A stretch of DNA of 64,000 nucleotides from contig CAVOHZ010000010.1 of the NCBI GenBank assembly GCA_963695855.1, positions 256,001 through 320,000 on the forward strand, given 5' to 3'. The DNA comes from an uncultured Nitrososphaerales archaeon. Lineage in GTDB: Archaea > Thermoproteota > Nitrososphaeria > Nitrososphaerales > Nitrososphaeraceae. The notes beneath the pieces are model-generated. The model was not told the origin of the DNA and ran no database searches. It saw only the letters and a program-made list of their open reading frames with translations. Made by a program: the position numbers and the translations under genes. Shown one piece after another: positions 1 through 64,000 of this stretch (position 1 is the first letter of the stretch; each line of letters starts with the position of its first letter).

Positions 1-166
1 AACATCCCTCAAGAAGATGGGGTGTAAAAAGAACTAAATTCATGGCACAATAGATTGAGGAAGTTATTTACAAGATATGAAAAGAAGGATGATGAGAACT
101 ATCTAGGTCTTGTACAATTAGCAAATAGCATAATTCTTTACAGGAGGATAATTTTGGGATAGGCTC
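1..166 (+). mobile_element. 3' end of a degenerate IS5-family (IS1031-like) element
   Basis: Similar to the reverse complement of 23885-24050; ends in TIR TTTTGGGATAGGCTC followed by TTA. Confidence 0.85.
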
Positions 167-329
167 TTATTTTAACCTATTGGCCTTGAAAATTATATTA
201 GAACATTTTATTATTTGGATTACGTTAGTTATTTTATCAATTTATAAAAATCGAATATCATAAATCTTCATAACAAAAAATTATTTTTTTCCAAAGAAAT
301 TTGAAACAGTTCTAAATACTATAAATATA

Positions 330-1385
330 ATGGAAAAAAAGAGAATAAGTCTTGCACACGGTGCAGGAGGTGTGCTTATGAATAACTTGATTAAAAACCA
401 AATCTTGAAATACTTTAGTTTAAACCATCATGAAGTTTCATTAAATGCTCTAGACGATGCGGGTATAACTGAAGGTATTGTTTTTACTACAGATTCGTAT
501 ACAGTGAAACCTATTTTTTTTCCTGGAGGCAATATTGGCGTAATGTCGGTTGCGGGAACCGTAAACGATATTGCAGTAATGGGTGGAGAACCATTAGTAC
601 TATCATGCAGTATGATAATTGAAGAAGGCTTCTCAATTGAGGATTTAGATCTAATTATGAAGAGTATTCAAGAAACATGCATCAAAGCTGACGTGGATAT
701 CATTACAGGAGATACCAAGGTTCTAGAAAGAAATGCTTTGGATAAACTAATTATCAATACTTCTGGTGTCGGTAAAAAAAGTCAATATTTAGAAAAAAAT
801 CTAAAAATTGTAAAAAGATACAAACCTAACTTTAATTCAGATTGGTTACTTGATTCAAATATTGAGAAGGGCGACAAAATAATAATTTCAGGAACACTAG
901 GTGATCATGGGGTTGCTATAATGTCTGCAAGAAACGATTATGGTCTAGAGAGTCAAGTTGAATCAGATGTTGCACCATTAAACAATTTAATTAAAAAAGC
1001 ACTTAATGTAGGAGGTATAGTGAGCATAAAGGATCCCACGCGTGGAGGACTCGCAAATCTTCTAAATGAATGGTCAGAAAAATCAAAAACTGGTTTTATA
1101 ATTCTTGAAAAGGAGATCCCCGTTAAAGAAAGCGTAAGAAGTGCCTTAGGATTTCTTGGACTTGATGTGTTAGAAATAGGAAATGAAGGAAAAATTTGTC
1201 TAGCGGCAATACCGGAAAAAGCAGATGAAGTACTTGGTGCCCTGAGAGAAGCACCAGAAGGTAAAGATGCGATGATAATTGGAGAGGCAACAGATGAATT
1301 TGACTTACCGATCTTGCAAACTCAGATAGGTGGTAAGAGAATCCTTGCAAAACCTGCAGGAGATCCTATCCCCAGAATATGCTAG
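330..1385 (+). CDS. hypE: Hydrogenase maturation protein HypE
   Basis: LAHGAGG, TDSYTVKPIFFPGG, DPTRGG, NEGK and the C-terminal PRIC motif. Confidence 0.95.
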   Translation: MEKKRISLAHGAGGVLMNNLIKNQILKYFSLNHHEVSLNALDDAGITEGIVFTTDSYTVKPIFFPGGNIGVMSVAGTVNDIAVMGGEPLVLSCSMIIEEGFSIEDLDLIMKSIQETCIKADVDIITGDTKVLERNALDKLIINTSGVGKKSQYLEKNLKIVKRYKPNFNSDWLLDSNIEKGDKIIISGTLGDHGVAIMSARNDYGLESQVESDVAPLNNLIKKALNVGGIVSIKDPTRGGLANLLNEWSEKSKTGFIILEKEIPVKESVRSALGFLGLDVLEIGNEGKICLAAIPEKADEVLGALREAPEGKDAMIIGEATDEFDLPILQTQIGGKRILAKPAGDPIPRIC

Positions 1386-1395
1386 GTGATATTGT

Positions 1396-1665
1396 ATGTT
1401 CAGAGGAATTGAAGGCCGTGTCAACAAAAAATTAATTTGTAAAATTTGTGGATATATCGAATATAATTTGCCAAAACATCACGAAATCCCCATGAGATGG
1501 ATTACAAGTGGTAGTTTTAATAAAGAAGAACTTTTAAAATGTCAAAAATGTGAGTATTCAATACCAATCTTAATACATTGTAATGTGTCAATGTTTTATT
1601 CTGAAGGTGATTATCTTGATTTACCTGAATTTACAAAAAAAGATTATCAAGATATAGACAAATAA
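1396..1665 (+). CDS. Small metal-binding protein with two CxxC...H(H/C)xx(P/S)M modules
   Basis: CKIC...HHEIPM and CQKC...HCNVSM; 10 bp downstream of hypE. Confidence 0.7.
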   Translation: MFRGIEGRVNKKLICKICGYIEYNLPKHHEIPMRWITSGSFNKEELLKCQKCEYSIPILIHCNVSMFYSEGDYLDLPEFTKKDYQDIDK

Positions 1666-1666
1666 A

Positions 1667-2038
1667 GTGATTATGTTGTCATTTTTTTGGCATTTAAAAT
1701 TTGCTGTTATTATGTTTGAGATTGCTAAATCTGAATTGAGTAAAAATAATTATGTAGTAGCTAACGCAGTCATTAAAACTTTTACAGAGATAATAGATGC
1801 CTATTTATCCATGGCCAATATTACCATTGATGAAGCAAGTCTAGATGGTTGGAAAGAAAGAATCCAATGGATGAGTGAAAATAATCATGAATTATTAAAT
1901 GAATGGAAAATGGTAAATTCTCTTTGTTTTGAGATGAATCAAGAAAAATATGGCAACAACGTTGCAATAAAATTAATGGAAATAGTTCAAAATAGACTAA
2001 ATAAGATTGGATCAGATGACTACCGGGATTACTTTTAA
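1667..2038 (+). CDS. Hypothetical helical protein
   Basis: 123-aa ORF tightly coupled to the upstream gene. Confidence 0.6.
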   Translation: MIMLSFFWHLKFAVIMFEIAKSELSKNNYVVANAVIKTFTEIIDAYLSMANITIDEASLDGWKERIQWMSENNHELLNEWKMVNSLCFEMNQEKYGNNVAIKLMEIVQNRLNKIGSDDYRDYF

Positions 2039-2048
2039 ATTGATTGAT

Positions 2049-2720
2049 CTAATTCGTCAACTTTTTAACGACAAGGCATTTTGCCCATTCCTCGCATAAA
2101 TCAACTGCAAATCTTGCTTCATGAACGCATCTGCCAACACCTATAACTCCATGATTCAATAATATCATTACTCCAAATGGAACTACACAGTCAAATTTAC
2201 TTGCCTTACCCACGAGATTTCCTAATCCCTTAGAACCAAGTTGTTTGTACTCTACTATCAAGTGATTATCATGTAATACTTTTGGAAAAGCGATCGATGG
2301 TGTTTCTGCTAATTTCCATATACCTTCATGATCTATATTTACTAGTTTGGAAGACAGAAAATATCCTGATGTATAAGGATTATGAACGTGACATACTGCA
2401 TTAATATCTGGTCTGTTTTTATAGATTTCAGTGTGAAAAGGAACTTCGATGGTTGGTTTAAGGTTTCCCTTCAAAACATTTCCATCCAAGTCTATTAATA
2501 ATAGATCGTCTGAAGTTATATGTGATCTTGGATATCCGGATGGCGTGATCCAAATTTGATTATTTGATTTTGAACGAAAACTATGATTTCCACCACCAAC
2601 CGAAACCAATCCATGGGAAAAAAAATACTTTATACTAGATATTAATTCATTTTTAAAGATATGTTCGTCATATACTTTACAAATATCACAAAACATCTTC
2701 ATTCGTAATACATCATTCAC
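2049..2720 (-). CDS. Class II aldolase/adducin family protein
   Basis: GGNHSFR, ITPSG, E..FH..IY..RPD..AVCHVH and LLNHG Zn-binding motifs. Confidence 0.9.
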   Translation of the reverse strand: MNDVLRMKMFCDICKVYDEHIFKNELISSIKYFFSHGLVSVGGGNHSFRSKSNNQIWITPSGYPRSHITSDDLLLIDLDGNVLKGNLKPTIEVPFHTEIYKNRPDINAVCHVHNPYTSGYFLSSKLVNIDHEGIWKLAETPSIAFPKVLHDNHLIVEYKQLGSKGLGNLVGKASKFDCVVPFGVMILLNHGVIGVGRCVHEARFAVDLCEEWAKCLVVKKLTN

Positions 2721-2876
2721 TTAAATTTAACTTGAATGTTAAGAAAGATGGGTATTCCTAAAATTAAATAATGATATATGTGAGATTGTTATGTTTGCAA
2801 AAAGGAATTAGGGACATTCACTCAAAAAATTTCGTATAAGGATTTTCTTGAAGGAAGAATTCCAATACCTAATGGA

Positions 2877-3236
2877 ATGCCAGAAGATCATGTTGTTTGT
2901 AAATCGTGCTATGATGAAATAGAAAAATCCAACAAACCAGAAATAAAAGAAGCGGAAAATGAGCTAAGCATAATTACAAGGAAACTTCTAGCAAGAACTC
3001 TAGAATACAAAAAACAATGGGATAAAAATGGCATAATTCAATTCAAAAATGAAAGAATAGCAATACTACAGAGGCGTTATGGAGCACAAGTTGAATTTAT
3101 CATAGCGTTTGATTATTTCACTACACAATGCTACGAATTGAAGGCAATAGATGAAGATAAGACCGGAGACACTCATGGTCTTTTAGGTGGCGTTAATTCT
3201 TATTTCTATTTTCAGAAGAAAGACTCTATAAAATAA
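2877..3236 (+). CDS. Hypothetical protein; 5' Zn-finger part possibly frameshifted
   Basis: ORF with CxxC; Cys-containing sequence lies upstream. Confidence 0.55.
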   Translation: MPEDHVVCKSCYDEIEKSNKPEIKEAENELSIITRKLLARTLEYKKQWDKNGIIQFKNERIAILQRRYGAQVEFIIAFDYFTTQCYELKAIDEDKTGDTHGLLGGVNSYFYFQKKDSIK

Positions 3237-3422
3237 TTGTCTGGTAATATAAGTCGAAACTACATCTAATATATCTTAATGTTGACTTAATTACAAAAAG
3301 GTATGCTTGAATGCCATATTTTATGATTATGATATTTTGTAAAAATATTTAAACTCATATGCTTTTGACAAAATAGAAACTAGTTAATAGTAAACCTGAT
3401 TTAATTAAAATATAATTTAACG

Positions 3423-3869
3423 ATGAAGTTAAATGTCATCTGCTACATAGTTACGAATATTCAAATGAGTAGTGATCAAAGTTATGATAAAATTAAACAT
3501 TTAGTAGAGATCGAGGATGACATATTTGCAGTTTTTACTGTCAATTCCAGAGGAGAGTCGAACACGTTGACTATTGCTAAAAATACTGAGTTTGAAAAAA
3601 GTGCCATTGAAAATATATTTAATAATTTTAAGAGCATACTTAAGCAAGATGATAAGATAGACATTACTACCAATAATATTAGTGATTTATTAGGTAAACT
3701 AAAATGGAAAGTTCTTGAGTATGAAAAAATACGAATATTGCACATTGCTGACAAAAATAAAATTGTGGTTGTCCTGATAAAAAATAATACTAGTTTGCAT
3801 GAAACAGTAGATAATATACTTGGTTATTATTATGAGGAAGAAGACGAGATTCCAAAAAGTTTGTTTTGA
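3423..3869 (+). CDS. Hypothetical protein (start probably 3465)
   Basis: ORF with protein-like composition. Confidence 0.6.
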   Translation: MKLNVICYIVTNIQMSSDQSYDKIKHLVEIEDDIFAVFTVNSRGESNTLTIAKNTEFEKSAIENIFNNFKSILKQDDKIDITTNNISDLLGKLKWKVLEYEKIRILHIADKNKIVVVLIKNNTSLHETVDNILGYYYEEEDEIPKSLF

Positions 3870-3973
3870 TGATATTGTATAGCAGATTAATCTTAGGATC
3901 AATCCAACTTGAATTCCAAAATTGAATAATTTAACTTTTATAATGTCATCTGATTTTCATAACCTTAATCATT

Positions 3974-5185
3974 ATGGCAATAGGCACTGAATCTTCAATA
4001 TTTATTCATGTAATCATTTCACTATCACTATTACTATTTACATCAAAATTATTTGCAGAACTTTTTCATAAGATTAAATTGCCAATAGTATTGGGTGAAC
4101 TTTTAGCTGGTATTGTAATAGGCCCTTATGCCTTGGGCGGATTGCCACTATTTAATGGAGAGCCATTAGTTATTCTTGATGAAACAATAAAACACATTGG
4201 TGAGCTGGCTGCAGTTGTTATACTTTTTGTAGCTGGATTGGAAATCACTCCAAGAGAATTTCTTCGAGGAGGTGTAAGCTCGTTTACAATAGGTGCGCTA
4301 GGTGTAATTGTACCTTTTTTCGTAGGTTATTTTGTATTTTCTTTGTATGGATTAGAAGCACTTGAAACACTTTTAATTGCTACAGCATTGACCGCCACTA
4401 GTATAGCAATATCTATTCAGGTCTTGACATCTTTAGGAAAGATGCAAACTAAAGAAGCAAGACTAATTCTAGGTGCTGCCATCGTAGATGATATTTTAGC
4501 AATAGCAGTTTTATCAGTAGTTCTTACGATGGTACAAACAGGTAATACAACACCGGATATAATGGAAATCACATTTCTAATTTTGAAAATTCTGGGATTA
4601 TTTGTAGCGTTGCTGGTAGGTGCGATTTTAATTGTTCCAAGAATACTTCATAGAGAAAGATTATGGAAATCTCAGGGAAGTATAGAAGGAATTACAACTG
4701 CAATATTTTTTGGAGGTGCTGGAATTGCTGCTCTTGTAGGACTTTCTCCTATCGTGGGGGCTTTTGCAATTGGAATGGCAGTTGCTAGTACCCGTTTAAT
4801 AAAGCAGGTAGAAGAATATGTTCATAAACTACAGATTATTTTTGCTCCTTTATTTTTCGCTATAATCGGAGCACAAGTAGATTTAAGAGGAGTTAATCTT
4901 GAAGTGTTATTAATTGCAGGAATACTTGTTTCTATCGCTATAGCCACTAAGATTCTTGGTTGTGGTTTGCCATCACTAATTTTTCTTAAGGAAAAAAGTA
5001 AAGCTATGAGAGTTGGCATAGGAATGGTATCTAGAGGTGAGGTCGGTTTAATTGTAGCAGGAGTTGGTGCAACATCAGGAGTATTATCTGGTGATGTATA
5101 TACTGCTATCATAGTTATGGTGGCAGTGACAACAATAATAACACCGATATGGCTTAAGAAAGCTTATCAAAAAGAATTAGAATGA
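3974..5185 (+). CDS. Cation:proton antiporter (CPA2, NapA/Kef-type)
   Basis: About 12 TM helices; LFVAGLE, TATSIAI, AAIVDD and RGEVGL motifs. Confidence 0.93.
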   Translation: MAIGTESSIFIHVIISLSLLLFTSKLFAELFHKIKLPIVLGELLAGIVIGPYALGGLPLFNGEPLVILDETIKHIGELAAVVILFVAGLEITPREFLRGGVSSFTIGALGVIVPFFVGYFVFSLYGLEALETLLIATALTATSIAISIQVLTSLGKMQTKEARLILGAAIVDDILAIAVLSVVLTMVQTGNTTPDIMEITFLILKILGLFVALLVGAILIVPRILHRERLWKSQGSIEGITTAIFFGGAGIAALVGLSPIVGAFAIGMAVASTRLIKQVEEYVHKLQIIFAPLFFAIIGAQVDLRGVNLEVLLIAGILVSIAIATKILGCGLPSLIFLKEKSKAMRVGIGMVSRGEVGLIVAGVGATSGVLSGDVYTAIIVMVAVTTIITPIWLKKAYQKELE

Positions 5186-5402
5186 GTGTGTGTTAAATCT
5201 TTGTGCAATTATATTTGTTGCCTCCAGAGCATGTTTAAGTGAATATACTTTTGATAAGGATTTCAGGAATTCATATGTAATTTACTTATGTTTTTTGTTC
5301 TATTCAATAGTTATCAAAGTTACAAAAGATATCTTCAAATATTGCATATACGATTAGTATGATACCGATAAAATTTGTTTTATAGTTTTCGATTCTTTCT
5401 AA

Positions 5403-5768
5403 TTGAAAGAAGAGGGACAGAGGAAGAATAAATTAATGTCAGTATTACCTGAAACAAACAATAGCATCAATGATGATTTTGCTCTATTTGAAATTAAAAA
5501 TAACAACGTAGAAGAGGGTATAGAGTGTTTTACTCATTGGCTATCAGTTAAAGACGGAAATTGTGATGAAGAAGGCAGAAGGAATATGCAGTTAAGCCTG
5601 ACCACATCTGAAAAGGAGAAGAACAAAATTTTACTTCATGATAACCTTAACGATTTAGATATTGAGGTTGTTTTTACTGATGGTGTCCCATTATGTACCT
5701 TATGCCACACAGATGATTGCGCGCATACAGGTTTTGCTATATGTGCAAAACTAACTCTTCTTGATTAA
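5403..5768 (+). CDS. Hypothetical protein with C-terminal CxxC-x4-CxH motif
   Basis: CTLCHTDDCAH. Confidence 0.6.
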   Translation: MKEEGQRKNKLMSVLPETNNSINDDFALFEIKNNNVEEGIECFTHWLSVKDGNCDEEGRRNMQLSLTTSEKEKNKILLHDNLNDLDIEVVFTDGVPLCTLCHTDDCAHTGFAICAKLTLLD

Positions 5769-5944
5769 ATAAAATATTTATTATGTGTTATTAGTAACTA
5801 CCTCGAAAACTTAATATCATAAATTGGTCATATAATATATATCCCTCAAATCATTTTGGGGTCATAAAAGTGAACGTCTATATATATCTGTCAACTATCT
5901 GGATGTTCACATATTTAATAAATTAGCTTGTAAATAATTTCTTA

Positions 5945-6263
5945 ATTCATCATATGGTTTTAACAAAGAATACACACCCACTAGTCTATATACTAGGTAA
6001 TTAATATAATGAAAAACGCCCTAAATGGTAAAATAAAGTCCATATATGACTTATTTGACAAAATCCGTTATATATATGGCGTATTTATAAAGGGGCGAAA
6101 ATGTATATATAAAATAAATTATATTTACATATATAAAAATACGAATTTGAATAGAATTTATCATACTTTGCCTTTTCTAAAGAATATAAACATCAAGGGA
6201 ATAGAATAATAAAGATATAACCATTGGAATATCTAATAAGTTATGAAACAGAAATTGAGTTTC
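5945..6263 (+). repeat. Upstream region and first codons of the 6243 gene, duplicated in inverted orientation at 15922-16241
   Basis: Hand alignment, e.g. AAGTCCATATATGACTTATTTGACAAAAT is present in both copies. Confidence 0.9.
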
Positions 6264-6824
6264 ACATATCTACTATTAACCCTCTCGGGAATATTTCTTT
6301 TGGGATTAGTATTATCTACAACACCTTTTGAAACTAATAATAATGTATTTTCTCAGATGGAAATGACTGGGAAAGATATGATTAAGAATGGTTCAACAGC
6401 AACGCAAACTGGTCAACAAATGAAAGGAATGGACATGGGACAGCAAATGAAAGGAATGGACATGGGACAGCAAATGAAAGGAATGGACATGGGACAGCAA
6501 ATGAAAGGAATGGACATGGCAGAAATGATGAAGACGATGCCTCCACATTATTCGAAATCCACTTACCATCTAATAAGTTCTGTTAAGGGAATGCAGATTT
6601 CAGGACTCGATATAGTAAATGATAAAGAATTACTGGTTAAAATTAAAAGTGATTCATCTGATCCAGTTAACCAAACTCTTACATTAGTAGGAGGGGGAGG
6701 AGATTTAGCTGGTTCTGTATCTGTAAAAGCAGGATGGAAAGAAAATAGTGAAGTAAATCTTAAGTTACAAGGCAGCGGATCACTTTTCAATCTAGAAGGT
6801 GTACATTTACATCTATTCCCCTAA
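6243..6824 (+). CDS. Secreted Met-rich protein with 4x GQQMKGMDM (27-bp repeat)
   Basis: N-terminal hydrophobic signal; tandem repeat at about 6411-6518. Confidence 0.85.
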   Translation: MKQKLSFTYLLLTLSGIFLLGLVLSTTPFETNNNVFSQMEMTGKDMIKNGSTATQTGQQMKGMDMGQQMKGMDMGQQMKGMDMGQQMKGMDMAEMMKTMPPHYSKSTYHLISSVKGMQISGLDIVNDKELLVKIKSDSSDPVNQTLTLVGGGGDLAGSVSVKAGWKENSEVNLKLQGSGSLFNLEGVHLHLFP

Positions 6825-6976
6825 CTAAATAAACAAAGTATATTTTCATCTAGCTCATCCTAAATTTTTTTCTTTATTTTTAAATATTTTTCTAAATTCT
6901 ACTTTGGTAATGATTATCAATCAAAAGCAAAATAATTAAAAATATGGTCTTTTCTTAAATGTTAAATAATATATAA

Positions 6977-8365
6977 TTAATGACCACTATGTTCAGTACC
7001 TTGAAATACCATAAATTCATGTATTGCATCAAGTAATTGTTTATCTTTAGTTTCAAGTATTAATGTTGAGCCATTATTTATTTCATTTATACTATATTTT
7101 ATAAAGTTCTTTTTTTGGGTCATTATTTTAGTACCTGGAACATCTTGTGCATGTATATAGAAAGGCTTTGTAAAGTTTCCTGATGAGAATTCCTTTTGAA
7201 TAACAGAGATATGATTTTTGATTGCTTTTATTGTCTCTACATCACTATTATTTAATGCAGTTATCAATATTTCACCTCCTGTCGGAGTGGACTTGAACTG
7301 ATGTGATATTTTGGTTTGATTAAAGCCCATAACCATAGCCCCTCTTTCTAGCATTGATATGGATGCTGCTGATTGGTTATTGGTACCGTGCGCAGTAACG
7401 GTTGTTGAGTTTGTTACTACGATCACTTGACCTACCATCCAGGGATGAATAGTACAATAGTAATCGTAAGTTCCCTCTTTGCCGAATAGGTGCGAAAAAG
7501 ATTGACCTCCTGAAAGTATGCCGGAATCAAATCTTAAGGCAGTATCTATACCTAAAGATAAGGGACTTTGCGTTACGGTATGTAGATTACCATCATTGTT
7601 GGTCCATACTACCATCTGATCTTCTTTAAGATATATAGGATTTGGTTGAAAAGCATCAGTTGTACGTGATGATGCTCCTAAAACTATTGATGCATATATT
7701 ATGTTATCACCATCAGCAGTTATTTGATTATTTCTTGGCATAGAAAAATTACTCTTAGAACTTTCTTGCTGCTGTCCACCCTCCATCATCATATGATGAT
7801 GTTTGCGATCCATCATAGGTGGTTGTTGTCCTCCCATCATCATTCCTGGATTCATCATACATGGCATCATACCCATCATAGTCTGATTTCCCATCATCAT
7901 CGGTGCCATCAACATACAAGGCATTGTCATACCTTGTCCCATTCCCATCATCGGTCCCATCATCGGTCCCATCATCGGTCCCATCATCGGTCCCATCATC
8001 GGTCCCATCATCGGTCCCATCATAGGTGGTTGTTGTCCTCCCATCATCATTCCTGGATTCATCATACAGGGCATCATACCCATCATAGTCTGATTTCCCA
8101 TCATCATCGGTGCCATCAACATACAAGGCATTGTCTTATCATGTCCCATTCCCATCATCGGTCCTATCATCATACCAGTTTGATTCATGGGTTGCATCAT
8201 CATTGGACCCATCATTCCTGTTTGGCTCATTTGCTTCATCATCATATTTTGATTTGGATTTTGGGGAAAAGCCATGCTAGTATGGATAGAAAAATTCATT
8301 GTAGAAACAGTTAGAATTGCGGCAATTGCTATAGAAAACAGAAATAGTTTATTCATTAAAAACAA
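6977..8365 (-). CDS. Secreted Met-rich + cupredoxin + His-containing C-terminal domain protein
   Basis: Signal peptide, (GPMM)n repeats, type-1 Cu ligands HTVT...YYCTIHPWM. Confidence 0.88.
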   Translation of the reverse strand: MFLMNKLFLFSIAIAAILTVSTMNFSIHTSMAFPQNPNQNMMMKQMSQTGMMGPMMMQPMNQTGMMIGPMMGMGHDKTMPCMLMAPMMMGNQTMMGMMPCMMNPGMMMGGQQPPMMGPMMGPMMGPMMGPMMGPMMGPMMGMGQGMTMPCMLMAPMMMGNQTMMGMMPCMMNPGMMMGGQQPPMMDRKHHHMMMEGGQQQESSKSNFSMPRNNQITADGDNIIYASIVLGASSRTTDAFQPNPIYLKEDQMVVWTNNDGNLHTVTQSPLSLGIDTALRFDSGILSGGQSFSHLFGKEGTYDYYCTIHPWMVGQVIVVTNSTTVTAHGTNNQSAASISMLERGAMVMGFNQTKISHQFKSTPTGGEILITALNNSDVETIKAIKNHISVIQKEFSSGNFTKPFYIHAQDVPGTKIMTQKKNFIKYSINEINNGSTLILETKDKQLLDAIHEFMVFQGTEHSGH

Positions 8366-8534
8366 TAACGAATGGAACTATTTACGTTTTTATTTTTCTG
8401 TTGAATTATAATTATCTACCAATTAATAACAAATTAAAAGCATTTTGAATTATATTAACTACTGAAAAAATCATATAGGATATACAAATCTATTTTTTTA
8501 ATTCTACATAAATTTATACAGTTGTACTTTTTTG

Positions 8535-8740
8535 CATCTGAAACATACATTGTATTCACCATTGGAAAAAAGCCTGATTGAAAGAGTAATGCGATATTTT
8601 AAGGATAAAACTGAGAGTTTTTATGATTACTATCCTTGTATAAACAAAAAGAAAAATATAATTGTGATCTAAAAAATGTATACAATTAGATAAGATTGTT
8701 CATCTATTTGTATAATATAGCAATTAGAAATAAAATACCA
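8535..8740 (+). pseudogene. IS6-like transposase C-terminal remnant
   Basis: Translates to HLKHTLYSPLEKSLIERVMRYFKDKTESFYDYYPC. Confidence 0.6.
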
Positions 8741-8930
8741 TTTATCAGAGCACACAATATCAAATACTTTGCTTGGATAATCAGTCAGATTATGATTTAT
8801 CAAAATCATCATATTTTTTTTTGATTCTAAATGTGATGGTAGTCAAAGTCAAAGATACATTCATCATACTTATTTTTTTCAAATAAATATTATGTTAGTG
8901 TGTGTACCAACGAACACAAACTAATCCAAA

Positions 8931-9569
8931 TTGTATAAATACGAGAATTTAAAAACTAAATTAATGATAAGGTATTACGTATATACTGCATTCATTTTGA
9001 GTGTTTTAGGGGTTTCTTTAGCCTTGATAGCAGGAGAAATAGAATTTGATACAAAAGTATTTGCACAGCCACAACCACCAGAAACATCTCCTAATGCAAC
9101 AAACCCAGTAATCAAAGCAGGTCCATTAACCGCCGTCAGACACATATTTGATGACCCTACTTTAAGAGTATTCCATTATTGTACTCCTCATCATAAGATA
9201 ATGGCTGTATGTTCATTATTTGATACTAATCAAAAGAATGCTACTTTAATAGGAATAGAATATATGCTAACACCAGAAGATTATAAGAAACTTCCAGAAA
9301 GAGAAAAACCATACTGGCATTACCATGTAACAGAATTTGCTCCTAATAGGGCTGATCCAAAGTTCCCTTACTTATCGGCAGAAGATGAGAAAAAAGTATT
9401 AAAATTGATAGCGGATTCATATGGTAAAGTGATTCTAGCTTGGGATCCCAATGATGAATTACCTGCATTCCCACCACAGGTTCCTATAGTCCAACATCCT
9501 GATATGGTCAATAAATCAGCAACACCTAATACTCATATTGGAAGCTTTAATCAGACACTAGATTACTAA
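8931..9569 (+). CDS. DUF1264/OBAP-family secreted protein
   Basis: HYC...CSLFD...LIGIEY...LP.REK.YWH.H..E pattern. Confidence 0.8.
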   Translation: MYKYENLKTKLMIRYYVYTAFILSVLGVSLALIAGEIEFDTKVFAQPQPPETSPNATNPVIKAGPLTAVRHIFDDPTLRVFHYCTPHHKIMAVCSLFDTNQKNATLIGIEYMLTPEDYKKLPEREKPYWHYHVTEFAPNRADPKFPYLSAEDEKKVLKLIADSYGKVILAWDPNDELPAFPPQVPIVQHPDMVNKSATPNTHIGSFNQTLDY

Positions 9570-9768
9570 AGCAAATTAATAAAAAATAATTAATCCATAT
9601 CCTTTTTTTCCATAATTATGATTATATATCTATGAAGTAGATATCAACTATATACTCTTCAGCAAACGTACAGCGACAAATTTAAACTGATATTATAAAT
9701 AACTGCCAAGCAAAGAAAAAAGGGTTTGAAATCTTTAAATATATTTAGAGTAATGTTTATCAAATCAA

Positions 9769-10083
9769 ATGAAATTTCTTTTTTCTGAATTTCTTTTGTC
9801 GATTTTCATTATTTTCATAATGGTTTTATTCTCTAATAGCCAATTTTTGACTCTTATTACAGCATTTTCACAAGGCGATGATAATAGAAGGGGAGGAGGG
9901 TTTGGAATACAAGAAAGAGAACGTGCTAGAATACATGCACAGAATGATTCTCAAATTTTTAGTAATGATTTAACCCGTATAATTCTAATTTTAACAATAA
10001 TTGTTATTATTGGTGTTAGCTTATATGCTTTATACAAAATTTATTTGATCAAAAGAAAATCAAAACAATCTAAACTAAAATAA
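9769..10083 (+). CDS. Small two-TM membrane protein (paralog at 40738)
   Basis: Hydrophobic N- and C-terminal segments; near-identical copy elsewhere in the window. Confidence 0.75.
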   Translation: MKFLFSEFLLSIFIIFIMVLFSNSQFLTLITAFSQGDDNRRGGGFGIQERERARIHAQNDSQIFSNDLTRIILILTIIVIIGVSLYALYKIYLIKRKSKQSKLK

Positions 10084-10104
10084 TAATAACAATGGTTTAT
10101 TTAG

Positions 10105-10632
10105 ATGATAAAAAAAATTTATTTTATTTTTAATAATAACATACTCCTGATACTGTTATTATCAATTTTATTTTTGTTATCTATTCAATTTTCTTATGCC
10201 GATAATAATAGAAGTTTATTGCATAACAATGCAGAATTATTAGGATGGATTTCTATTAGTTGTGGATTAATTGCTAATCTTCCATTCATTTTATATGTAC
10301 GTGTAAAGAAACTCTCAGTCAAAAGATTAGGTGGAGGAGATAGTTTAACTCGAAATCTTGCTCTAGAACATACACCAATAATTAATTTTCATACTGCTTT
10401 GAATCTAATAGGATTTTTTACAGGAATATTTCATGGAATATTGTTAGTACGTGGAATAGATTTTATTTCTATATCTTTAGCAATTGTCATAACAATACTT
10501 ACTGTTAGTGGTATTTTACTAAGATTTGCAAAATTAAGAATTATCAATCAATTTAATAGAATAATACATACGCATATTATTTTATCAGCTTTGCTTGTAA
10601 TTTTGATAATTCTACATGTATCACTTTCATAG
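10105..10632 (+). CDS. Membrane protein with paired TM histidines (cytochrome b/ferric reductase-like)
   Basis: FH-x12-FH and IH-x14-LH spacing in TM helices. Confidence 0.65.
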   Translation: MIKKIYFIFNNNILLILLLSILFLLSIQFSYADNNRSLLHNNAELLGWISISCGLIANLPFILYVRVKKLSVKRLGGGDSLTRNLALEHTPIINFHTALNLIGFFTGIFHGILLVRGIDFISISLAIVITILTVSGILLRFAKLRIINQFNRIIHTHIILSALLVILIILHVSLS

Positions 10633-11171
10633 TATGAAGGGTAATGATTTAAAAGAAGAGTATCTTTTACTTTTTATATTTATAACTGCTTTTGTTATCA
10701 TGTTATTGAACATAATAATTAGACAGACAATGATAAAATAATAATATATTTGTTTGATATTGTTAATAAATCTGATAATAAATAGGCTATGTCAATTCCT
10801 CGATTGATATTTAATTAAGAATGATAAGATTGGTTGTTTGTATGACACAAGGAATAGAAGATTCAAAACAAGACTATCAGTAAGAAAGAATTTCTATATG
10901 TGAGATAGATTATTTGATATGTTTCTAATTGACGCTGTATATATCTCTTCCTTTCATTAACTGTCTTTATAGAATTAATAATAAGATTTTCTCTTTTAAT
11001 ATAGTAAAAAGAATTTCTACAATTTATCAATTAGCAAATTTCTTGATAGTCGATCTTGAAAAAGATATTAGCGTTCTACTAGATGCGATAATGGAAGGAC
11101 GGGCTCTGTAGGTGAAATGTTCGACAGAGCTAACATTCAAGAAGAAAGCCACTACCAATACTCTTGCAAAT

Positions 11172-12200
11172 ATGTATGCGGCATTAGATTTAGGACAGAA
11201 AAACATTCAGGCAGTATTGAAAAATAAAGATGGTAAGATTATAAAGGAAAATAAAATACAGCGTAATACCAAAACAATACTAGAATTTCTTGATAATAGT
11301 AACAAGAATCATAATAATATTGATATTGTAATGGAGTCTGGTTACAACTATCAATATCTATATGATCTTTTACAAGATGAAGGTTATAATGTAAAAGTAG
11401 CACATCCACTAATGGTCAAGGCAATAGCATATGCTAAAGTCAAGACAGATAAAGTAGATGCTAGAATATTAGCAGATCTACTAAGAATGGATATGATACC
11501 AGAATGTTATATACCTAATAAAGATATAAGAAATTTACGAGATCTAGTTAGACGCAGATACTATTTTGTCAGTATTCGAACAATGTTCAAAAACAAAGCA
11601 CATGTTGAGATGAGTAAAAGATGGTTAGATGCTAATGTGACTAATAATATAACAACAACAATGATTAAAAATGATCCATTTTCTAAAAAAGGAAAATGTC
11701 ATTTACGTTCACTGGGAATACATGCATTAGATGATTGCCTTGATACCATAGATTTTCTAGATAGAAAAATAAAAGAGTTGGATACAGAAATAAAGAAATT
11801 GGCAATAGAAGATAAATACTCTAAACATCTTATGACAATTCCAGGTATATCTTACTATGCAGCTCTTCTAATATCAAGCGAGATAGCAGATATTAACAGG
11901 TTTCCAGACTATGAACATCTGTGTTCTTATGCTAGATTAGTACCTGGTACATATCAATCTGGAAATACATCATTCTCAAAAACAGACAAAAAACAAGGGA
12001 GCAAAATGCTAAACTGGATTATGGTACAGTGTACTCATACACATGTACGTTATTGCCAATCATCGATAACAGTACATTACAACAAGATAAAGAATAGAAA
12101 GAGAAATAACAAAATTGCTATAATTGCAGCAGCAAGAAAATTAATGCGTGTGATATATGTTATGCTAAAGGAAGATCGTCCCTTTAGACTGGATGAATAA
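11172..12200 (+). CDS. IS110-family DEDD recombinase A
   Basis: ALDLG, MES, KTDKVD, TIPGI and QSG motifs; ATG at 11172 preferred over GTG at 11112. Confidence 0.93.
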   Translation: MYAALDLGQKNIQAVLKNKDGKIIKENKIQRNTKTILEFLDNSNKNHNNIDIVMESGYNYQYLYDLLQDEGYNVKVAHPLMVKAIAYAKVKTDKVDARILADLLRMDMIPECYIPNKDIRNLRDLVRRRYYFVSIRTMFKNKAHVEMSKRWLDANVTNNITTTMIKNDPFSKKGKCHLRSLGIHALDDCLDTIDFLDRKIKELDTEIKKLAIEDKYSKHLMTIPGISYYAALLISSEIADINRFPDYEHLCSYARLVPGTYQSGNTSFSKTDKKQGSKMLNWIMVQCTHTHVRYCQSSITVHYNKIKNRKRNNKIAIIAAARKLMRVIYVMLKEDRPFRLDE

Positions 12201-12211
12201 TAATATAGTAT

Positions 12212-12346
12212 AGGACCTCTTGGTTTCTTGCATCGTCATATTGTTATTATTATATGATAAGTATGATGGATGCCATCTGTAGGTTAGGTCTGGCTACTAC
12301 TAGCGCAAAGCCACGGTGCACTATTGGTGCGTATGGGAGAATGCTA
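12212..12346 (+). ncRNA. Predicted bridge/seek RNA of IS110-A
   Basis: Two stems with internal loops; TGGTTTCT (12221-28) and TCTGTAG (12276-82) match the target, ATGGGAG (12333-39) matches the donor end. Confidence 0.8.
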
Positions 12347-12432
12347 TTATTCATCAGTTAATCATATTAGGAACGAGTATTATATGAACATGGGAGAAAC
12401 CATCATAGCTAGCAACATTCTACCATTAATTA

Positions 12433-13344
12433 TTGAACAAACAACAATCAAAATATGTTAGATTAGCAGATCAACTATTACGTATTCTCAAACATTGCAG
12501 AATTCCATTATATTTGCATAGAAAGAGCAACCACATTTACACAGTATGGCAACACATAGTACTTGTTACAATAAGAAGACAGTATGAAGGTAAGAGTTAT
12601 CGAATGTTTACAGACTGGCTTGTTGAAGCATACTATTTGAGATTGTTTTTACAACTATCCAAAATACCACATTATACAACATTACAGAAATTCACAGATA
12701 GAATCAATGTAGTGATGCTTGGAAAGATAATCTCATCTTTTATCTTATTCACAAGAACAAGACGCATATTTACTGGCATAGATTTGACTGGATTCAAAAT
12801 AACACATGCATCAGAGTACTATACTAGCAGAGCAAAACTACGAAGGAAGAAATATGCTAAATTGTCAATTGGCGCAGATGTATTACAACAAATCGTCTGT
12901 TCTATAAAGATAAGGCGAGCTCCAACAAGACATGATAACATAGATTTTAGACCAGTGACAACAAGAATATCAAAAATAAAACCATTATCGGTAGTTGTTG
13001 CAGATAAAGCATATGATAGTGAGGATAATCATGTACTAGTTAGAGAGAAACTAAACGGATTCAGTGTTATACCATCAAGATATGAAAAAGATGTACCAAT
13101 ATGGAAAACTCGTGGCAAATACAGAAAAGAAATGAAACGTGGCTATTCAAAGATTCTGTACAATCAACGTAACAAAGATGAAACTATTGTATTAGTCATA
13201 AAAAGATTGTTTGGAGAACATATATCATCCAGATTAATACGAATGCAGAACAGAGAATTGACTTTCAGATGTATTACATACAATCTTCATAGGATGCTAA
13301 ATTTAATTATTATTAAATGGATTCTACAGAGCCGAAGGACGTAG
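12433..13344 (+). CDS. IS5-family DDE transposase
   Basis: IPHYTTL, GIDLTGF, VADKAYDS and Y.QR...ET....IKRLFG motifs. Confidence 0.9.
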   Translation: MNKQQSKYVRLADQLLRILKHCRIPLYLHRKSNHIYTVWQHIVLVTIRRQYEGKSYRMFTDWLVEAYYLRLFLQLSKIPHYTTLQKFTDRINVVMLGKIISSFILFTRTRRIFTGIDLTGFKITHASEYYTSRAKLRRKKYAKLSIGADVLQQIVCSIKIRRAPTRHDNIDFRPVTTRISKIKPLSVVVADKAYDSEDNHVLVREKLNGFSVIPSRYEKDVPIWKTRGKYRKEMKRGYSKILYNQRNKDETIVLVIKRLFGEHISSRLIRMQNRELTFRCITYNLHRMLNLIIIKWILQSRRT

Positions 13345-14348
13345 AACCTTAAATACGATGAAGTATGTTTTCATGGCAACAAGTGCTAATTTCGGAAATA
13401 TGTTTAGTATGGCTGGTGTATCGTTATTTCTGACATTCCTTCCCCTTTTGCCAAAACAGATACTTCTTACCAACTTGATGACAGACTTTCCAGAAATGAC
13501 AATATCAACAGATAATGTAGATAAAGAAATATTAGAAGTTCCCAGGCATTGGGATCTTAAATTTATTCGTAAATTCATGCTTGTATTTGGTTTTTTAAGT
13601 ACTATTTTTGATTTTCTGACCTTTATTGTACTACTAAATATTTTACACGCAAACATAGAACAATTTAGAACGACATGGTTTATGGAATCAGTTATTTCGG
13701 CTTCACTCGTAGTTTTAATTATCAGAAGTAAAAAACCATTAATGAAAAGTACTCCTGGAAAATTTTTGTTAATTACAACTTTAATAGTTAATATTTTTGT
13801 ACTTGCTATTCCTCTTACTCCTATTGGCCCAATATTTGGATTTGTTGTTATCCCGTTAACATTCTATCTTAGTATAGGAATAATTGTGCTAACGTATGTA
13901 GTTATGGCTGAAGTAATAAAGTGGATCTTTTATAGATTGGTAAAAATGTAATATTAAATCTCTTTTTTGAAACGTCTATAGCGTTTAAATCTGCATGTAG
14001 ATTAATGGTATTTGTTATAGCGGGCAACAATATTAAAAAAGTCATTAATAGCATCAAAACCAAGCAATAGTTCTACTCTCTTAAGTAGTGAATAATTATA
14101 TTTCTTCTAACCTCCTGCATAATATTCCCACAATAGGTTATCCACTTGAGCTATGGTAGTAATTAGTGCAAGACAGGAATAGATAAAAAAAGTATTACAA
14201 TCAAAACTTACGATAAACATATTAATTTATAAAAATTGTCATCAGTTGTTATTTTTCCATAATGATAACCAGTTAAATAATTAATAAGCTTATTAAAAAT
14301 CGAAACTTTATAGATATGCTTAAATCCTAGATCCTGTGAGCAACTGGT

Positions 14349-15170
14349 ATGGCAACTAAATATATTATTTTGTTATTGCCAATAGTGCTAGCTCTAACAA
14401 TACAAATATCAAATACGGAAATCCTTGCACAAACTGGTGGTTTGTCTAATATAGGATCCCCTGATTATGCAGTAAACATAGTTCCAGGTGCCTCTCTAAA
14501 AGAAAATATATTTCATTATTACCCTCCAAAAATTGCAATTCCTGTAGACACTACTGTGAATTGGCTTAATGGAGATGTCGGACAACCACACACAGTAACC
14601 AGTGGACAACCTGGCGCTGCGGATAAAGGTTCGGTATTTAATTCAGGTGTTATGCCCGCCTTCCCTGTCAGAACCTTTCAATTCACTTTCACACAACCTG
14701 GTGAATATCCATATCACTGTATTATTCATCCATGGAGGGTTGCGGTAGTATCTGTAAGTGATATGCTTTTCTCCGGTAAGAGTTTTGATATTGGTATAGG
14801 ATCAGGTGCCATATGGGATATTTCCACTAACCCACGAGTATTACTGGACATTAGCCCAAAGACTGTGCCATTAGACAGAGTTACTCATGTTACCTACAAT
14901 GTAACTATCAAGGATGGCGCAAATAACGCAACATTGCTTTCTAAGCTTTTCACTACAGCTGGTGAATCGCTTCCAGTAGAGTTAGTTTCTGGCATAGGTA
15001 ATGAAAGCATTTCTTATGGACCAGATTTTAGCAGTACAGGAGCTTATCATGTTCAATCAGATTTTAAAAAGGGTTCTTCTTATCCAATAAGTGTAGAAAT
15101 AGTATCAGTTGACTATAAACCAGTACAAGCTCCAATCAAAGCTTCATTCACGATGAAGACTAGTCCTTAA
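14349..15170 (+). CDS. Secreted cupredoxin-domain protein
   Basis: HTVTSG, FNSG, YHCIIHPWR. Confidence 0.88.
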   Translation: MATKYIILLLPIVLALTIQISNTEILAQTGGLSNIGSPDYAVNIVPGASLKENIFHYYPPKIAIPVDTTVNWLNGDVGQPHTVTSGQPGAADKGSVFNSGVMPAFPVRTFQFTFTQPGEYPYHCIIHPWRVAVVSVSDMLFSGKSFDIGIGSGAIWDISTNPRVLLDISPKTVPLDRVTHVTYNVTIKDGANNATLLSKLFTTAGESLPVELVSGIGNESISYGPDFSSTGAYHVQSDFKKGSSYPISVEIVSVDYKPVQAPIKASFTMKTSP

Positions 15171-15361
15171 ATTTTTTCCCACCTAATATTTTTTTCTTTA
15201 AGTTTATAATTACTAATTCAAATAATAGTAATAACTTCTGGTAAGTAATTTTTAATAATAAAATCTTATTAGAAAATATAGGCTAATTGGTATAGATTAC
15301 TTGACTGTTATATCAAAAATGAAAGAAAGGGTATTATTAGGATTGGGATCATTAAAAATAA

Positions 15362-15862
15362 TTGAGTTTAGAATCAATATCTATTTCTAACTGTATGACT
15401 AGAAATGTAAAAACAATTAGCTCAACAGAACAATTATTCAACGCATGTAAAATAATGAAAGATAACTACATAGGATGTGTTGTAGTAGTAGATGAATCTC
15501 ATAGTAACAATCCTATTGGAATAATAACAGAAAGAGACATTGTAAATAATTTATCTTCTCAAGATGCCAATTTACAAATATACTTAAAAGAGATAATGAG
15601 TAAACCTATAGTTACCATTCAAGAAACACATTCTTTAATAGATGCATTACAAACTATGGATAAAAATAACTTTCGTAGGCTGCCTATAACCAATAAGGAA
15701 GGCAAATTAGTAGGTATAGTAACTGATAAAGATATATTTAAAACAATTATCAAGAATAAGGATTTGATATCTGATCTTTACAACAATAAGAATTTTCAAT
15801 TTTCTCAATCTGCACTAGAAGAATATAGAGAACATCTTTTTGAAAATATCTTTCGTCCGTAA
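15362..15862 (+). CDS. CBS-domain pair protein
   Basis: GIITERDIV, RRLPI, GIVTDKDI. Confidence 0.9.
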   Translation: MSLESISISNCMTRNVKTISSTEQLFNACKIMKDNYIGCVVVVDESHSNNPIGIITERDIVNNLSSQDANLQIYLKEIMSKPIVTIQETHSLIDALQTMDKNNFRRLPITNKEGKLVGIVTDKDIFKTIIKNKDLISDLYNNKNFQFSQSALEEYREHLFENIFRP

Positions 15863-15921
15863 CAACTTTAGTTACTATTAATTAGGTAATTATAATAAGA
15901 TTAAATATAGAGTTATATATT

Positions 15922-16241
15922 TGAAATTCAATTTCTGTTTCATAACTTATTAGATATTCCAATGTTTATATCTTTATTATTCTATTAACTTGATGTTTAT
16001 ATTCTTTATAAAAACCATAGTATCATAAATTCTATTCAAATTTGTTTTTTTATATATGTACATATAATTTATTTTATATATACATTTTCGGCCCTTTATA
16101 ATTACGCCATATATATAACGTATTTTGTCAAATAAGTCATATATGGACTTAATTTCAACATTTAGGGCGTTTTTCAGTATATCAACTAATTAGTTTAAAT
16201 ACTAGTGGGTGTATATTCTTTATTTAAACCAAATGATGAAT
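15922..16241 (-). repeat. Diverged inverted copy of 5945-6263
   Basis: Hand alignment; includes the ATG AAA CAG AAA TTG start, after which similarity ends. Confidence 0.9.
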
Positions 16242-16442
16242 AAAACGATTAACCTTTAAGTGAATAATTATCCAAATACGAGATAGTAATAGAAAAACGA
16301 GATACTAATAGAAAATTTACACAAAAGATTTTGTTATGGCTTCTGATGGCAGTTTTGATAAAGTCATAATACTTGCTCAATATTTCGATAATTCACTGTT
16401 GTGCACTTTAAATAATTTTTTTATGTTTTATTTTAATCATTG

Positions 16443-16755
16443 AAAAATTACTTACCAGAAGTTATTACTATTATTTGAATTAGTAATTATAAACTTAAAG
16501 AAAAAAATATTAGGTGGGAAAAAATTTAAGGACTAGTCTTCATCGTGAATGAAGCTTTGATTGGAGCTTGTACTGGTTTATAGTCAACTGATACTATTTC
16601 TACACTTATTGGATAAGAAGAACCCTTTTTAAAATCTGATTGAACATGATAAGCTCCTGTACTGCTAAAATCTGGTCCATAAGAAATGCTTTCATTACCT
16701 ATGCCAGAAACTAACTCTACTGGAAGCGATTCACCTGAGGTAGTGAATAGCTTAG
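16443..16755 (-). repeat. Near-identical inverted duplicate of 14941-15253 (3' end of the cupredoxin gene plus terminator region)
   Basis: Reverse-complement match by eye. Confidence 0.92.
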
Positions 16756-16758
16756 AGA

Positions 16759-16947
16759 ATGGTTTATGGGATAAAATCGGAAGAAAATTCTATTTATGAG
16801 GCTGCGAAAAAGAAAGGAATTGAATTCAAAAAAATTGATTGTAAAGATCTTATTATTGATTTAAATGCCTCTTCAGAAGATTATATAACTCAAACAATAA
16901 GCCAAGAAATTAAAAAACTAAATAAAATGGTACAGATGGTTTTTTAG
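16759..16947 (+). pseudogene. N-terminal fragment of a LysX/RimK-type ATP-grasp ligase
   Basis: EE..IYEAAKKKGIEFKKIDCKDL resembles the LysX N-terminus; truncated. Confidence 0.5.
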
Positions 16948-16999
16948 GACCATTTTATATAGAGAATTCTGCTCAAAAAAACTATTTTATCAGTTGTGA

Positions 17000-17290
17000 A
17001 GAAGATGATTGTTTAAGGAAAACGTCAAGTGATTGGTCTCGAAGAAAGAAAAGAAGTGTATATGTATTGCAGGTACTAGAAAAAGACTATATTGTAGAGA
17101 AGGGTAAGCCTGAAAAGGTAATGCATGATAATGGTAAACAATTCACATTTAAAATATTCAAGCATTTTCTGAAAAGGAACAAGATAAAGGATAATAAACC
17201 AATTCCAAATAGATATTCACAACTACAATACAAGAAAAAATTGAACCATATACAAACAAGATAGTAAAAAATGAATTTTTAGCCGTCGAA
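17000..17290 (+). pseudogene. rve-type (IS481/IS3-like) transposase remnant
   Basis: GKPEKVMHDNGKQF motif; frameshifted. Confidence 0.7.
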
Positions 17291-17390
17291 AATTATCTCA
17301 AGTCTTGAATAATAGTGTTTAACTTTTGTCAATCATTTAAGAAATAATTTTAATTGGTAATTGGAACTAAATAAAATTGAGTGGATACTC

Positions 17391-17990
17391 TTATATCATT
17401 TCTCTTGATTTTGTACCTTTTCTATAATATATCAATAGAAAACCTACTCCTCCTGATATTATCCCTAAAAGTAAAATAATAATTGCAGTAGAAATAGGTT
17501 CAATGAAAGGAGCTAATATTTGATGTGCTTGTCCACCGTTAAATCCTTGTCCTCCAACATTTTCAGGAAGCATTGCTGCTCCACCTATATACCCCGCATA
17601 CATTAACATACCCATTGTAGATGTTGTTCCAATATTCATAAGTAAAAGATGTATCCAAGCTAATAGTTTAGTTAGCTGCTTATTATAGGGCTTTGCTAGA
17701 ATTCTTTCAAGATAATAGTAGAACAGAGCAGAAACCGCAACCCCCATTACTCCAACAACTATGTACATAATATAACCAAAAGTAAACCAGGTTCCTGCAC
17801 CCCCAGCTGCAATTACTCTTGAAATTTCTGGTTTTAGAAAAGATATTTGACTAAAAACAAGAAAAAGTGTTAATCCAACGATGATTGCTCCTTGAATAAT
17901 GGCAGCACAGATAAATCGATTAGTCCATGTTATAGATAAATGGTTATTATGACAGTTAGTGTCATCATTACTTTCTCCTTCTGAATTCAT
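17391..17990 (-). CDS. Four-TM membrane protein
   Basis: Hydrophobic helices; LAWIHLLLMNIG. Confidence 0.75.
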   Translation of the reverse strand: MNSEGESNDDTNCHNNHLSITWTNRFICAAIIQGAIIVGLTLFLVFSQISFLKPEISRVIAAGGAGTWFTFGYIMYIVVGVMGVAVSALFYYYLERILAKPYNKQLTKLLAWIHLLLMNIGTTSTMGMLMYAGYIGGAAMLPENVGGQGFNGGQAHQILAPFIEPISTAIIILLLGIISGGVGFLLIYYRKGTKSREMI

Positions 17991-18287
17991 TTTTTCCTTT
18001 TATTATACACATTAACTTACAAGATAGAAATAGATTGTGGTTTGTAGGATGCCATTGCTTTAACAAAATAAATTAATTTTTTCAATTGCATCATATCTTT
18101 TACATAGGACAATTAGTTTATCATAGTGATATTGAGCACTAAAACTCTGTCCATTTAACTTACGACGGGCCAGTAGTTTTCTCAGATCCATCTCCTAGAG
18201 ATATATTTCTTAGTTAAGTTAATTAGATGATTCATCAACAGATCCAATCATATACTGGATAGTTTACACCACCAGCAGGCAGGGTTC

Positions 18288-18819
18288 ACAGTAATATCTA
18301 CAGATGAATCATTTTTCTTCTATGACTTTCTTGTAAGAAGAGTCTGGATAAGAAAAGATGAAGACCAGTTGTAAGAATTACAGGGTCCCATCAGGAATCC
18401 ATCTTATTTGGTGCTACAAGTTTAGAAGGAAATCAGTTATTCAGGCAGTATGACTGGTTTGATGAAAATACCTCTTTAGATTACCTAAAAACAGATACGC
18501 AGAAAATTTCCAAAATGTTATCTGTTTCTTGATAAGGCAAAACAACATTACAGATCGAAAAAGGTACTACAATATTTTGCTGACAATAGAGATAGTTTGA
18601 TTCCAGTTTATCTTCCAACAGCATCTCCTGAATTTATGGTACTGCAAGAGATATGGCATATAGCCAAAAAAGATCTGCTTGTTCTACAACAATACTATTC
18701 ATGCTTTACCAATTTCAGAAATAAAATATCTAAATATTTTAGAACAAAAAGATTCAATCTGGATATGAAAAATTACCTAGTTAGAGGTGAGTAAGTAAGC
18801 ATATTTATCTTAATTGGTA
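18288..18819 (+). pseudogene. IS630 3' remnant (same family as 41306-42434)
   Basis: DES, LDKA..H and YLPTASPE motifs; ends in TTAATTGGTA followed by TA. Confidence 0.88.
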
Positions 18820-19104
18820 TAAGTATGAAAATTAATAATGTAATAGCAATTCAATAATCAATATTAGCGACAAGATTACTTAACTAGATTTTCAAGTTTT
18901 AATCGATAATATTAATAAAATTTTTACTTTCTGTCATATTTTTAATTGGAGATTCTAGAGATTTAATCTATGAGGTTTGTTCTTACTTGTTTTTATTACC
19001 AATAGGTAACATATCTCCATTGCTCAATAAAATCTCACACTTTTATTTTTTATAAATCTATATTGAATAGATTGTTTGGATACGAAGAAAAAAATGGAAT
19101 ATAA

Positions 19105-19686
19105 TCAAGGTTTATAAATAGTATCAAAAATCCGATCCCGAAATTGTTCCAAAATAGAATACGAAGGTTCAAACTCTTTACTGTCATAATAATCAGACAA
19201 CAAGTCTTTATTACTCAGAATGGCTTTAATTATATCTTTATCAGTAATTATTCCAATTAGTTTTTGTTCATTATTAATTACTGGTAGTCTTCTAAAGTTA
19301 TGTGAATGCATAATTTGTAATGCCTCTATTAACGAATTAGAATCTTTAATTGTAATTAGTGGAGAAGTCATTATCTTTTGTGCTTGTAATTGTAAAGTAT
19401 CTTCTTTTTGCGCAATACAGTATACTATATCTCGTTCTGTGATTATTCCAACAGGATCATCAGATTCATTTACTACTATAAGACTGCCGATATTGTTATT
19501 TTTCATAATTTGGCATATTTGGAATAATGGTCTTGTTAATTGACTTGTCTTCACATTACTTGACATAAAATTCGAAATATTGGTACTTTTTAAGCTCAAG
19601 ATGGATATATTATAGAAGAATACTTCTACATATCTCTTTTCTTTTTTAATCAATTTATTACCTGAATCTGATCCGGTTACATCCAA
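19105..19686 (-). CDS. CBS-domain pair protein (paralog of 15362; true start probably downstream)
   Basis: GIITERDIV, RRLPV, GIITDKDI. Confidence 0.85.
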   Translation of the reverse strand: MDVTGSDSGNKLIKKEKRYVEVFFYNISILSLKSTNISNFMSSNVKTSQLTRPLFQICQIMKNNNIGSLIVVNESDDPVGIITERDIVYCIAQKEDTLQLQAQKIMTSPLITIKDSNSLIEALQIMHSHNFRRLPVINNEQKLIGIITDKDIIKAILSNKDLLSDYYDSKEFEPSYSILEQFRDRIFDTIYKP

Positions 19687-20495
19687 ATCTTTTTGTTATA
19701 CGTAAATCCAGAATTTGTTGTTATATCTCATTTGTTACTTTATGACATTGTATATTGTGTGGTCTTCTACTTCACTTCTTATCATCTCTTTATAAGTTAA
19801 TTGTTCTGTTTTTATTAATTTTATTTCTTCATCCTTTTGGAGCATTAATTGCTGAAATATTTTTCTTGCATCCTGTAATTCCTTATCCTTATAATCCTTG
19901 GGATAGGCTTTTAGAATAAAAATTTGTTGTTTATTTTATCATGTAATTTAACATGATAAAATATTATATTATATTATGTCTGTGGAATAAATAGATAGAT
20001 AGATAGATAGAAATACTATTATTTTTGTATTTGTTGTATTTTTTCTAGATATTCACAAATATGTTTCTTGCTGGTCTGCACTTCCAAATATTCTCCCTTT
20101 GAGGGATGCCAATATATTGGAATATTGCAGCCATAGCACGATCTAACGTTCATTTTGTTTTACTTCACTTCTTAGTATAATTAATAACATTTCTATTTTT
20201 TAAAATATTGCTATATAATATAGATAGTATCAATAGTTCTATCTTTCTATTTTCTCATGATATTATAACAATTTAAAAAAATATTTTTATAAATTTATAA
20301 ATCTATTACTCTAGCGATATTGTCAATATAAAATCAAAATTTTCAATAATTCCGGAGTAGAAGGGGGTAGAAATGATCACCTTCTTCGTTCCGGAGTCCT
20401 GGTAAGTCGTTGAAGGATGTAAATTCAATTACGATAAAGTGGTTTATCTTTATTTATAATAGAAAACCTTTACGGGTATATTGATCTAAATAATT

Positions 20496-21673
20496 GAGAG
20501 TGGGTCATAATTCATTAAACGAATATTGTAATGTTAACAATAGTATATACTCAATCCTTATGTTCCTAACATGTATTTGATTGCTCTGGGATTATCCTTG
20601 TTGGTTTTACAGTTGTAGTATACAAGAATCTGGTATAGCAAAACTGATAGTAGTACTATAGCACAACCCTTGGCGTATCCTCGTACAGGTAATGGATCTA
20701 TCCTGAACGCGGATTTGATATGTTGTATCAACGGCTCAATTGATATACTTCTCAAGGAATAGATAGCCTGTCCAATATTCGATTCATAAAATTCAACTAA
20801 TTTTATCCGGTCAGCAGATGTATTTTCATATCTTTTTACTGGACACACCAATTGAAATCCCATATCTGTACTGAGATCATATAATTTATGATCATCGTAT
20901 CCAGGATCTGCAGACATGAATAATGTTCTTTTTATAATCCTAAAAGGAATACTTGCTGTCAACATACTGTATATTTGATTGTCAGGTATGTTGGCAGTTG
21001 TAAAATCTGCTGCCAAAGGTACAATGATAGAACCAGTACTAGAAGATATCATATGTAATTTGTATCCAAATATCCAACCTTTTGTATGACTGAATCCCCA
21101 CATTGCATCAGTATCAATACCGGAACGTGGTACTACTTTTTTCTTTATAGATGATTTATGCCAGACATGACCTTTAGCCTTTACAAGTGTACTGTCTGTT
21201 GAAAGAACAGATGGATCGATTATTTTATCGTGAACAAAAATATCACTCATTATAGTTATTCTGTTTTTAATATCATTGGATATTGTGACAAGGCGTCTAT
21301 CAAATGTTCTTCTGCTAGGTACTCTGTATAGCCCACATACTTTCATTACCTTTTTGTTATACGATAGATCCATTGCAAGGTATTCATGCAATGCTCTGTT
21401 AGAATCCAATCTAAACCAAATACGTACTATAAAGCATCTCAAGATAACAGTAGGAGAATAGACATATGGTCTACCACGTCCCCCTCCTCCTCCTCTATTA
21501 TTTTTATGTGGCCAACGAATCAAACCAATCAAATACAAAATACTAATTAGAATAGATGTTGATCTTTTCTGCTGTGCTAGTTTGTTGGTTTGGATGATAA
21601 TTACACCAAAACATCATACACCAATAAACTAGCTTTATTCGTTATGAAAATGGAATAATTATGACCCAGCCTC
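20496..21673 (-). mobile_element. IS element with a DDE_Tnp_1-type transposase
   Basis: TIRs GAGAGTGGGTCATAATT / AATTATGACCCAGCCTC; 8-bp TSD AAATAATT at 20488-95 and 21674-81. Confidence 0.9.
20558..21538 (-). CDS. DDE transposase (IS4/IS5/IS982-like)
   Basis: GRPYVY, TDST, GWIFGYKLH, ADPGYD and R..SIE....IK motifs. Confidence 0.88.
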   Translation of the reverse strand: MYLIGLIRWPHKNNRGGGGGRGRPYVYSPTVILRCFIVRIWFRLDSNRALHEYLAMDLSYNKKVMKVCGLYRVPSRRTFDRRLVTISNDIKNRITIMSDIFVHDKIIDPSVLSTDSTLVKAKGHVWHKSSIKKKVVPRSGIDTDAMWGFSHTKGWIFGYKLHMISSSTGSIIVPLAADFTTANIPDNQIYSMLTASIPFRIIKRTLFMSADPGYDDHKLYDLSTDMGFQLVCPVKRYENTSADRIKLVEFYESNIGQAIYSLRSISIEPLIQHIKSAFRIDPLPVRGYAKGCAIVLLSVLLYQILVYYNCKTNKDNPRAIKYMLGT

Positions 21674-22414
21674 AAATAATTACATTAGCATATGCGTGTT
21701 ACTAATTGACTGCTATTCAACACAGTAATCGTGTCTGTTGAAAACCCGACGGAGCCCAGTTATCCGATCGTCCAATCGAGTAATGACCGTCTGAGATTCG
21801 ATAACCCATGTGAAATTCCTCATGATTTCCACCGAACCGGATCATAAGTTATTATAAACGGTAACAGATTACAATATAATAATATATTTTGTCAAATTGA
21901 TTTAAATATCTTCTTTTTTAAACATTTCTGCTAATGTAAATTCATACATTGATCAAACCTCTTTACTTCAATTTTTACTAAAATATCAATTAATGTTCTT
22001 CTTATAGTGGATATTTCGGAATGATAAAATATTACAAGATTAGATAATGTTCCTTCTAACCTCAGATATATTAAATTCACATTTAACAATCTAATGAGCA
22101 ATACTAACAACAGAATGATAGTATTTGCCTCTATACTGGGAGCAATACTAGCAACAGGGGGTGGTCACTTCCGAATTTTGGTGTGAATGTATATATAATG
22201 GTAAAGTCATATAATCTCGTCATAAAATTATTGTACGATTTGTAAAATATTTCTAAAGAAAGTTACATTAGAGAAGAGAGTCCTAAAAAGGTCAGGCGTG
22301 TGAAATTTTGGAGAAATAATCCTGATATCTTACAGAGTTTCATGTTTTTAATAAATATACGTTCCTTTCGAATAAGGGAGACTTTCGCATAAAGGAGAAC
22401 CTGAACAGTAAAAA

Positions 22415-23605
22415 ATGAGATTCGTAGGTTCAAAGGGGATTAGATTTTCAGAGACGAACAGAAAGTGTTGTATCTGCTTTATTGATGTTGTAGATTCAAC
22501 AAAAAATACTTTGAAATTTACTGATTTAAACTATACAAGAAAATATTACTCGACATTTATTAACTCTATATATGAAATAGTAAAAAAGTATAATGCAAAG
22601 GTTGTAAAAAACATTGGCGATTCATTACTATTTTATTTCCCTGAGACTGCTGATAGTATAAATATTTCAAGGTTTGGAAAGGCATTAGAATGCGGTTTGG
22701 AAATTCTTGAAAATCGTCAAAATGTTAATGATAAATTATCAGATGAAAACTTTCCACCATTTAACTATAGGATAAGCATGGATTACGGACCGGTTGAAAT
22801 GGCCTTATCAGGCGAGTACAATCAATTAGATATTTTTGGATCCGCAGTAAACCTATGTGCCAAAATTAATATTCTATCTAACCCAAATGAATTAGTAATA
22901 GGAGACAATTTCTATAGAATCCTAAATGCTTATTCACCTATTGTCGAAAAGCATTACTTGTTTAATTTTTCTAAAGATTTTACTGTTTTAAATGGTTGTG
23001 AAACTTGTTCTCAAAAGAATGTATGCAAATTGTTTCGTGTAGCAGGAGAGTATATGAGTTTAGAGGATACAAAATATTCATGTTATATTATTAAAAGAAA
23101 ATATCCAAAAAATTTATCCTATAAAAATCAATATATTTCCAAATTAAATAATACAAGAGGTCCTGAATTTTCTATTCTTGATGGTCAGAAAGATCAGGTT
23201 GAATATGAGAAAGAATATAGAGATTATAATAATATAAAAAAAATTATTCTGGTTGATGATAATCCTGAAGTTTTATACACTTTGGAATCATTTTTGACTG
23301 AATTTAAGTACAATATTAATTCCTTTACAGATTACACACAGGCATTACAATACATGAGATCAAATCCATTCTATGATAATCTTTTGATAATAACAGATAT
23401 TGTATTAAAAAAAGAGAATGGATTGCAGTTTTATCTACAGGCCAAAACTATTGATCCAACTATAAAATTTCTTTTTATTACTGGATATGATATTGTAGAT
23501 GAGGTAATATCCGTAATCCCTGGTCTGAATAAGGGTTACATAGTTAGAAAACCTATAGAAAAAAATACGTTTGTGAATAAGGTAAATTCACTACTACCTA
23601 TCTAG
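22415..23605 (+). CDS. Class III adenylate/guanylate cyclase fused to a receiver domain
   Basis: FIDVVDST, KNIGD, DIFGSAVNLCAKI; IILVDD...ITD...FITG...RKP. Confidence 0.88.
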   Translation: MRFVGSKGIRFSETNRKCCICFIDVVDSTKNTLKFTDLNYTRKYYSTFINSIYEIVKKYNAKVVKNIGDSLLFYFPETADSINISRFGKALECGLEILENRQNVNDKLSDENFPPFNYRISMDYGPVEMALSGEYNQLDIFGSAVNLCAKINILSNPNELVIGDNFYRILNAYSPIVEKHYLFNFSKDFTVLNGCETCSQKNVCKLFRVAGEYMSLEDTKYSCYIIKRKYPKNLSYKNQYISKLNNTRGPEFSILDGQKDQVEYEKEYRDYNNIKKIILVDDNPEVLYTLESFLTEFKYNINSFTDYTQALQYMRSNPFYDNLLIITDIVLKKENGLQFYLQAKTIDPTIKFLFITGYDIVDEVISVIPGLNKGYIVRKPIEKNTFVNKVNSLLPI

Positions 23606-23884
23606 TATTTTACATTCGCTCTTATTGACAAATGTTTCAGTCAAGCTTAAAGCCATATAATACATTTCAAAGATGTCTTTACTTTAACCACATCTCTTCC
23701 TGAATGTAACTTTAATAATCTAGCATCTTCTAAATACTGTAATCAATGTGGTTCAAAACTTATTGATCTTACCTAAATAAATCCACATCGACTAATTGAC
23801 TTTGGGCTTATTGCACCCATGAAATTGGTTCTCTAAAATAGTTAATACATAGAAATTCACTTGTGTTTGTTGAAAATATATTAA

Positions 23885-24572
23885 GAGCCTATCCCAAAAT
23901 ATCCTCCTGTAGATAATAATGCTATTAGCCAATAGTACAAGACCTAGATAGTTCTCCTCATCCTTCTTTTCATATCTTGTAAATAACTTCCTCAATCTAT
24001 TGTGCCATGAATTTGTTCTCTCTACAACCCATCTTCTTGAGGGATGTTTTGTAGAAAATATTCTTTCTTTTTCTCTTCTGTGTCGTATATGCGGTATGTA
24101 TCCCCTTTTGACCATTTCTTGTTCTACTTCGTTGGAATGATATGCTTTATCAAGACACAGATTTTGTTTCCTCTGGTTATGCTTTACTTTCTTTGGGAGA
24201 TGATGATGGTCTTTTGATTACAATGTTATCAACTGTATCAATTGCAACAGTAACATCGTGAGTATTCGCAGATGTTATAACAGTAGAGGGAGGAATACCA
24301 TCTTTATCTGTAAGAATATGTCTTTTGCTGCCTAATTTGCTTCTGTCAGTAGGATTATGGCCTGTCCTCGCCCCCCTAAAGGTGACTTTATAGAGATGCT
24401 GTCAAGTGATTGCCATTTCCATTTTCATCTGGTAAAATATTTTTAATTTCATACCATAGGTCATCTGGAATACGTATAATTGTTCTAACATATTTTTTAC
24501 TCTTACTCAAACATTATCACATATGATAGGAAACCAACGAGCTATATTCCTATCTATTTTTGGGATAGGCTC
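23885..24572 (-). mobile_element. Internally deleted IS5-family (IS1031-like) element with transposase pseudogene
   Basis: TIR GAGCCTATCCCAAAA at both ends, TAA duplication, RWVVERTNSW motif. Confidence 0.88.
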
Positions 24573-24687
24573 TAAATTTATTATACATTAAACACATATA
24601 TAAAAAGAGTTTTGTACAACTAAACAATCAAAAACTTTGCTTATATTATTGAGCTAAAAATAAAAAAATAAAAGAAATGATGATTGA

Positions 24688-25200
24688 TTATTTTGCTAGG
24701 TTCTCCAGATGTCCTAAAACCACTCCATATCCTATGTCTTCTACCAGGTTATAAGCTCCTCTGTAATCAAAGAGATTCTGAAGCATGAGCAATCCTGATT
24801 GTACTTCAATTACATCTTCAGAATTTGTATTTTTTAGTTCTGGAATCAATCCAACAAAGATCGTTTGTGCAGTTTTCAGGTGGTCTCTAGCGACCTGATA
24901 TTCTTTCTGATCAACTAATTTTCCTTCACCCACTCCCTTTATCTTTTCTACGAGTGTGAGGTTAACTGCTACAGGAGTATGTTCACCCTCAACGTACTGG
25001 GCTCCCATAGCCTTGGCATACGATTGTAGTGCTTGATCAACGTGTGTTGATGCTTCCTGAACTGACTTCTTGACATCATCCTGTCCATATGCATTCGGAC
25101 TTGATAAAGCAGAGTAGCCAGAAAAAATGGCTATTGACAATGATAGCATCAACAAACTAAAGAAAATTACTTCTTCCTTTTGTATAGTTATTCGCTTCAT
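24688..25200 (-). CDS. Secreted helical-bundle protein
   Basis: Signal peptide and amphipathic helices. Confidence 0.75.
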   Translation of the reverse strand: MKRITIQKEEVIFFSLLMLSLSIAIFSGYSALSSPNAYGQDDVKKSVQEASTHVDQALQSYAKAMGAQYVEGEHTPVAVNLTLVEKIKGVGEGKLVDQKEYQVARDHLKTAQTIFVGLIPELKNTNSEDVIEVQSGLLMLQNLFDYRGAYNLVEDIGYGVVLGHLENLAK

Positions 25201-25371
25201 TGTAGCTATGTTTAATACATCATTTTATAAAGAGTGAGCGTACAATAAATTACACTGCAACAAGTATCAGTATATTTCTCATTCAATAGATAAGACTAAT
25301 AATAACAGAAATAGGCCAATTTTTTGTTATTATTACCCGTTGTTTATTTATAATTCAAATCAAAAAAAAAA

Positions 25372-25816
25372 TTATTTTTGAGGTACTACTGTCATTTTTC
25401 CTTTTATGTTTAAGGGATCAGGTACTAGAATAGAAAGGATAATCTCCAGGTGATAGATTAAATGATAGATATTCGGAAAACGATCCAGGCATAATCATCT
25501 TTGTGTCGAATATTTTACCTGCCATTTGGTCATCTGGACTTGCACCATTTGTAAACGAATGATCTTTCGTTGAATTATTCAAGATCAATACCTCCTCTCC
25601 CTGCTTGATTGTAAATTCAGATGGCTTAAAGAGTACATTTCCGCTTTTATCTTCATTGATATGGAGAACTACAGCGATCGGAGAAGCATCTGGGCTGGTG
25701 TCAGGCGTATGTATCTGACCATCTATAGATTGTACTGCAAATGAATTTACGCTAAAGGTTAACAAGGCTAAAAGAGCTGACAAAATTATGGTGTTTGAAA
25801 TTATTTTTTTAGTCAT
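25372..25816 (-). pseudogene. Cupredoxin-like protein lacking the Cys ligand, with a frameshift near the C-terminus
   Basis: FKPS, HSFTNG, FDT, GDYPFYSST; DPLNIKGKMTVVPQK continues in another frame. Confidence 0.65.
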
Positions 25817-26232
25817 TTTCTTATTAACAATATATTATTTGATACCAATATTTCATTTTTTTCTTTTTTATCTTGATTTTACTGTTATAATAATAAAATA
25901 AAATATTATTTTATTTTATTTTTCTTTTTTTTTTTGATTTAGATTAATTAATTCATTAACTAATCTAATATACTAGCAATATTTGTTAATGACTACGTAA
26001 ATAGCAATCCAGTTTTCGATCAAAAAAGCAACATTCAATGATGTACCAACTATTTACCCCGACATGCAGAAGAGACGTTACAAAAATTTAAATTTAATTT
26101 ATAGGACTTACAGACTGAGTTGGATACAGACAATAAAGAAATAAACACGGAGGAGATAAGAAGTATATTGAAAGCGATGGAGTATTTATGTGACGAACTT
26201 GACGACTTACCTTTATTGATGGATAAATCGAA

Positions 26233-26427
26233 ATGAGTATGCCATTAATATGTTCTATTGCGGAATGCGCACGTCCTGGGAGTATCTCTACATTTATTGT
26301 TGCAGACATAAAAGACGGAAATCTTGGAAGACAGAATGTAAGAGTTACATTCTGTGAGTATCATAGGGAGATTGCATTCTCACAACAACAATGTCCATCA
26401 CCATCACCAGAAGAACAGAAGAAATGA
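26233..26427 (+). CDS. Small C-x4-C...CxxH protein
   Basis: CSIAEC...FCEYH. Confidence 0.5.
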   Translation: MSMPLICSIAECARPGSISTFIVADIKDGNLGRQNVRVTFCEYHREIAFSQQQCPSPSPEEQKK

Positions 26428-26646
26428 GTCAAAGTAATATTTATCCAAAAAACTGTAGGTATGGTTGTAATACAAGGATTTACTGCAATACTGCAGAAAA
26501 ATACATACTTTGAAGTACTTGGACAAAAGAAGCATGTTTGTCCGAATAGAACTAACAACAAAGTAGCTTTTACTACTCCTAGTAGTACTACAACATATTA
26601 TAGTAAAAAACCTGGAATCCTAAACCAAAAATGTCAATTCCTTTGA
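26424..26646 (+). pseudogene. Frameshifted small Cys/His protein
   Basis: MSQSNIYPKNCRYGCNTRIY continues as NTYFEVLGQKKHVCPNR in another frame. Confidence 0.45.
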
Positions 26647-26862
26647 GTTCTTGCAGGGTAGTGTTGCAAGTGTACAGAGACAGTAGACACAGAATCTTTA
26701 TTTATATTAATTTTATATTTTAATAAGGAATAAGATTTAATAGCATTATGAATGAAAAAAGAAGACTTGTATATTCAACTTTTTTCAGTTAATTTAGTAT
26801 TTTAGAAACAATACAGTTTGGAATTATAATGTTATACGGTAAGATAACCATCTTTTTATATT

Positions 26863-27606
26863 ATGCTTGATTTTGTCAATTTAATGAATATCAATTTTAA
26901 TAGCAAAAATAACAGATACTACATTCTTTTGTTTATGGTATCTGTATTTAGTACAATAGTTTTTCTTGCTAGTTATAATGACGTTCAATCGGTATTTGCA
27001 AATCCTCAAGTTATGGACCCAAATCAGATGCAGACAATGATGAAACAGATGAATAAAACTGGTATGATGATGGGACCGGTGATGGGACCGGTGATGGGAC
27101 CAATGATGACAGGGCAGCAATGGCCTATGATGGGACCGATGATGGGACCGATGATGGGACAACAACCGCCTATGATGGGACCGATGATGGGACCGATGAT
27201 GGGACAACAACCGCCTATGATGGGACCGATGATGGGACAACAACCGCCTATGATGGGACCGATGATGGGACAACAACCGCCTATGATGGGACCGATGATG
27301 GGACAACAACCGCCTATGATGGGACCGATGATGGGACAACAACCGCCTATGATGGGACCGATGATGGGAATGGGACAAGGTATGACAATGCCCTGTATGA
27401 TGATGGCACCGATGATGATGGGAAATCAGACTATGATGGGTATGATGCCATGTATGATGAATCCAGGAATGATGATGGGAGGACAACAAGCGCCTATGAT
27501 GGGACAGATGATGATGATGGACCCAAACCAGATGCAGACAATGATGAAACAGATGAATAAAACTGGTATGATGATGGCACCGATGATGGGAGCGACTAAT
27601 AAATAA
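26863..27606 (+). CDS. Secreted, extremely Met-rich low-complexity protein
   Basis: Signal peptide; 33-bp GQQPPMMGPMM repeats; about 80 Met in 247 aa by hand count. Confidence 0.85.
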   Translation: MLDFVNLMNINFNSKNNRYYILLFMVSVFSTIVFLASYNDVQSVFANPQVMDPNQMQTMMKQMNKTGMMMGPVMGPVMGPMMTGQQWPMMGPMMGPMMGQQPPMMGPMMGPMMGQQPPMMGPMMGQQPPMMGPMMGQQPPMMGPMMGQQPPMMGPMMGQQPPMMGPMMGMGQGMTMPCMMMAPMMMGNQTMMGMMPCMMNPGMMMGGQQAPMMGQMMMMDPNQMQTMMKQMNKTGMMMAPMMGATNK

Positions 27607-28221
27607 GTAATTTCATTTTTTTTATTTTTTACCAATCATAAATAGTTAAATTTTTAATTTTTCTAGCAGTGCCATTTTCAATAAATTTTTCTGAGAATTT
27701 AAATAAACATCCCTTATTTATTTATCATTGAATCTTTAAAGAATGAAAATGGAAATTTATATTGTCGTAATAATTGAAATTACCAATAATCAAATTAGAA
27801 AAAGATAACCTTGAACATTTTTAATACAAATAATGAAATTGTGTTAACTTGTAAAAAAAACTAATTTCTTGACAACGATAAAGCACATCAATTTGAATTT
27901 GCCATATATGGGAATTGACATATTCGGTATTTAGCTTTTTATTAGGAAATCAGAAGTCTTCTCAGGACCTGTGTCATTGATTTCAGCTTTAATCTTGAAT
28001 TGTTATGAGTTCAACAGACACTTGATTCATCAATAACAATCACTCCCTTAGAATCTACAATTAATAACGGCAATAATACAACAACAGTAAGAGAACAGAC
28101 AACAACGATAGGACCTGTTGCCTCTTTATAATAAATTTTTAAGCATATTGGTGAAGTAAATGCAAGACAGATAAAAAAAGTAAATTTACAATTAAAAAGA
28201 TGATTATATAGGACAGCTTGT

Positions 28222-29349
28222 TTACATACCACCGCCACCGTTCATTGACATACCACCACCACCACCACCGTTCATTGACATATTCATTGAATTAGAACCC
28301 ATCATAGAACCAGTATTGGTAGCATTTTTAGAGGGAGAAAGAGTGAATGTCATTTCGTTTTTCACATTTTGATTATTTTTACTAATACTAGTACCATCAT
28401 CATTCTGTACTATTTTCTGAGCAATATTCAGAATATCAGGTTTTGTTAACATGACATGAACTATGTCTTTAGAGGAATTTGTTCTATCTACCATTATTGA
28501 TTTAGGAGACAAATCAATATTATTGATAGTACCTGTATATCCGTTGGCAGCTAAAGGACTAGGATTTGGAATGGATAATTCCTCGTGAACATAAACACTC
28601 ACTTTTTTTAACCTATCAAGATTCCAATCAAAAGGCATTCCAAATTTTAATTCATTATTAGGAGAATCATAGTTGAAATTATTTAATTCGTCATAATATG
28701 AAATTGCTTGTATTGGATAAGATGTTCCATTAATTTCAATATTCTTATCTATTGAATAACCTACACTAAGCCAGCCTTCATACACAGGCTGTTTATCTGT
28801 TGGAAGCATGGTTGTGTCAAAATCAAGTGTTACTATAGTGACAATAAAGTGATATAGCCCTCCCTCGGCAAATATTGGACCTGTTGCAGATACAAGATGT
28901 TCCATATCGCCAGTATAAGCTGCCATAATAGGGTCTTGTTCCCCATATATTATAATGTGATCAGCACTAGAAGGTTTCATCTGTATTCCTAGATTGCCTG
29001 TATGAGAATGAAAAGTATCTAATAATAGACGCTTTCCACTTTTTTCAATCTCTATTAGATATGTTACATGGTTTATACTTTTATTAGTAGCTTTATCATC
29101 TAGTTTGAATTGAATTAAAGGATTTTGACCACCTTTTAAAGTCTCTGTTGTAACTACAGGAGGCCACATCTTTATCAAAAGTGAAAGGTCCCTTCCACCC
29201 ACGGATGCTGATAATTCTTCCATAAACAAACCATCTCCAAATATGGGAATAAATGGAAATGAGCTAGTAACAAATAGCAGAGGAAGAATAGCAAATAAAA
29301 TAGAGATTATAAATCTATTAGTTTTCATAATGGTAGTAATAATAATCAT
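28222..29349 (-). CDS. Secreted thaumarchaeal-type protein with His motifs and a Met/Gly-rich tail
   Basis: Signal peptide; HVTY, FHSH, GGLYHF and VHEE motifs. Confidence 0.75.
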   Translation of the reverse strand: MIIITTIMKTNRFIISILFAILPLLFVTSSFPFIPIFGDGLFMEELSASVGGRDLSLLIKMWPPVVTTETLKGGQNPLIQFKLDDKATNKSINHVTYLIEIEKSGKRLLLDTFHSHTGNLGIQMKPSSADHIIIYGEQDPIMAAYTGDMEHLVSATGPIFAEGGLYHFIVTIVTLDFDTTMLPTDKQPVYEGWLSVGYSIDKNIEINGTSYPIQAISYYDELNNFNYDSPNNELKFGMPFDWNLDRLKKVSVYVHEELSIPNPSPLAANGYTGTINNIDLSPKSIMVDRTNSSKDIVHVMLTKPDILNIAQKIVQNDDGTSISKNNQNVKNEMTFTLSPSKNATNTGSMMGSNSMNMSMNGGGGGGMSMNGGGGM

Positions 29350-29520
29350 TTATAGTATTATAATATTATTGTTATAGAACCTTGTCAAATCCTCGGTTTA
29401 TCTATATTTGATATTTGAAATAAATGTGTCAAAAGTAGATTGATATTATTTATTACAAATGCAAACAGTTGAAGCTGGGCCATAATTCGGTTAGTAAAAG
29501 CTCAATAAATAATCGATAAA

Positions 29521-29570
29521 AAGTTTATTCTAATTCTGTCTTTATAAGTTTATTCTAATTCTGTCTTTAT
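29521..29570. repeat. Perfect 25-bp tandem duplication
   Basis: AAGTTTATTCTAATTCTGTCTTTAT x2. Confidence 0.9.
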
Positions 29571-29901
29571 GTATGATAATTGCAGGATTGTAGTACTAAG
29601 CAAACAAGAAAAGAGACAGAACAAAAAAACATCATTGTATAACCAGTTTCAGACTATTGCTATCAAATGAGTTCTATTATTAGAAAATTAAATCCATAGG
29701 CCAAAGATATAAAATTCAAAATAGATAGATTTACTGAAACATTTTTGAATGAGCTATTATCTCTGGTATTTCTATTGTCATGTATTCCTTACATTTTTGG
29801 TTGTCTAGAGTAATTTATAAAAAAACCAACGAATTTTTGTTTGCATTCTGTTAGTTAGTGTTGCAAGGTACTCATAATTTTTAAATAGCACTATAAGTAG
29901 C

Positions 29902-30732
29902 GTGTTATTAATGTTACATAATTTTGTTTCAGTAGTTGTTGTTGCATCAATCTTTCTAGTTACTATAGTAGCCTCTAATCAGGTATCTGCACAACCTGTA
30001 AGTATCTTACAACAGAATAATAATGCAATCTATGCAGTAAGCATAGTTCCTGGTGCAGCACAAAAAAATAATACTTATCATTACTATCCACCCGTTATTG
30101 CTGTACCTCAGGGAACGACTGTTGGTTGGTTCAACAGCGATTATGGACAGCCGCATACTGTAACTAGCGGTGCAATAGGTGATGCTGATTCTGGTTCTCT
30201 ATTTAACTCTGGTATTATGCCTGCAACTGCTAATTCATTCTTTCAATATACATTTTCAAAAACTGGAGATATTCTGTACCACTGTGAAATTCATCCATGG
30301 CGAGTAGGAAAGGTCTCTACAAATAACGTATATGAAACAGGACATTATTTCCAAATTTCTTATGGTGCAGGGGCTTCATGGGATTTAACAAAGGATCCTA
30401 GGTCACTTATGATTATCAAACCAAGTACTGTTCCCCTAGATAAAAAAACTGCAATTTCCTATAATATTACTATCCAAGATAGCGAAGATAAAAGATTATT
30501 CTCAAATAACTATAATACAATCGGGGATAGTCTTCCGATAGAATTTATCTCTGGTGGAAATGAAACGAGTTCATATGGTCCAGATTTTAGTAGTACAGGT
30601 GCATATCATGTCCTAGCAGGATTTCTAGAGAACGATAAAGCCTATAAAATGACAGCTGAGATTAGTTCTATAAATTACCAACAACCAGATTCTAGAATAA
30701 TAGACGAGTTTATTTTTAAAACCGTTTCTTAA
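29902..30732 (+). CDS. Secreted cupredoxin-domain protein (paralog of 14349)
   Basis: HTVTSG, YHCEIHPWR; shares SYGPDFSSTGAYHV with 14349. Confidence 0.88.
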   Translation: MLLMLHNFVSVVVVASIFLVTIVASNQVSAQPVSILQQNNNAIYAVSIVPGAAQKNNTYHYYPPVIAVPQGTTVGWFNSDYGQPHTVTSGAIGDADSGSLFNSGIMPATANSFFQYTFSKTGDILYHCEIHPWRVGKVSTNNVYETGHYFQISYGAGASWDLTKDPRSLMIIKPSTVPLDKKTAISYNITIQDSEDKRLFSNNYNTIGDSLPIEFISGGNETSSYGPDFSSTGAYHVLAGFLENDKAYKMTAEISSINYQQPDSRIIDEFIFKTVS

Positions 30733-30844
30733 TATTTTTATTTTATCTATCTATATCGTTGGTCATATCATTTCTTCTGCAAAATAATACAATCACGTTA
30801 AGATATTTTTAAATGTTCTACATGCTAATTAGTTATTTTCAAAT

Positions 30845-31200
30845 CAGTTATTTTTCAAATCATCCTCAATTTGACAAAATTGTTCTAATACTGATTTAAG
30901 ATTTTCGATTATTTCCTGTCTTATTATATTTGGGAAAGTAAGATTATCCGAATCTTGAAGACTCTCATCTCTTGAACAGAAAACATCAAGATTGACTTTC
31001 TCTTTTTAAAAGTTCATCATAAGTAAAACTTTTGAATCTTTCCGTTTCCTTTCTCTTGTGTCTGTTTTCAGGGTTATAACATTTTATGAAATCTTTCAAA
31101 ACTTCATATTGAGTGCCAATCTTCAGAGTAAATTTTTATCTTTTTGTAAATTATTCTTTATTGTTGTAACAAGAGACAAAGATGTTGATTGGTTCCATAC
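30845..31200 (-). pseudogene. hsdM: C-terminal remnant of a type I restriction-modification M subunit
   Basis: CYNPENRHKRKETERFKSFTYDEL.KR.KVNLD....DESLQDSDNL...IIRQEIIENL. Confidence 0.7.
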
Positions 31201-31401
31201 GATAAAAAAATGACTATCTCTTGGTTAATTAAATGATATTAGACGCCTTCAAAATATTGGGCATTTCATTTAATGTAAACAGATACATATTGTATAAAAT
31301 TAGAAGTGCCATAGTAGCCTAACTGCAGCGATTTGAATTTGTCATATACGGTGCCTTGTTGAATACATGTAAAAGTCTTTTCCTGTTATCTATTCTCTTA
31401 T

Positions 31402-31543
31402 CCAACTGGCTAACCCCTTGTTGTGCGTGACCTGTCTTACTAGGATAAGGTCTTGCTTGTTGAATGGGGATATGTGTAAGCTGCTGTATATGTGAGCCAT
31501 AAAGAGCTCTGATAGATGTTTGCAGCTTTGTCTGGCTAGTTGG
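31402..31543 (+). ncRNA. Predicted bridge RNA of IS110-B copy 1
   Basis: Closing stem CCAACTGGCTA/TGGCTAGTTGG and two internal-loop hairpins with target and donor guides. Confidence 0.8.
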
Positions 31544-31590
31544 TTGGTTGGTTGGTATACTGATACTAGTATCATAATAAAAAAAAGGAG

Positions 31591-32706
31591 GTGAAAAAGA
31601 GAATAGAAGAAAAAATAATAGAATCAAGAAAAGATGATAGTTACTATATTGCGGTAGACATTGGAAAGAAAAACTGTGTTGTATGTATAACAGATAAGGA
31701 TGGTTCCATAATAGAAGAAACAAAATATGATAATACTCTACAAGAAGCAGAAAGATTTGCTTCTCATTTGGATAAAAAGTATAGCAACAGAAAATGTCAT
31801 GCTGTTTGTGAATCAACAGCGAATATGTGGTTAAAGACATACGAAGCATTTGAGAAATATGGTATAGATGTTAAACTGGCTAATCCTCTGAAGACCAAGG
31901 CAATAGCAGAAGCAAGGATAAAAACAGATAAACTAGATGCTAGAATATTAGCACATTTACTACGATCTAATTTGATTGCAGAATCATATATTGCTCCAGA
32001 TAATGTAAGAGAGGATAGATCTCTACTACGACTGAGAATAAACCTCGTACATGACAGAACCAGAGTTATGAATAGAGTACATTCCCTGTTGGATAAATAT
32101 GATCTGAAATGCAGGTATGAGCATATATTTGGTGTAAATGGTATCAGATGGCTAAAGAGTATAGAACTAAAACTGAAAGGTAATAATGACCAGGTTCAAC
32201 TTGCCAACTACATAAAAAATATTGAATTTCTAAATTCTGAAATCAGACAAATTGAAAAACAGAAATCTGCTGAGGCATCGCACAATGAAAATGTAAAGAT
32301 ATTGATGAGCATGACAGGAATCGACTATTTTTCTGCAATGCTCATTAGTTCTGAGATAGGAGATATATCCAGATTCAGAACAGCAGAAAAACTTGTCTCA
32401 TGGTGTGGATTGTGTCCAACTATATATCAATCAGGTAACTCGATGTATATGGGTAGAATGAAAAAAGATGGAAACAAAAAGATAAACTGGATCATGATTC
32501 AGGCAGCGAATACAGCATCAAGGACAGACGAAAGAATGAAAAAATATTATATAAAGATAGCAAAAAGACATGGACATCATGTAGCGATAACTCATGTAGC
32601 AAACAAGATGATAAGGATAATCTGGTCAATGCTAACATACAAACAACTGTACAATGAAAGAAAAAAGGAACTATATGAGACAAAACTTAAGAAGATCCAG
32701 AATTAA
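31591..32706 (+). CDS. IS110-family DEDD recombinase B
   Basis: AVDIG, CEST, KTDKLD, MTGID and QSG motifs; GGAGG just upstream. Confidence 0.95.
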   Translation: MKKRIEEKIIESRKDDSYYIAVDIGKKNCVVCITDKDGSIIEETKYDNTLQEAERFASHLDKKYSNRKCHAVCESTANMWLKTYEAFEKYGIDVKLANPLKTKAIAEARIKTDKLDARILAHLLRSNLIAESYIAPDNVREDRSLLRLRINLVHDRTRVMNRVHSLLDKYDLKCRYEHIFGVNGIRWLKSIELKLKGNNDQVQLANYIKNIEFLNSEIRQIEKQKSAEASHNENVKILMSMTGIDYFSAMLISSEIGDISRFRTAEKLVSWCGLCPTIYQSGNSMYMGRMKKDGNKKINWIMIQAANTASRTDERMKKYYIKIAKRHGHHVAITHVANKMIRIIWSMLTYKQLYNERKKELYETKLKKIQN

Positions 32707-32874
32707 TGTAAAGTGATACATCATTGCTATGTATCATACTGACTGACAGATAAAGTATCAAACATTACACGGCAGTAGTAGTATTTGGATAAGGAAAATG
32801 ATCAGAAGAGACTTTTACATAGATGCCCAACTCATTTTGCCTAACACATTTAGCTAACCAAATCTAGTCATATT

Positions 32875-33783
32875 ATGTGAACTGGAGAAATCACAACGAA
32901 TCTCTTGTCAAACGTGGCGAGGTATTACTTGATTGTGATGTTATAGATAACTGGAATACTGAACGAGAGAAGATGAATAAGGACAAGAAAGGAAGGTAGA
33001 AAATTCGTATATCCAGATTCATTGATCAAGTTATTCGGATACATGAGAGCATATTTTCACTTACCTTACAGACAAACAGAAGGCGTAGTTAGGGAACATG
33101 CTTCAAACACACTACCATCTATTCCAGATTATAGTAACATTAGTAGAAGAATAAACAGACTGGATATCAAGATTTCTGATGATGATATAACCAAATCTAA
33201 CTTGCATGATGATAATTTTGTAATTGCAATTGATTCTACTGGTGTTAAAGTTACAAACAGGGGTGAATGGATTAGACACAAGTGGAATGTAAAGAGAGGT
33301 TATCTAAAGATACATGTAGCAGTAGACATAAAAAAGAAGAGAATTTTATCACTGCATGTAACCAGTGAAGAAGTACATGATGGAAAAGTACTTCGAAAAT
33401 TAATAGATGAGATTACAGTAAAGAATAACAAAATGATATATACTGCCATCATCATGGACGGTGCCTATGATAGTAACAAGATCTTTCAGTATCTGTCATT
33501 TAAAGGCATACAACCAGCAATAAAGGTAAGAAAGAATTCCATGTGTAGAAAGAAGACCAATCATTACCTTAGAAACAAGATGGTGAAAATGCAGAACAAT
33601 AATTTGCAAGAATGGAAGGATAGCGATAGCTATGGCAAGAGGTGGATAGTTGAATCTGTCTTCTCCTGTATCAAGAGAATGTTTGGAGAATATGTTACTG
33701 CTATCAGGTTAGAGAACATGATAAGAGAGATAATGTTGAAAGCATCGTTGTATAACTGGTTTCAAAGTATAACTGTTACATAA
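32875..33783 (+). pseudogene. IS5 (ISH1-like) transposase, frameshifted near the N-terminus
   Basis: NWRNHNESLVKRGE is out of frame with the LPYRQTEG, IDSTG, KIHVAVD, DGAYD and RWIVES motifs. Confidence 0.85.
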
Positions 33784-33947
33784 TTATCAATCATATAATA
33801 ATGAGAAAGATTGTTTAAACGAGTTATGCATCTATGTAAAAGTCTCTTCTGATCATTTTCCTTATCCAAATACTACTACTGCCGTGTAATGTTTGATACT
33901 TTATCTGTCAGTCAGTATGATACATAGCAATGATGTATCACTTTACA

Positions 33948-35063
33948 TTAATTCTGGATCTTCTTAAGTTTTGTCTCATATAGTTCCTTTTTTCTTTCAT
34001 TGTACAGTTGTTTGTATGTTAGCATTGACCAGATTATCCTTATCATCTTGTTTGCTACATGAGTTATCGCTACATGATGTCCATGTCTTTTTGCTATCTT
34101 TATATAATATTTTTTCATTCTTTCGTCTGTCCTTGATGCTGTATTCGCTGCCTGAATCATGATCCAGTTTATCTTTTTGTTTCCATCTTTTTTCATTCTA
34201 CCCATATACATCGAGTTACCTGATTGATATATAGTTGGACACAATCCACACCATGAGACAAGTTTTTCTGCTGTTCTGAATCTGGATATATCTCCTATCT
34301 CAGAACTAATGAGCATTGCAGAAAAATAGTCGATTCCTGTCATGCTCATCAATATCTTTACATTTTCATTGTGCGATGCCTCAGCAGATTTCTGTTTTTC
34401 AATTTGTCTGATTTCAGAATTTAGAAATTCAATATTTTTTATGTAGTTGGCAAGTTGAACCTGGTCATTATTACCTTTCAGTTTTAGTTCTATACTCTTT
34501 AGCCATCTGATACCATTTACACCAAATATATGCTCATACCTGCATTTCAGATCATATTTATCCAACAGGGAATGTACTCTATTCATAACTCTGGTTCTGT
34601 CATGTACGAGGTTTATTCTCAGTCGTAGTAGAGATCTATCCTCTCTTACATTATCTGGAGCAATATATGATTCTGCAATCAAATTAGATCGTAGTAAATG
34701 TGCTAATATTCTAGCATCTAGTTTATCTGTTTTTATCCTTGCTTCTGCTATTGCCTTGGTCTTCAGAGGATTAGCCAGTTTAACATCTATACCATATTTC
34801 TCAAATGCTTCGTATGTCTTTAACCACATATTCGCTGTTGATTCACAAACAGCATGACATTTTCTGTTGCTATACTTTTTATCCAAATGAGAAGCAAATC
34901 TTTCTGCTTCTTGTAGAGTATTATCATATTTTGTTTCTTCTATTATGGAACCATCCTTATCTGTTATACATACAACACAGTTTTTCTTTCCAATGTCTAC
35001 CGCAATATAGTAACTATCATCTTTTCTTGATTCTATTATTTTTTCTTCTATTCTCTTTTTCAC
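33948..35063 (-). CDS. IS110-family recombinase B, copy 2
   Basis: 371 aa, identical to 31591-32706. Confidence 0.95.
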   Translation of the reverse strand: MKKRIEEKIIESRKDDSYYIAVDIGKKNCVVCITDKDGSIIEETKYDNTLQEAERFASHLDKKYSNRKCHAVCESTANMWLKTYEAFEKYGIDVKLANPLKTKAIAEARIKTDKLDARILAHLLRSNLIAESYIAPDNVREDRSLLRLRINLVHDRTRVMNRVHSLLDKYDLKCRYEHIFGVNGIRWLKSIELKLKGNNDQVQLANYIKNIEFLNSEIRQIEKQKSAEASHNENVKILMSMTGIDYFSAMLISSEIGDISRFRTAEKLVSWCGLCPTIYQSGNSMYMGRMKKDGNKKINWIMIQAANTASRTDERMKKYYIKIAKRHGHHVAITHVANKMIRIIWSMLTYKQLYNERKKELYETKLKKIQN

Positions 35064-35110
35064 CTCCTTTTTTTTATTATGATACTAGTATCAGTATACC
35101 AACCAACCAA

Positions 35111-35252
35111 CCAACTAGCCAGACAAAGCTGCAAACATCTATCAGAGCTCTTTATGGCTCACATATACAGCAGCTTACACATATCCCCATTCAACAAGCA
35201 AGACCTTATCCTAGTAAGACAGGTCACGCACAACAAGGGGTTAGCCAGTTGG
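35111..35252 (-). ncRNA. Predicted bridge RNA of IS110-B copy 2
   Basis: Reverse complement of 31402-31543. Confidence 0.8.
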
Positions 35253-35294
35253 ATAAGAGAATAGATAACAGGAAAAGACTTTTACATGTATTCA

Positions 35295-35472
35295 ACAAAC
35301 TAGCATTTTTGTCTTGATCATTATATTCAGCCAAATCCAACAAAGATTTAATAAAGAATAGTTTATACGTGCTCGATAATTTAGGAGCGCTAAAGAGCGA
35401 ATTAACTTTTACCAGATAATGTTGATAACCACTTTCTTTTTCGTTTTCAAATCGGTTATCTATGTCAAGCAT
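35295..35472 (-). pseudogene. N-terminal fragment of a probable HNH-endonuclease-family protein, truncated at IS110-B
   Basis: SSTYKLFFIKSLLDL motif; ORF runs into the IS. Confidence 0.5.
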
Positions 35473-35611
35473 TAACGTATTTTATATGAGGACAATATTA
35501 AGATGTAATGTAATAGAGTTAATTTTTTTTACTAAATAACTGTCTTATTTACGAGAGTAACTCATCTTCCTAGTATTCTATAGAATAACATGTAAATGAA
35601 CACTGATAAAA

Positions 35612-35664
35612 ACGGGACCGTAGGGAGTAATAGCTATAGCGGTGCTAAAATAAGAGCCTAATGT
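35612..35664. repeat. About 53-bp GC-rich dispersed repeat, copy 1
   Basis: ACGGGACCGTAGGGAGTAA...ATAGCGGTGC...CTAATGT. Confidence 0.75.
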
Positions 35665-36600
35665 TCTATTAATAAAGAACATAATACTTATATTATTTTT
35701 TAAATATAATAGTTCACTTTAGGTGGTATATTTTGTTAATAACGTATTTTGTTAATACCTTGAGATTTATAATTACTTTAGAAAAATTTTTAATCTTACA
35801 ATCTGATTTTATTAACATCGAAATAAAAGCCAGAACCTGCTACTATTGAAGAGTATATCAATAATAGAACGCTATGGTGAATCAAATCTTATTTACAAAT
35901 TAAAATGAAAAGTTACAAATGAAACATCACGCGCCTATCGGAAGTTGAAGAGTCATGGTTTCAGTGTTCAATGTTCATTTCGATTATGAAAAAGTTCGAG
36001 CATAAACAAATGCAATATAGTGACAAATTTCATATATTTTGACTTTTTTATAATAAGGCAGAAATTTTATAATGTATGATAGAAATAGGTTAACACTTAG
36101 TAAGTTAGAGGTTAATGCAACAGGAGGAGCTAATAATTAACTGGTCTAGGAAAAAATATTTTTGATAAGTTTTTTCAAAGGCAAAGGCGTAAGGAATTTA
36201 AAGGTATGGAAGCCAAAGCCACAGAGGCACAAAACCAACACGTCTATAATTAATTTGCTAACAAAAACGAAATAGTCCATGAACAAAATAGAATAGTAAT
36301 ATTAAAAGAGAGGACTGGACTTAGTGATGAGGAGATTTTAGATTCCCTACAACGATTGATTGAAAAGTCAAGTTCTTGCAGTTTCAGGTAAATCACAAAC
36401 AAAACATTCCATAGAAAGAATCCATTTGCATAATTCTATGCGTTTTCTACTGGCTTTTTATCATCTATTTTATCTAATTTTTTTTCCTTTTTTCCAAATA
36501 GTTTACTGAATATATTACAAAACATACTATTATATACACAGAAAGGATATTTAAGTTTGATATTGATTTTTATATTTTAAAAAAGTTTTTTATTATTATT

Positions 36601-36729
36601 TTGAAATGTGCTGATTGTATAGAACATTGTAAAGTTAGCCCCTCACCATTTGAATGTCCTGATTGTATTCTTGATAAATGTTGTTGTTGGGAAAATTTCC
36701 ATTTTAGTGACGATAATAATATTATCTAA
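36601..36729 (+). CDS. Unlisted 42-aa Cys-rich protein (metallothionein-like)
   Basis: TTG start; (M)KCADCIEHCKVSPSPFECPDCILDKCCCWENFHFSDDNNII; AT-rich TATA-like tract about 25 bp upstream. Confidence 0.65.
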   Translation: MKCADCIEHCKVSPSPFECPDCILDKCCCWENFHFSDDNNII

Positions 36730-36750
36730 CATATTGAACCCGAGAAAACT

Positions 36751-36803
36751 ACGGGCCCGTAGGGAGTAAGACCGATAGCGGTGCAAAAAGAGGAGTCTAA
36801 TGT
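36751..36803. repeat. About 53-bp GC-rich dispersed repeat, copy 2
   Basis: ACGGGCCCGTAGGGAGTAA...ATAGCGGTGC...CTAATGT. Confidence 0.75.
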
Positions 36804-37059
36804 AAAGATAGTAGTATCTTGTATTTAGCTTTTATTGTTAGAAACTTTTTGATGACTATAATATTTGTATAATACTACATTTTAAATACAAAAGAAGAAT
36901 ATAATGGGTATCTCACCTCAACTAATTTAAAATAATAATCTTCAAATGTATAAGATTGACAATTATAGTCATAAAAATTAGAACATTGAATCTCACAGAT
37001 TAGGTTAGATATCAAATGACAATATCTGTACAAAGATGAATAACATAGAAAATTATAAT

Positions 37060-37890
37060 CTATTCTTCAATTCGCACTGAATCTCCACGCCGAATTGTTC
37101 CGCCTCTATATATTGATGCATAGACTCCGACATTTACCTGATTGTATTTAGCAACTGTTTTCAATATACCTAAATCTTTGGGAAGGTCACTCTGTGGAAG
37201 CGTAATCATAATACACCTAGTGCACGGTTGAATGACCTTGAGCAAAATCTCCTCACCGATTGTTATATTCTTGCCTACCCATGAATTCTCAACAAAGTCT
37301 ATCTCTTCGGCTAATGGCTCTACAACTATGTTTGGCCTAAACCGTCGTATTTCGAATCGTCCTTTAGGGTAAAGTTCGCTTAGACGGTTAATTGTAGAAG
37401 TTGTCAATATATGTACTACCGCAATATCAAAGAAACTTTGTGGAGGCATGGCTTCGTCAGTAGTCTTCTCTCTTTGTGCTAGGCCCTCTATATTTGGCCA
37501 ATACTCTTCATATATTGGCTTCTCCAAACTATTCCTTATGAGCTTAACTTTTCTACCAAGAATGTTGGATAAAGTATGATTCATATCATTGTGAGTAGAG
37601 AAAACTTGTGTACCATCTGGGAGGGTAATCCGGACAGGTGGAATGTTATTAACAGCTTGTGGTAAGTCTATAAATGCACTACGAAAGTCGAAGAGCTTTC
37701 CCCATTTACTAGGATTCTTGGCACTAACCACCTTTCCAGTTTCTTCGTCAATTAGTGCGTATACACGGTCTCATATCAATCCTTGTTCTGTTACATAGGA
37801 AGAATTAAGCTCTTCTCCAAGCATTGACTTTACTGGATATCTCCATATAGATACTACCTTTCCAATTGTAGTGGTCTCAGCTTGATTCAC
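37060..37890 (-). pseudogene. MOSC-domain protein with an in-frame TGA
   Basis: IWRYPVKSMLGE...GLI*DR, RRFRPN and PCTRC motifs; stop at 37771-73. Confidence 0.85.
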
Positions 37891-38078
37891 AGACAATCAC
37901 CCTGTATGAATCTTTTTAGTGCAATTTCTTATTTATCATTTATGATATGATATGACGGATTATTATTAATAATTTGGATAATATCGCCATTCAGATGATT
38001 TGAATAAATAAATTGTTCTAATTGATACACTATTTTATTCATATTGATTATGTCTTGACTTTGTCTCTTACCAATTGC

Positions 38079-38480
38079 TTAAGACCATTTTATCATCCAC
38101 TGTATTAAATTAAAAATAGATTCAACTAGTTCCTGTCCTTTTCTAGTCAGTTTGTATTCTACACGTGGCGGAATTTCATTATATGCTTGTCTTTCTAGAA
38201 TGCCATCTTTTTCAAGTTCTTTTAATCTGCGAGCAAGAGTTTTGCTACTAATATCCTTCATTAACTCTCTGAATTGCTTATATCTTACAGGATTAGTAGT
38301 ACAACATAAAGGAATTAGCATTTCAAATGTACCTCTTTTTGTTATCAAATTTCGAAGTTTAGTTGTTTGTAACATTAGTTTTTGAGAATCGTATCCTTCA
38401 AAACTGCAACTATCAACATCATAAATTGGTAATTTGTTTACAGTTTGTCTCTTTGTTTCCTTCATGACACTTTGTGTCAT
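38079..38480 (-). CDS. HxlR-family winged-helix regulator
   Basis: ISSKTLARRLKELE..G...R..YNEIPPRVEYKLT.KG. Confidence 0.92.
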   Translation of the reverse strand: MTQSVMKETKRQTVNKLPIYDVDSCSFEGYDSQKLMLQTTKLRNLITKRGTFEMLIPLCCTTNPVRYKQFRELMKDISSKTLARRLKELEKDGILERQAYNEIPPRVEYKLTRKGQELVESIFNLIQWMIKWS

Positions 38481-38525
38481 ATAGTCATCTTGATGATTTA
38501 AATAGTTTACTTAGTAAACATAAAT

Positions 38526-39308
38526 ATGGAAAAAGAATTATTAAAAGAAAAAATCAAGGAAAATTATAACATAATTGCTTTAAAAGGTAATATTGATTTT
38601 TGTTGCGTCCCACAAGAAGTCAGTAATATAACTAATATCTCTATTGACAAAATGGCATCAACTCTTCTAGGATATCATGATAAAGAATTGAAATCTATTC
38701 CCCAAGAATCAATTCTTGGATTAGGTTGTGGTGCTCCTTTAAATTTTGCAAATTTAAAAAGAGGCGAAACTGTAGTTGATTTGGGTTCGCGTGTAGGGAT
38801 TGATGTATTTTTAGCATCTAAAGTGGTAGGTAATGAGGGAAAAGTTATTGGAATTGATATGACTGATGAAATGTTAGAAAAAGCCAGATACGCTGCAAAA
38901 AACAATAATTATAGGAATGTAGAATTTAGAAAGGGAGACATAGAAGAGAAAATACCAATTGAAGATAATTCAGTAGATGTTGTAATAAGTAATTGTGTTA
39001 TTAATCTGATCTCAAATAAGACAAATACTTTCAAAGAAATTTATCGTATTTTGAAAAAAGATGGAAAAGGAAGAATGATTATTTCAGATTTGATAACGAC
39101 TAAAGAGATTAACAATAACAATATCAATATTGACAATTGGTGTAGTTGTATTGATGGTGCATTAACAAAAGAAAATTATTTACAAAGTATTAAAGATGCT
39201 GGTTTTCAAAACATTCAGGCATTAAATGAGAAAACATACATGGATGAAAATCATTTTAGTGATGGAAGAAAAATAATCAGCGTAATGATAAAAGCGATTA
39301 CAAAATAA
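38526..39308 (+). CDS. arsM: Arsenite S-adenosylmethionine methyltransferase
   Basis: CC, LGLGCGAP, VDLGS..G.D, ISNCVINL and WCSCIDGA motifs. Confidence 0.9.
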   Translation: MEKELLKEKIKENYNIIALKGNIDFCCVPQEVSNITNISIDKMASTLLGYHDKELKSIPQESILGLGCGAPLNFANLKRGETVVDLGSRVGIDVFLASKVVGNEGKVIGIDMTDEMLEKARYAAKNNNYRNVEFRKGDIEEKIPIEDNSVDVVISNCVINLISNKTNTFKEIYRILKKDGKGRMIISDLITTKEINNNNINIDNWCSCIDGALTKENYLQSIKDAGFQNIQALNEKTYMDENHFSDGRKIISVMIKAITK

Positions 39309-39326
39309 AAGAAGAAGGTAATAATA

Positions 39327-39776
39327 ATGAGATTTTTCAATAGATTATCTTTTCACAAAAATGATGATAAAACCATTTTGTTTGTATGTGTTGAAAATGC
39401 AGGAAGGAGTCAGATGGCTGAAGGATTCTTTAAGAAATATGCTCCAAAAAGATTTAAAGGTAAAAGTGCAGGAACAAAACCTGTATCTCAAATTAATCCT
39501 ATTGCAGTCCAAGCAATGAGCGAAGTTGGAATAGATATCAGTAAACAAAAATCTAAGGAATTAACTGAAGAAATGATTAGAGAGTCAGAGACAATAGTGA
39601 ATATGGGATGCATGGACAAAAACTTTTGTCCTACAATATTTTTACCAAAGGTTATAGAATGGAATTTAGAAGACCCAAAAGGAAAGTCACTCGATAAAGT
39701 GAGAGAAATAAGAGATGAGATAGAAAGAAGGGTAAAGGAACTTGTTTCAGCAATTACAATCACTCCTGAAAAATAA
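39327..39776 (+). CDS. arsC: LMW-PTP-fold arsenate reductase
   Basis: CVENAGRSQMAE, MGC....CP, W.LEDP. Confidence 0.9.
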   Translation: MRFFNRLSFHKNDDKTILFVCVENAGRSQMAEGFFKKYAPKRFKGKSAGTKPVSQINPIAVQAMSEVGIDISKQKSKELTEEMIRESETIVNMGCMDKNFCPTIFLPKVIEWNLEDPKGKSLDKVREIRDEIERRVKELVSAITITPEK

Positions 39777-40437
39777 CCTAGACAAAAATAAAAAAATCTT
39801 TTTTGCAGAACTCATAGGAACCTTCACAGTTGTAGTATTTGCTACTGGTTCTGTTGTATTAGATGCCAAATTAAATGGAGTCTTAGGACTTCCGTTTATA
39901 GCAATTGCTCCTGCTATTGCTGTTGCCATTGGAGTTTATCTTTTTGGGAAGATATCAATGGCACATTTTAATCCCGCAGTAACTGTGGCATTTTTAATTA
40001 CAAAACACATGGAAAGAAAAAAAGGATTATTCATAATTTACCTTTTAGCAGAAATTATAGGTGGTATTTTAGCAAGTATTTTCATTTATTTTATTTTTGG
40101 GAATGAAGCTAATTTGGGTGCTAACGCTCCCAATTATCTTGATTTTCCAATTTATGTAATTGTTGGAATTGAAATATTAGCATCTGCTTTACTTATGATA
40201 ATAATACTGTTAGTAGTATATACAAAAGGATTAAAGAAATTTGGAGGAATAGCAATAGGTGCTATAGTTGGTTTAGATATCTTCTTATTTGGATTGATAT
40301 CTGGTGCTTCAATGAATCCTGCTCGTTCTTTGGGACCTGCTATTGTTTCTGGTTATTATAATAATATATGGATTTATCTTACTGCACCATTTATTGGAAC
40401 TTCAATTGTAGCGTTATTGTTGAGGAATAAATTTTAA
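39742..40437 (+). CDS. MIP-family aquaporin, probable arsenite/methylarsenite channel
   Basis: HFNPAVT and SMNPARS; in the ars operon. Confidence 0.92.
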   Translation: MFQQLQSLLKNNLDKNKKIFFAELIGTFTVVVFATGSVVLDAKLNGVLGLPFIAIAPAIAVAIGVYLFGKISMAHFNPAVTVAFLITKHMERKKGLFIIYLLAEIIGGILASIFIYFIFGNEANLGANAPNYLDFPIYVIVGIEILASALLMIIILLVVYTKGLKKFGGIAIGAIVGLDIFLFGLISGASMNPARSLGPAIVSGYYNNIWIYLTAPFIGTSIVALLLRNKF

Positions 40438-40737
40438 TCCTCTTCTGTTACTGAATTCTAAAAACCCGTCTTTATTTGAATTTTTATCATAATTATTTCA
40501 GATTTAAAAATGCAAAAAAATGTAGTAATAGAAGAGATGATATTACTTTATTATAATGAATTTAAGATAATATAGTAGGTATTAATAGGTATCAATTGGT
40601 AATAAAAGATAGATAAATGAAAATACAATACCAGACCATTTATTAACTCCTTTTTTAATTGAATGTCGGAATGGAAATTTTAAGAAAAAAGGGTTTGAAA
40701 TCTTTAAATATATTTAGAGTAATGTTTATCAAATCAA

Positions 40738-41127
40738 ATGAAATTTCTTTTTTCTAAATTTGTTTGGTCGATTTTCATTATTTTCATAATGGTTTTATTC
40801 TCTAATAGCCAATTTTTGACTCTTATTACAGCATTTTCACAAGGCGATGATAATAGAAGGGGAGGAGGGTTTGGAATACAAGAAAGAGAACGTGCTAGAA
40901 TACATGCACAGAATAATTCTCAAATTGTTAATGATGATAATAGATTTGGAATACAAGAAAGAGAACGTGCTAGAATACATGCACAGAATAATTCTCAAAT
41001 TTTTAGTAATGATTTAACCCGTATAATTCTAATTTTAACAATAATTGTTATTATTGGTGTTAGCTTATATGCTTTATACAAAATTTATTTGATCAAAAGA
41101 AAATCAAAACAATCTAAACTAAAATAA
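40738..41127 (+). CDS. Paralog of 9769 with an internal duplication
   Basis: FGIQERERARIHAQNNSQI occurs twice. Confidence 0.75.
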   Translation: MKFLFSKFVWSIFIIFIMVLFSNSQFLTLITAFSQGDDNRRGGGFGIQERERARIHAQNNSQIVNDDNRFGIQERERARIHAQNNSQIFSNDLTRIILILTIIVIIGVSLYALYKIYLIKRKSKQSKLK

Positions 41128-41148
41128 TAATAATGGTTTAATTATTAG

Positions 41149-42813
41149 TTGATAAAAAATAGAGTTTCTTTTAATAATAATTTCATCTTCCTGATACTGT
41201 TATTATCAATTTTATTTTTGTTATCTATTCAATTTTCTTATGCTGGTAATAATAATAGAAGTTTATTGCATAACAATGCAGAATTATTAGGATGGATTTC
41301 TATTATACCAATTAATATAATTATGCTGACATTAATTTAACATCATGGTCATACACTTTAGACAATAATAGATTTAGCTAAGAAAGGAAGCATACAGTTT
41401 ATCCATTTGATTGAGAGCAACAATCTTTCTAGAACAAGATTTGAGCAACTGTATAAACGAGAATCTGATGCAGGTGTAAAGGAAAGAATGTTGCTTGTGT
41501 TAAACGTAGTATATGACAAACATATTCCTGCACAGGTTGCAAGAGATCTCCACAGAAGCAGAACATGGGCTTCTGATTGGTTAAAGAGGTACAGGGAAGA
41601 AGGTATAGAAGGATTAAAAAACAGATCAAAAAGTGGTAGACCACCAGATATACCAGAAGAGACAGTATACAAGATAAAAAATAAACTGTCGTCTAGCAAA
41701 CAGGGATGGACTACAAAACAGGTTTATGATATCATAGTCAGAGATAGCGGTATACACTACCATCATATTTACATCTACACCTTACTTCGCAGATGGGGAT
41801 TCAAACAGAAAGTACCTAGAAAAGTACATGTAAACACTGCACCAAAAGAAGAGAAAGAAGGTTTTAAAAAAGAGCAAGAAAGATACTGGATAATCTCCAA
41901 GAAGGATTTACAGTAGTATCTACTGATGAATCATTCTTTTTCTTTGACTCTCTTGTAAGAAGAGTCTGGATAAGAAAAGATGAAAGACCAGTAGTGAGAA
42001 TTAATGGATCTCATCAGGCGTCAGTTCTATTTGGTGCCACAAGTTTAGAAGGAAAACAACTGTTCAGGCAATATGACTGGTTTGATGAAAATACATTTCT
42101 TAATTATCTAAAACAGATACACAGGAAATTTCCAAAATGTTATATATTTCTGGATAAAGCAAAACAACACTATAAATCAAAAAAGGTACTGCAATATTTT
42201 GACAAACACAAAAAGGATCTGATTCCAGTATATCTTCCAACAGCATCTCCAGAATTTATGGTACTGGAAGAATGCTGGAATATAGCCAAAAACCATCTGC
42301 TTGTCCTACAATACTATCGGTCATTTACAGATTTCATAATCAAAATATCTACATATTTTAGAACAAAAAGATTCAATCTGAATATGAGAAATTACCTGGT
42401 TGGAGGTGAGTAAGCATATTTATCTTAATTGGTATAGTTGTGGATTAATTGCTAGTCTTCCATTCATTTTATATGTACGTGTAAAGAAACTCTCAGTCAA
42501 AAGATTAGGTGGAGGAGATAGTTTAACTCGAAATCTTGCTCTAGAACATACACCAATAATTAATTTTCATACTGCTTTGAATCTAATAGGATTTTTTACA
42601 GGAATATTTCATGGAATATTGTTAGTACGTGGAATAGATTTTATTTCTATATCGTTAGTAATTGTTATAACTACACTCACTATTAGTGGCATTTTGATGA
42701 GATTTACAAAATTAAGAATTCTTAATCAGTTAAATAGAATAATACGTACACATATTATTCTCACAATTTTACTTGTAATTTTGGTAATCTTACATCTCTT
42801 GATTTCACAGTAG
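41149..42813 (+). pseudogene. Paralog of 10105 interrupted by IS630
   Basis: ELLGWISI | SCGLIA halves flank the IS. Confidence 0.9.
41306..42434 (+). mobile_element. Complete IS630 element; transposase split into two ORFs (41407-41916, 41994-42413) joined by a probable -1 frameshift
   Basis: TIRs TACCAATTAA/TTAATTGGTA; TA duplication confirmed against the intact paralog; slippery AAAAAAG at about 41866. Confidence 0.93.
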
Positions 42814-43039
42814 AAGGTTTGTTCTTGAAGGTAACATCCCATAATTTGGAACAGAAACTACAAAATTTATAATATCACACTTGATTCATGCATGAAATTA
42901 GTTCTATAAAACTCATTGGAAATCTGACAAAAAATAGGTATATTTTTGTCATGCAAGATAGAAAGCAAGAACATGTATAAAGTGTCCTTATCGATCATTA
43001 CATTATTTTGAGAGTATGAACTTTATGGATGTAAATGTT

Positions 43040-43500
43040 GACATATAAATTTCGTGACTTTGGAACTTATATTGGAGAATTTAATTATTTCCAAGATATA
43101 ATACATCATCTTGTTGACATTTTTACATTAGGTATCCTTGCATACAGAAGACAATTTTACGTACCTATCAATCAAAAACAATAGAAAGAGCATTAAGAAT
43201 ATTTAGATTAGCAATTATGATACTCTATTTGAAGAGATGCGAAATCTAAAACTATCATGTCAAATTGATATTGATGAAGGATTGTTTGGTGCTCATAAAA
43301 GAGGAGTTAAACCCGGATGGGGTTCGGTCGGGCACAAAAATTGGACAACATCAAGTAGTGGCCAATTAAAGGAGGAATAGGTAAGAAAATACTTATATTA
43401 ATGGAATTGAAGGATTCTGGATTTACGCCAAGACATCGTTGTATCGTTATAGACGAGTTCCTAAACAATATTTTCACCTATATCAAAAGAGCTAGAATTC
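43040..43500 (+). pseudogene. IS1595-like transposase remnant
   Basis: IDIDEGLFGAHKRGVKPGWG and NGIEGFW.YAK fragments. Confidence 0.65.
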
Positions 43501-43675
43501 AGATTCAATAACAGACAAAGATATATTTTATATGTTTACAAATATTCTCTTTAAAACTGTCCCTAAATCATTACGTATCACCTTAAGAGCATATGTTTTT
43601 CTACACTTTTAATAATTTTTAACTAATCAATTTAGAAAAAATCGCTTGATTTTTTAAATTATGTAACTTTTTAAA

Positions 43676-44500
43676 TTATGTATCTATCTCTTTATAGGTA
43701 TCAAATCTTTCGTGTTTTATAGCCTCTTTTATAATAGTAAATAATACCTGTTCAGCCATTTTACTTAGTATAGAAACATCATCTTTATATTCATCAAACG
43801 AAGAATGGTTTTTATTTCCAAGATAGACTTCTTTGATTTTATAGCCAGAAACTGCTGCCTCAATTAGGAACCAAACATCTATTCCCCATCCATCAGGAGG
43901 ATTACAATCTAGCATTTTCTTCCATACTGCAACGTTGGAACATACCTCTCCGCTTAATGGTTGTTCAATATGAGATAGTTCAGGAAAGAAAATTCGTAGC
44001 ATAGGTTTTGCAATAAGTTTTGTTACAGCAGCGTCACGAGGAAGCCTTTGATAGAAGCCTCTTGTCATATCAAAGCCTCCTTCCAATACCGGTTTTGCCA
44101 AATCATCAACCCACTCAGGGCTAATATTTCTTATATCAGAGTCTAAAAAAAGAATAGATTTATAGGGTTTTCCTGGATTGTTAGGATTAATATTACTATT
44201 TATTGCCTCAATCAAACCAGCCTTCATAGCTAATCCTTTACCCGGAAATTTTTTCAAGGCTTGTTGTATTATCTTAACGCCACCAACATTATTTGCAATT
44301 TCTATTGTATCGTCTGTAGAAAAACCATCAACTATTATAATATCTGGTTTGAATGAGCTACTTTTCACATTTATCAAGACATTCTCAATCGTACTACCCG
44401 AATTTTTTGTACATAAAATAACTGCTAAATTAGTAGAACTAAGTTCAAATGAATTATATTCGCTTCCTTTAACGATATTATTTTCTGATGATTCATTCAT
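43676..44500 (-). CDS. GT2 glycosyltransferase (glucosyl-3-phosphoglycerate synthase-like)
   Basis: VDGFSTD.T, GKG.AM, FLDSD and QPLSGE motifs. Confidence 0.85.
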   Translation of the reverse strand: MNESSENNIVKGSEYNSFELSSTNLAVILCTKNSGSTIENVLINVKSSSFKPDIIIVDGFSTDDTIEIANNVGGVKIIQQALKKFPGKGLAMKAGLIEAINSNINPNNPGKPYKSILFLDSDIRNISPEWVDDLAKPVLEGGFDMTRGFYQRLPRDAAVTKLIAKPMLRIFFPELSHIEQPLSGEVCSNVAVWKKMLDCNPPDGWGIDVWFLIEAAVSGYKIKEVYLGNKNHSSFDEYKDDVSILSKMAEQVLFTIIKEAIKHERFDTYKEIDT

Positions 44501-44788
44501 TTTTTATTTTAAAGCTTTAATGATATATAGGTTTTAGTTGGAGGTCTTTCTTTATGAACTAATTTTTTATTAAAATGCAAAATAAATTTTTTTAGGATTT
44601 TAATTTCTAAATGTCTTATATTTGAGTCCATAACAAAAGCCATGGATTTTTAAATATTTTTGTCCCCTACACCAGAAACATATACAGCTCTTTCTAAGAT
44701 GAATAATTTCTTGCATGAACATTTAGGTTATTAGATATCAGGAAAGGGAGTATTGAAATAATGCGAAAAAAAGGAATTTACACAATTT

Positions 44789-45067
44789 TCAAACAATAGA
44801 TGAATATATCAATAGATTTCCAAATGCATATGTTAATTTTCCTATTTTTGGTTCAAATTTTAATCTTGATTTATGTCTAATTATGGCATTAACTGCAGAT
44901 TCATGCATCTCTTCTTTAGCAAGGAATGGTTTTAATCCTTCTCTATATCGTTCATTTATAATATCACCGTTTTGATTTATTATGCTTATGCTAACCCATC
45001 TTATAGACTGGTTACAACTGATTATATTTTCAATAAAAATAGAATGAAATTCATTATTTAATACCAT
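44789..45067 (-). pseudogene. Truncated thaumarchaeal roadblock-like protein
   Basis: IRWV.II...G......REGLKP...FEPKIGKL.Y; weak C-terminus. Confidence 0.45.
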
Positions 45068-46266
45068 TTGTTCATTAGGTAATTTTTCTAATCATAATAA
45101 AAAAGTTATGAATGAGTATTATCATGAATAAAAAATTCTTTCACGATTAATTAATCTATTACTCTAGCAACATTACTACTATCAGCAATAATATGAGTCT
45201 CAGAAGATTTTTTGTCTTGATTGATTGATTGGTTAGTGCATCGTATTTGCTTCTTTTTATAGATATCCAAGAACAAGGATTATTCTGCAGTAAATAGATA
45301 AATGAATTAAAGCAAACGTTCTGGGTATTTTTTCCTTCCTTCCTTTATCTTTTTATTTATTTACTACCGTCAAAACACTTATCATTATTTTGTTCTTGAA
45401 AGTAATCCACCAAATGGGCGTGAAGATTCTCCATAGGTTAAGTTATATACTTCTTTTTTTCTCTCTGCATTAGGTTTATTAAGGTTGGTGCCGCAAAAAT
45501 ACATTATAGAGATTTTAGTGGTAATTATAATATACCATTACAGGCATTTAAGTGTTTGTATTTAAGTGTTCAACAATAGAGAACTTTTTTGTGTTCTATT
45601 TGAATTTTGACTATAAAATAATTAAAAAATACCTATACTACAAAACGGCAATTGCAACTATTATACTTATATTTTTTAATTTCTTTTATTTAGTTAATTA
45701 ATTATTTTATTAATTATTAGTATATTATTTTTCCTCCATTATTTTGTTCAGAGATCTACATCTGATTATAATGTTATCATAAGTATTGGTATAATTTCTA
45801 TGTATCTACAAGTACAAGCTTCAATAATCATCTTATCGATTTTATTTATGAAAAATTTCCAATCACAAGAGTACGTAATATATAGCAAATATTGAATAGT
45901 TCTTCAAGTATATATAAAGATTCTCATATAACAATGAACTACAAAAATAGCATATCGGATAAGGATGAAAAACTTGTATACGACTGTTAGATATTTTCAA
46001 ACAATGTTGAAAAAAATGGTTTCCAAGAGCTTACATAGCCTGTTAAGTCTTGTATGTGCTCCAGCTGTGAATGATAAAAATATTTAACATAAATTTATGT
46101 CAGTAATTTTATTGATTCTTTCTCTGTCTTAACTTACTGTACTTCAGGTTAAGGGCCCAATTGCTCTTTATTCTTCAAGTTCCCATGTATAAAGATTTGA
46201 GAATTATATCCATGTTACACTCTGGAAAATAATCCGATTATATAATAAAGAGGCCTATCTTTCTAT

Positions 46267-47442
46267 TTGGTTATATCAAAAATGGAGTTTATGAGTAATT
46301 TAAAGAATACAGCTGTGAATGGATTGATGGAAAAGCCGATTGTTGCAGATGAAAAAGATTCTATTTCTACAATAATAAACACACTTATCGAAAATAATGC
46401 TTACGATGTATTTGTAGGTCTTTCTGGAAAGATAGTTGGATATAATGTTCGTGATATCTTGGGAGTTAGGGATATCGCTTCTTCAAAACTTTCTACCATT
46501 GGAAAGATGATCCCTACTTTATCTCCAAATAGTAAAATTTCTGAAGCAGCTAGAATATTGAGTTTGTATAGACGCAGGGCACTCCCAATAGTAGATAAAG
46601 AACATATCGTCGGTCAAATATCTGCAAAGAAAATTGTGCAGAAGATAGATGAATATATGAAAAATGAGAAAAGTATGGAATTTCCTGCGTCAGAGCTAAT
46701 GTCAGGAAATCCGATTGTAATATCCAGTAAGGATACAGTATCTTCTGCAAGGACAATTATGAGAAGGAGACGGATAGATCATTTGCCAGTAATTAGTAAT
46801 GAAAAGCTCTCTGGGATTATAACTTCAACAGATATTATGGTAACAATGTTACCTTCAGAAAGGATTGGTAGAAGAACCCTAGGAGTAGATGCAGGTAAGT
46901 CAAGATTTGATATGTCCGTATCTGGAATAACTAATAAAGATGTTATAACGGCAGATATCACTGATAAAATTAAAACTGTGACCTATTTAATGACCAAAAC
47001 TGATTCTACTTATTGCATTATGAAAGTCGCCGATGAAGTTCAAGGCATCATTACTTATGGTGACATTATTTCTTTACTTCAAGAAGAAGAAAAGGTTGAA
47101 AATATTCCTATTTTTCTGATGGGACTACCAGATGATCCTTTTGAAGCGGAGCTAGCCAAATCCAAATTCAAAAGTATAGTTCAATACATGAAAAAGATTT
47201 ATCCAGATATAGAACAAGCAAAATGTCGTATCAAAATAAGAGAGACTCGCTCTCCAAGAAAAAGATACGAAGTCACGATAAACATTATGTCAACACATTC
47301 TAGTTATCACTACTCGGACTTTGGTTGGGATCTTAAGTATATTTTTGATCAAATAAGCAATACTATGAAGAAAAAAATTGCGCACAGAAGTAATCAGAGA
47401 CAAAGAAATACTATGAGAAATGTGGACATTCCACAAGAGTAG
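46267..47442 (+). CDS. Four-CBS + HPF/RaiA-like domain protein (archaeal ribosome hibernation factor-like)
   Basis: Repeated CBS motifs; C-terminal KRYEV.I.......Y..S..GWDL..IFD. Confidence 0.75.
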   Translation: MVISKMEFMSNLKNTAVNGLMEKPIVADEKDSISTIINTLIENNAYDVFVGLSGKIVGYNVRDILGVRDIASSKLSTIGKMIPTLSPNSKISEAARILSLYRRRALPIVDKEHIVGQISAKKIVQKIDEYMKNEKSMEFPASELMSGNPIVISSKDTVSSARTIMRRRRIDHLPVISNEKLSGIITSTDIMVTMLPSERIGRRTLGVDAGKSRFDMSVSGITNKDVITADITDKIKTVTYLMTKTDSTYCIMKVADEVQGIITYGDIISLLQEEEKVENIPIFLMGLPDDPFEAELAKSKFKSIVQYMKKIYPDIEQAKCRIKIRETRSPRKRYEVTINIMSTHSSYHYSDFGWDLKYIFDQISNTMKKKIAHRSNQRQRNTMRNVDIPQE

Positions 47443-47891
47443 GTACACGCAGGTTACCAAGTTCTACATGAAAATTATAAACTGAGGATTGATAGCAAAT
47501 TGGATGCAAGTTGGTACATGATGCATCGTAAAATTATAAAATTGTCGGTGACAATATTTAACTGACTCTATGGATAGAGAAATATGGATTTTTAAGCGCT
47601 TATAACTACATTTGTATTGCTAATAAACGCATCAGAATACGGATTGTTTTTAGTATACCAATAAATTTTATTTGACCTCTTTGAAAATCTTGGCAGAAGC
47701 AGAAGATGTAGCCTTCCGACTCATTAGTTAAAAAGACACGTTTCAAGATGAAATATATTATACAAAGGACTCTTGATAGTATATTTGATCATTCTGATCA
47801 ATTTCATGTGGTAATCACTGAATTTCTGTTTTGTTAAATTGTTATGGGTATCTCCATGGTTTCGTTTTTCACTATTCTTTACGCACTATAT

Positions 47892-48113
47892 TCATTTCTT
47901 AGTATTGCTGGAAGAAATGTTGGTTTTTTCATTTACTGATCGCATAAATGCTTTAACAAACCAAGTTCCCATTACAATTCCCATTCCTGTAGCAAATCCA
48001 GTGATAACAGTTGTCAGAAAAAATTTTTCGAAAGTGTTAACATTAGCTGGAGAAAAGAAACTTTTATCTCTCCTTATCATTCTTACATGATTGCTTTTTC
48101 GTTTTTTTACCAC
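47892..48113 (-). CDS. Small single-TM protein
   Basis: Basic N-terminus and a Gly-rich helix. Confidence 0.45.
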   Translation of the reverse strand: MVKKRKSNHVRMIRRDKSFFSPANVNTFEKFFLTTVITGFATGMGIVMGTWFVKAFMRSVNEKTNISSSNTKK

Positions 48114-48308
48114 ACTTTATTTTTGGTTTTTCTAGCTTTTAAAAATTCTATGGATCGTAGAATGTATCAGACTTATTTATTTATTAAATAAATATGACGA
48201 CGTACAAAAATGTAAATATTAGATAGTTTCATCAATTTATTACAGGTTTAAATAGAAAATACTGAAAATATTTAATAAACAGTAATATATAAAATTATTG
48301 TTGTCAGA

Positions 48309-49399
48309 TGCTGTGTTGAATAATTGATTATCATTAAAGCTATATAACAGCATTAAGTAGATCATCCATTGTCCAGTAAAAAGAATAGTAATAATAATCA
48401 AAATACAAAAACAAAAAAGAGGACAACAAAGAAGAAAAGAAACTGGAAAGAATATAATGAATCTCTAGTTCGACGTGGTGAAATAATGTTTGATACTAAT
48501 TTTTTATTGAATTGGCGAGCAGAATTAACAAAGATGAACAATGCAAAGAAAGGGGCAAAATATCTTTATCCGAATTCCTTGATATTGCTGCTCTCCACCG
48601 TACACGTATACTTACTTGCGTACAGACAAATGGAAGGATTTCTAAAGATAATGTCAAAGAATATTCCAAGACTAACAGAAATACCAGATTACACAACCAT
48701 GTGGTGGAGAATAGCAAGAACAAAAGTAGAACTAAATCCTACAATAACAAATCCAAACGGAAAAGAACTAATAACAATAGCAGTTGATTCTACTGGAATC
48801 AAGGTATCTAATAGAGGTGAGCGGATACGTGATAAATGGAATCAAAAAAGAAAAGGTTTCATAAAAATACATGTAGGAGTTAACATAAGAACAAAACAGA
48901 TTATCTCCATGGAAGTAACAAAAGAAAATATTGGTGATGGTAAGATGTTAAGGCCTCTAATACAGCAACAGCAACAACAACACCAACAACAGAAACAAAA
49001 TATAATAATAAGAGTAATAGCAGATTGTGCGTACGATTCTAAAGATAATTTTAGTTATCTCCACAGAATGGGTATGACACCAGTAATCAAGGTAAGAAAG
49101 AATTCATCGGACAAAACCAACAACAATTGTATACCGAGAAAACTGGTTGTAGTAGAACAACTAAAAGATGTAAGGAAATGGAAGAGGAAATACAAATATG
49201 GAATGAGTTGGATAGCAGAATCAACATTCTCTTCAATAAAAAGAACGTTTGGAGAATATGTTAAATCTGTAAAATGGAATAACATAGTAAATGAACTTCT
49301 TGTTAAGGCATATCTCTATAACATGTTTATGAAAGTAATATCAGTCTAATTTAAAAAATCTACAACGATTGCTATGTGTTATATTTATTCGACATAGCA
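48309..49399 (+). mobile_element. Complete IS5 (ISH1-like) element
   Basis: TIRs TGCTGTGTTGAATAA / TTATTCGACATAGCA; 8-bp TSD TTGTCAGA at 48301-08 and 49400-07. Confidence 0.93.
48369..49349 (+). CDS. IS5 (ISH1-like) transposase
   Basis: NWKEYNESLVRRGE, VDSTG, KIHVGV, AD.AYD and WIAESTFS.IKR motifs. Confidence 0.9.
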   Translation: MSSKKNSNNNQNTKTKKRTTKKKRNWKEYNESLVRRGEIMFDTNFLLNWRAELTKMNNAKKGAKYLYPNSLILLLSTVHVYLLAYRQMEGFLKIMSKNIPRLTEIPDYTTMWWRIARTKVELNPTITNPNGKELITIAVDSTGIKVSNRGERIRDKWNQKRKGFIKIHVGVNIRTKQIISMEVTKENIGDGKMLRPLIQQQQQQHQQQKQNIIIRVIADCAYDSKDNFSYLHRMGMTPVIKVRKNSSDKTNNNCIPRKLVVVEQLKDVRKWKRKYKYGMSWIAESTFSSIKRTFGEYVKSVKWNNIVNELLVKAYLYNMFMKVISV

Positions 49400-49977
49400 T
49401 TGTCAGAAAATATTAAGACATTACGTTTAAGATTGCCTGAATGTGAGTATAACTATCTTGTGCAAATTTCAAATTATCTACACAAGTAGTTAACGTACGA
49501 CGTGATCTCAAAAAAGAACAAACAAATAAACCAGCAGAACACGTCTAGTTGACTAAAGACATCTGAAAATTTTCCTGTAAGTCATAGACTAGAATCAGGG
49601 AATAAAACAAATACAATATTAACATAACAAGAAAAAAGAATAACAAAAATAACCAGGTCCGATATGAACTAATAATGGAACAAAACATCCGCTGGATAAA
49701 AAAAATTTTGCGTATTGCCTACTAAACACAGAAATAACTAAAAGGGTACATCAGAATATCCCACATTCCAGCATTCCTTGTGAATTAAGGCATGACAAGC
49801 AGATACAGCTGTAACATTTAATAAAGAATGAAGGTTCATCAGATGGAATTTTACAAAATATCTATTAAATTGAAAATATGGTTTATTGTTTTACTTTTGC
49901 TTATGAGTTAGAAATGAAAAAGATCTACATTATTAACCTGTTTGTCAGATAGAATCTGAACAAGTAGAGAAGAATGG

Positions 49978-51516
49978 ATGAAATTTAAGGCTAAAATACT
50001 CGGTATAGAATCCGGGGGAAGACCTGTCATCACTTTGAGTAAGGATGATTCTTATGAGCTAGGAGTAAGAAGCGGAGAACGGGTTAAACTTTTGTACGAA
50101 AATAAAGAAATGATTGTAATAGTAAATATTGTTACTAAATCCGTTCCAAAAGGAATTGCAGGTATTTATGATGAGCTGAGATCAATAGGCAACATCAGGG
50201 AAAACAGCATTCTAGAGATAGAGACCATAGATTATCCTCAGTCCATTTACTTTATACAAAACAAATTGAAAAAAGTTAAGTTAAATTTCAAAGAGATTTT
50301 TGAAATAATAAAAGACGTTGCAAATGGAAATCTAAGTGAATCTGAAATTGCAGCCTTCTTAACTGCCCTTGACCATCAGGGCTTAGATATCGATGAAGCA
50401 ACTAGCCTTACACTGGCAATGGTTGAGACGGGAAAGAAGTTGCAAGTAGCAAATAAGCCAGTATGTGACAAGCATTCTATTGGCGGAGTTCCTGGAGATA
50501 AAACCACGCTTCTTGTAGTTCCTATAATTGCTGCAGCAGGATTAACTATTCCAAAAACTTCTTCTCGTGCCATAACTTCTGCTAGCGGAACAGCAGACAG
50601 GGCTGAAATCCTCATGCCAGTTAATCTTACAATAGAACAGATGAAGATGGTTATAGAAAAAACTAATGGTTGTATTGTATGGGGAGGGTCTCTGGAATTA
50701 GCACCTGCTGATGATAGATTCATACAAGTTGAATATCCTCTTTCAATCGATCCTCTCTTACTCCCCTCAATCATGGCAAAGAAAAAGGCTGTCGGAGCAA
50801 ATTATTTGGTATTAGATATTCCATCAGGACGTGGCACAAAAGTAAAAACAACTGGTGACGCAGATCTATTGGCAAAGGAGTTCATGGAGCTTGGAAAAAG
50901 ATTGGAAATAAAAACTCAATCAATAGTATCCTTTGGCGAACAACCGATAGGTAATACTATAGGACCAGCTTTAGAGGTCCGGGAAGCCTTAGAAGTACTC
51001 CAAGGAAATCAAGTTCCCGATCTTATAGAAAAAGCAATAAACATTTGTGGTTTAATATTCGGTATGACCGGAATAGGAGGAAAGGAGCTTGCTCTAGATA
51101 TTTTGAAAAGTAGAAAGGCAGAGAAGAAAATGAAGGAAATAATATACAGGCAAGGTGGCAATTCAGAGATTCGAATTGAGGATATAAAAATTGGAGAGCA
51201 TAAGCTTGAAATTCAATCTGAAAATTCTGGAAATGTTCTATGGTTGGATAACAATATTATTGTTACAATTGCACGCTTGGCTGGTGCTCCCAAAGATAAG
51301 GGAGCTGGAATAATTATTCATAAAAAAATAGGACAAAAAGTAATGAAATATGATAAACTACTTACAATTTTTTCCGAGAAGAAAAATAAAATTCATAACG
51401 TAGAAAAAATGCTAACGGAAATAAAGCCATTTCATGTTGGTCATAGACAAGAAATGATAATTCACACTTTTCTAGATATTCCCGAACCTAAAAAAACGTT
51501 TATCTTGGAACGTTAG
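49978..51516 (+). CDS. deoA: AMP phosphorylase (archaeal thymidine phosphorylase family)
   Basis: N-terminal extension; DKHSIGGVPG.KT, PKTSSRAITS.SGTAD, ARLAGAPKDKGAG. Confidence 0.93.
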   Translation: MKFKAKILGIESGGRPVITLSKDDSYELGVRSGERVKLLYENKEMIVIVNIVTKSVPKGIAGIYDELRSIGNIRENSILEIETIDYPQSIYFIQNKLKKVKLNFKEIFEIIKDVANGNLSESEIAAFLTALDHQGLDIDEATSLTLAMVETGKKLQVANKPVCDKHSIGGVPGDKTTLLVVPIIAAAGLTIPKTSSRAITSASGTADRAEILMPVNLTIEQMKMVIEKTNGCIVWGGSLELAPADDRFIQVEYPLSIDPLLLPSIMAKKKAVGANYLVLDIPSGRGTKVKTTGDADLLAKEFMELGKRLEIKTQSIVSFGEQPIGNTIGPALEVREALEVLQGNQVPDLIEKAINICGLIFGMTGIGGKELALDILKSRKAEKKMKEIIYRQGGNSEIRIEDIKIGEHKLEIQSENSGNVLWLDNNIIVTIARLAGAPKDKGAGIIIHKKIGQKVMKYDKLLTIFSEKKNKIHNVEKMLTEIKPFHVGHRQEMIIHTFLDIPEPKKTFILER

Positions 51517-52656
51517 AAGTCACTTTGGCTAGCATAATTGTTTTCTATCCTGTCATCAGATTAAATATTTTCCTGATTTCTTTTATTCGACTTTGTTTGT
51601 TACTCGATACAATATTTAATATTATCAACGCGATCAATGATGGAAGCATATGATTTGAATGTGCAAAATTCCGAGAAAAATTAGTCTATTTATAAATTTT
51701 AGAAACCTCAAAATAGACCGGCGTAGGTCAAAAGTGACATTATTATAAACAATAACAGAGCAATAAAATAGATTAGATGTATAAAAATGGTCCATGAATT
51801 ATTCCCACTACAATATCTATTAGATCTGCTATAATATGGGAATTCAGTCTTGTTTTACGGTCAAGAATTAGATTCGTGTAAAATGGTCTGACGACTGAAA
51901 CTTTAAACGTATATTTTTTACCTTTAATATACACTATGAAAGGAATAGATTCCAGTAATCAGGTCATAAAATCAACTCAACCAAGAGATTCGTAAACTGA
52001 ACTGGTAAGAGTAGTTTTTTAGGCATAAGCAATTTCTAATATAAGAATAATTCTGCACATCTATAGTAACTATAATAAAAGAATTTATGATATTAGTAAA
52101 TGTACATATTTCTTGACTCTATTCAAAGATTGTTTGGTTTACCGGTTTTGTTTATTATCCTCTGTATTTTATAAATTGTTTAGATACCAGCTCAAACTAT
52201 TGCTTGTATAAAACCCTCAAGTACAAAGCAAGAAACAGTATTCAGTACAAAACGATTATAGTCTTTTTGTATTTACATTGTTGTCTATCTTTTTGATCTT
52301 AGTATGAGTATGGTAGGTGAGAAGAATTAGTTATTTTAGATCCTTTTCTTTTGATGTTCTTCATATTCTATATCAAATCATTTTTTATATTTTTTTTCTA
52401 AAATGAATAAAGCCATAAAGTCTCTTAAGAAACCCTACGTTTTAAAAAAGACATAAAAATGATACGGGATCGGATACTGAAAATAATTTTTTTCTGTCTC
52501 GCAAGTAAAAAAGGTACTTGGAAACGTCTTTCAAGCACACTTAAAAACAAAGGATAGTCTACAATCCAGACCGTAATATTAAGAAATTTAAGATATAATT
52601 ACCGGATATCAAAAAAGATAGATGTAAATTAATTATAATATTATTATTTTCTCCAC

Positions 52657-53343
52657 CTATAGATAAATTCCCAAAATATACCCCACAGCATAGGCAACCA
52701 TGGCAGCGATTCCTCCTATCAATAATGTATAAAACCCCGAACTAATAACTGATTTATTCACGATCTTTCCCTTAACTGAGCCTATGATAAAAAAAGATAT
52801 TCCAGTAAAAATAATAGAATACATCAATGCAAAATCTGTTGATAGGATGGAGACGTTCAGAATATAAGATATAACAAAAGGCACTAAGGGAACCAAGCCA
52901 AGTAAATTAAATGCAACAAAAGTTGTAATGGCTGACTCGAGAGGTTTCTTTGTATCATCTATCAATCCCAGTTCTTCTTTCATCATTGTATCTAGCCAAA
53001 TTTTCCTTCTTGAAGTAATCATTTTGACAATGTCATCTAATAGTGTATCTCTAAAACCTTTCTTTTCATAAATTTCTTTTATTTCTTGTTTTTCCTCTTC
53101 TGCCAAATTATCTATTTCCCATTCTTCCTTTTTTCTTTCTTTTTCGATATACTCTCTCCTTGTTTTTGCAGACAAATAATTCCCAACAGACATAGAAAAT
53201 CCATCAGCAAACAAGTTTGCAAATCCTAAAATGAGAATAACAGCAACAGGTAAAGATGCCCCGAAAGCTCCTGTCACTATAGCAAAAGTAGTAACGGACC
53301 CATCAGTAGCACCATAAACAAAGTCTTCTATAGACCAATTCAC
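52657..53343 (-). CDS. VIT1/CCC1 Fe/Mn exporter
   Basis: VYGATDG, ANLFADGFSM..GNYLS, MMKEELG. Confidence 0.93.
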   Translation of the reverse strand: MNWSIEDFVYGATDGSVTTFAIVTGAFGASLPVAVILILGFANLFADGFSMSVGNYLSAKTRREYIEKERKKEEWEIDNLAEEEKQEIKEIYEKKGFRDTLLDDIVKMITSRRKIWLDTMMKEELGLIDDTKKPLESAITTFVAFNLLGLVPLVPFVISYILNVSILSTDFALMYSIIFTGISFFIIGSVKGKIVNKSVISSGFYTLLIGGIAAMVAYAVGYILGIYL

Positions 53344-53467
53344 ATTTAATAATAAATATAGACATTTAAAAATATATTATAATTACTGTTTGTTAAAAAT
53401 AATGTTTTCATGAACTTTATTACACTTTACTAAACATACAAATACCTTTTTCAATAAAAATACAATA

Positions 53468-54949
53468 ATGGTTACCATGGCAACTACGAGCGATAAAGAT
53501 CCAAAGGTAACGTCAGAACAACTAAAGAAAAAAATGGAAACAGAGGAAGCATTAATAATTTTTGATATAGGAGATTTTGAAAGGTTTCAGTCAAAACATA
53601 TCCCTGGATCTAGTTTTGCTTCCTGTGATGAGGACTCTAAGAGAAATATAATGCCAAGATTACCAAAGGATATTGAGATTATTTTGGTAAGTGACACCGA
53701 TGAATATCCGAAAGAAATGGCCAAAGCCATGAATTCGATGGGATTAAGAGCAAAATATCTTCAAGGAGGTTTGCAATCATGGAAATGGGAAATGTCGAAA
53801 TCGGAAGAAAAGAACTTTACACCACAAGACCTAAAAAAAATCCTCGATGAGAATACCACTGATACTAGAAGAGGTAAGGAAACAATACTTTTAGATGTAA
53901 GGCAACCCGATGAATTTGAAAGTTGGCATATTGAAAACAGCCATAATATACCCCTAGAGAAAATTACATCATCTCTAAGTTCTTTTGATAAAAAAAGAGA
54001 GATAGTTACAATTTGCCCAAGGGGAAATAAAGCGATGATAGCAAAAGCGATGCTACAAAGATATGGATTTACAGCCAGGGCATTGTCTGGCGGTTTAAGT
54101 GCATGGACAACTGCGATTGAAAGCCCTTCTACTGAATTTGAAATTATGGATAAAAATGGGAACAAAAAAACGGTAAAAGTTGTCCAAATAAGAAGAATAG
54201 GAAAGGGATGTTTATCTTATTTTTTATCATTTAAAGGCGAGTCCCTTGTTATAGATCCTGCATTCCCAGTAGAAAATTATACAGAACTTGCAAAAACAAG
54301 TGAATCGAAAATTATCAAGATTTTTGATACGCATCAACACGCAGACCACATATCTGCCGGAAAATCATTGGCTGATATAACAGGGGCAGATTATTATGTC
54401 AGCGATCTAGAAGAATATTCTCAAGATTACATGGGATCAAATATTAAGAAGATAAAGGAAGGTGATATTGAAAAGATAGACGAGATAGAAATTAAAATAT
54501 TAAACACCCCAGGACACACAATTGGTAGTCTCTGTTTTCTAGTAGGATCAAAACTTTTGTTTACAGGAGATACTCTTTTTGTTGATGGAATAGGTAGACC
54601 TGATCTTAGAGATAAAGCAGTTGAATATTCAAAATTGCTCTATAATACTCTACATAATAAGGTCTTGACTTTGGATGAAAATACAGTTGTACTTCCGGCT
54701 CATACACCAAAAGGTATTAATTCAAAAATTTTATTATCAGGATTTTTGAAAGAGATAAAAAATAATAATAAAGATTTATTTTTTTTAAGTGAAAAAGGAT
54801 TTGTAGATACTATTGCGTCACTAACAATGCCTACTCCTCCCTCGTACAAAGATATAATATCTATAAATAAATATTTCAAGGCGGAAGACATAGGTATTAA
54901 CAAAATTAATGAATTGGAATTTGGTCCTAACAGATGCATTATTAAATGA
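53468..54949 (+). CDS. Rhodanese-rhodanese-metallo-beta-lactamase fusion (persulfide dioxygenase/sulfurtransferase-like)
   Basis: LDVRQ..EF..WHI, CPRG; THQHADH, TPGHT, FTGD.LF..G.GRPD; ends GPNRC. Confidence 0.9.
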   Translation: MVTMATTSDKDPKVTSEQLKKKMETEEALIIFDIGDFERFQSKHIPGSSFASCDEDSKRNIMPRLPKDIEIILVSDTDEYPKEMAKAMNSMGLRAKYLQGGLQSWKWEMSKSEEKNFTPQDLKKILDENTTDTRRGKETILLDVRQPDEFESWHIENSHNIPLEKITSSLSSFDKKREIVTICPRGNKAMIAKAMLQRYGFTARALSGGLSAWTTAIESPSTEFEIMDKNGNKKTVKVVQIRRIGKGCLSYFLSFKGESLVIDPAFPVENYTELAKTSESKIIKIFDTHQHADHISAGKSLADITGADYYVSDLEEYSQDYMGSNIKKIKEGDIEKIDEIEIKILNTPGHTIGSLCFLVGSKLLFTGDTLFVDGIGRPDLRDKAVEYSKLLYNTLHNKVLTLDENTVVLPAHTPKGINSKILLSGFLKEIKNNNKDLFFLSEKGFVDTIASLTMPTPPSYKDIISINKYFKAEDIGINKINELEFGPNRCIIK

Positions 54950-54967
54950 GGATGTGATAATATAGAT

Positions 54968-55366
54968 ATGAAAAAATTTGTTGCTATGTTCCTCTGGATG
55001 ATATTCTTATCCTCTTCATTAACATTATTATCACTGATAAATATAAGCGCTCAGACAGAACCTAGAGTAAATGTTATGTATGAATGCGGAACATTGGACG
55101 TAAATGCTCAGTTAAATGTGAACGGTTTCGAACCGAATAGTAGTGTGTCTTGGAAAGTTATTACTCCTACCGATGAAACAGGTTCTATTTTTGGATACTT
55201 TGATACGAATGGCACTGGAGGATTTAACGAATTTACTCATTTGTCGGAATTAAAGCACGCAGATTACTCAGTTCAATTCTTTGATGATGCTGATAAAGAT
55301 GGCCTTCCAGATAAGGGAAAGAAAATATTTACTGCTAAAATGTCTCCGCCAGTTCCATGTAAATAA
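54968..55366 (+). CDS. Secreted hypothetical protein
   Basis: Signal peptide; beta-rich. Confidence 0.7.
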   Translation: MKKFVAMFLWMIFLSSSLTLLSLINISAQTEPRVNVMYECGTLDVNAQLNVNGFEPNSSVSWKVITPTDETGSIFGYFDTNGTGGFNEFTHLSELKHADYSVQFFDDADKDGLPDKGKKIFTAKMSPPVPCK

Positions 55367-55803
55367 ACTAGATTAAATGACTAGAAATTTTTTATTAATT
55401 CATCTAGATTTTGTCAATATTTTTTTTAAAAAGAGATATCAATTATTTCCATGTTTTTGGAATGAATCAACATAAACAATTTGCTCAATCTTTATCATAA
55501 AATAAATAAATTAAAATAATCGAAAGCATCTGAACTGTCTAATTTCTAATATATAAAAAGTTACTGGCTCAAGAAAGCAACACCGTTGATTCGATTCATA
55601 GTCAAAGATATACATCGAATTTGAAGATTCATCAAAAGAGACTCGTACATACGGAACATCGGAAGTCAAATGATATAGAAGATATAAAGAAACTATTGAC
55701 CTTAATAGCTTGAATACCATACATCAGTAGCACTCTATTTTTTTCCCCAACAAATTGAAGGCTAGAAGAGATGACAAGAAGGGATTTTATTTAGCACAAT
55801 TTA

Positions 55804-55983
55804 TTATTTCAGATTAGTTGCCGAAAAGTGATTTAAATGAGTATTAATATGCTCATCACAATAATAATTATTACATTGGGGACATTGTGATGAAGGTACT
55901 TTTGTACAGCCTCCCATTGCACATTTTAATCCATGTAGGTGTCGTCCTCTGGTCTCATCCCATAAATCAGCAATGGCGCCCAT
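55804..55983 (-). CDS. Unlisted 59-aa zinc-finger protein
   Basis: MGAIADLWDETRGRHLHGLKCAMGGCTKVPSSQCPQCNNYYCDEHINTHLNHFSATNLK. Confidence 0.65.
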   Translation of the reverse strand: MGAIADLWDETRGRHLHGLKCAMGGCTKVPSSQCPQCNNYYCDEHINTHLNHFSATNLK

Positions 55984-56101
55984 ATAATTAATTAGATACG
56001 ATGCTATTTAAACAAATTTGAAGAATAAAATTAAACCAATTTAGGATGGTATGTTTTAAAATTTATTAAAATAATTATTTTTTAGGTAAACAATACTCTT
56101 T

Positions 56102-56596
56102 TTATGTAGACATTTTATTGTTTGAATTTATTTCGACATTTATTGTCCAGATCATATACAGATGGATAGCACAAATATAATTATAAACTCCTTCACGCTC
56201 GAAGGTATAATCAAATTTGTCTCCTGGAAATAACATGTTTGAATCAAATAGCGAACTAGGTACTGAAATATTTTTCGAGTAATTTGAATTTATGTTGGCA
56301 TCGTTATCTGAAACCTCTACACTGTTAACAGTATGAATTGTACTATCCTCATTTATCCATTCAACAGTGTCATCAATATGAATATTGGTTTGGTTTGGTA
56401 TAAAATGTGCAACACTATCGGTGCCTGCACCTTGAGGAATAGTTATAATAACTTTTTGATTCAGTGCATAAGAACTAGCAAGCAAACTGCAAAAAAAGAA
56501 TAATAATACTAATAAGAGAACAATATTATATGTCATAAGGGAGCATTGAGTATTGATTCTATTATTAACATTTCTTCTAATAATGGCCATGAGCAA
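56102..56596 (-). CDS. Cupredoxin (plastocyanin/azurin-like)
   Basis: W.NED..IHTV, FDS, YICAIHLYM. Confidence 0.85.
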   Translation of the reverse strand: MLMAIIRRNVNNRINTQCSLMTYNIVLLLVLLFFFCSLLASSYALNQKVIITIPQGAGTDSVAHFIPNQTNIHIDDTVEWINEDSTIHTVNSVEVSDNDANINSNYSKNISVPSSLFDSNMLFPGDKFDYTFEREGVYNYICAIHLYMIWTINVEINSNNKMST

Positions 56597-56887
56597 GAAT
56601 ACGCCTCATTAATAACATCAATTATAAAGATAACGACAATTTTATCTCGTAATTTCATTTGAAAAATTTAAGCTTAAAAAGATAGATATAACAATCATAA
56701 TATCAGACAACAATTAATTAATCAATTAATTAATTGTTTATTACTCTAGCGATATTTCCTGTGAACCCCCGAGATTGGTGAGTTCAAATCCACAACATCA
56801 GCATCTTTCTTTTTTCTATCTAAAGCAATTTCTGTTGCAAAATTCATAATAAAATAGTTATTACAGTTAACCGAATATAATACCATA

Positions 56888-57349
56888 ATGCAAGATAGCA
56901 AACATATTCCTGCGGTAGAAGATATTATGACTCCAATGCCACTAGAAGTAATTAACCTCTCTGACGACGCATATACCGCATCAAAATTAATGAAAGATAA
57001 GCAAATCAGTTCGATTATTGTTATAGACGAAGAAAAGCATCCCATTGGCATAATAACTGAACGTGACATAGTAAGACGGGTTGTTTGCGATAAGAAAAAT
57101 GCATCAAATACATCGGTAGAATCAATTATGTCAAAACCATTGGTAACCGTTGAATATAAAGCTAATATTGACGAAGCCGTAGCCATTATGACGAAAAACA
57201 AAATTAGGAGACTGCCTATTGTTAAGGATGGTCATTTATATGGTCTTATTACCGCAACCAATTTGATTAAATATATATTTCAGAAATATGTTGCTGATAA
57301 GGAAATTTTGAAATCTCTAGTAAGATACAGAAAATATTGGGAAGAATAA
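56888..57349 (+). CDS. CBS-domain pair protein
   Basis: GIITERDIVRR, IRRLPIV. Confidence 0.9.
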   Translation: MQDSKHIPAVEDIMTPMPLEVINLSDDAYTASKLMKDKQISSIIVIDEEKHPIGIITERDIVRRVVCDKKNASNTSVESIMSKPLVTVEYKANIDEAVAIMTKNKIRRLPIVKDGHLYGLITATNLIKYIFQKYVADKEILKSLVRYRKYWEE

Positions 57350-57791
57350 TGAGAATTTAGTAAATTTTAAAATATTTTTGAATGGTGTGGATACCGCAAT
57401 TACTATGAATTTCTGCATTATCATAATTAGTTGGCTAATTCTCAAATATGGCTATTGAAATGGAGAATTTTCTGCAAAATCATATCTTAATAAATAAAGC
57501 AATAAAATCAATCGTCTAATATTTTGTAATAATTAACAAGTAGCATAGTTGTATTTATGCAGATATTTTAGTCGATTCTTTTGAAAAATCTTTATTGTTT
57601 ATATTTATTAAATCAGTCCTTTGAGCATGATTCACAATTGAGAAAGTGATAGTGTTTAATATGTAGGCAAGCTTTGAATTTAAATTTTTTATAAGTATAA
57701 TTTTCTAAAATGAAGAAAATGTATTAGAATAAAATTAAATATTGGAGATATTTAATCGGTTTTTTTATCTAACAAAAAATCCTAAAATAGA

Positions 57792-58838
57792 ATGAAGATC
57801 AATACCTGTTTAATGCACGATGAATCTTTTTTGATAAGACATTACAAAATACTTTCAGTTTTTCTTATATTATTTTCTATGCTCTTGACTCAGATAATAA
57901 TTGAAGACTCATCCGCTGTTTCAAACCACTCAGGAATTAAACAAATAACTTTAATTGCATATGAAAAGGTTCTACAAATAGCTCCAGATAATCAATTACA
58001 TCCCGGTGGTATACTTTATGAGGCAATGACATACAATGGTACTATTCCAGGGCCGACAATTGAATTAAATCAAGGCGACATTTTAAATCTAACTCTAAAG
58101 AATGCAGCTGATATAGTCCACAGCATTGATTTACACGGTATAAGCGGACCCAGCCAAGCAATATCCGGATCTTTAAAACCTGGTGAGATTAAAACTTGGC
58201 AAATTACAGCTGAAAACCCAGGAGTTTTTGTTTACCACTGTGATGGTGACAATCTAAATGGTATTTGGGAACATATTTCAGGTGGTATGTATGGTGGTTT
58301 GGTAATTCATCCTGCACAAGAAAAACCAGCAAAAGAATTTTTTGTCGCATTTAACGAAGTCTACAATAATAAAGACCTAGGTTTGTTTGTTGGAAATAAT
58401 AAAACAGTCGGATCATTTGACATGACTAAATTCATAAATAATCAGCCTGATTTGATCCTAACTAACGGTATGGCATTTAAATATTTTCCACGAATGGGAA
58501 CAATTGTTAAAATTCAGCTCAATGAAAATGCAGATATGTTTAAAGTAAAAACAGGAGAATTAACTAGATGGCATATTATTAACGCAGGCCCTAGAAATGA
58601 AATTACTTTTAATTTTGCAGGCGGAATGATTGATAAAATTAACAATAATTTTAACGGATCAGTTATTAAAAATACCGTTCCTCGAAATTATGAAGTTTCT
58701 ATCCCACCCGGAGGAGGAAAAATCATAGAGACAACCTTTCCTGAAGATGGCATCTATTTTGGAAACGATCATGACATTGGAAGTCTGTTAAAAGGTGCAG
58801 GGTTTATAGTTTATGCAGAAAAAAATGATATGAAGTAA
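57792..58838 (+). CDS. Two-domain multicopper protein, copper nitrite reductase (NirK)-like
   Basis: NGTIPGP, HSIDLH, YHC...EH..GGMYG, INAGP, DHD. Confidence 0.8.
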   Translation: MKINTCLMHDESFLIRHYKILSVFLILFSMLLTQIIIEDSSAVSNHSGIKQITLIAYEKVLQIAPDNQLHPGGILYEAMTYNGTIPGPTIELNQGDILNLTLKNAADIVHSIDLHGISGPSQAISGSLKPGEIKTWQITAENPGVFVYHCDGDNLNGIWEHISGGMYGGLVIHPAQEKPAKEFFVAFNEVYNNKDLGLFVGNNKTVGSFDMTKFINNQPDLILTNGMAFKYFPRMGTIVKIQLNENADMFKVKTGELTRWHIINAGPRNEITFNFAGGMIDKINNNFNGSVIKNTVPRNYEVSIPPGGGKIIETTFPEDGIYFGNDHDIGSLLKGAGFIVYAEKNDMK

Positions 58839-59089
58839 ATGCTGAAAATCACTACAATTTGTTTAAAGATAGAAAAAGACATGTTGAGTAGCTAGTTCTC
58901 TTGCACGATTAGATCGGTTTTCAATGATGTATTCTAAAACTATCATAAAAAAGTTTTCGAAAATTTTTCTGTTACTAGATTTCACAACATAAATAGATCC
59001 CATATTAAAATTTCAGAATAAAAATCAATTCACTTTTATCATAAATTAGTAAACAATAACTTAAATATCTATTCATAAGATCGTTATAA

Positions 59090-59692
59090 ATGCAAAATGA
59101 AAATAATAAAAATGAGAAGATAAACGTTGTAGGAATAAAGGTTTTGGAACAAAATGGAATTAATATAGATGAAATAACGAAATTATTGGTATATAACGCA
59201 TCAGTAGAATTTGCGGCTTATTACTATTTTACTAATTTAAGAATGCATTGTACAGGACAAGACGGAGAAAGTATTAAAGGAGTTATAGAGGATGCAAGAT
59301 TAGAAGATTTAAGTCATTTTGAATCATCTTTGTCGAGAATATATGAATTGGGGGCAATACTACCTATTGATGCCCAAGATTTCATAAGGATGTCGGGTTG
59401 TGAATTCCTTCAACTCCCTTCGCTTAACAAAACAGATTTAAAAGAAATACTACTAAAATGTTTAAAAGCTGAGCAGGGAGCTATAGTAAATTGGAATAAG
59501 TTATGTAACCTAACTAATGGTAAAGATCCTGCAACTTACGACATAGCCAAGGATATTCTACGAGAAGAGATTGAACATGAATCTTGGTTTTTAGAGTTGC
59601 TATATGGAAGACCATCAGGACATATGAGAAGGAAGTTTCCTGGAGAGCGACCTCACACGCATAAACATTCTAGATCATTAAATCTAGTATAA
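59090..59692 (+). CDS. Dps-like ferritin-family protein (DPSL)
   Basis: EF.AYYY..LR, EDARLED..HFE, GC, AEQ.A, EEIEHE.WF.E....PSGH. Confidence 0.9.
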   Translation: MQNENNKNEKINVVGIKVLEQNGINIDEITKLLVYNASVEFAAYYYFTNLRMHCTGQDGESIKGVIEDARLEDLSHFESSLSRIYELGAILPIDAQDFIRMSGCEFLQLPSLNKTDLKEILLKCLKAEQGAIVNWNKLCNLTNGKDPATYDIAKDILREEIEHESWFLELLYGRPSGHMRRKFPGERPHTHKHSRSLNLV

Positions 59693-60222
59693 TCAGATAG
59701 CCGTAAGACATCATACAATAATTATTGCTATTTTTATTAATCATTATTTTATCTACGTTGCGTGAGAAAATCACTATTAACTTTTCATTTTAAAGATATA
59801 TATTGAAATGAGTTCGAAAAAATTAAAAACATAGTTTGATGCACATAATAATGAATATATGTTACAACAGATTCAGGTTCAAGCAAATAGAAACACTCCA
59901 TATGCATATTTCTATTACTAAAGTACTAATTCTCTCATCTGGTTATAATCATCATTATCATTACTAAAGATGCAACAATATATGTGTCTTGACAAGGTTT
60001 GTGAATATCTGACGTATCTGAGTTATTGAAAGAATATCAATTTACTATACACATTTGATAAAGACAATATTACAAGTATTAATTGAAATCTCGAATTCAA
60101 AAACAAGATTTTTTATTTAATCCCTTACTATAATTGATGAGAAGATTGAATTATGATCTATGGAAATAAAAAAATATATCTATCCAATATCATTTTAAAA
60201 AATAGATAGATTGGAGAATCTA

Positions 60223-62034
60223 CTAAGATTTGAGCAGCGCAGAAACAGCCAGCGAATTGCCTAATTTGAAATCTATTGTTTGTTTTCCTTGGTTGTACAG
60301 GGCTATTACATTTATGTCTTCCACGTTTTGATATTCTCCACTTATAGGGTCCTGTCCATCCATGTCATCGTCAAACTGTACAACAAATAAAGCATTATCT
60401 TTAGTCAAACTCTGCATCCTTTCCAACGGAACGGTTACTCCTTCATATTCGTTACCATATTTGTCTATATGCAGAAACATAAACTGTAAGTCTGGATTAT
60501 CTGGTAAATTCAAGGTTGCACGACCGTCTCTCAATTGACATGGATAAAAATCTCCCAAAAGTACAGGTGTTTTTGGCCCTATGCTGCCGGTTAATGGTAA
60601 CAAACTAGCCTGTGTCAAACATTTTGTTGTTTTGTATTTGATTATCTTTTCTGTGTGGTAATGGTAACGATCTTTATGGTCACGTTCATCATGACCATCA
60701 TGATCATAATAAAGATAGTTACCATCATCATCATAGCGATTAATATCTCCTATAACAATATCTTTGAATTTGTCTCCTGCTATCTGAATAATGGTTGGAG
60801 CAAAGATTTGTGTTATATCTTTACCCTGTGCAATTTGTGTATTGATAATTTGTGCTGCCTGATTAATGGTACTCTGGTCTGCATCTCCAGATGCTATCAT
60901 TCCGGTAAGGGTTTCTAACGCCTGACTTACCTGTCCTTCTGGTCTCTTCTTTAACTCTAGATTTAACAGATCTAGAGCTTTAGCTGAATATGTACCTGCA
61001 GGAAGTTGTTCTGATAACTGTCTCGCAACTTGCTGAACTTTGCCTTCATCTACCTCTGCTTTTTGAACAATTTCTTGACCTACTTTTTGTTCTAGTTCTT
61101 CAGCATCTGGAGGACCTACCGGATATCCCTCTTGTTCTGCCTGTTGAATTGATGTACCTTCCTCAACTTTAGGTGGGGCCGTTGTAAGTTCTGGAATTTC
61201 TTTTTGCTCTGCTGTTGGTTCTGTTTCCTCTGTTGGTTCTGTTACCTCTGTTGGTCCAGTCGTTGTTGGTTCTGTTACCTCTATTGGTTCTGTTACCTCT
61301 GTTGGTCCAGTCGTTGTTGGTTCTGTTACCTCTGTTGGTTCTGTTACCTCTGTTGGTCCAGTCGTTGTTGGTTCTGTTACCTCTGTTGGTCCAGTCGTTG
61401 TTGGTTCTGTTACCTCTGTTGGTCCAGTCGTTGTTGGTTCTGTTACCTCTGTTGGTCCAGTCGTTGTTGGTTCTGTTACCTCTGTTGGTCCAGTCGTTGT
61501 TGGTTCTGTTACCTCTGTTGGTCCAGTCGTTGTTGGTTCTGTTACCTCTGTTGGTCCAGTCGTTGTTGGTTCTGTTACCTCTGTTGGTCCAGTCGTTGTT
61601 GGTTCTGTTACCTCTGTTGGTCCAGTCGTTGTTGGTTCTGGAATTTCTTTTTGATCTGCTGTTACCTCTTCCTCTGCTGTTAGTTCTTTCTCTGTTGGTT
61701 CTGGAACTTCCTCTTGCTCTGCTGTTACCCCTGGCCCTCTTGGTGACTCGCCATTTTCAACTTTAGGATCTTTATCATTTCCATGATTGTTATTTTCTAT
61801 TGCATTCCCATTATCTAATTGTGCATTAGAAGTTTCGAGAAATGAACCAGAAAGTAATCTCAGACCGGATCCGATATACATCTGCGCGGGATAAGCAGTA
61901 ATCATCGAAATAGTAAGAAAAATCAATAATATTCTATTTAGCGAAATTCTTACCATCATTAGATAAACGATTGATAATAAGTAATATAAATAGATGTGCA
62001 GTACAAAGTTTGATTTCCTCTGTATTCTTTTCAA
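60223..62034 (-). CDS. Secreted/surface protein with 33-bp TEVTEPTTTGP repeats
   Basis: N-terminal TM; Thr/Glu/Pro repeats at about 61230-61640; His/Asp-rich patch. Confidence 0.85.
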   Translation of the reverse strand: MKRIQRKSNFVLHIYLYYLLSIVYLMMVRISLNRILLIFLTISMITAYPAQMYIGSGLRLLSGSFLETSNAQLDNGNAIENNNHGNDKDPKVENGESPRGPGVTAEQEEVPEPTEKELTAEEEVTADQKEIPEPTTTGPTEVTEPTTTGPTEVTEPTTTGPTEVTEPTTTGPTEVTEPTTTGPTEVTEPTTTGPTEVTEPTTTGPTEVTEPTTTGPTEVTEPTTTGPTEVTEPTEVTEPTTTGPTEVTEPIEVTEPTTTGPTEVTEPTEETEPTAEQKEIPELTTAPPKVEEGTSIQQAEQEGYPVGPPDAEELEQKVGQEIVQKAEVDEGKVQQVARQLSEQLPAGTYSAKALDLLNLELKKRPEGQVSQALETLTGMIASGDADQSTINQAAQIINTQIAQGKDITQIFAPTIIQIAGDKFKDIVIGDINRYDDDGNYLYYDHDGHDERDHKDRYHYHTEKIIKYKTTKCLTQASLLPLTGSIGPKTPVLLGDFYPCQLRDGRATLNLPDNPDLQFMFLHIDKYGNEYEGVTVPLERMQSLTKDNALFVVQFDDDMDGQDPISGEYQNVEDINVIALYNQGKQTIDFKLGNSLAVSALLKS

Positions 62035-62499
62035 AAAGATAAAATAATGTTAATCGTTACATTCGTCATATTTCTATAAATAATAAGTGATGGTTAAAGG
62101 ATAAAAAAAACACGGGCAGTACCAGTTTATTATATAGTATTTGAAACACCACATACTGCTAAGGAAAATCCTTACGTAAAGAATAAACCTATATTTTCAT
62201 GTATAGTCCTTACATTTGATGATTATCATTCATGCAGAAAGAATAATTTAAAATGTGGCCAAATCACCAATACAATTTAGTCAAATTATTAACTTACGTC
62301 AACATTTCAAAATCAAAATATAATTCGATTTAACAAAGGAACTAAATTACTATTTAATTAATTAAAAAATTATCCTATACGTTTCACATTTGAAGAGATA
62401 TCTTTGCTACACCGCTTCTTGTAGTGTCAAAAGGTGGATTAATTCCAGTTCCTAGGATAGTAATAACCATAGTATATTTTCCAGGATTTTCAATCATAA

Positions 62500-63278
62500 T
62501 ATTTTGAACATCGCTCTATACAGATGAGGAAATATCCAAGCTGTTAGAACATGCAAATTTAAGAATGCGTGTGGTTATCCTGACATTATTATCTACGGGT
62601 ATGAGGGTTGGCGGTCTTGCCGCTCTTAAAATGGGAGATATTGAATATATTGATGAATATCGTTTATACAAATTCAAAGTATATAGTGACACTCTAAGAC
62701 ACGCTTACATTACATTCTGTACGCCTGAATGTGCTCTAGAGATAGACAAATACAGGGAATACAGGAAACAAGAAGCGGAACATATAACAAAGGACGCTCC
62801 GTTCATAAGGGGAAAGGGTAATGATTTAATGGCTGGATATACAGGCCAATTGAGTTCCAATGTTCTGCAAAGAGCAGTAATGAGACTACAACATAAGGCA
62901 AAGACCAGGGAGCCCATAAAATGCGGAATGCCAACAGGAGGATCAAGGTTCAGACATGAGGTTATGAACTGTCATGCTTTTAGAAAAATATTCAATACAA
63001 GATGTATCGATAACGATGTGAAATTCCAGGCAAAAGAAATGTTTATGGGACATAAAGGAAAATTGGGACTGGATAATAATTATTGGCGTCCAACTGAGGC
63101 CAACTTACTCCAAGAATATTCTAAGGTTATAGATTCACTAACAATCAACGAAGAGAATAAATTGAAGACTGAGAACGCATTATTGAAACGCGAGAAGGAA
63201 CGAACCGATAAAATGATGATTGAAATTTTACAGAAGTTTGAAAAGTGGGAAGCAGACCAGACAGCAAAAAAATCCTAA
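62500..63278 (+). pseudogene. Tyrosine recombinase/integrase catalytic domain, N-terminally truncated
   Basis: STGMRVG, HAFRK.F, MGH......YWRP; frame is open from about 62500. Confidence 0.8.
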
Positions 63279-63479
63279 CAAATAGGAATTTCTCGCAATA
63301 TTTCAAATACAAGATAAGCTAAGTCAAGTGGCTTGGTTAATGTCATATTCTTTTAACTAATTGGTCTAAATTACTGAATAGGTAAAGCTTAAGGTATCCA
63401 GAACATCATAATTTTGTGTACAGTAGTTCTTCTAAACTATATCTCACAACGGCACAGAAGAATGGTCTAAAGTCATTGA

Positions 63480-64000
63480 TGAAAAATACTTCAGACAAGA
63501 AGAATTATCGCAGATTACTGGCAGTAATCTAGAAAAGCAATGGTAGAACTTTTGAAGATATTGCAAAGGAACATGGCGTGAGTATCAGAACAGTCCAAAG
63601 ATGGATATCAGCATATCTTAAGACAGGAACAAAAGGATTGGAGATAAGGAAACCAGGTGGTACAAAATTTCGTATAACAGATGAGGATAGAGAGATTATG
63701 CTTTCTGTACTTTTCAATGATCCCAATATTTTTGGTTATATTAGAAACACTTGGAGTCTTAGGTCACTGGCAAAGTGTCTTACAGAAGAATTCGGCATTC
63801 CAATCAGTTTCAAACATCTCCAGAGGATACTAAAAGATATGGGCATTAGATGCAAAAGACCTAAACTGGAACTTGAACATGGAGTTGATTATGAAGAGGG
63901 AAAGAAAAAAATACAAAATTACAAACAAGTAGCATCGGCACTCAAAAAAAGAAAGTAATGCTTGTATTTGAGGATGAAACCATAGTAACACAGAAACCTT
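63480..64000 (+). mobile_element. IS630-family transposase (second subfamily), running off the window
   Basis: HTH SIRTVQRW, WSLRSLA; A-run at about 63944 then VFEDET in the -1 frame. Confidence 0.85.

Follow-up and report, generated by a model that had tools for sequence, protein, structure and literature searches.

An IS110-family element of an archaeon, probably RNA-guided, inserted in the end of an IS5-family element

Introduction

In a Nitrososphaeria soil archaeon with a genome of 3.55 Mb, an IS110-family element, here called IS110-A, splits an IS5-family element within its left inverted repeat. It lies within the window, the whole 64-kb stretch of DNA that was analysed. The locus raises the question of what brought IS110-A to this point: a guide RNA encoded by the element itself, its protein alone, or the spread of the two nested elements as a unit. 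The original prediction was that of an archaeal RNA-guided recombinase programmed against the end of another insertion sequence. Some bacterial IS1111-type elements are reported to prefer a terminal inverted repeat that belongs to a different mobile element, which they enter at a fixed position and in a fixed orientation. Published work already covers guide RNAs of the IS1111 type, IS110 recombinases from archaea, and IS1111 members aimed at the inverted repeats of transposons or insertion sequences. According to the available text of Siddiquee et al. (2024; PMC11187229), the IS1111-group elements ISEc11, ISKpn4, ISPa11 and ISPst6 carry a downstream seekRNA, and a large-scale mining of RNAs beside IS110 recombinases, covering archaeal and bacterial intergenic sequences, is described in the accessible part of a preprint (10.64898/2026.10.21.760802).

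The element and its insertion sites

IS110-A occupies positions 11112–12396 of the forward strand (1285 bp) and ends in the second of two AG cores. AG is present at both junctions and only once in empty sites, and there are no terminal inverted repeats. A sub-terminal inverted repeat, read directly, is formed by ATGTTC (11117–11122, forward strand), 5 nt from the left end, and GAACAT (12386–12391); at 6 bp, it is one base below the range of 7–17 bp given for IS1111 elements in the available text of Durrant et al. (2024; PMC11208160). The right end (12386–12396, forward strand) consists of this GAACAT followed by GGG and the AG core, and the sequence CGACATGGGAG located there is kept in homologs. 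The left end contains the motif AAAGCCAC (11145–11152, forward strand), which has an exact counterpart in the 5' side of the donor loop in the RNA described below.

The host element is bounded by an 8-bp target-site duplication, GAAGGACG, read directly at 11094–11101 and again at 13334–13341 and intact, as had been claimed. The outer 10 bp of its left inverted repeat (GGCTCTGTAG, 11102–11111, forward strand), the last two bases of which are the AG crossover core, precede IS110-A, and the rest of the element (12397–13333, forward strand), beginning with AAACCAT, follows it. Without the insert, the host measures 947 bp. Its transposase, in an open reading frame listed at 12433–13344, belongs to Pfam family PF01609 and scores 146.7 bits with the NCBIfam model NF033579 ("IS5 family transposase"; cut-off 140). 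The right inverted repeat (13317–13333) reads GGCTCTGTAGAATCCAT on the other strand; it is unoccupied and differs by one base within the guided region, just as described originally. Excision of 11112–12396 had been proposed to restore the left inverted repeat, and intact copies elsewhere show the same uninterrupted sequence: intact host copies read GGCTCTGTAGAAACCAT at the repeat, and two uninterrupted copies elsewhere in the genome read GGCTCTGTAGAAACCATCATAGC, so the restored site is real, not inferred.

The 3.55-Mb genome contains six full copies of the host element and three full copies of IS110-A, with none beyond these three. The IS110-A copies are 100% identical over their 1285 bp and have identical junctions. 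Each interrupts the left inverted repeat of a separate, diverged IS5-family copy at the same point (TCTGT-AG-AAACCA), between GGCTCTGTAG and AAACCATCATAGC, with different outer flanks and a host duplication of its own. A check for copies at unrelated sites, proposed with the original prediction, found all three full copies at the identical 13-nt site. This exact 13-mer, TCTGTAGAAACCA, is present in only two further places in the genome, both of them empty left repeats of the same IS family and hence perfect target sites left unused; 18 sites have one mismatch to it and none of these is occupied. A 94% identical 3' fragment of IS110-A, located on a different contig, adjoins AG followed by AAACC.

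The window also contains a second, unrelated IS110-type element, which appears to be likewise inserted in the end of another insertion sequence.

The recombinase

The recombinase gene (11112–12200, forward strand) encodes 362 amino acids, and its GTG start is base 1 of the element; if this GTG is the start codon, the element lacks a 5' leader. The gene is followed by a non-coding tail of 196 nt. The N-terminal peptide is kept in frame in five homologs. The protein contains the Pfam domains PF01548 (DEDD_Tnp_IS110, RuvC-like, E-value 4.9e-24) and PF02371 (Transposase_20, E-value 2.8e-18), and scores 218 bits with the NCBIfam model NF033542 ("IS110 family RNA-guided transposase"; cut-off 140). 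The IS621 transposase in the PDB aligns to it in two stretches with an E-value of 4e-13, pairing KTDKVDA with KTDTVDA, YQSG with YESG, the N-terminal D and, with an offset of one column, ESG with EATG. These motifs include the acidic residues, and in SG the serine, to which the literature assigns catalytic roles.

Structure and conservation of the predicted guide RNA

The predicted guide RNA gene, resembling those of bridge RNAs and seekRNAs, is located in the tail (12208–12358, forward strand). These bounds come from a covariance model, R1, which was built from six homologous archaeal elements with 54–64% protein identity, the window being excluded. R1 finds the RNA with 41.8 bits (E-value 1.5e-7) as its only match in the window, and there are exactly four matches in the 3.55-Mb genome. 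The RNA is organised as two stem-loops on the forward strand, each with one internal loop. In the target module (12213–12291), stem P1 is formed by GGACCT (12213–12218) and AGGTCT (12286–12291), and stem P2 by GCATC (12230–12234) and GATGC (12269–12273). The 5' loop between these stems (12219–12229) holds TGGTTTCT (12221–12228), complementary to the core and right flank, and the 3' loop (12274–12285) holds TCTGTAG (12276–12282), which corresponds to the left flank and core; the GT directly after it equals the first two bases of IS110-A. The donor module (12303–12344) is closed by stem P3 (12303–12305 with 12342–12344) and contains a further stem, P4 (12317–12321 with 12327–12331). Its 5' loop (12306–12316) contains AAAGCCAC, and its 3' loop (12332–12341) contains ATGGGAG (12333–12339), which is identical to the right end and core of the element at 12390–12396 and continues with AA, the two bases that open the right flank. 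The right end and core match the donor loop in 7/7 positions. The left-end donor guide is weak, with 3–4 nt (CAC or CCAC against GTG or GTGG), in keeping with the weak CAC match reported at the outset. All the stems and loop segments of the original prediction (GGACCT, GCATC/GATGC, AGGTCT, TGGTTTCT, TCTGTAG and ATGGGAG) are present, after small corrections of their coordinates.

Among 21 distinct sequences, in alignments fitted to the structure of the model, 93.1% of the cells pair and 9/18 pairs show compensatory changes. The covariation score is 0.378 versus 0.217 in shuffles, none of 500 of which reach 0.378, and it is at most 0.097 when the partners are slid. Alignments of the RNAs made with MAFFT misaligned the members with long P2 hairpins and were replaced by alignments to the model. 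Single-sequence folding of the tail is not exceptional (z = −0.29, with neither strand informative), so the structure rests on comparison. Rfam families were searched for between positions 10500 and 14000 and none was found, even at E-values up to 10. A search of 21 further genomes from this genus did not recover the RNA, nor was the conserved RNA motif seen beside homologs at 35–40% protein identity (loci L020–L044). Weak R1 matches are located 5' of two more distant recombinase genes, L039 (E-value 0.007) and L051 (E-value 0.08). A metagenome scan with a gapped pattern, which was too loose, gave two true cases among the 80 matches listed, all 80 of which were screened with the model. Contigs from soil-metagenome RNA libraries cover 11102–12312, 12285–12467 and 11990–12213; such contigs reveal neither the ends nor the levels of transcripts, and RNA libraries may contain DNA, so they attest to presence only and do not prove transcription.

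Guide matches and their covariation with the flanks

In shuffles of the window (both strands, 128 kb), the expected numbers of chance occurrences are 3.19 for TGGTTTCT, 6.29 for TCTGTAG and 5.10 for ATGGGAG, or about 0.005, 0.010 and 0.008, respectively, per 196-nt tail. Hand arithmetic puts the joint chance of all three segments in the order of 1e-6 to 1e-5, with the choice of register allowed for. In the window itself, TGGTTTCT is found in two places only, the loop and, as its complement, the target junction.

The comparison of guides with targets across homologs, which the original prediction had named as a check, was carried out, and the loop segments change with the flanks. By hand tally, the left guide (the 5 nt before AG) matches in 41/50 positions at 10 insertion sites (5, 4, 2, 4, 5, 4, 4, 5, 4 and 4 of 5 at the individual sites), and the right guide (the 6 nt after AG) in 66/99 positions at 17 sites. 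Left guides set against the flanks of other elements match in about 34% of positions (96/280, also tallied by hand). Most relatives have AACC in both guide and flank, so many of the right-flank matches are not independent. Four lineages depart from this common AACC and fit their own right flank: that of IS110-A (AAACCA, 6/6), L184 (AAATCA, 6/6), L019/L195 (ACAACA versus GCAACA, 5/6) and L017 (AACGTT versus AACGAT, 5/6). L184, a close relative, is located at the same position in a related IS5-like end reading AAATCAT, and its guide, TTGATT, contains the compensating G-to-A change. In L047, the same G-to-A change is present in the donor loop and the right end, and likewise in L048 and L103. Three copies in one metagenome-assembled genome (L045, L049 and L050) provide an independent replicate: they are inserted at different loci, which have in common the 11-nt consensus predicted by their guides.

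Poor matches are mostly found in decayed copies. They are L016 on the left (2/5) and, on the right, L048 (2/6, with an altered right end), L107 (2/6), L103 (3/5), L182 (1/6) and L193 (0/6); the last two are relics in one genome (G184), and the flank common to both fits the guide of a different variant. In other genomes, many relatives have decayed or are represented by orphan fragments made up of the RNA and an end. One such fragment is L183, without a recombinase frame upstream; the left ends of L183, L188 and L192 were searched for and none was found.

Alternative explanations

All three copies of IS110-A are located in one IS family, and the first 245 bp or so of the host beside the insert are nearly identical among the occupied copies. 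These observations would fit the spread of a nested unit, in which an IS5-family element moved with IS110-A as a composite, or gene conversion among IS5-family copies; in either case, the junctions would be uninformative about the target. However, the inserts are 100% identical over 1285 bp, whereas the occupied host copies are only about 85% identical to the window host overall and differ from one another throughout their last 700 bp. Each occupied host copy has private differences 19–42 bp from the junction. The three empty copies are likewise nearly identical over the first 245 bp or so, which marks this as a trait of the host family rather than a trace of co-transfer. Private host differences set in 19 bp past the right junction, and the left side has just 10 bp of host, so a conversion tract would need to end almost exactly at the ends of the element. 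Relatives in other genomes have guide-matched flanks at unrelated loci. The three insertions are independent, and joint spread is so improbable as to be hardly credible. Selection of the target by the protein alone, with the loop matches as by-products (captured target sequence or constraints on the ends) and the tail as a regulatory or terminator structure, is also very improbable. It would account for the conserved loop parts TCTT, AGGTT and AAAGCCAC, which are constant and do not follow the target, and for the unremarkable single-sequence fold. Against it, the variable loop positions follow the flanks in the 10 and 17 sites assessed, including the compensatory change in L184; the matching segments are on opposite sides of an internal loop supported by covariation; and NCBIfam groups the protein with RNA-guided transposases.

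IS110-A may also be RNA-guided in kind, with its copies being inactive relics of a single past burst and its RNA no longer made or used. Two perfect sites are empty, no circle or excision joints were seen (in data consisting of contigs only), and the decayed and orphan state of many relatives, together with the failure to find the RNA in the 21 congeneric genomes, would also fit. This is nevertheless improbable, given that three identical copies with an intact 362-residue frame and intact loops point to recent movement, and that soil data contain a variant about 95% identical whose site is of the same kind but has another outer flank. In our judgement, IS110-A is very likely an IS1111-like element within the IS110 family, guided by RNA and aimed at the end of an IS5-family element in an archaeon. 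The original prediction to this effect is supported by the sites of the copies, the R1 model, the covariation and the archaeal nature of the genome.

Comparison with known systems

IS110-A resembles the IS1111 group, as described in the available text of PMC11187229, in several respects: a DEDD recombinase, a non-coding region downstream and sub-terminal inverted repeats; a pair of short RNA segments, each matching a different target strand, with an overlap at the crossover; the guide complementary to the top strand coming first (here TGGTTTCT at 12221–12228 before TCTGTAG at 12276–12282); a core of about 80 nt (here a target module of 79 nt) and a long form of about 150 nt; and relatives naturally re-directed through changed guide bases. 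It differs from the studied members in its archaeal host, its sub-terminal repeat of only 6 bp and its distantly related protein. Its second loop clearly repeats the right end and core, for which the seekRNA description in the available portion of PMC11187229 offers no counterpart. Unlike the bacterial IS1111-type elements that target terminal inverted repeats, IS110-A has an archaeal IS5-family element as its host, with the exact site in the left repeat only.

With the bridge RNA of IS621 and ISCro4 (Durrant et al. 2024, PMC11208160, as far as its available text goes; PDB entries 8wt6 and 9t56), the RNA of IS110-A shares a target loop and a donor loop, both internal, and in each of them two strands that read opposite strands of the DNA about a common 2-nt core. 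In contrast to what this text gives for IS621 and ISCro4, the RNA of IS110-A is encoded at the 3' instead of the 5' end of the element, its guides come in the reverse order and its core is AG. Its left-end donor guide is nearly absent, and the similarity of the proteins is low, as the limited alignment to IS621 shows. The 3' strands of the loops also match 2 nt past the core in the product junctions, which resembles the "handshake" pairing reported in the IS621 structure paper.

Discussion

The elements described above suggest the following mechanism. A recombinase of the DEDD/serine type would be read from the first base of the element, and the 3' tail would encode an RNA of about 130–150 nt with two stem-loops, each containing an internal loop. 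By analogy with bacterial relatives that have been studied experimentally, this RNA would be made and bound by the recombinase, and recombination would proceed via a circle. The target loop would select the site, its 5' strand pairing with the top strand of AG plus AAACCA and its 3' strand with the bottom strand of TCTGT plus AG, the two together specifying the 13-nt TCTGTAGAAACCA, which in this genome would confine insertion to the left inverted repeat of the IS5-family element. The donor loop would act from one side only: its 3' strand repeats the right end and core (ATGGGAG), which suggests that it recognises the donor junction. Recognition of the left end by the RNA would involve at most 3–4 nt and would probably be aided by the protein and by the sub-terminal inverted repeats. 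As expected from the family, exchange at the AG core would then bring a circular copy, in which AG links the right end to the left end, into the host repeat; the copy would enter 10 bp from the tip of this repeat and cause no further duplication.

Two further features of the relatives invite a more tentative proposal. In all relatives with an examined left end, the 5' side of the donor loop, AAAGCCAC, recurs on the same strand about 34 nt into that end, and in one lineage, L017, both copies contain the same G-to-A change. It could be a displaced left-end guide, pairing with the bottom strand away from the crossover, or alternatively an RNA mimic of a protein-binding site. In G+C-rich relatives, an isolated TATA-like box (ATAAATAT) is located about 23–30 nt before the right end. 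If it is what it resembles, an archaeal promoter at the right end would give a leaderless recombinase mRNA only once the right end has joined the left end. That this archaeal lineage adds both a third recognition element and an archaeal circle-junction promoter, neither of which is described for the bacterial relatives, is possible, if on balance rather unlikely.

IS110-A leaves the picture of how the family works unchanged, its mechanism being already known from bacteria. What it would provide is a clean natural case of RNA-programmed insertion in an archaeon, of the class that contains the ammonia-oxidising Nitrososphaeria, in which empty site, occupied sites and guide can all be read in one genome and natural re-programming can be followed in relatives. 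The compact, G+C-poor recombinase/RNA pair, from a mesophilic archaeon and with a directly readable 13-nt target, may be of use as a genome-engineering tool. For the host element, being split 10 bp from its tip has probably disabled that end, and the finding suggests that archaeal insertion sequences parasitise each other's ends.

The element and its host

IS110-A, an IS110-family insert of 1285 bp (window 11112-12396), interrupts the left inverted repeat of an IS5-family element after base 10. The host element (window 11094-13341; 947 bp) is recognised by PF01609 and NF033579 (146.7 bits), and its 17-bp inverted repeats and the 8-bp duplication GAAGGACG are read in the sequence as the original prediction described them. 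The IS110-A protein of 362 amino acids contains both IS110 domains of Pfam and is classified in NCBIfam as an 'IS110 family RNA-guided transposase' (218 bits, with a cut-off of 140). The solved transposases of IS621 and ISCro4 are distant kin (E 4e-13), with acidic and SG motifs that align. The reading frame is open from base 1, with a GTG start codon at the left end, and its first 14 residues show conservation across five relatives. The named relatives are from MAGs of Nitrososphaerales and other Nitrososphaerota. The genome is archaeal, as predicted: for its rRNA, the archaeal small- and large-subunit models are the best of their clans.

The window also contains a second IS110-type element, unrelated to IS110-A (protein identity about 36%) and present as two inverted, 100% identical copies of 1482 bp (31356-32837 and 33817-35298). 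It has sub-terminal repeats of about 12 bp (ATGTAAAAGTCT/AGACTTTTACAT), and between the copies lies a stretch of 979 bp coding for a DDE transposase, as though another insertion sequence had been hit at both of its ends.

Soil RNA libraries gave contigs over 11102-12312, 11990-12213 and 12285-12467, the last across the right junction; contigs reveal neither transcription nor transcript ends or levels, and this coverage indicates presence only. The first is a variant of about 95% identity with other sequence before the ten host bases, so this variant also lies in such a repeat. One DNA run contains a match without differences, and no joints were reported among the soil contigs matched.

Copies and target site

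The genome (3.55 Mb in 11 contigs) contains three copies of IS110-A, 100% identical over 1285 bp. All three are placed between GGCTCTGTAG and AAACCATCATAGC; full copies at unrelated sites, named in the original prediction as evidence against targeting, were not found in the genome. The exact 13-mer TCTGTAGAAACCA occurs just twice more in the genome, each time in an empty left repeat of the host IS5 family, which has six full copies. None of the 18 genomic sites with one mismatch, including all right repeats, is occupied. On another contig, a 94% identical 3' fragment of IS110-A abuts AG/AAACC. Two inverted copies of TCTGTAGAAACCC, both unoccupied and 3.3 kb apart (G000:C10:728422-728434, minus strand, and 731720-731732, plus strand), could mark the two ends of a further element whose repeat is similar.

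Three copies at one site could also arise by composite transposition of the IS5 element with its insert, or by gene conversion. About 245 bp of host adjoining the insert are near-identical in the occupied copies, but likewise in the three empty ones, so this near-identity characterises the host family as a whole. The outer flanks of the three copies differ past the ten host bases, and a duplication of its own borders each host. The remaining two occupied hosts share about 85% identity with that in the window, all three differ from each other in the last 700 bp, and each of the three has differences of its own at 19-42 bp from the junction. Given this divergence and these private differences, neither composite transposition nor gene conversion explains the pattern; the three insertions are separate events.

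The host IS5 family (window 12397-13333, L001, L003 and L179-L181) is itself a mosaic, near-identical over about 245 bp at the start in all six copies and diverging further on, down to about 80%, with indel sharing that cuts across the occupied and empty groups.

The predicted tail RNA

By protein search, relatives turned up in 69 of 401 genomes of the class, and six further close relatives (56-63% identity) came from scanning species-representative genomes. A recognisable tail, the candidate guide RNA 3' of the recombinase, is present only in relatives above about 50% protein identity. The covariance model R1, made from six homologs with the window excluded, has a single match in the window, at 12208-12358 on the plus strand (41.8 bits, E 1.5e-7), and exactly four in the whole genome, of which three are the copies and one is the fragment. 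Among 151 genomes of the family, matches occur in eight; none occurs in 21 further genomes from the genus of this archaeon.

The RNA is predicted to fold as P1, loop and P2, followed by P3, loop and P4. Over 21 distinct sequences, 93.1% of the paired cells can pair, 9 of the 18 pairs change on both sides, and the covariation score is 0.378, versus 0.217 for shuffled data (reached in 0 of 500 shuffles) and at most 0.097 for slid partners, in alignments that were fitted to the model and are thus biased toward structure. A smaller first sequence set gave the same picture, and RNAalifold alone recovers the same four helices.

At L183:1440-1620 (minus strand), in a genome from a different genus, an orphan RNA with a right end shares its guides with IS110-A, and no recombinase frame precedes it. 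R1 also matches weakly in front of more distantly related IS110-type genes (L051:1353-1461, E 0.08; L039:1382-1496, E 0.007, in an unpublished genome from which no conclusion is drawn).

Guides and flanks

In the model alignment, the 5' strand of the first loop consists of six to seven variable bases followed by invariant TCTT, and the 3' strand of seven variable bases followed by invariant AGGTT. The CT of the former and the AG of the latter are two readings of the AG crossover core. Scores were tallied by hand. When the five bases before AGGTT are compared with the five left of the element, 41 of 50 positions agree over ten sites: 5/5 for IS110-A, L045 and L046, 4/5 for L019 (with the same flank as L195), L017, L049, L050, L047 and L048, and 2/5 for L016. 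Eight distinct guide sets set against the flanks of other elements agree at 96 of 280 positions, about 34%.

On the right, the six bases before CT, read as their reverse complement, agree with the six bases flanking the element at 66 of 99 positions over 17 sites. Scores are 6/6 for IS110-A, L184 and L190, 5/6 for L183, L019/L195, L017 and L049, 4/6 for L016, L045, L050 and L047, 4/4 for L046, 3/5 for L103, 2/6 for L048 and L107, 1/6 for L182 and 0/6 for L193. Because AACC is common to guide and flank in most relatives, the informative cases are the four departing guides (IS110-A, L184, L019/L195 and L017), each of which fits its own flank. The guide-target covariation across homologs proposed as a check is present on both sides. 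L184, from a different genus, provides the best single case: it is close to IS110-A in recombinase C-terminus and RNA and lies at the same point of a related IS5-like left end. Its flank is AAATCAT versus AAACCAT in the IS110-A host, and its guide TTGATT versus TTGGTT. L045, L049 and L050 are three copies in one MAG, and the three different loci where they lie have in common the consensus that the guides predict.

As to the misses, the right end of L048 is altered, L107 and L103 fit better after a one-base shift, and the copies in genome G184 are mostly decayed. Of these, L019 and L195 have over 25 nt of left flank and 11 nt of right flank in common, which suggests that they, too, are placed within a repeated host element, at 11 nt from its tip. 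L182 and L193 have this same right flank, and their own guides mismatch it; the RNA of one variant acting on the ends of another, or recombination between copies, could account for this.

Donor loop and element ends

ATGGGAG in the 3' strand of the second loop is identical to the right end of IS110-A plus core, as predicted. L047, L048 and L103 have ATAGGAG in the loop and ends CTAGGAG, ATAGGGG and ATAGGAG, respectively, while L017 has ATAGTAG versus an end ATTGTAG. The 5' strand contains an almost invariant AAAGCCAC, and the left end starts with GTG in every relative. The left-end donor guide is as weak as originally stated, with only the last three to four bases of AAAGCCAC complementary to the left end. 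In the inserted state both 3' strands match two bases beyond the core (TCTGTAG+GT and ATGGGAG+AA), which fits an RNA that would also read product or excision junctions.

One strand carries AAAGCCAC twice, in the left end at about 34 nt from the tip (window 11145-11152) and in the 5' strand of the donor loop (12307-12314). The pair is found in every left end read (L016, L019, L045-L050 and L017), with both copies changed to AAACCACG in L017. In the G+C-rich relatives L045, L046, L049 and L050, an isolated TATA-like, A+T-rich box, ATAAATAT, is located about 23-30 nt before the right end, at a spacing from the junction that suits a promoter; with the frame open from base 1, it may form an archaeal circle-junction promoter. 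In the A+T-rich IS110-A the stretch in question, 12361-12388, shows no evident spacing. In one MAG copy (L049:2533-3033) a unit of about 177 bp stands three times in tandem; it comprises the final 24 nt of the gene, followed by the RNA and the right end, and in every unit GGGAG is joined to ACCTTCAGG. This array may stem from self-targeting, since the GGAAC-AG preceding its join point in the gene perfectly matches L049's own left guide.

Comparison with known systems

According to excerpts of PMC11187229, IS1111-type elements have a downstream non-coding region and an essential, programmable RNA of 70-100 nt (long form 145-170 nt) with two target matches, the top-strand-complementary one first, and the family is abundant in bacteria and archaea. 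Parts of PMC11208160 present the two-loop bridge RNA model, with the RNA of IS1111 members encoded in the right end and sub-terminal repeats of 7-17 bp, and cite papers on IS4321/IS5075 in Tn21-family repeats and IS1383 in IS1384 repeats. Two preprints, likewise in part, count 662 archaeal IS110 recombinases (10.1101/2024.06.21.599552) and mine RNAs adjoining IS110 recombinases, clustering bacterial and archaeal intergenic sequences (10.64898/2026.10.21.760802). Literature on IS110 with ammonia-oxidising archaea or Nitrososphaer* gave only a 2012 fosmid study mentioning an IS110-like transposase. No prior description of the IS110-A RNA family or target was found in the literature; the supplements of these papers may list it.

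The features first noticed in the sequence are confirmed. Site identity, R1 and guide-flank agreement support the reading of IS110-A as a putatively RNA-guided element directed at an IS5-family end. The kind of system is already known, and IS110-A adds one member to it.

Follow-up and report, generated by a model that had tools for sequence, protein, structure and literature searches.

Why do IS110-family elements in the genome of an uncultured Nitrososphaerales archaeon sit at the ends of other insertion sequences? The organism that houses these IS elements is of the ammonia-oxidiser type. In the window, by which we mean the whole stretch of 64,000 nucleotides analysed here, there are three full IS110-family genes, and all of them adjoin IS5 ends, just as a first-pass annotation made from the letters of this DNA had stated. 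They belong to two lineages, IS110-A and IS110-B, whose transposases are 35% identical and whose guide-like loops are distinct, so that the claimed difference of proteins and guides is borne out. Both lineages, together with at least two further ones of the genome, are of the IS1111 type within the IS110 (DEDD) family; for A and B, membership of the IS110 family follows from the PF01548 and PF02371 domains and from scores above the cut-off of the NF033542 model ('IS110 family RNA-guided transposase'). Their hosts possess an IS5-type DDE transposase, terminal inverted repeats and, at many copies, 8-bp target duplications. In our view, it is very probable that these are IS1111-type elements whose guide loops are tuned to the end-repeats of DDE transposons, into which they insert site-specifically.

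IS110-A and its host, IS5A, are arranged as follows:

11094–11101, no strand: left copy of the 8-bp target duplication GAAGGACG of the IS5A host, repeated at 13334–13341
11102–11109, plus strand: tip of the IS5A left inverted repeat, positions 1–8 (GGCTCTGT), severed from the remainder by IS110-A
11110–12394, plus strand: IS110-A, 1285 bp, with the core AG at 11110–11111 and again at 12395–12396 (junctions read)
11172–12200, plus strand: IS110-A transposase gene (PF01548, 4.9e-24; PF02371, 2.8e-18; NF033542, 218 bits, cut-off 140)
12213–12291, plus strand: putative seekRNA target loop in the 3' non-coding end of IS110-A, with a stem/internal loop/hairpin fold (z = -2.26)
12395–13333, plus strand: remainder of IS5A, with the core AG, repeat positions 11 onward and the right repeat, which ends at 13333
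12433–13344, plus strand: IS5A transposase frame (NCBIfam IS5 model NF033579, 146.7 bits, cut-off 140)
13334–13341, no strand: right copy of the target duplication GAAGGACG

The ends of IS110-A consist of the left extension AGGTGAA, a 6-bp subterminal repeat (ATGTTC/GAACAT) and the right extension GGG; its right flank, AG AAACCATC..., runs to 13333. The transposase frame is listed from a GTG at 11112, the likely start being the ATG at 11172. In reverse complement, the IS5A right repeat reads GGCTCTGTAGAATCC. Uninterrupted IS5A repeats elsewhere in the genome read GGCTCTGTAGAAACC (two copies) and GGCCCTGTAGAAACC (a third), each bounded by 8-bp duplications, and the intact copies that serve as the reference for the tip of the split one read GGCTCTGTAGAAACCATC. 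The genome contains three copies of IS110-A in 3.55 Mb, 100% identical over 1288 bp, and all three occupy the identical base, repeat positions 9–10 (core AG), in three of the six IS5A left repeats, which is more than chance would produce. The occupied hosts are mutually only 86–89% identical and have their own 8-bp duplications (ATTCTTCT, GAAGGACG and ATTCTATAC); the insertions are independent, since identical IS copies lie in diverged hosts with different duplications. For two of these hosts, closer unoccupied relatives exist (98.5% and 97.6% identity). None of the six right repeats is occupied; they differ at position 5 or 13, sites that lie within the two predicted pairings.

IS110-B splits both inverted repeats of a single IS5B element at positions 9–10 (core TG):

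31352–31359, plus strand: tip of the IS5B left inverted repeat, positions 1–8 (TGCCTTGT), with intact IS5B copies as reference
31360–32823, plus strand: IS110-B copy 1, 1464 bp, core TG
31414–31469, plus strand: putative loop for target binding in the 5' non-coding end of IS110-B, with a basal stem CCCC/GGGG (single fold, z = -2.8)
31591–32706, plus strand: IS110-B transposase gene, 371 aa (PF01548, 3.1e-27; PF02371, 1.4e-24; NF033542, 250.5 bits, cut-off 140)
32824–33830, plus strand: IS5B interior between the cores (TG at 32824–32825, CA at 33829–33830)
33022–33783, plus strand: IS5B transposase frame (NF033579, 231.4 bits, cut-off 140)
33831–35294, minus strand: IS110-B copy 2, which has 100% identity to copy 1, with its transposase frame at 33948–35063
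35295–35302, minus strand: tip of the IS5B right inverted repeat, in reverse complement TAGTTTGT (family consensus TGGTTTGT)

The ends of IS110-B carry the left extension TGAATAC, a perfect 12-bp subterminal repeat (ATGTAAAAGTCT/AGACTTTTACAT) and the right extension AGA. Copy 1 is followed by TG CCCAACTC..., while copy 2, which occupies the right repeat and is oriented towards it as copy 1 is towards the left one, is flanked on its left by TAGTTTGT (35295–35302, reverse complement) and on its right by TG CATAACTC. The interior of this IS5B is about 90% identical to many copies in the genome, and intact IS5B copies begin, directly after 8-bp duplications, with TGCCTTGTTGCACAACT in 15 of the 25 matches listed. 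The IS5B of the window lacks a target duplication, and a search for a partner flank that would explain this found none; the missing duplication points to some rearrangement. Genome-wide, 49 IS5B-type repeats are uninterrupted, although the B guide fits their commonest variant perfectly, which implies either low activity or another limit on insertion. At C10:1289921, a degenerate fragment of a B left end adjoins no recognisable repeat tip.

Junctions were set by comparison of copies with each other and by reading; an automatic search for subterminal repeats yielded many false pairs and missed ends. When an element and one copy of its core are removed, the intact repeat of other loci is restored, only the core being duplicated. 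This reconstruction of empty sites, a check that had been proposed at the outset, returned sequences equal to intact repeats elsewhere in the genome, and a pattern search found none of them in the window, as expected. Flanks and intact copies together place the starts of the repeats where the first-pass annotation had put them, with the A and B cores at positions 9–10. The end geometry that it described as shared by the two lineages is likewise present, but signifies no special link between them: extensions of 7 nt on the left and 3 nt on the right of the subterminal repeats, which are also found in lineage C (TGACGAT/GGA) and lineage D/F (TAACTAT/GGA), are a hallmark of the IS1111 family, as described in PMC11187229. 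The subterminal repeat, usually of 11–13 bp in the IS1111 group, comprises 12 bp in IS110-B, 10 bp in lineage C and only 6 bp in IS110-A. The same source locates the long non-coding region of the IS1111 group downstream of the transposase gene, with a few exceptions. In IS110-A, 194 nt lie downstream versus about 60 upstream, in IS110-B about 230 nt upstream versus 117 downstream, and the guide loop of lineage C is upstream of the gene.

The target specificity would reside in these non-coding ends. From one of its non-coding ends, each element would give rise to a small RNA that contains a single internal loop; one side of this loop is the complement of the right flank and the other has the sequence of the left flank, as in the target loop of a seekRNA or bridge RNA. 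In the candidate loop of IS110-A, TGGTTTCT (12221–12228) is complementary to AGAAACCA, and TCTGTAGGT (12276–12284) equals the left junction sequence; a joint match of this kind, 9 nt and 8 nt long, arose in 0.02% of 20000 shuffles. This loop is invariant in its lineage, and the candidate guide is proposed from its matches to the flanks. Another candidate, ACAGAGC near the left end of IS110-A (the reverse complement of GCTCTGT), was rejected; it stays constant despite a changed flank in the relatives L002 and L010. For a donor loop, there is just a 9-nt candidate, in IS110-A.

In IS110-B, the 5' side of the loop, GTTGTGC (31420–31426), is complementary to G+CACAAC, and the 3' side, CTTGTTGAAT (31456–31465), equals the left junction sequence. 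RNAalifold folds nine lineage-B sequences into the arrangement CCCC/loop/hairpin/loop/GGGG, with two compensatory pairs. Among ten elements from four species, the left guide matches four to six contiguous flank bases plus the core (p = 0.0016), and the right guide forms six or seven of seven pairs in seven of eight elements (p = 0.0245), both by permutation tests that, like those for lineage C, ignore kinship among the elements. Lineage B also includes poor fits: L029 has only four of seven right-guide pairs, and L007 and L027 have AG, not TG, past their right end. An Rfam scan of positions 10500–36000 with E values up to 1 gave three unrelated sub-threshold matches and no bridge or seek RNA family, and the assembled contigs of four public runs contained neither a circle joint nor a joint skipping the IS for the region 11000–13400.

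Lineage C extends the pattern to other hosts. Its elements insert at positions 6–7 of the repeats of IS6-like elements, which are 723 bp long, code for 219 aa and generate 8-bp duplications; the transposases of these hosts score 36.9 and 39.9 bits with PF13610 (cut-off 27), and 103 and 99 bits with the NCBIfam IS6 model, below its cut-off of 125. Among the eleven elements, the right guide forms nine of nine pairs (Watson-Crick plus G-U) in ten (p = 1e-4), and the left guide matches five of five bases in nine (p = 3.5e-4). Positions 9–10 are thus not a rule, and in G010 an element of lineage D/F is located within an IS5 transposase gene. For lineages D and E of the genome studied here, which consist of chimeric or truncated elements, the targets were read in part.

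More deeply related elements in genomes of another family of the same order, G312 and G185, again occupy positions 9–10 of IS5-type repeats, with retuned loops. In G312, the repeats that are hit read TAGCCTGT[TG]CATAATT, and one IS5 is occupied at its two ends; the loop has the same frame, while its guides are adjusted to ATTATGCAT and TGTTGAAT. The right guide of G185, read by eye, forms just five of seven pairs. The ends that could be set do not include those of a second G312 sub-lineage (L070–L072) or of the copies in G155 and G075. The idea that guides are retuned to variants of IS5 repeats is supported by the covariation in lineage B and by the loops of G312 and G185. Nor do A and B form one dedicated clade, as had been envisaged: in a tree of 39 transposases of this class, they fall into two major branches, interspersed with lineages whose targets show no sign of an IS end. 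An inverted-copy test for a terminal-repeat target was significant in six of 28 elements; it missed eight of 14 known positives, and its negative outcome for 13 of 14 elements from other genera is accordingly weak.

That the transposase protein itself recognises the inverted repeat, and that the complementary non-coding segments do not function as guides, is the best of the alternatives to guide-directed insertion, and even so quite improbable. The guide is known here from sequence and not from an observed RNA, and the subterminal repeats suggest that IS1111 ends are recognised by protein (PMC11187229). Protein recognition of the target is opposed by two lineages in which the two sides of the loop covary base by base with the two flanks, and by loops that are retuned between proteins 44–47% identical; in members of this family, moreover, the RNA has been demonstrated experimentally, as reported in PMC11187229 and PMC11208160. 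Still less probable, and only slightly so, is a single ancestral insertion of an IS110 element into an IS5 element, the composite then having been multiplied by IS5 transposition without repeated targeting. The G185 composites L050 and L073, each an IS110 element with its neighbouring IS5, are 94% identical over 2708 bp, so that some copies may have spread as a unit, and a repeat tip remains at the outer end of the composite. Such hitch-hiking is at odds with the identical IS110-A copies in hosts that differ by 11–14%, two of which have closer relatives that are unoccupied; the trees of host IS and IS110 already disagree for IS110-A, and in several species the repeat variants that hold B and C elements are matched by changes of the guide. 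Homologous recombination or gene conversion among IS5 copies is highly improbable: similar IS5 copies are numerous, and the IS5B of the window lacks its duplication, but the outer homology of just 8–10 bp (the repeat tip) before unique flanks is too little, an insert 100% identical in hosts of 86–89% identity does not fit, and the covariation of guide and flank would be left unexplained.

For guide-directed insertion, we envision that the loop of IS110-A is matched to the left repeat of one IS5 element, that of IS110-B to both repeats of another, and that of lineage C to positions 6–7 of IS6-like repeats. A circular form, which in the IS1111 group creates a promoter at its junction, would recombine site-specifically at the 2-nt core, in a fixed orientation and with duplication of the core only, and the loop bases would drift along with the repeat sequences. 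Being present in many copies and located outside host genes, the repeats could provide many harmless landing sites; a guide acting as RNA, a circular intermediate, a benefit to the element and an inactivated split transposon end are all plausible components of this picture, as are the 'safe sites' and the immobilisation of the host IS that the first-pass annotation had proposed. One might go further and regard the IS1111-like elements of the order as mainly transposon parasites, with one large branch that has tracked IS5-type end-repeats from before the split of the families, cutting always between positions 8 and 11 and retuning its loop as the repeats drifted, and that would act as an RNA-guided silencer of DDE transposons, tandem arrays of repeat tips being footprints of insertion and excision. 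Taken as a whole, the branch included, we regard this wider reading as tentative and somewhat unlikely. If it were true, severing the tip from the repeat would disable the end and silence the DDE transposon.

In the literature searched, including the available parts of 10.1101/2024.06.21.599552, we found no description of the targets of archaeal IS110 elements; the supplementary tables of the 2024 surveys may list some. The elements described here offer a natural series of retargeted loops, both sides of which change in step with multicopy targets across species and families; this series can be used as it stands to test which rules govern guide-target pairing beyond bacteria. Where genomes have no REP-like repeats, the ends of other transposons can serve as repeated landing pads. 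The long-suspected effect of one transposon disabling another becomes testable with the pairs IS110-A/IS5A and IS110-B/IS5B.

These elements are the archaeal counterpart of a habit known from bacteria, the nesting of IS110/IS1111 elements in transposon ends. IS4321 and IS5075 reportedly possess subterminal inverted repeats as well, and take a fixed position and orientation in the terminal repeat of the transposon. These members of the IS1111 group insert into the 38-bp repeats of transposons of the Tn21 family (Partridge and Hall 2003). The first-pass annotation had rightly named them as a precedent, but their host is a Tn3-family transposon in bacteria, whereas here IS elements of an archaeon are hit, and a nearer precedent exists. 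In Pseudomonas putida H, the IS110-family element IS1383 is reported to insert into the inverted repeats of IS1384 (Muller, Lauf, Herrmann 2001; cited in PMC11208160), and IS1384 is listed as a member of the IS5 family in a table of PMC5141477; like A and B, IS1383 thus uses the inverted repeats of another IS as its specific target. This bacterial case differs from the archaeal one with its several lineages and both IS5-like and IS6-like repeats.

The comparison with guide RNAs relies on two 2024 studies. The pairing logic of the LTG and RTG in the IS621 bridge RNA (Durrant et al. 2024, PMC11208160) equals that of the archaeal loops, but IS621 differs in the reversed order of its guides, its CT core, the lack of subterminal repeats and a separate donor loop. 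Closer are the seekRNA elements ISEc11, ISKpn4 and ISPa11 (Siddiquee et al. 2024, PMC11187229), whose guide RNA derives from a non-coding end, as would that of the archaeal elements. In the seekRNAs of the IS1111 group, the top-strand match lies 5' of the bottom-strand match, and the two overlap at the insertion point (PMC11187229); at the sequence level, the same order is found in A, B, C and the G312 lineage, and the bacterial and archaeal elements are alike in their 7-nt and 3-nt extensions, the order of the matches and the overlap at the insertion point. The RNA of the three bacterial elements lies downstream of the gene, as in A, while B and C resemble the 'few' members with an upstream location (PMC11187229). 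The targets of the three bacterial elements are attC sites, REP elements and others; here, they are the ends of insertion sequences.

In two segments of the window that were read closely (10600-14100 and 29700-35500), two IS5-family host elements, IS5A and IS5B, carry inverted repeats that are split by IS110-family elements of two lineages, IS110-A and IS110-B.

Nested elements in the window
11102-13333: IS5A, IS5-family host, bounded by the 8-bp duplication GAAGGACG at 11094-11101 and 13334-13341
11110-12394: IS110-A, 1285 bp, splitting the IS5A left inverted repeat after GGCTCTGT, with AG at both junctions
31352-31359: tip TGCCTTGT of the IS5B left inverted repeat, which is split after eight bases
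31360-32823, plus strand: IS110-B copy 1, 1464 bp
33831-35294, minus strand: IS110-B copy 2, 1464 bp
35295-35302: tip TAGTTTGT (reverse complement) of the IS5B right inverted repeat, which is split after eight bases

The two IS110-B inserts are 100% identical and occupy both inverted repeats of one IS5B; TG is found at 4/4 junctions, and the left end of each element faces outward. The IS110-A and IS110-B proteins contain PF01548 and PF02371, pass the NCBIfam 'IS110 family RNA-guided transposase' model and share 35% identity, while both hosts pass the NCBIfam IS5-family model NF033579. The source genome is archaeal: within the respective Rfam clans, the best-matching SSU and LSU models are the archaeal ones. 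The IS5A transposase frame crosses the right inverted repeat and ends at a TAG (13342-13344) in the flanking duplication (window 13334-13344). The doubly occupied IS5B lacks a target duplication (ATATACGG at 31344-31351 versus GCATTTTT at 35303-35310), and no partner flank for it was found elsewhere in the genome. Another DDE_Tnp_1/DUF772 transposase gene (20558-21538, minus strand) has no IS110 beside it and adjoins a gene for an adenylate/guanylate cyclase domain fused to a receiver domain (22415-23605, plus strand).

In the genome (3.55 Mb, 11 contigs), IS5A is present in six full copies and IS5B in about two dozen. Uninterrupted IS5A copies begin with GGCTCTGTAGAAACC, in one case GGCCCTGTAGAAACC, immediately after the 8-bp duplication; uninterrupted IS5B copies start with TGCCTTGTTGCACAACT in 15/25 rows, end with TGGTTTGTTGCATAACT in reverse complement, and have 8-bp duplications on both sides. 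Because these copies start right after their duplications, the cores, i.e., the 2-nt sequences at both junctions of an IS110 element, fall at repeat positions 9-10, as the first-pass annotation had proposed for both lineages. Reconstruction of the empty sites agrees: at the IS110-A and IS110-B sites, the repeat is intact again once the IS110 element and one of the two cores are removed. The site-specific insertion of IS110 elements into IS5 repeats is hence confirmed.

Three IS110-A copies, 100% identical over 1288 bp, are present in the genome; they occupy three different IS5A copies, always at one and the same base of the left repeat. The three occupied hosts have different duplications (ATTCTTCT, GAAGGACG and ATTCTATAC) and a mutual identity of only 86-89%; for two of these hosts, closer relatives without an insertion exist (98.5% and 97.6% identity). 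Gene conversion is unlikely, since the only sequence common to the outer side of IS110-A is the 8-10 bp tip, the part of the repeat cut off by the insertion. Occupancy is 3/6 for left and 0/6 for right IS5A repeats, and a difference at position 5 or 13, within the stretches with which the predicted guides would pair, distinguishes right repeats from left ones. Judged by these sequence comparisons, the IS110-A sites represent independent insertions, and neither chance nor hitch-hiking would account for them.

Two further IS110-A-like sequences should be mentioned. One is a relic (L035, G000:C3:39411-39742), the 3' third of an element with 93.5% identity, in which the guides are intact, the right flank reads AG AAACC, and an IS6-like element end cuts off the 5' side. 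The other is a contig of 1301 nt (soil RNA library, run X15), about 95% identical to IS110-A (window 11102-12312); its start coincides exactly with the repeat tip (11102), and its outer flank is a different one. It fits a further IS110-A-like insertion in a relative, although transcription is not thereby proved.

In IS1111 elements, a seekRNA derived from a non-coding end contains two segments, the first complementary to the target top strand and the second, 3' of the first, to the bottom strand (PMC11187229, section 9). In IS621, one internal loop pairs through one side with the left-bottom strand and through the other with the right-top strand, and the core is part of both pairings (PMC11208160). 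The 5' non-coding region of IS110-B is predicted to form CCCC / loop / hairpin / loop / GGGG (RNAalifold, nine sequences, two compensatory pairs; single-sequence fold z = -2.8). The core and right flank, G+CACAAC, are complementary to GTTGTGC on the 5' side of this loop, and CTTGTTGAAT on the 3' side repeats the left junction sequence. IS110-A has the same loop architecture, but in its 3' non-coding region (z = -2.26); there, AGAAACCA has its complement in TGGTTTCT, TCTGTAGGT repeats the left junction sequence, and the two matches were jointly reached in 0.02% of 20000 shuffles. In the same region, ATGGGAGAA (window 12333-12341) equals the right junction sequence (IS end, core and 2 nt) and is a candidate second guide, for donor or junction. 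A scan of the IS110 region of the window found no matching Rfam model, and no circle or excision product of IS110-A was seen among assembled contigs of public runs. The candidate IS110-B right guide (31420-31426) suits the commonest IS5B left repeat (TG CACAAC, 15/25 rows) better than the two occupied sites; despite this fit, 49 IS5B-type repeats in the genome are still uninterrupted.

IS110-family genes were sought in 41 related genomes and found in ten. Lineage B occupies IS5B-type repeat variants in four species, and its loop bases track these variants.

Candidate guide loops and flanks of lineage B elements
L006: left guide TGTGTTGAAT, left flank ..CTGTGT; right guide GTTATGC, right flank GCATAGC
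L007: left guide TCTGTTGAAT, left flank ..CTCTGT
L022: left guide TTTGTTGAAT, left flank ..CTTTGT
L027: left guide TTTTGTTGAAT, left flank ..GTTTTGT
L026: right guide GTTGCGC, right flank GCGCAAC
L018: right guide GTTAGAC, right flank GCCTAAC

For the left guides, a contiguous match of 4-6 flank bases is present in 10/10 elements, and the right guides form 6-7 of seven pairs in 7/8 elements (only 4/7 in L029). Shuffling the flanks among the elements, with relatedness ignored, gave p = 0.0016 for the left and p = 0.0245 for the right guide. The lineages provide a good natural covariation series of guide loops and flanks.

The source genome contains further IS110-family lineages. Lineage C (five copies, with more in five related genomes) occupies GG(C/T)(C/T)(C/G)[TG]TTAA(G/T/C)TTAAG, positions 6-7 of a different repeat, with 38 uninterrupted copies in the source genome. 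This repeat is that of 723-bp elements (8-bp duplication, 219-aa protein) and of derivatives that are short. An IS6-like character of the protein is indicated by PF13610, which is above its cut-off, whereas the NCBIfam IS6 score of 103 bits stays below the cut-off of 125; an IS6-like gene adjoins the C element in relatives (L005, L008, L013, L020). Pairing of the candidate guide AA[x]TTAACA to TGTTAA[x']TT would extend over 9/9 positions (G-U counted) in 10/11 elements, the candidate guide GG... TGAC equals the left flank with 5/5 bases in 9/11, and flank permutation gave p = 1e-4 and p = 3.5e-4 for the two guides. Lineage D/F (IS1111-type, core TA) lies inside the IS5B transposase gene of the related genome G010, at ..GATAGCGTTAGC[TA]TGG.., in the same codon on two contigs (L003, L012); in the source genome it adjoins subterminal IS6-like sequence. 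Going by these sites, other transposons are the usual IS110 targets in the source genus, and insertion is not bound to IS5 or to positions 9-10, since C uses IS6-like repeats at positions 6-7 and D/F the IS5B gene.

A B-like transposase is present in 47/301 genomes drawn from the class. Among 24 B-like copies from five multi-copy genomes, ten have an IS5-like gene beside them.

B-like copies located beside an IS5-like gene
G312: 5/6
G185: 3/4
G189: 1/5
G155: 1/6
G075: 0/3

Junctions were placed by copy-to-copy comparison in the first three genomes. The site is TAGCC(T/C)GT[TG]CATAATT for three copies of G312 and TAGTCTGT[TG]CACAACT for three of G185; in both genomes unique sequence begins eight bases before the core, so that insertion is again at positions 9-10, and one G312 IS5 is occupied at both ends like the IS5B of the window. 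The CCCC / loop / hairpin / loop / GGGG frame persists in the 5' regions of these copies, its bases being retuned (ATTATGCAT and TGTTGAAT in G312); in G185, TCTGTTGAA fits and the right guide reaches only 5/7. Four G189 copies compared had no common repeat-like flank. A test for inverted copies found a partner repeat for only 1/14 other-genus elements, but it is a weak test that missed 8/14 known positives.

A maximum-likelihood tree of 39 full-length transposases (midpoint root, no outgroup; rows with stops or below 320 aa, six exact duplicates and L065, from an unpublished genome, left out) has two major branches, one with B, the G312 pair, G185 and lineages with other or unknown targets, the other with A (together with D/F), C and others; A and L003 have long branches. 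A and B are therefore distinct lineages, as initially annotated, but they do not form the envisioned clade defined by IS5 targeting. The tree is compatible with either an ancestral or a convergent origin of repeat targeting.

On contig C8 of the source genome (L036, G000:C8, near 372438, minus strand), an IS5B-like copy is directly preceded by four tandem 10-nt copies of the IS5B repeat tip (TGCTGTGTTG TGCCTTGTTG TGCCTTGTTG TGCTTTGTTG), whose units resemble tips of different subfamilies, and partial repeat duplications lie beside the IS110 copies L018 (G010) and L050 (G185). These may be footprints of flank carry-over.

Every lineage found has short inverted repeats in subterminal position; 7 nt (core first) lie outside the left repeat and 3 nt outside the right one.

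Subterminal inverted repeats
Lineage B: ATGTAAAAGTCT / AGACTTTTACAT, 12 bp
Lineage C: ATGAAAATCT / AGATTTTCAT, 10 bp
Lineage A: ATGTTC / GAACAT, 6 bp

Such repeats with 7-nt left and 3-nt right extensions are the published hallmark of the IS1111 group (PMC11187229). The common end geometry of A and B noted in the first-pass annotation is hence real, but as a family trait it does not indicate a special link between them.

The occupied repeats may serve as safe sites for IS110, and the host IS may be immobilised; there is no sign of decay, since frames of 299-301 aa are still open in the IS5A copies that are occupied. The original interpretation, guides retuned to follow IS5 repeat variants, is partly supported and has to be widened to other lineages and targets. 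No description of archaeal IS110 insertion targets was found in the literature searched, exclusive of the supplementary tables of the 2024 surveys, nor in the available part of a preprint on archaeal IS110 recombinases. For bacteria, reference titles cited in PMC11187229 and PMC11208160 report that IS4321 and IS5075 target Tn21-family repeats, and a title in PMC11208160 (Muller et al. 2001) names the IS1384 inverted repeats as the specific target of IS1383. As IS1384 is classed in the IS5 family (table in PMC5141477), an IS110-family element aimed at IS5-family repeats was already known in bacteria. IS110-A and IS110-B resemble this bacterial pair but are archaeal; together with their relatives, they are archaeal additions to a targeting habit known from bacteria.

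Follow-up and report, generated by a model that had tools for sequence, protein, structure and literature searches.

An IS110-family element of a Nitrososphaerales archaeon with a predicted upstream bridge RNA, inserted into both terminal inverted repeats of a resident IS5

Two inverted copies of an IS110-family element (family sensu ISfinder) bracket an IS5 element in a 64,000-nucleotide stretch of DNA from an ammonia-oxidising Nitrososphaerales archaeon (hereafter, the window), and we consider it very probable (roughly 0.9) that this element is RNA-guided and specialised in the terminal inverted repeats of the resident IS5. Because a small RNA predicted upstream of its recombinase gene spells both the insertion site and the element's own ends, the element is well supported as a new instance, in an archaeon, of a mechanism already described for bridge RNAs, rather than as a new kind of system. 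In the mechanism we propose, each copy would specify, ahead of its DEDD/Ser recombinase gene, a structured RNA some 146 nt long, with two arms that each hold an internal loop. Arm 2 would read the joined ends of the element, its 5' strand the right donor and its 3' strand the left donor plus TG, and the recombinase would exchange strands at the common TG, so that no target duplication would arise and only a single orientation relative to the IS5 repeat would be seen. Since the IS5 end-repeats are mutually inverted, two independent insertions would give inverted copies bracketing the IS5, with both of its ends cut. The RNA is presumably made, perhaps by processing from the recombinase leader, and bound by the recombinase, and transposition probably runs via a joined-ends intermediate. 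Feature coordinates are collected in Table 1.

Table 1. Features of the bracketed IS5 and the two element copies, in window coordinates.
Feature	Position	Strand	Basis or remark
Outer 10 bp of IS5 left terminal inverted repeat, TGCCTTGTTG	31352-31361	+	Left target + TG core of copy 1; copy-1 junction
IS110/IS1111-family element, copy 1	31362-32825	+	1464 bp including terminal TG; same sequence as 33829-35292 (-)
Left subterminal inverted repeat, 11 bp	31367-31377	+	Perfect reverse complement of 32810-32820; also repeat D10/I12
Predicted bridge (seek) RNA, 146 nt	31400-31545	+	Fold, consensus structure, model R1
Outer stem of predicted RNA	31402-31412 / 31533-31543	+	Encloses both arms
Target-binding arm (arm 1)	31414-31469	+	Inside outer stem
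Target loop, 5' strand	31418-31428	+	Complementary to top strand of TG + right target; GTTGTGC 31420-31426
Target loop, 3' strand	31453-31465	+	Identical to left target + TG; CTTGTTG 31456-31462; matches left flanks
Donor-binding arm (arm 2)	31480-31526	+	Inside outer stem
Donor loop, 5' strand	31485-31493	+	Complementary to element's first bases (right donor AATACA); TGTAT 31485-31489
Donor loop, 3' strand	31510-31521	+	Identical to element's last bases + TG; ATAGATG 31512-31518
Recombinase gene, 371 aa	31591-32706	+	GTG start, GGAGGTGA ahead of it
Right end	32810-32825	+	Subterminal repeat 32810-32820 + 3-nt extension AGA + TG core; junction comparison
IS5 body, including inner parts of both end-repeats	32826-33828	+	82-89% identical to other IS5 copies
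IS110/IS1111-family element, copy 2	33829-35292	-	RNA 35109-35254 and ORF 33948-35063, both - strand; R1 match 35116-35254 (-)
Recombinase gene of copy 2, 371 aa	33948-35063	-	Second-copy ORF
Outer part of IS5 right terminal inverted repeat	35293-35302	-	- strand reading: left target + TG of copy 2

A repeat search of the window returned inverted repeat arms at 31356-32837 and 33817-35298, and base-by-base comparison revealed exact identity between the copies across 31356-32826, with the first mismatches at 31355 and 32827. Once the shared target bases are removed the element measures 1464 bp, and the first-pass annotation's description of two inverted copies of this length around an IS5 transposase was borne out in size, copy identity and IS5 identity. 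Both junctions of both copies carry TG without target duplication, and the TGs that split the two IS5 terminal inverted repeats occupy the same position in each; among relatives the core is TG in 28 of 32 events, with AG or CG at the right junction of the remaining four. Between the element end and the left subterminal repeat lie 5 nt, or 7 nt with TG counted. A third copy elsewhere in the genome is 3'-truncated and 86% identical, and recent activity of the element is suggested by one observation, the identity of the two window copies.

The bracketed IS5 was assigned to its family by a DDE transposase (PF01609, E 3.9e-26; NF033579, 231.4 bits over profile positions 48-288 of 289) and by terminal inverted repeats in common with about 20 genomic copies, and the genome holds about 20 related copies that open with TGCCTTGTTG, uninterrupted. 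Intact copies possess a single 301-aa frame and the bracketed copy two, its transposase frame being broken near 32977-32996, which leaves an ORF at 33022-33783. Inverted copies that are 100% identical and 1 kb apart form a structure that assemblers can mis-join, so that the bracket might stem from misassembly, or from a single insertion that was duplicated in inverted orientation, instead of from two transpositions. We regard this as extremely improbable, given that the flanks differ on both sides in the way that left and right IS5 end-repeats differ in intact IS5 copies, and that the same bracket was found independently in another genome (G281).

Turning to the recombinase, domain searches identified PF01548 (E 3.1e-27) and PF02371 (E 1.4e-24), and the model NF033542, 'IS110 family RNA-guided transposase', scored 250.5 bits against a cut-off of 140 over profile positions 1-342 of 343. 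Against the IS621 transposase, 8wt6, the recombinase aligns in two stretches at E 3.4e-12, and the D, E, D..D and SG motifs line up, with VDIGK, CEST, KTDKLDA and YQSGNS opposite IDTAK, IEAT, KTDTVDA and YESGSS. We take these four motifs to hold the catalytic D, E, D and D and the conserved Ser, which would make the protein a DEDD/Ser recombinase of the IS110 family sensu ISfinder. Its earlier description as compact does not stand, as the protein, at 371 aa, is longer than the IS621 chain of the PDB structure (328 aa).

Upstream of this gene, the region 31400-31545 has a minimum-free-energy fold of -49.7 kcal/mol (z -3.49), and 0 of 200 shuffles fold as well. The hairpin stems that the first-pass annotation had named within 31402-31543 are present in this fold, and the four loop motifs it had located (GTTGTGC, CTTGTTG, TGTAT and ATAGATG) all lie where it placed them (Table 1). 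Structure is conserved among relatives, since the consensus for 21 of them shows compensatory changes in 12 of 23 pairs, and a covariance model (R1) built from 17 distant relatives, with the window's clade left out, matches both window RNAs (57.1 bits, E 2.9e-13; 31400-31538 in copy 1) and also finds the third genomic copy. A search of Rfam families gave no match to the predicted RNA. Among four sequencing runs examined (X1, X5, X6 and X7), coverage in the RNA-library runs X5, X6 and X7 was limited to the recombinase ORF of relatives, and the upstream region was covered only in X1, which is flagged as probably DNA.

We then evaluated what the target loop spells. Its 3' strand is identical to the left target plus TG and would therefore pair with the bottom strand; on its 5' strand, G31427 is able to wobble with the T of the core, and the reverse complement of that strand matches 5 of the 6 first right-flank bases at both window sites. 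The loop-predicted target differs from the reconstructed sites by 1 mismatch for the left copy and 2 for the right; the TG core and the number of mismatches at the occupied sites agree with what had been claimed from the letters alone. As a 13-mer, the prediction has 17 exact genomic sites against 0.06 expected, every one of them an IS5 left end followed by IS5 inner sequence, and its 2-mismatch right-end variant has 14; intact IS5 copies show the site uninterrupted. All 17 perfect sites are empty, and both occupied window sites are imperfect.

Among relatives, the 5' strand of the target loop varies along with the right flank (the guide of locus L018, for example, predicts CGCAAC, which is its actual flank), and the 3' strand co-varies at positions -5 and -7 in L016, L017, L019, L021, L023 and L026. 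When 22 insertions that differ in their guide pairs were scored, matches to the right target reached 112/176 (permuted mean 66.1) and matches to the left target 106/154 (54.7), and reducing the set to a single representative per lineage (15 lineages) gave 78/120 (42.6) on the right and 72/105 (32.5) on the left, none of which was reached in 20,000 permutations, figures that overstate independence because the relatives are kin. In a close group comprising 10 events, the right target varies at three positions, and these match in 23/30 cases against 14.8 on permutation, with 28 of 20,000 permutations reaching the observed score; positions 7-8 of the 5' strand never match in this group, so that the effective match there is 6 nt plus core. 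Weak right-target matches (at most 4/8) occur in 10 of 32 events, among them L039 with 0, L049 with 2 and L063 with 3.

These patterns bear on whether the protein alone might read the IS5 end-repeat, with the upstream hairpins serving as leader or regulatory structures and the site matches arising by chance or from a captured target. Recombinases that read DNA directly at specific sites are common, and the target is partly palindromic, which makes short matches easier to find. Yet guide variants follow their own flanks both inside a single metagenome-assembled genome and between families (0 of 20,000 permutations), the matches are divided between the opposing strands of an internal loop, in conserved geometry, instead of forming one contiguous captured copy, and the two 7-mers (left target plus TG, left donor plus TG) appear together in only 58 of 200,000 mononucleotide shuffles of the 146-nt region, which leaves protein-only choice very unlikely. 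The bridge-RNA reading of target choice put forward at first pass is supported, the predicted 13-mer being the resident IS5 left end-repeat and the loops co-varying with the flanks.

Whether the RNA also reads the element's own ends is a separate matter, as it might guide target choice only, with the protein recognising the ends via the 11-bp subterminal repeats and the arm-2 matches reflecting shared conservation. Target-only guidance is how the short seekRNA was first described, and the portions of Siddiquee et al. 2024 (PMC11187229) drawn on here leave end recognition in the IS1111 family open. Long subterminal repeats could serve as protein sites, and pairing of the 5' donor strand is weak in the window, with only 5 Watson-Crick pairs, and mismatched in G281, where a G-A mismatch falls at one of the two co-varying positions of that strand; in the close group, moreover, arm 2 does not co-vary because its loops and the element ends are nearly invariant there. 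Nonetheless, in 32 of 32 events the 3' donor strand and the element end show one and the same A/G state, and on the tree the two switch jointly, agreeing in 29 of 29 rows, with at least 3 changes at as many places (counted by eye); when G-T wobble is allowed, 5 of 6 lineage types pair positions 3-4 of the 5' donor strand with right-donor positions 4-3; and arm 2 shares the loop geometry of arm 1 in the consensus structure. We accordingly judge guidance restricted to the target to be unlikely and favour an RNA that spells target and ends alike. A search for the joined-ends junction in 11 genome contigs and 79 loci did not find it.

To place the element in its clade, we surveyed a sample of the class Nitrososphaeria and found homologues at E <= 1e-30 in 69 of 401 genomes, a tally that takes in one unpublished genome (G283, count only). 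In relatives with 37-47% aa identity, an IS5-family ORF adjoins the right end of 2/2 copies in each of G281, G227 and G148 and of 1/2 in G357, and an insertion sequence preying on the ends of another was seen in at least five genomes. One metagenome-assembled genome holds at least five target-loop variants, each beside a matching site variant. Tentatively, and with somewhat more doubt than belief, we suggest that the clade represents an undescribed bridge-recombinase architecture widespread in ammonia-oxidising archaea (IS1111-type ends and guide polarity, and an upstream RNA with an outer stem), that it is a dedicated hyperparasite of IS5 end-repeats, and that natural reprogramming inside individual genomes fits its target loop to variants of the repeats. 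If this is true, such reprogramming offers a ready-made natural series of guide/target pairs, and, in a bolder form, cutting both ends would disable the IS5, so that the host would tolerate or even benefit from the hunter. Knowledge of the mechanism dates from 2024, and bridge-RNA variants have been surveyed on a large scale; the present element would widen the range of RNA-guided recombination to include a clade that occurs in mesophilic Nitrososphaeria and, for engineering, may add orthologues with a TG core and IS1111-type polarity, any activity or advantage of which over known ones would be a prediction.

Comparison with IS621 and the IS110-group bridge-RNA elements (Durrant et al. 2024, PMC11208160; structures 8wt6-8wt9), as far as the excerpted descriptions go, reveals much in common: a DEDD and Ser recombinase with the same two Pfam domains, a left-end RNA upstream of the gene with two arms whose internal loops serve target and donor, guides that all overlap a 2-nt core, no target duplication, and left halves read on the bottom strand with right halves on the top. 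An IS621-like anatomy was nevertheless ruled out by the 11-bp subterminal repeat (2-3 bp in the IS621 type; PMC11208160) and by guide order, which is reversed within each loop: here the right half (top strand) falls to the 5' loop strand and the left half to the 3' strand, whereas the 5' loop strand of IS621 (LTG/LDG, 8-9 nt) reads the left half (PMC11208160). Further differences are the core (TG here, CT in IS621), an outer stem that closes both arms, the archaeal host and a distant protein (E 3.4e-12).

By the IS1111 group criteria (Partridge and Hall; Siddiquee et al. 2024, PMC11187229), the element is instead IS1111-like in its anatomy, that is, in its ends and guide order, but its predicted RNA lies upstream of the recombinase gene. 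As in the seekRNA elements ISEc11, ISPa11, ISKpn4 and ISPst6, in the parts of that account used here, there is a subterminal inverted repeat (11-13 bp there, 11 here), insertion is specific and oriented without duplication, and the RNA carries the complement of the top strand ahead (5') of the match to the bottom strand, an order seen in each arm of the window RNAs and of every relative examined. The extensions also agree at 7 bp left and 3 bp right, being TG plus AATAC (7) and AGA (3) here if, following PMC11187229, the core counts as part of the left end. In contrast, the long non-coding region and RNA are upstream here (left end 229 nt, holding the RNA; right end 119 nt) and downstream in nearly all IS1111 members, with few exceptions such as ISMtsp17 (PMC11187229). 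One-orientation insertion into the end-repeats of another transposable element is shared with a known IS110-family member, which can consequently occupy both ends; the prey here is of the IS5 family and archaeal, and the hunter's RNA is upstream. Finally, ISEc21 (IS110 type), described in the same source as targeting a conserved stretch in IS3-family transposase genes, is likewise RNA-guided with an upstream RNA and a natural target inside another insertion sequence, but that target is a coding region and not an end-repeat, and ISEc21 has, in that description, the IS110-type guide order without long subterminal repeats.

The paired IS110 elements are a well-supported further example of the known RNA-guided IS110-family mechanism, with the RNA itself predicted. 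Comparing the window with itself by repeat search (inverted arms at 31356-32837 and 33817-35298) and base by base, we found that the two copies are exactly identical over 31356-32826 and divergent outside; of these identical bases, six at the start and one at the end are part of similar flanks, which leaves 1464 bp for the element itself, as a first-pass annotation of the sequence had proposed for its two inverted copies. Each copy contains a 371-aa ORF with the IS110-family recombinase domains (PF01548, E 3.1e-27; PF02371, E 1.4e-24), which matches NCBIfam NF033542, 'IS110 family RNA-guided transposase', with a score of 250.5 bits and, among solved structures, aligns with the IS621 transposase (E 3.4e-12) in such a way that the motifs D, E, D..D and SG are in register. 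The source genome (3.55 Mb, 11 contigs) holds only these two identical copies and a third at 86% identity, which ends after ~1024 nt and has no right end.

Separating the copies is 1 kb of DNA with the gene for an IS5-family DDE transposase (PF01609; 231.4 bits on NF033579). The genome has ~20 related IS5 copies at 81-89% identity, and the bracketed one is degenerate, with a frameshift near 32977-32996 as against one 301-aa frame in the intact copies. In intact genomic copies the uninterrupted IS5 left repeat starts TGCCTTGTTGCACAAC and the right repeat, read inward, starts TGGTTTGTTGCATAAC; therefore the TG at which an end-repeat is split is the same for both IS110 copies, as is their orientation relative to the repeat, which is why they are mutually inverted. 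Just right of the bracket lies a 60-nt direct repeat (35605-35664 and 36744-36803, 82% identity), and the window also has an exact 25-nt tandem duplication at 29521-29570 and a 43-nt stretch (29626-29668) resembling the 3' end of the IS5 gene at 74%.

Coordinates of the IS110 copies, of the guide strands in the predicted RNA, and of the weaker genomic matches to its covariance model R1 (C8 and C10 are contigs of the source genome)
Feature	Location	Strand	Remark
IS110 element copy 1	31362-32825	+	identity limits minus flank bases
IS110 element copy 2	33829-35292	-	identity limits minus flank bases
Arm 1, 3' loop strand, CTTGTTG	31456-62	+	identical to left flank + TG
Arm 1, 5' loop strand, GTTGTGC	31420-26	+	reverse complement of G + CACAAC
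Arm 2, 3' loop strand, ATAGATG	31512-18	+	identical to element's last five bases + TG
Arm 2, 5' loop strand, TGTAT	31485-89	+	complementary to element bases 2-6
Weaker R1 match	C8:113846-113976		31.6-33 bits for the four
Weaker R1 match	C10:1746283-1746413
Weaker R1 match	C10:1354543-1354673
Weaker R1 match	C10:1407654-1407784

Within the predicted bridge (seek) RNA, the strands of the target-binding arm 1 match the insertion site and those of the donor-binding arm 2 match the element's own ends (Table). An IS621-like reading of the loops, in which the 5' strand specifies the left half, is rejected: the 5' target strand does contain the left target + TG, overlapping its other match, but this reading leaves the three other strands unfitted, while the reversed order fits all four as well as all relatives. 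Searching the genome with the 13-mer formed from both arm-1 strands returned 17 sites against 0.06 expected by base composition, and these are empty IS5 left ends, since IS5 inner sequence comes next at all 17; the right-end variant of the 13-mer, with two mismatches, occurs at 14 sites. The target predicted by the first-pass annotation thus coincides at 17/17 exact sites with IS5 left ends that its author could not have known, and its positions for all four loop motifs and its counts of one mismatch at the left copy and two at the right copy likewise agree with what we found.

The perfect guide-predicted sites are all empty and the occupied sites in the window carry mismatches; among the 10 events of the close group, a perfect 6-nt right target is present in only one (locus L018). 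Such empty perfect sites could reflect low activity, or else loss from good sites with trapping in poor ones. A further IS5 copy, on contig C8 at about 371382-372470, has the left half-target repeated at its left end as four tandem 10-mers (TGCnnTGTTG), and its right end is abutted by the 3'-truncated third IS110 copy behind a further half-target; the tandem half-targets are possibly scars of repeated half-site recombination.

Turning to the RNA, 31400-31545 folds into an 11-bp outer stem around two hairpins, each with an internal loop, and the two-hairpin upstream RNA proposed from the sequence withstood a folding check (-49.7 kcal/mol, z -3.49, matched by 0/200 shuffles). RNAalifold on 21 sequences (window and relatives) recovered the same architecture, with compensatory double changes in 12/23 pairs. 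The covariance model R1, built from 17 relatives of which none belongs to the window's close clade, has just two matches in the 64-kb window, at 31400-31538 (+) and 35116-35254 (-), both scoring 57.1 bits (E 2.9e-13); in the source genome it also matches the third IS110 copy and the four weaker places. One of these weaker places immediately precedes an IS110-family ORF at C10:1354931 with 31% identity; it seems that a related upstream RNA is also present in a more distant IS110 family of the source genome. Rfam 15 has no family matching the upstream region (30500-36200, permissive thresholds) or anywhere in the window at gathering thresholds.

The predicted RNA is followed by the Shine-Dalgarno-like GGAGGTGA (31581-31590), which relatives conserve down to 41% aa identity, and then by the GTG start of the recombinase. 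Because there is no obvious terminator before this start, the RNA may be cut from the recombinase leader, by analogy with the short seekRNA that arises from a longer form in passages of PMC11187229. The left subterminal repeat has an A-rich part, 25-30 nt upstream of the outer stem, which we infer could be a TATA-like element. In a run search no sequencing run held half or more of the stretch's sampled words, and the contigs of four runs out of the 24 listed, which cannot show starts, ends or strand, were compared: in the three RNA libraries, relatives' contigs cover parts of the recombinase ORF only, and the upstream RNA region is covered only in the fourth, a run flagged as probably DNA. The joined-ends junction predicted from the window coordinates (28 nt, <=3 mismatches) had 0 matches in the 11 genome contigs and 79 loci.

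Homologues occur in 69/401 genomes of the class (a tally that includes the unpublished genome G283, counted there only), and the related-locus search gave 19 loci, mostly in Nitrososphaerales metagenome-assembled genomes. All close relatives (83-91% nucleotide identity) occupy sites of the same kind, and their arm-1 loops differ at a few positions, which follow their own flanks: the guide of L018 predicts CGCAAC, which is its flank, that of L019 predicts TCCAAC where the flank has TCCATC, and at position -5 the 3' strands of L017 and L021 have C and G, as do their left flanks. Distant families (37-53% aa identity) share the ends and RNA plan and have quite different loops, with the L067 guide predicting TTTCCCAA, its flank, and the L044 guide matching its flank at 7/8 positions. 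One metagenome-assembled genome (L016, L018, L019, L020, L022, L026, L029) contains a natural reprogramming series of at least 5 target-loop variants, whose flanks fit their own variant better than others do. Two contigs of 1.8 and 1.2 kb titled Gemmatimonadales bacterium MAG (L023 and L032) also carry copies, with 87-91% identity to the archaeal element; these are more likely mis-binned archaeal contigs than cases of transfer.

We tabulated 35 RNA loci, 32 of them with known right flanks; automatic ends by subterminal repeat were missing for 13/35 and were set from copy-to-copy boundaries and printed offsets, L072 (no recognisable left end) was left out, and L061 and L063 were used in part. 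The own guide matches the right flank at >=5/8 positions in 22/32 events and at <=4/8 in 10/32 (L039 0, L049 2, L063 3). When flanks were permuted among the 22 events that have distinct guide pairs, the resulting figures, which are not true probabilities because kin are not independent, were as follows: 112/176 matches for the right target (permuted mean 66.1) and 106/154 for the left (54.7), then 78/120 (42.6) and 72/105 (32.5) for 15 lineage representatives, each reached by 0/20000 permutations, and 23/30 (14.8) at the three variable right-target positions of the close group (10 events), reached by 28/20000.

In the donor arm, ATAGATG on the arm-2 3' strand accompanies an element end ..ATAGA+TG and ATAGGTG accompanies ..ATAGG+TG, with agreement in 32/32 events. 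On a recombinase tree of 30 rows, donor-loop and element-end states agree in all 29 rows with a known end and need at least 3 changes (counted by eye, midpoint-rooted). Positions 3-4 of the arm-2 5' strand pair with element bases 4-3 in 5/6 lineage types, G-T wobble counted; genome G281 has a G-A mismatch at one of these two co-varying positions.

The association with IS5 also recurs. Genome G281 holds a relative at 47% identity in two inverted copies, and the 324-aa ORF that they enclose shares 32% identity with the IS5 transposase of the window (E 7e-47). An IS5-family ORF adjoins the relative's right end in 2/2 copies in G227, 2/2 in G148 and 1/2 in G357. Hunting the ends of another mobile element is already known in this family: a reference title in Durrant et al. 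has IS4321/IS5075 hunting Tn21 repeat ends, and parts of PMC11187229 describe ISEc21 inserting in IS3 transposase genes.

In the literature searched on bridge RNA/seekRNA, IS110/IS1111, archaea and Nitrososphaerales, neither this clade nor a hunter of IS5 ends is described, though supplementary tables may list the clade. Parts of the published record already catalogue archaeal IS110 recombinases (n = 662; Vaysset et al.), report predicted bridge RNAs for 85.7% of IS110-group and 93.0% of IS1111-group ISfinder elements (Durrant et al.) and, in sections of a 2026 preprint, mine bridge-RNA variants across bacterial and archaeal intergenic space. For another IS110-family ORF in the window (11175-12167 (+), 35% aa identity to the 371-aa recombinase, 3 genomic copies), the left end is short and the shared sequence continues for >700 nt downstream, where its guide RNA, if any, probably lies.

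Compared with the IS621-type element as described in parts of Durrant et al., the window element reads the halves on the same strands (left bottom, right top) and reverses their order in the loop, a reversal that passages of Siddiquee et al. (PMC11187229) give as the difference between IS1111-type and IS110-type seekRNAs. The same passages characterize the IS1111 family by subterminal inverted repeats of 11-13 bp, extensions of 7 and 3 bp, and, with a few exceptions, a downstream non-coding region. The IS1111-like traits of the window element are a perfect 11-bp subterminal repeat (31367-77 / 32810-20), extensions of TG+AATAC and AGA, and the order of the guides, but unlike most IS1111 elements it has its RNA upstream, in a left end of 229 nt as against 119 nt for the right end. 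We therefore assign it to the IS110 family in the broad sense, as IS1111-like by anatomy with an upstream RNA; we regard this mix of IS1111 and IS110 traits as mildly unusual and the prey as interesting.
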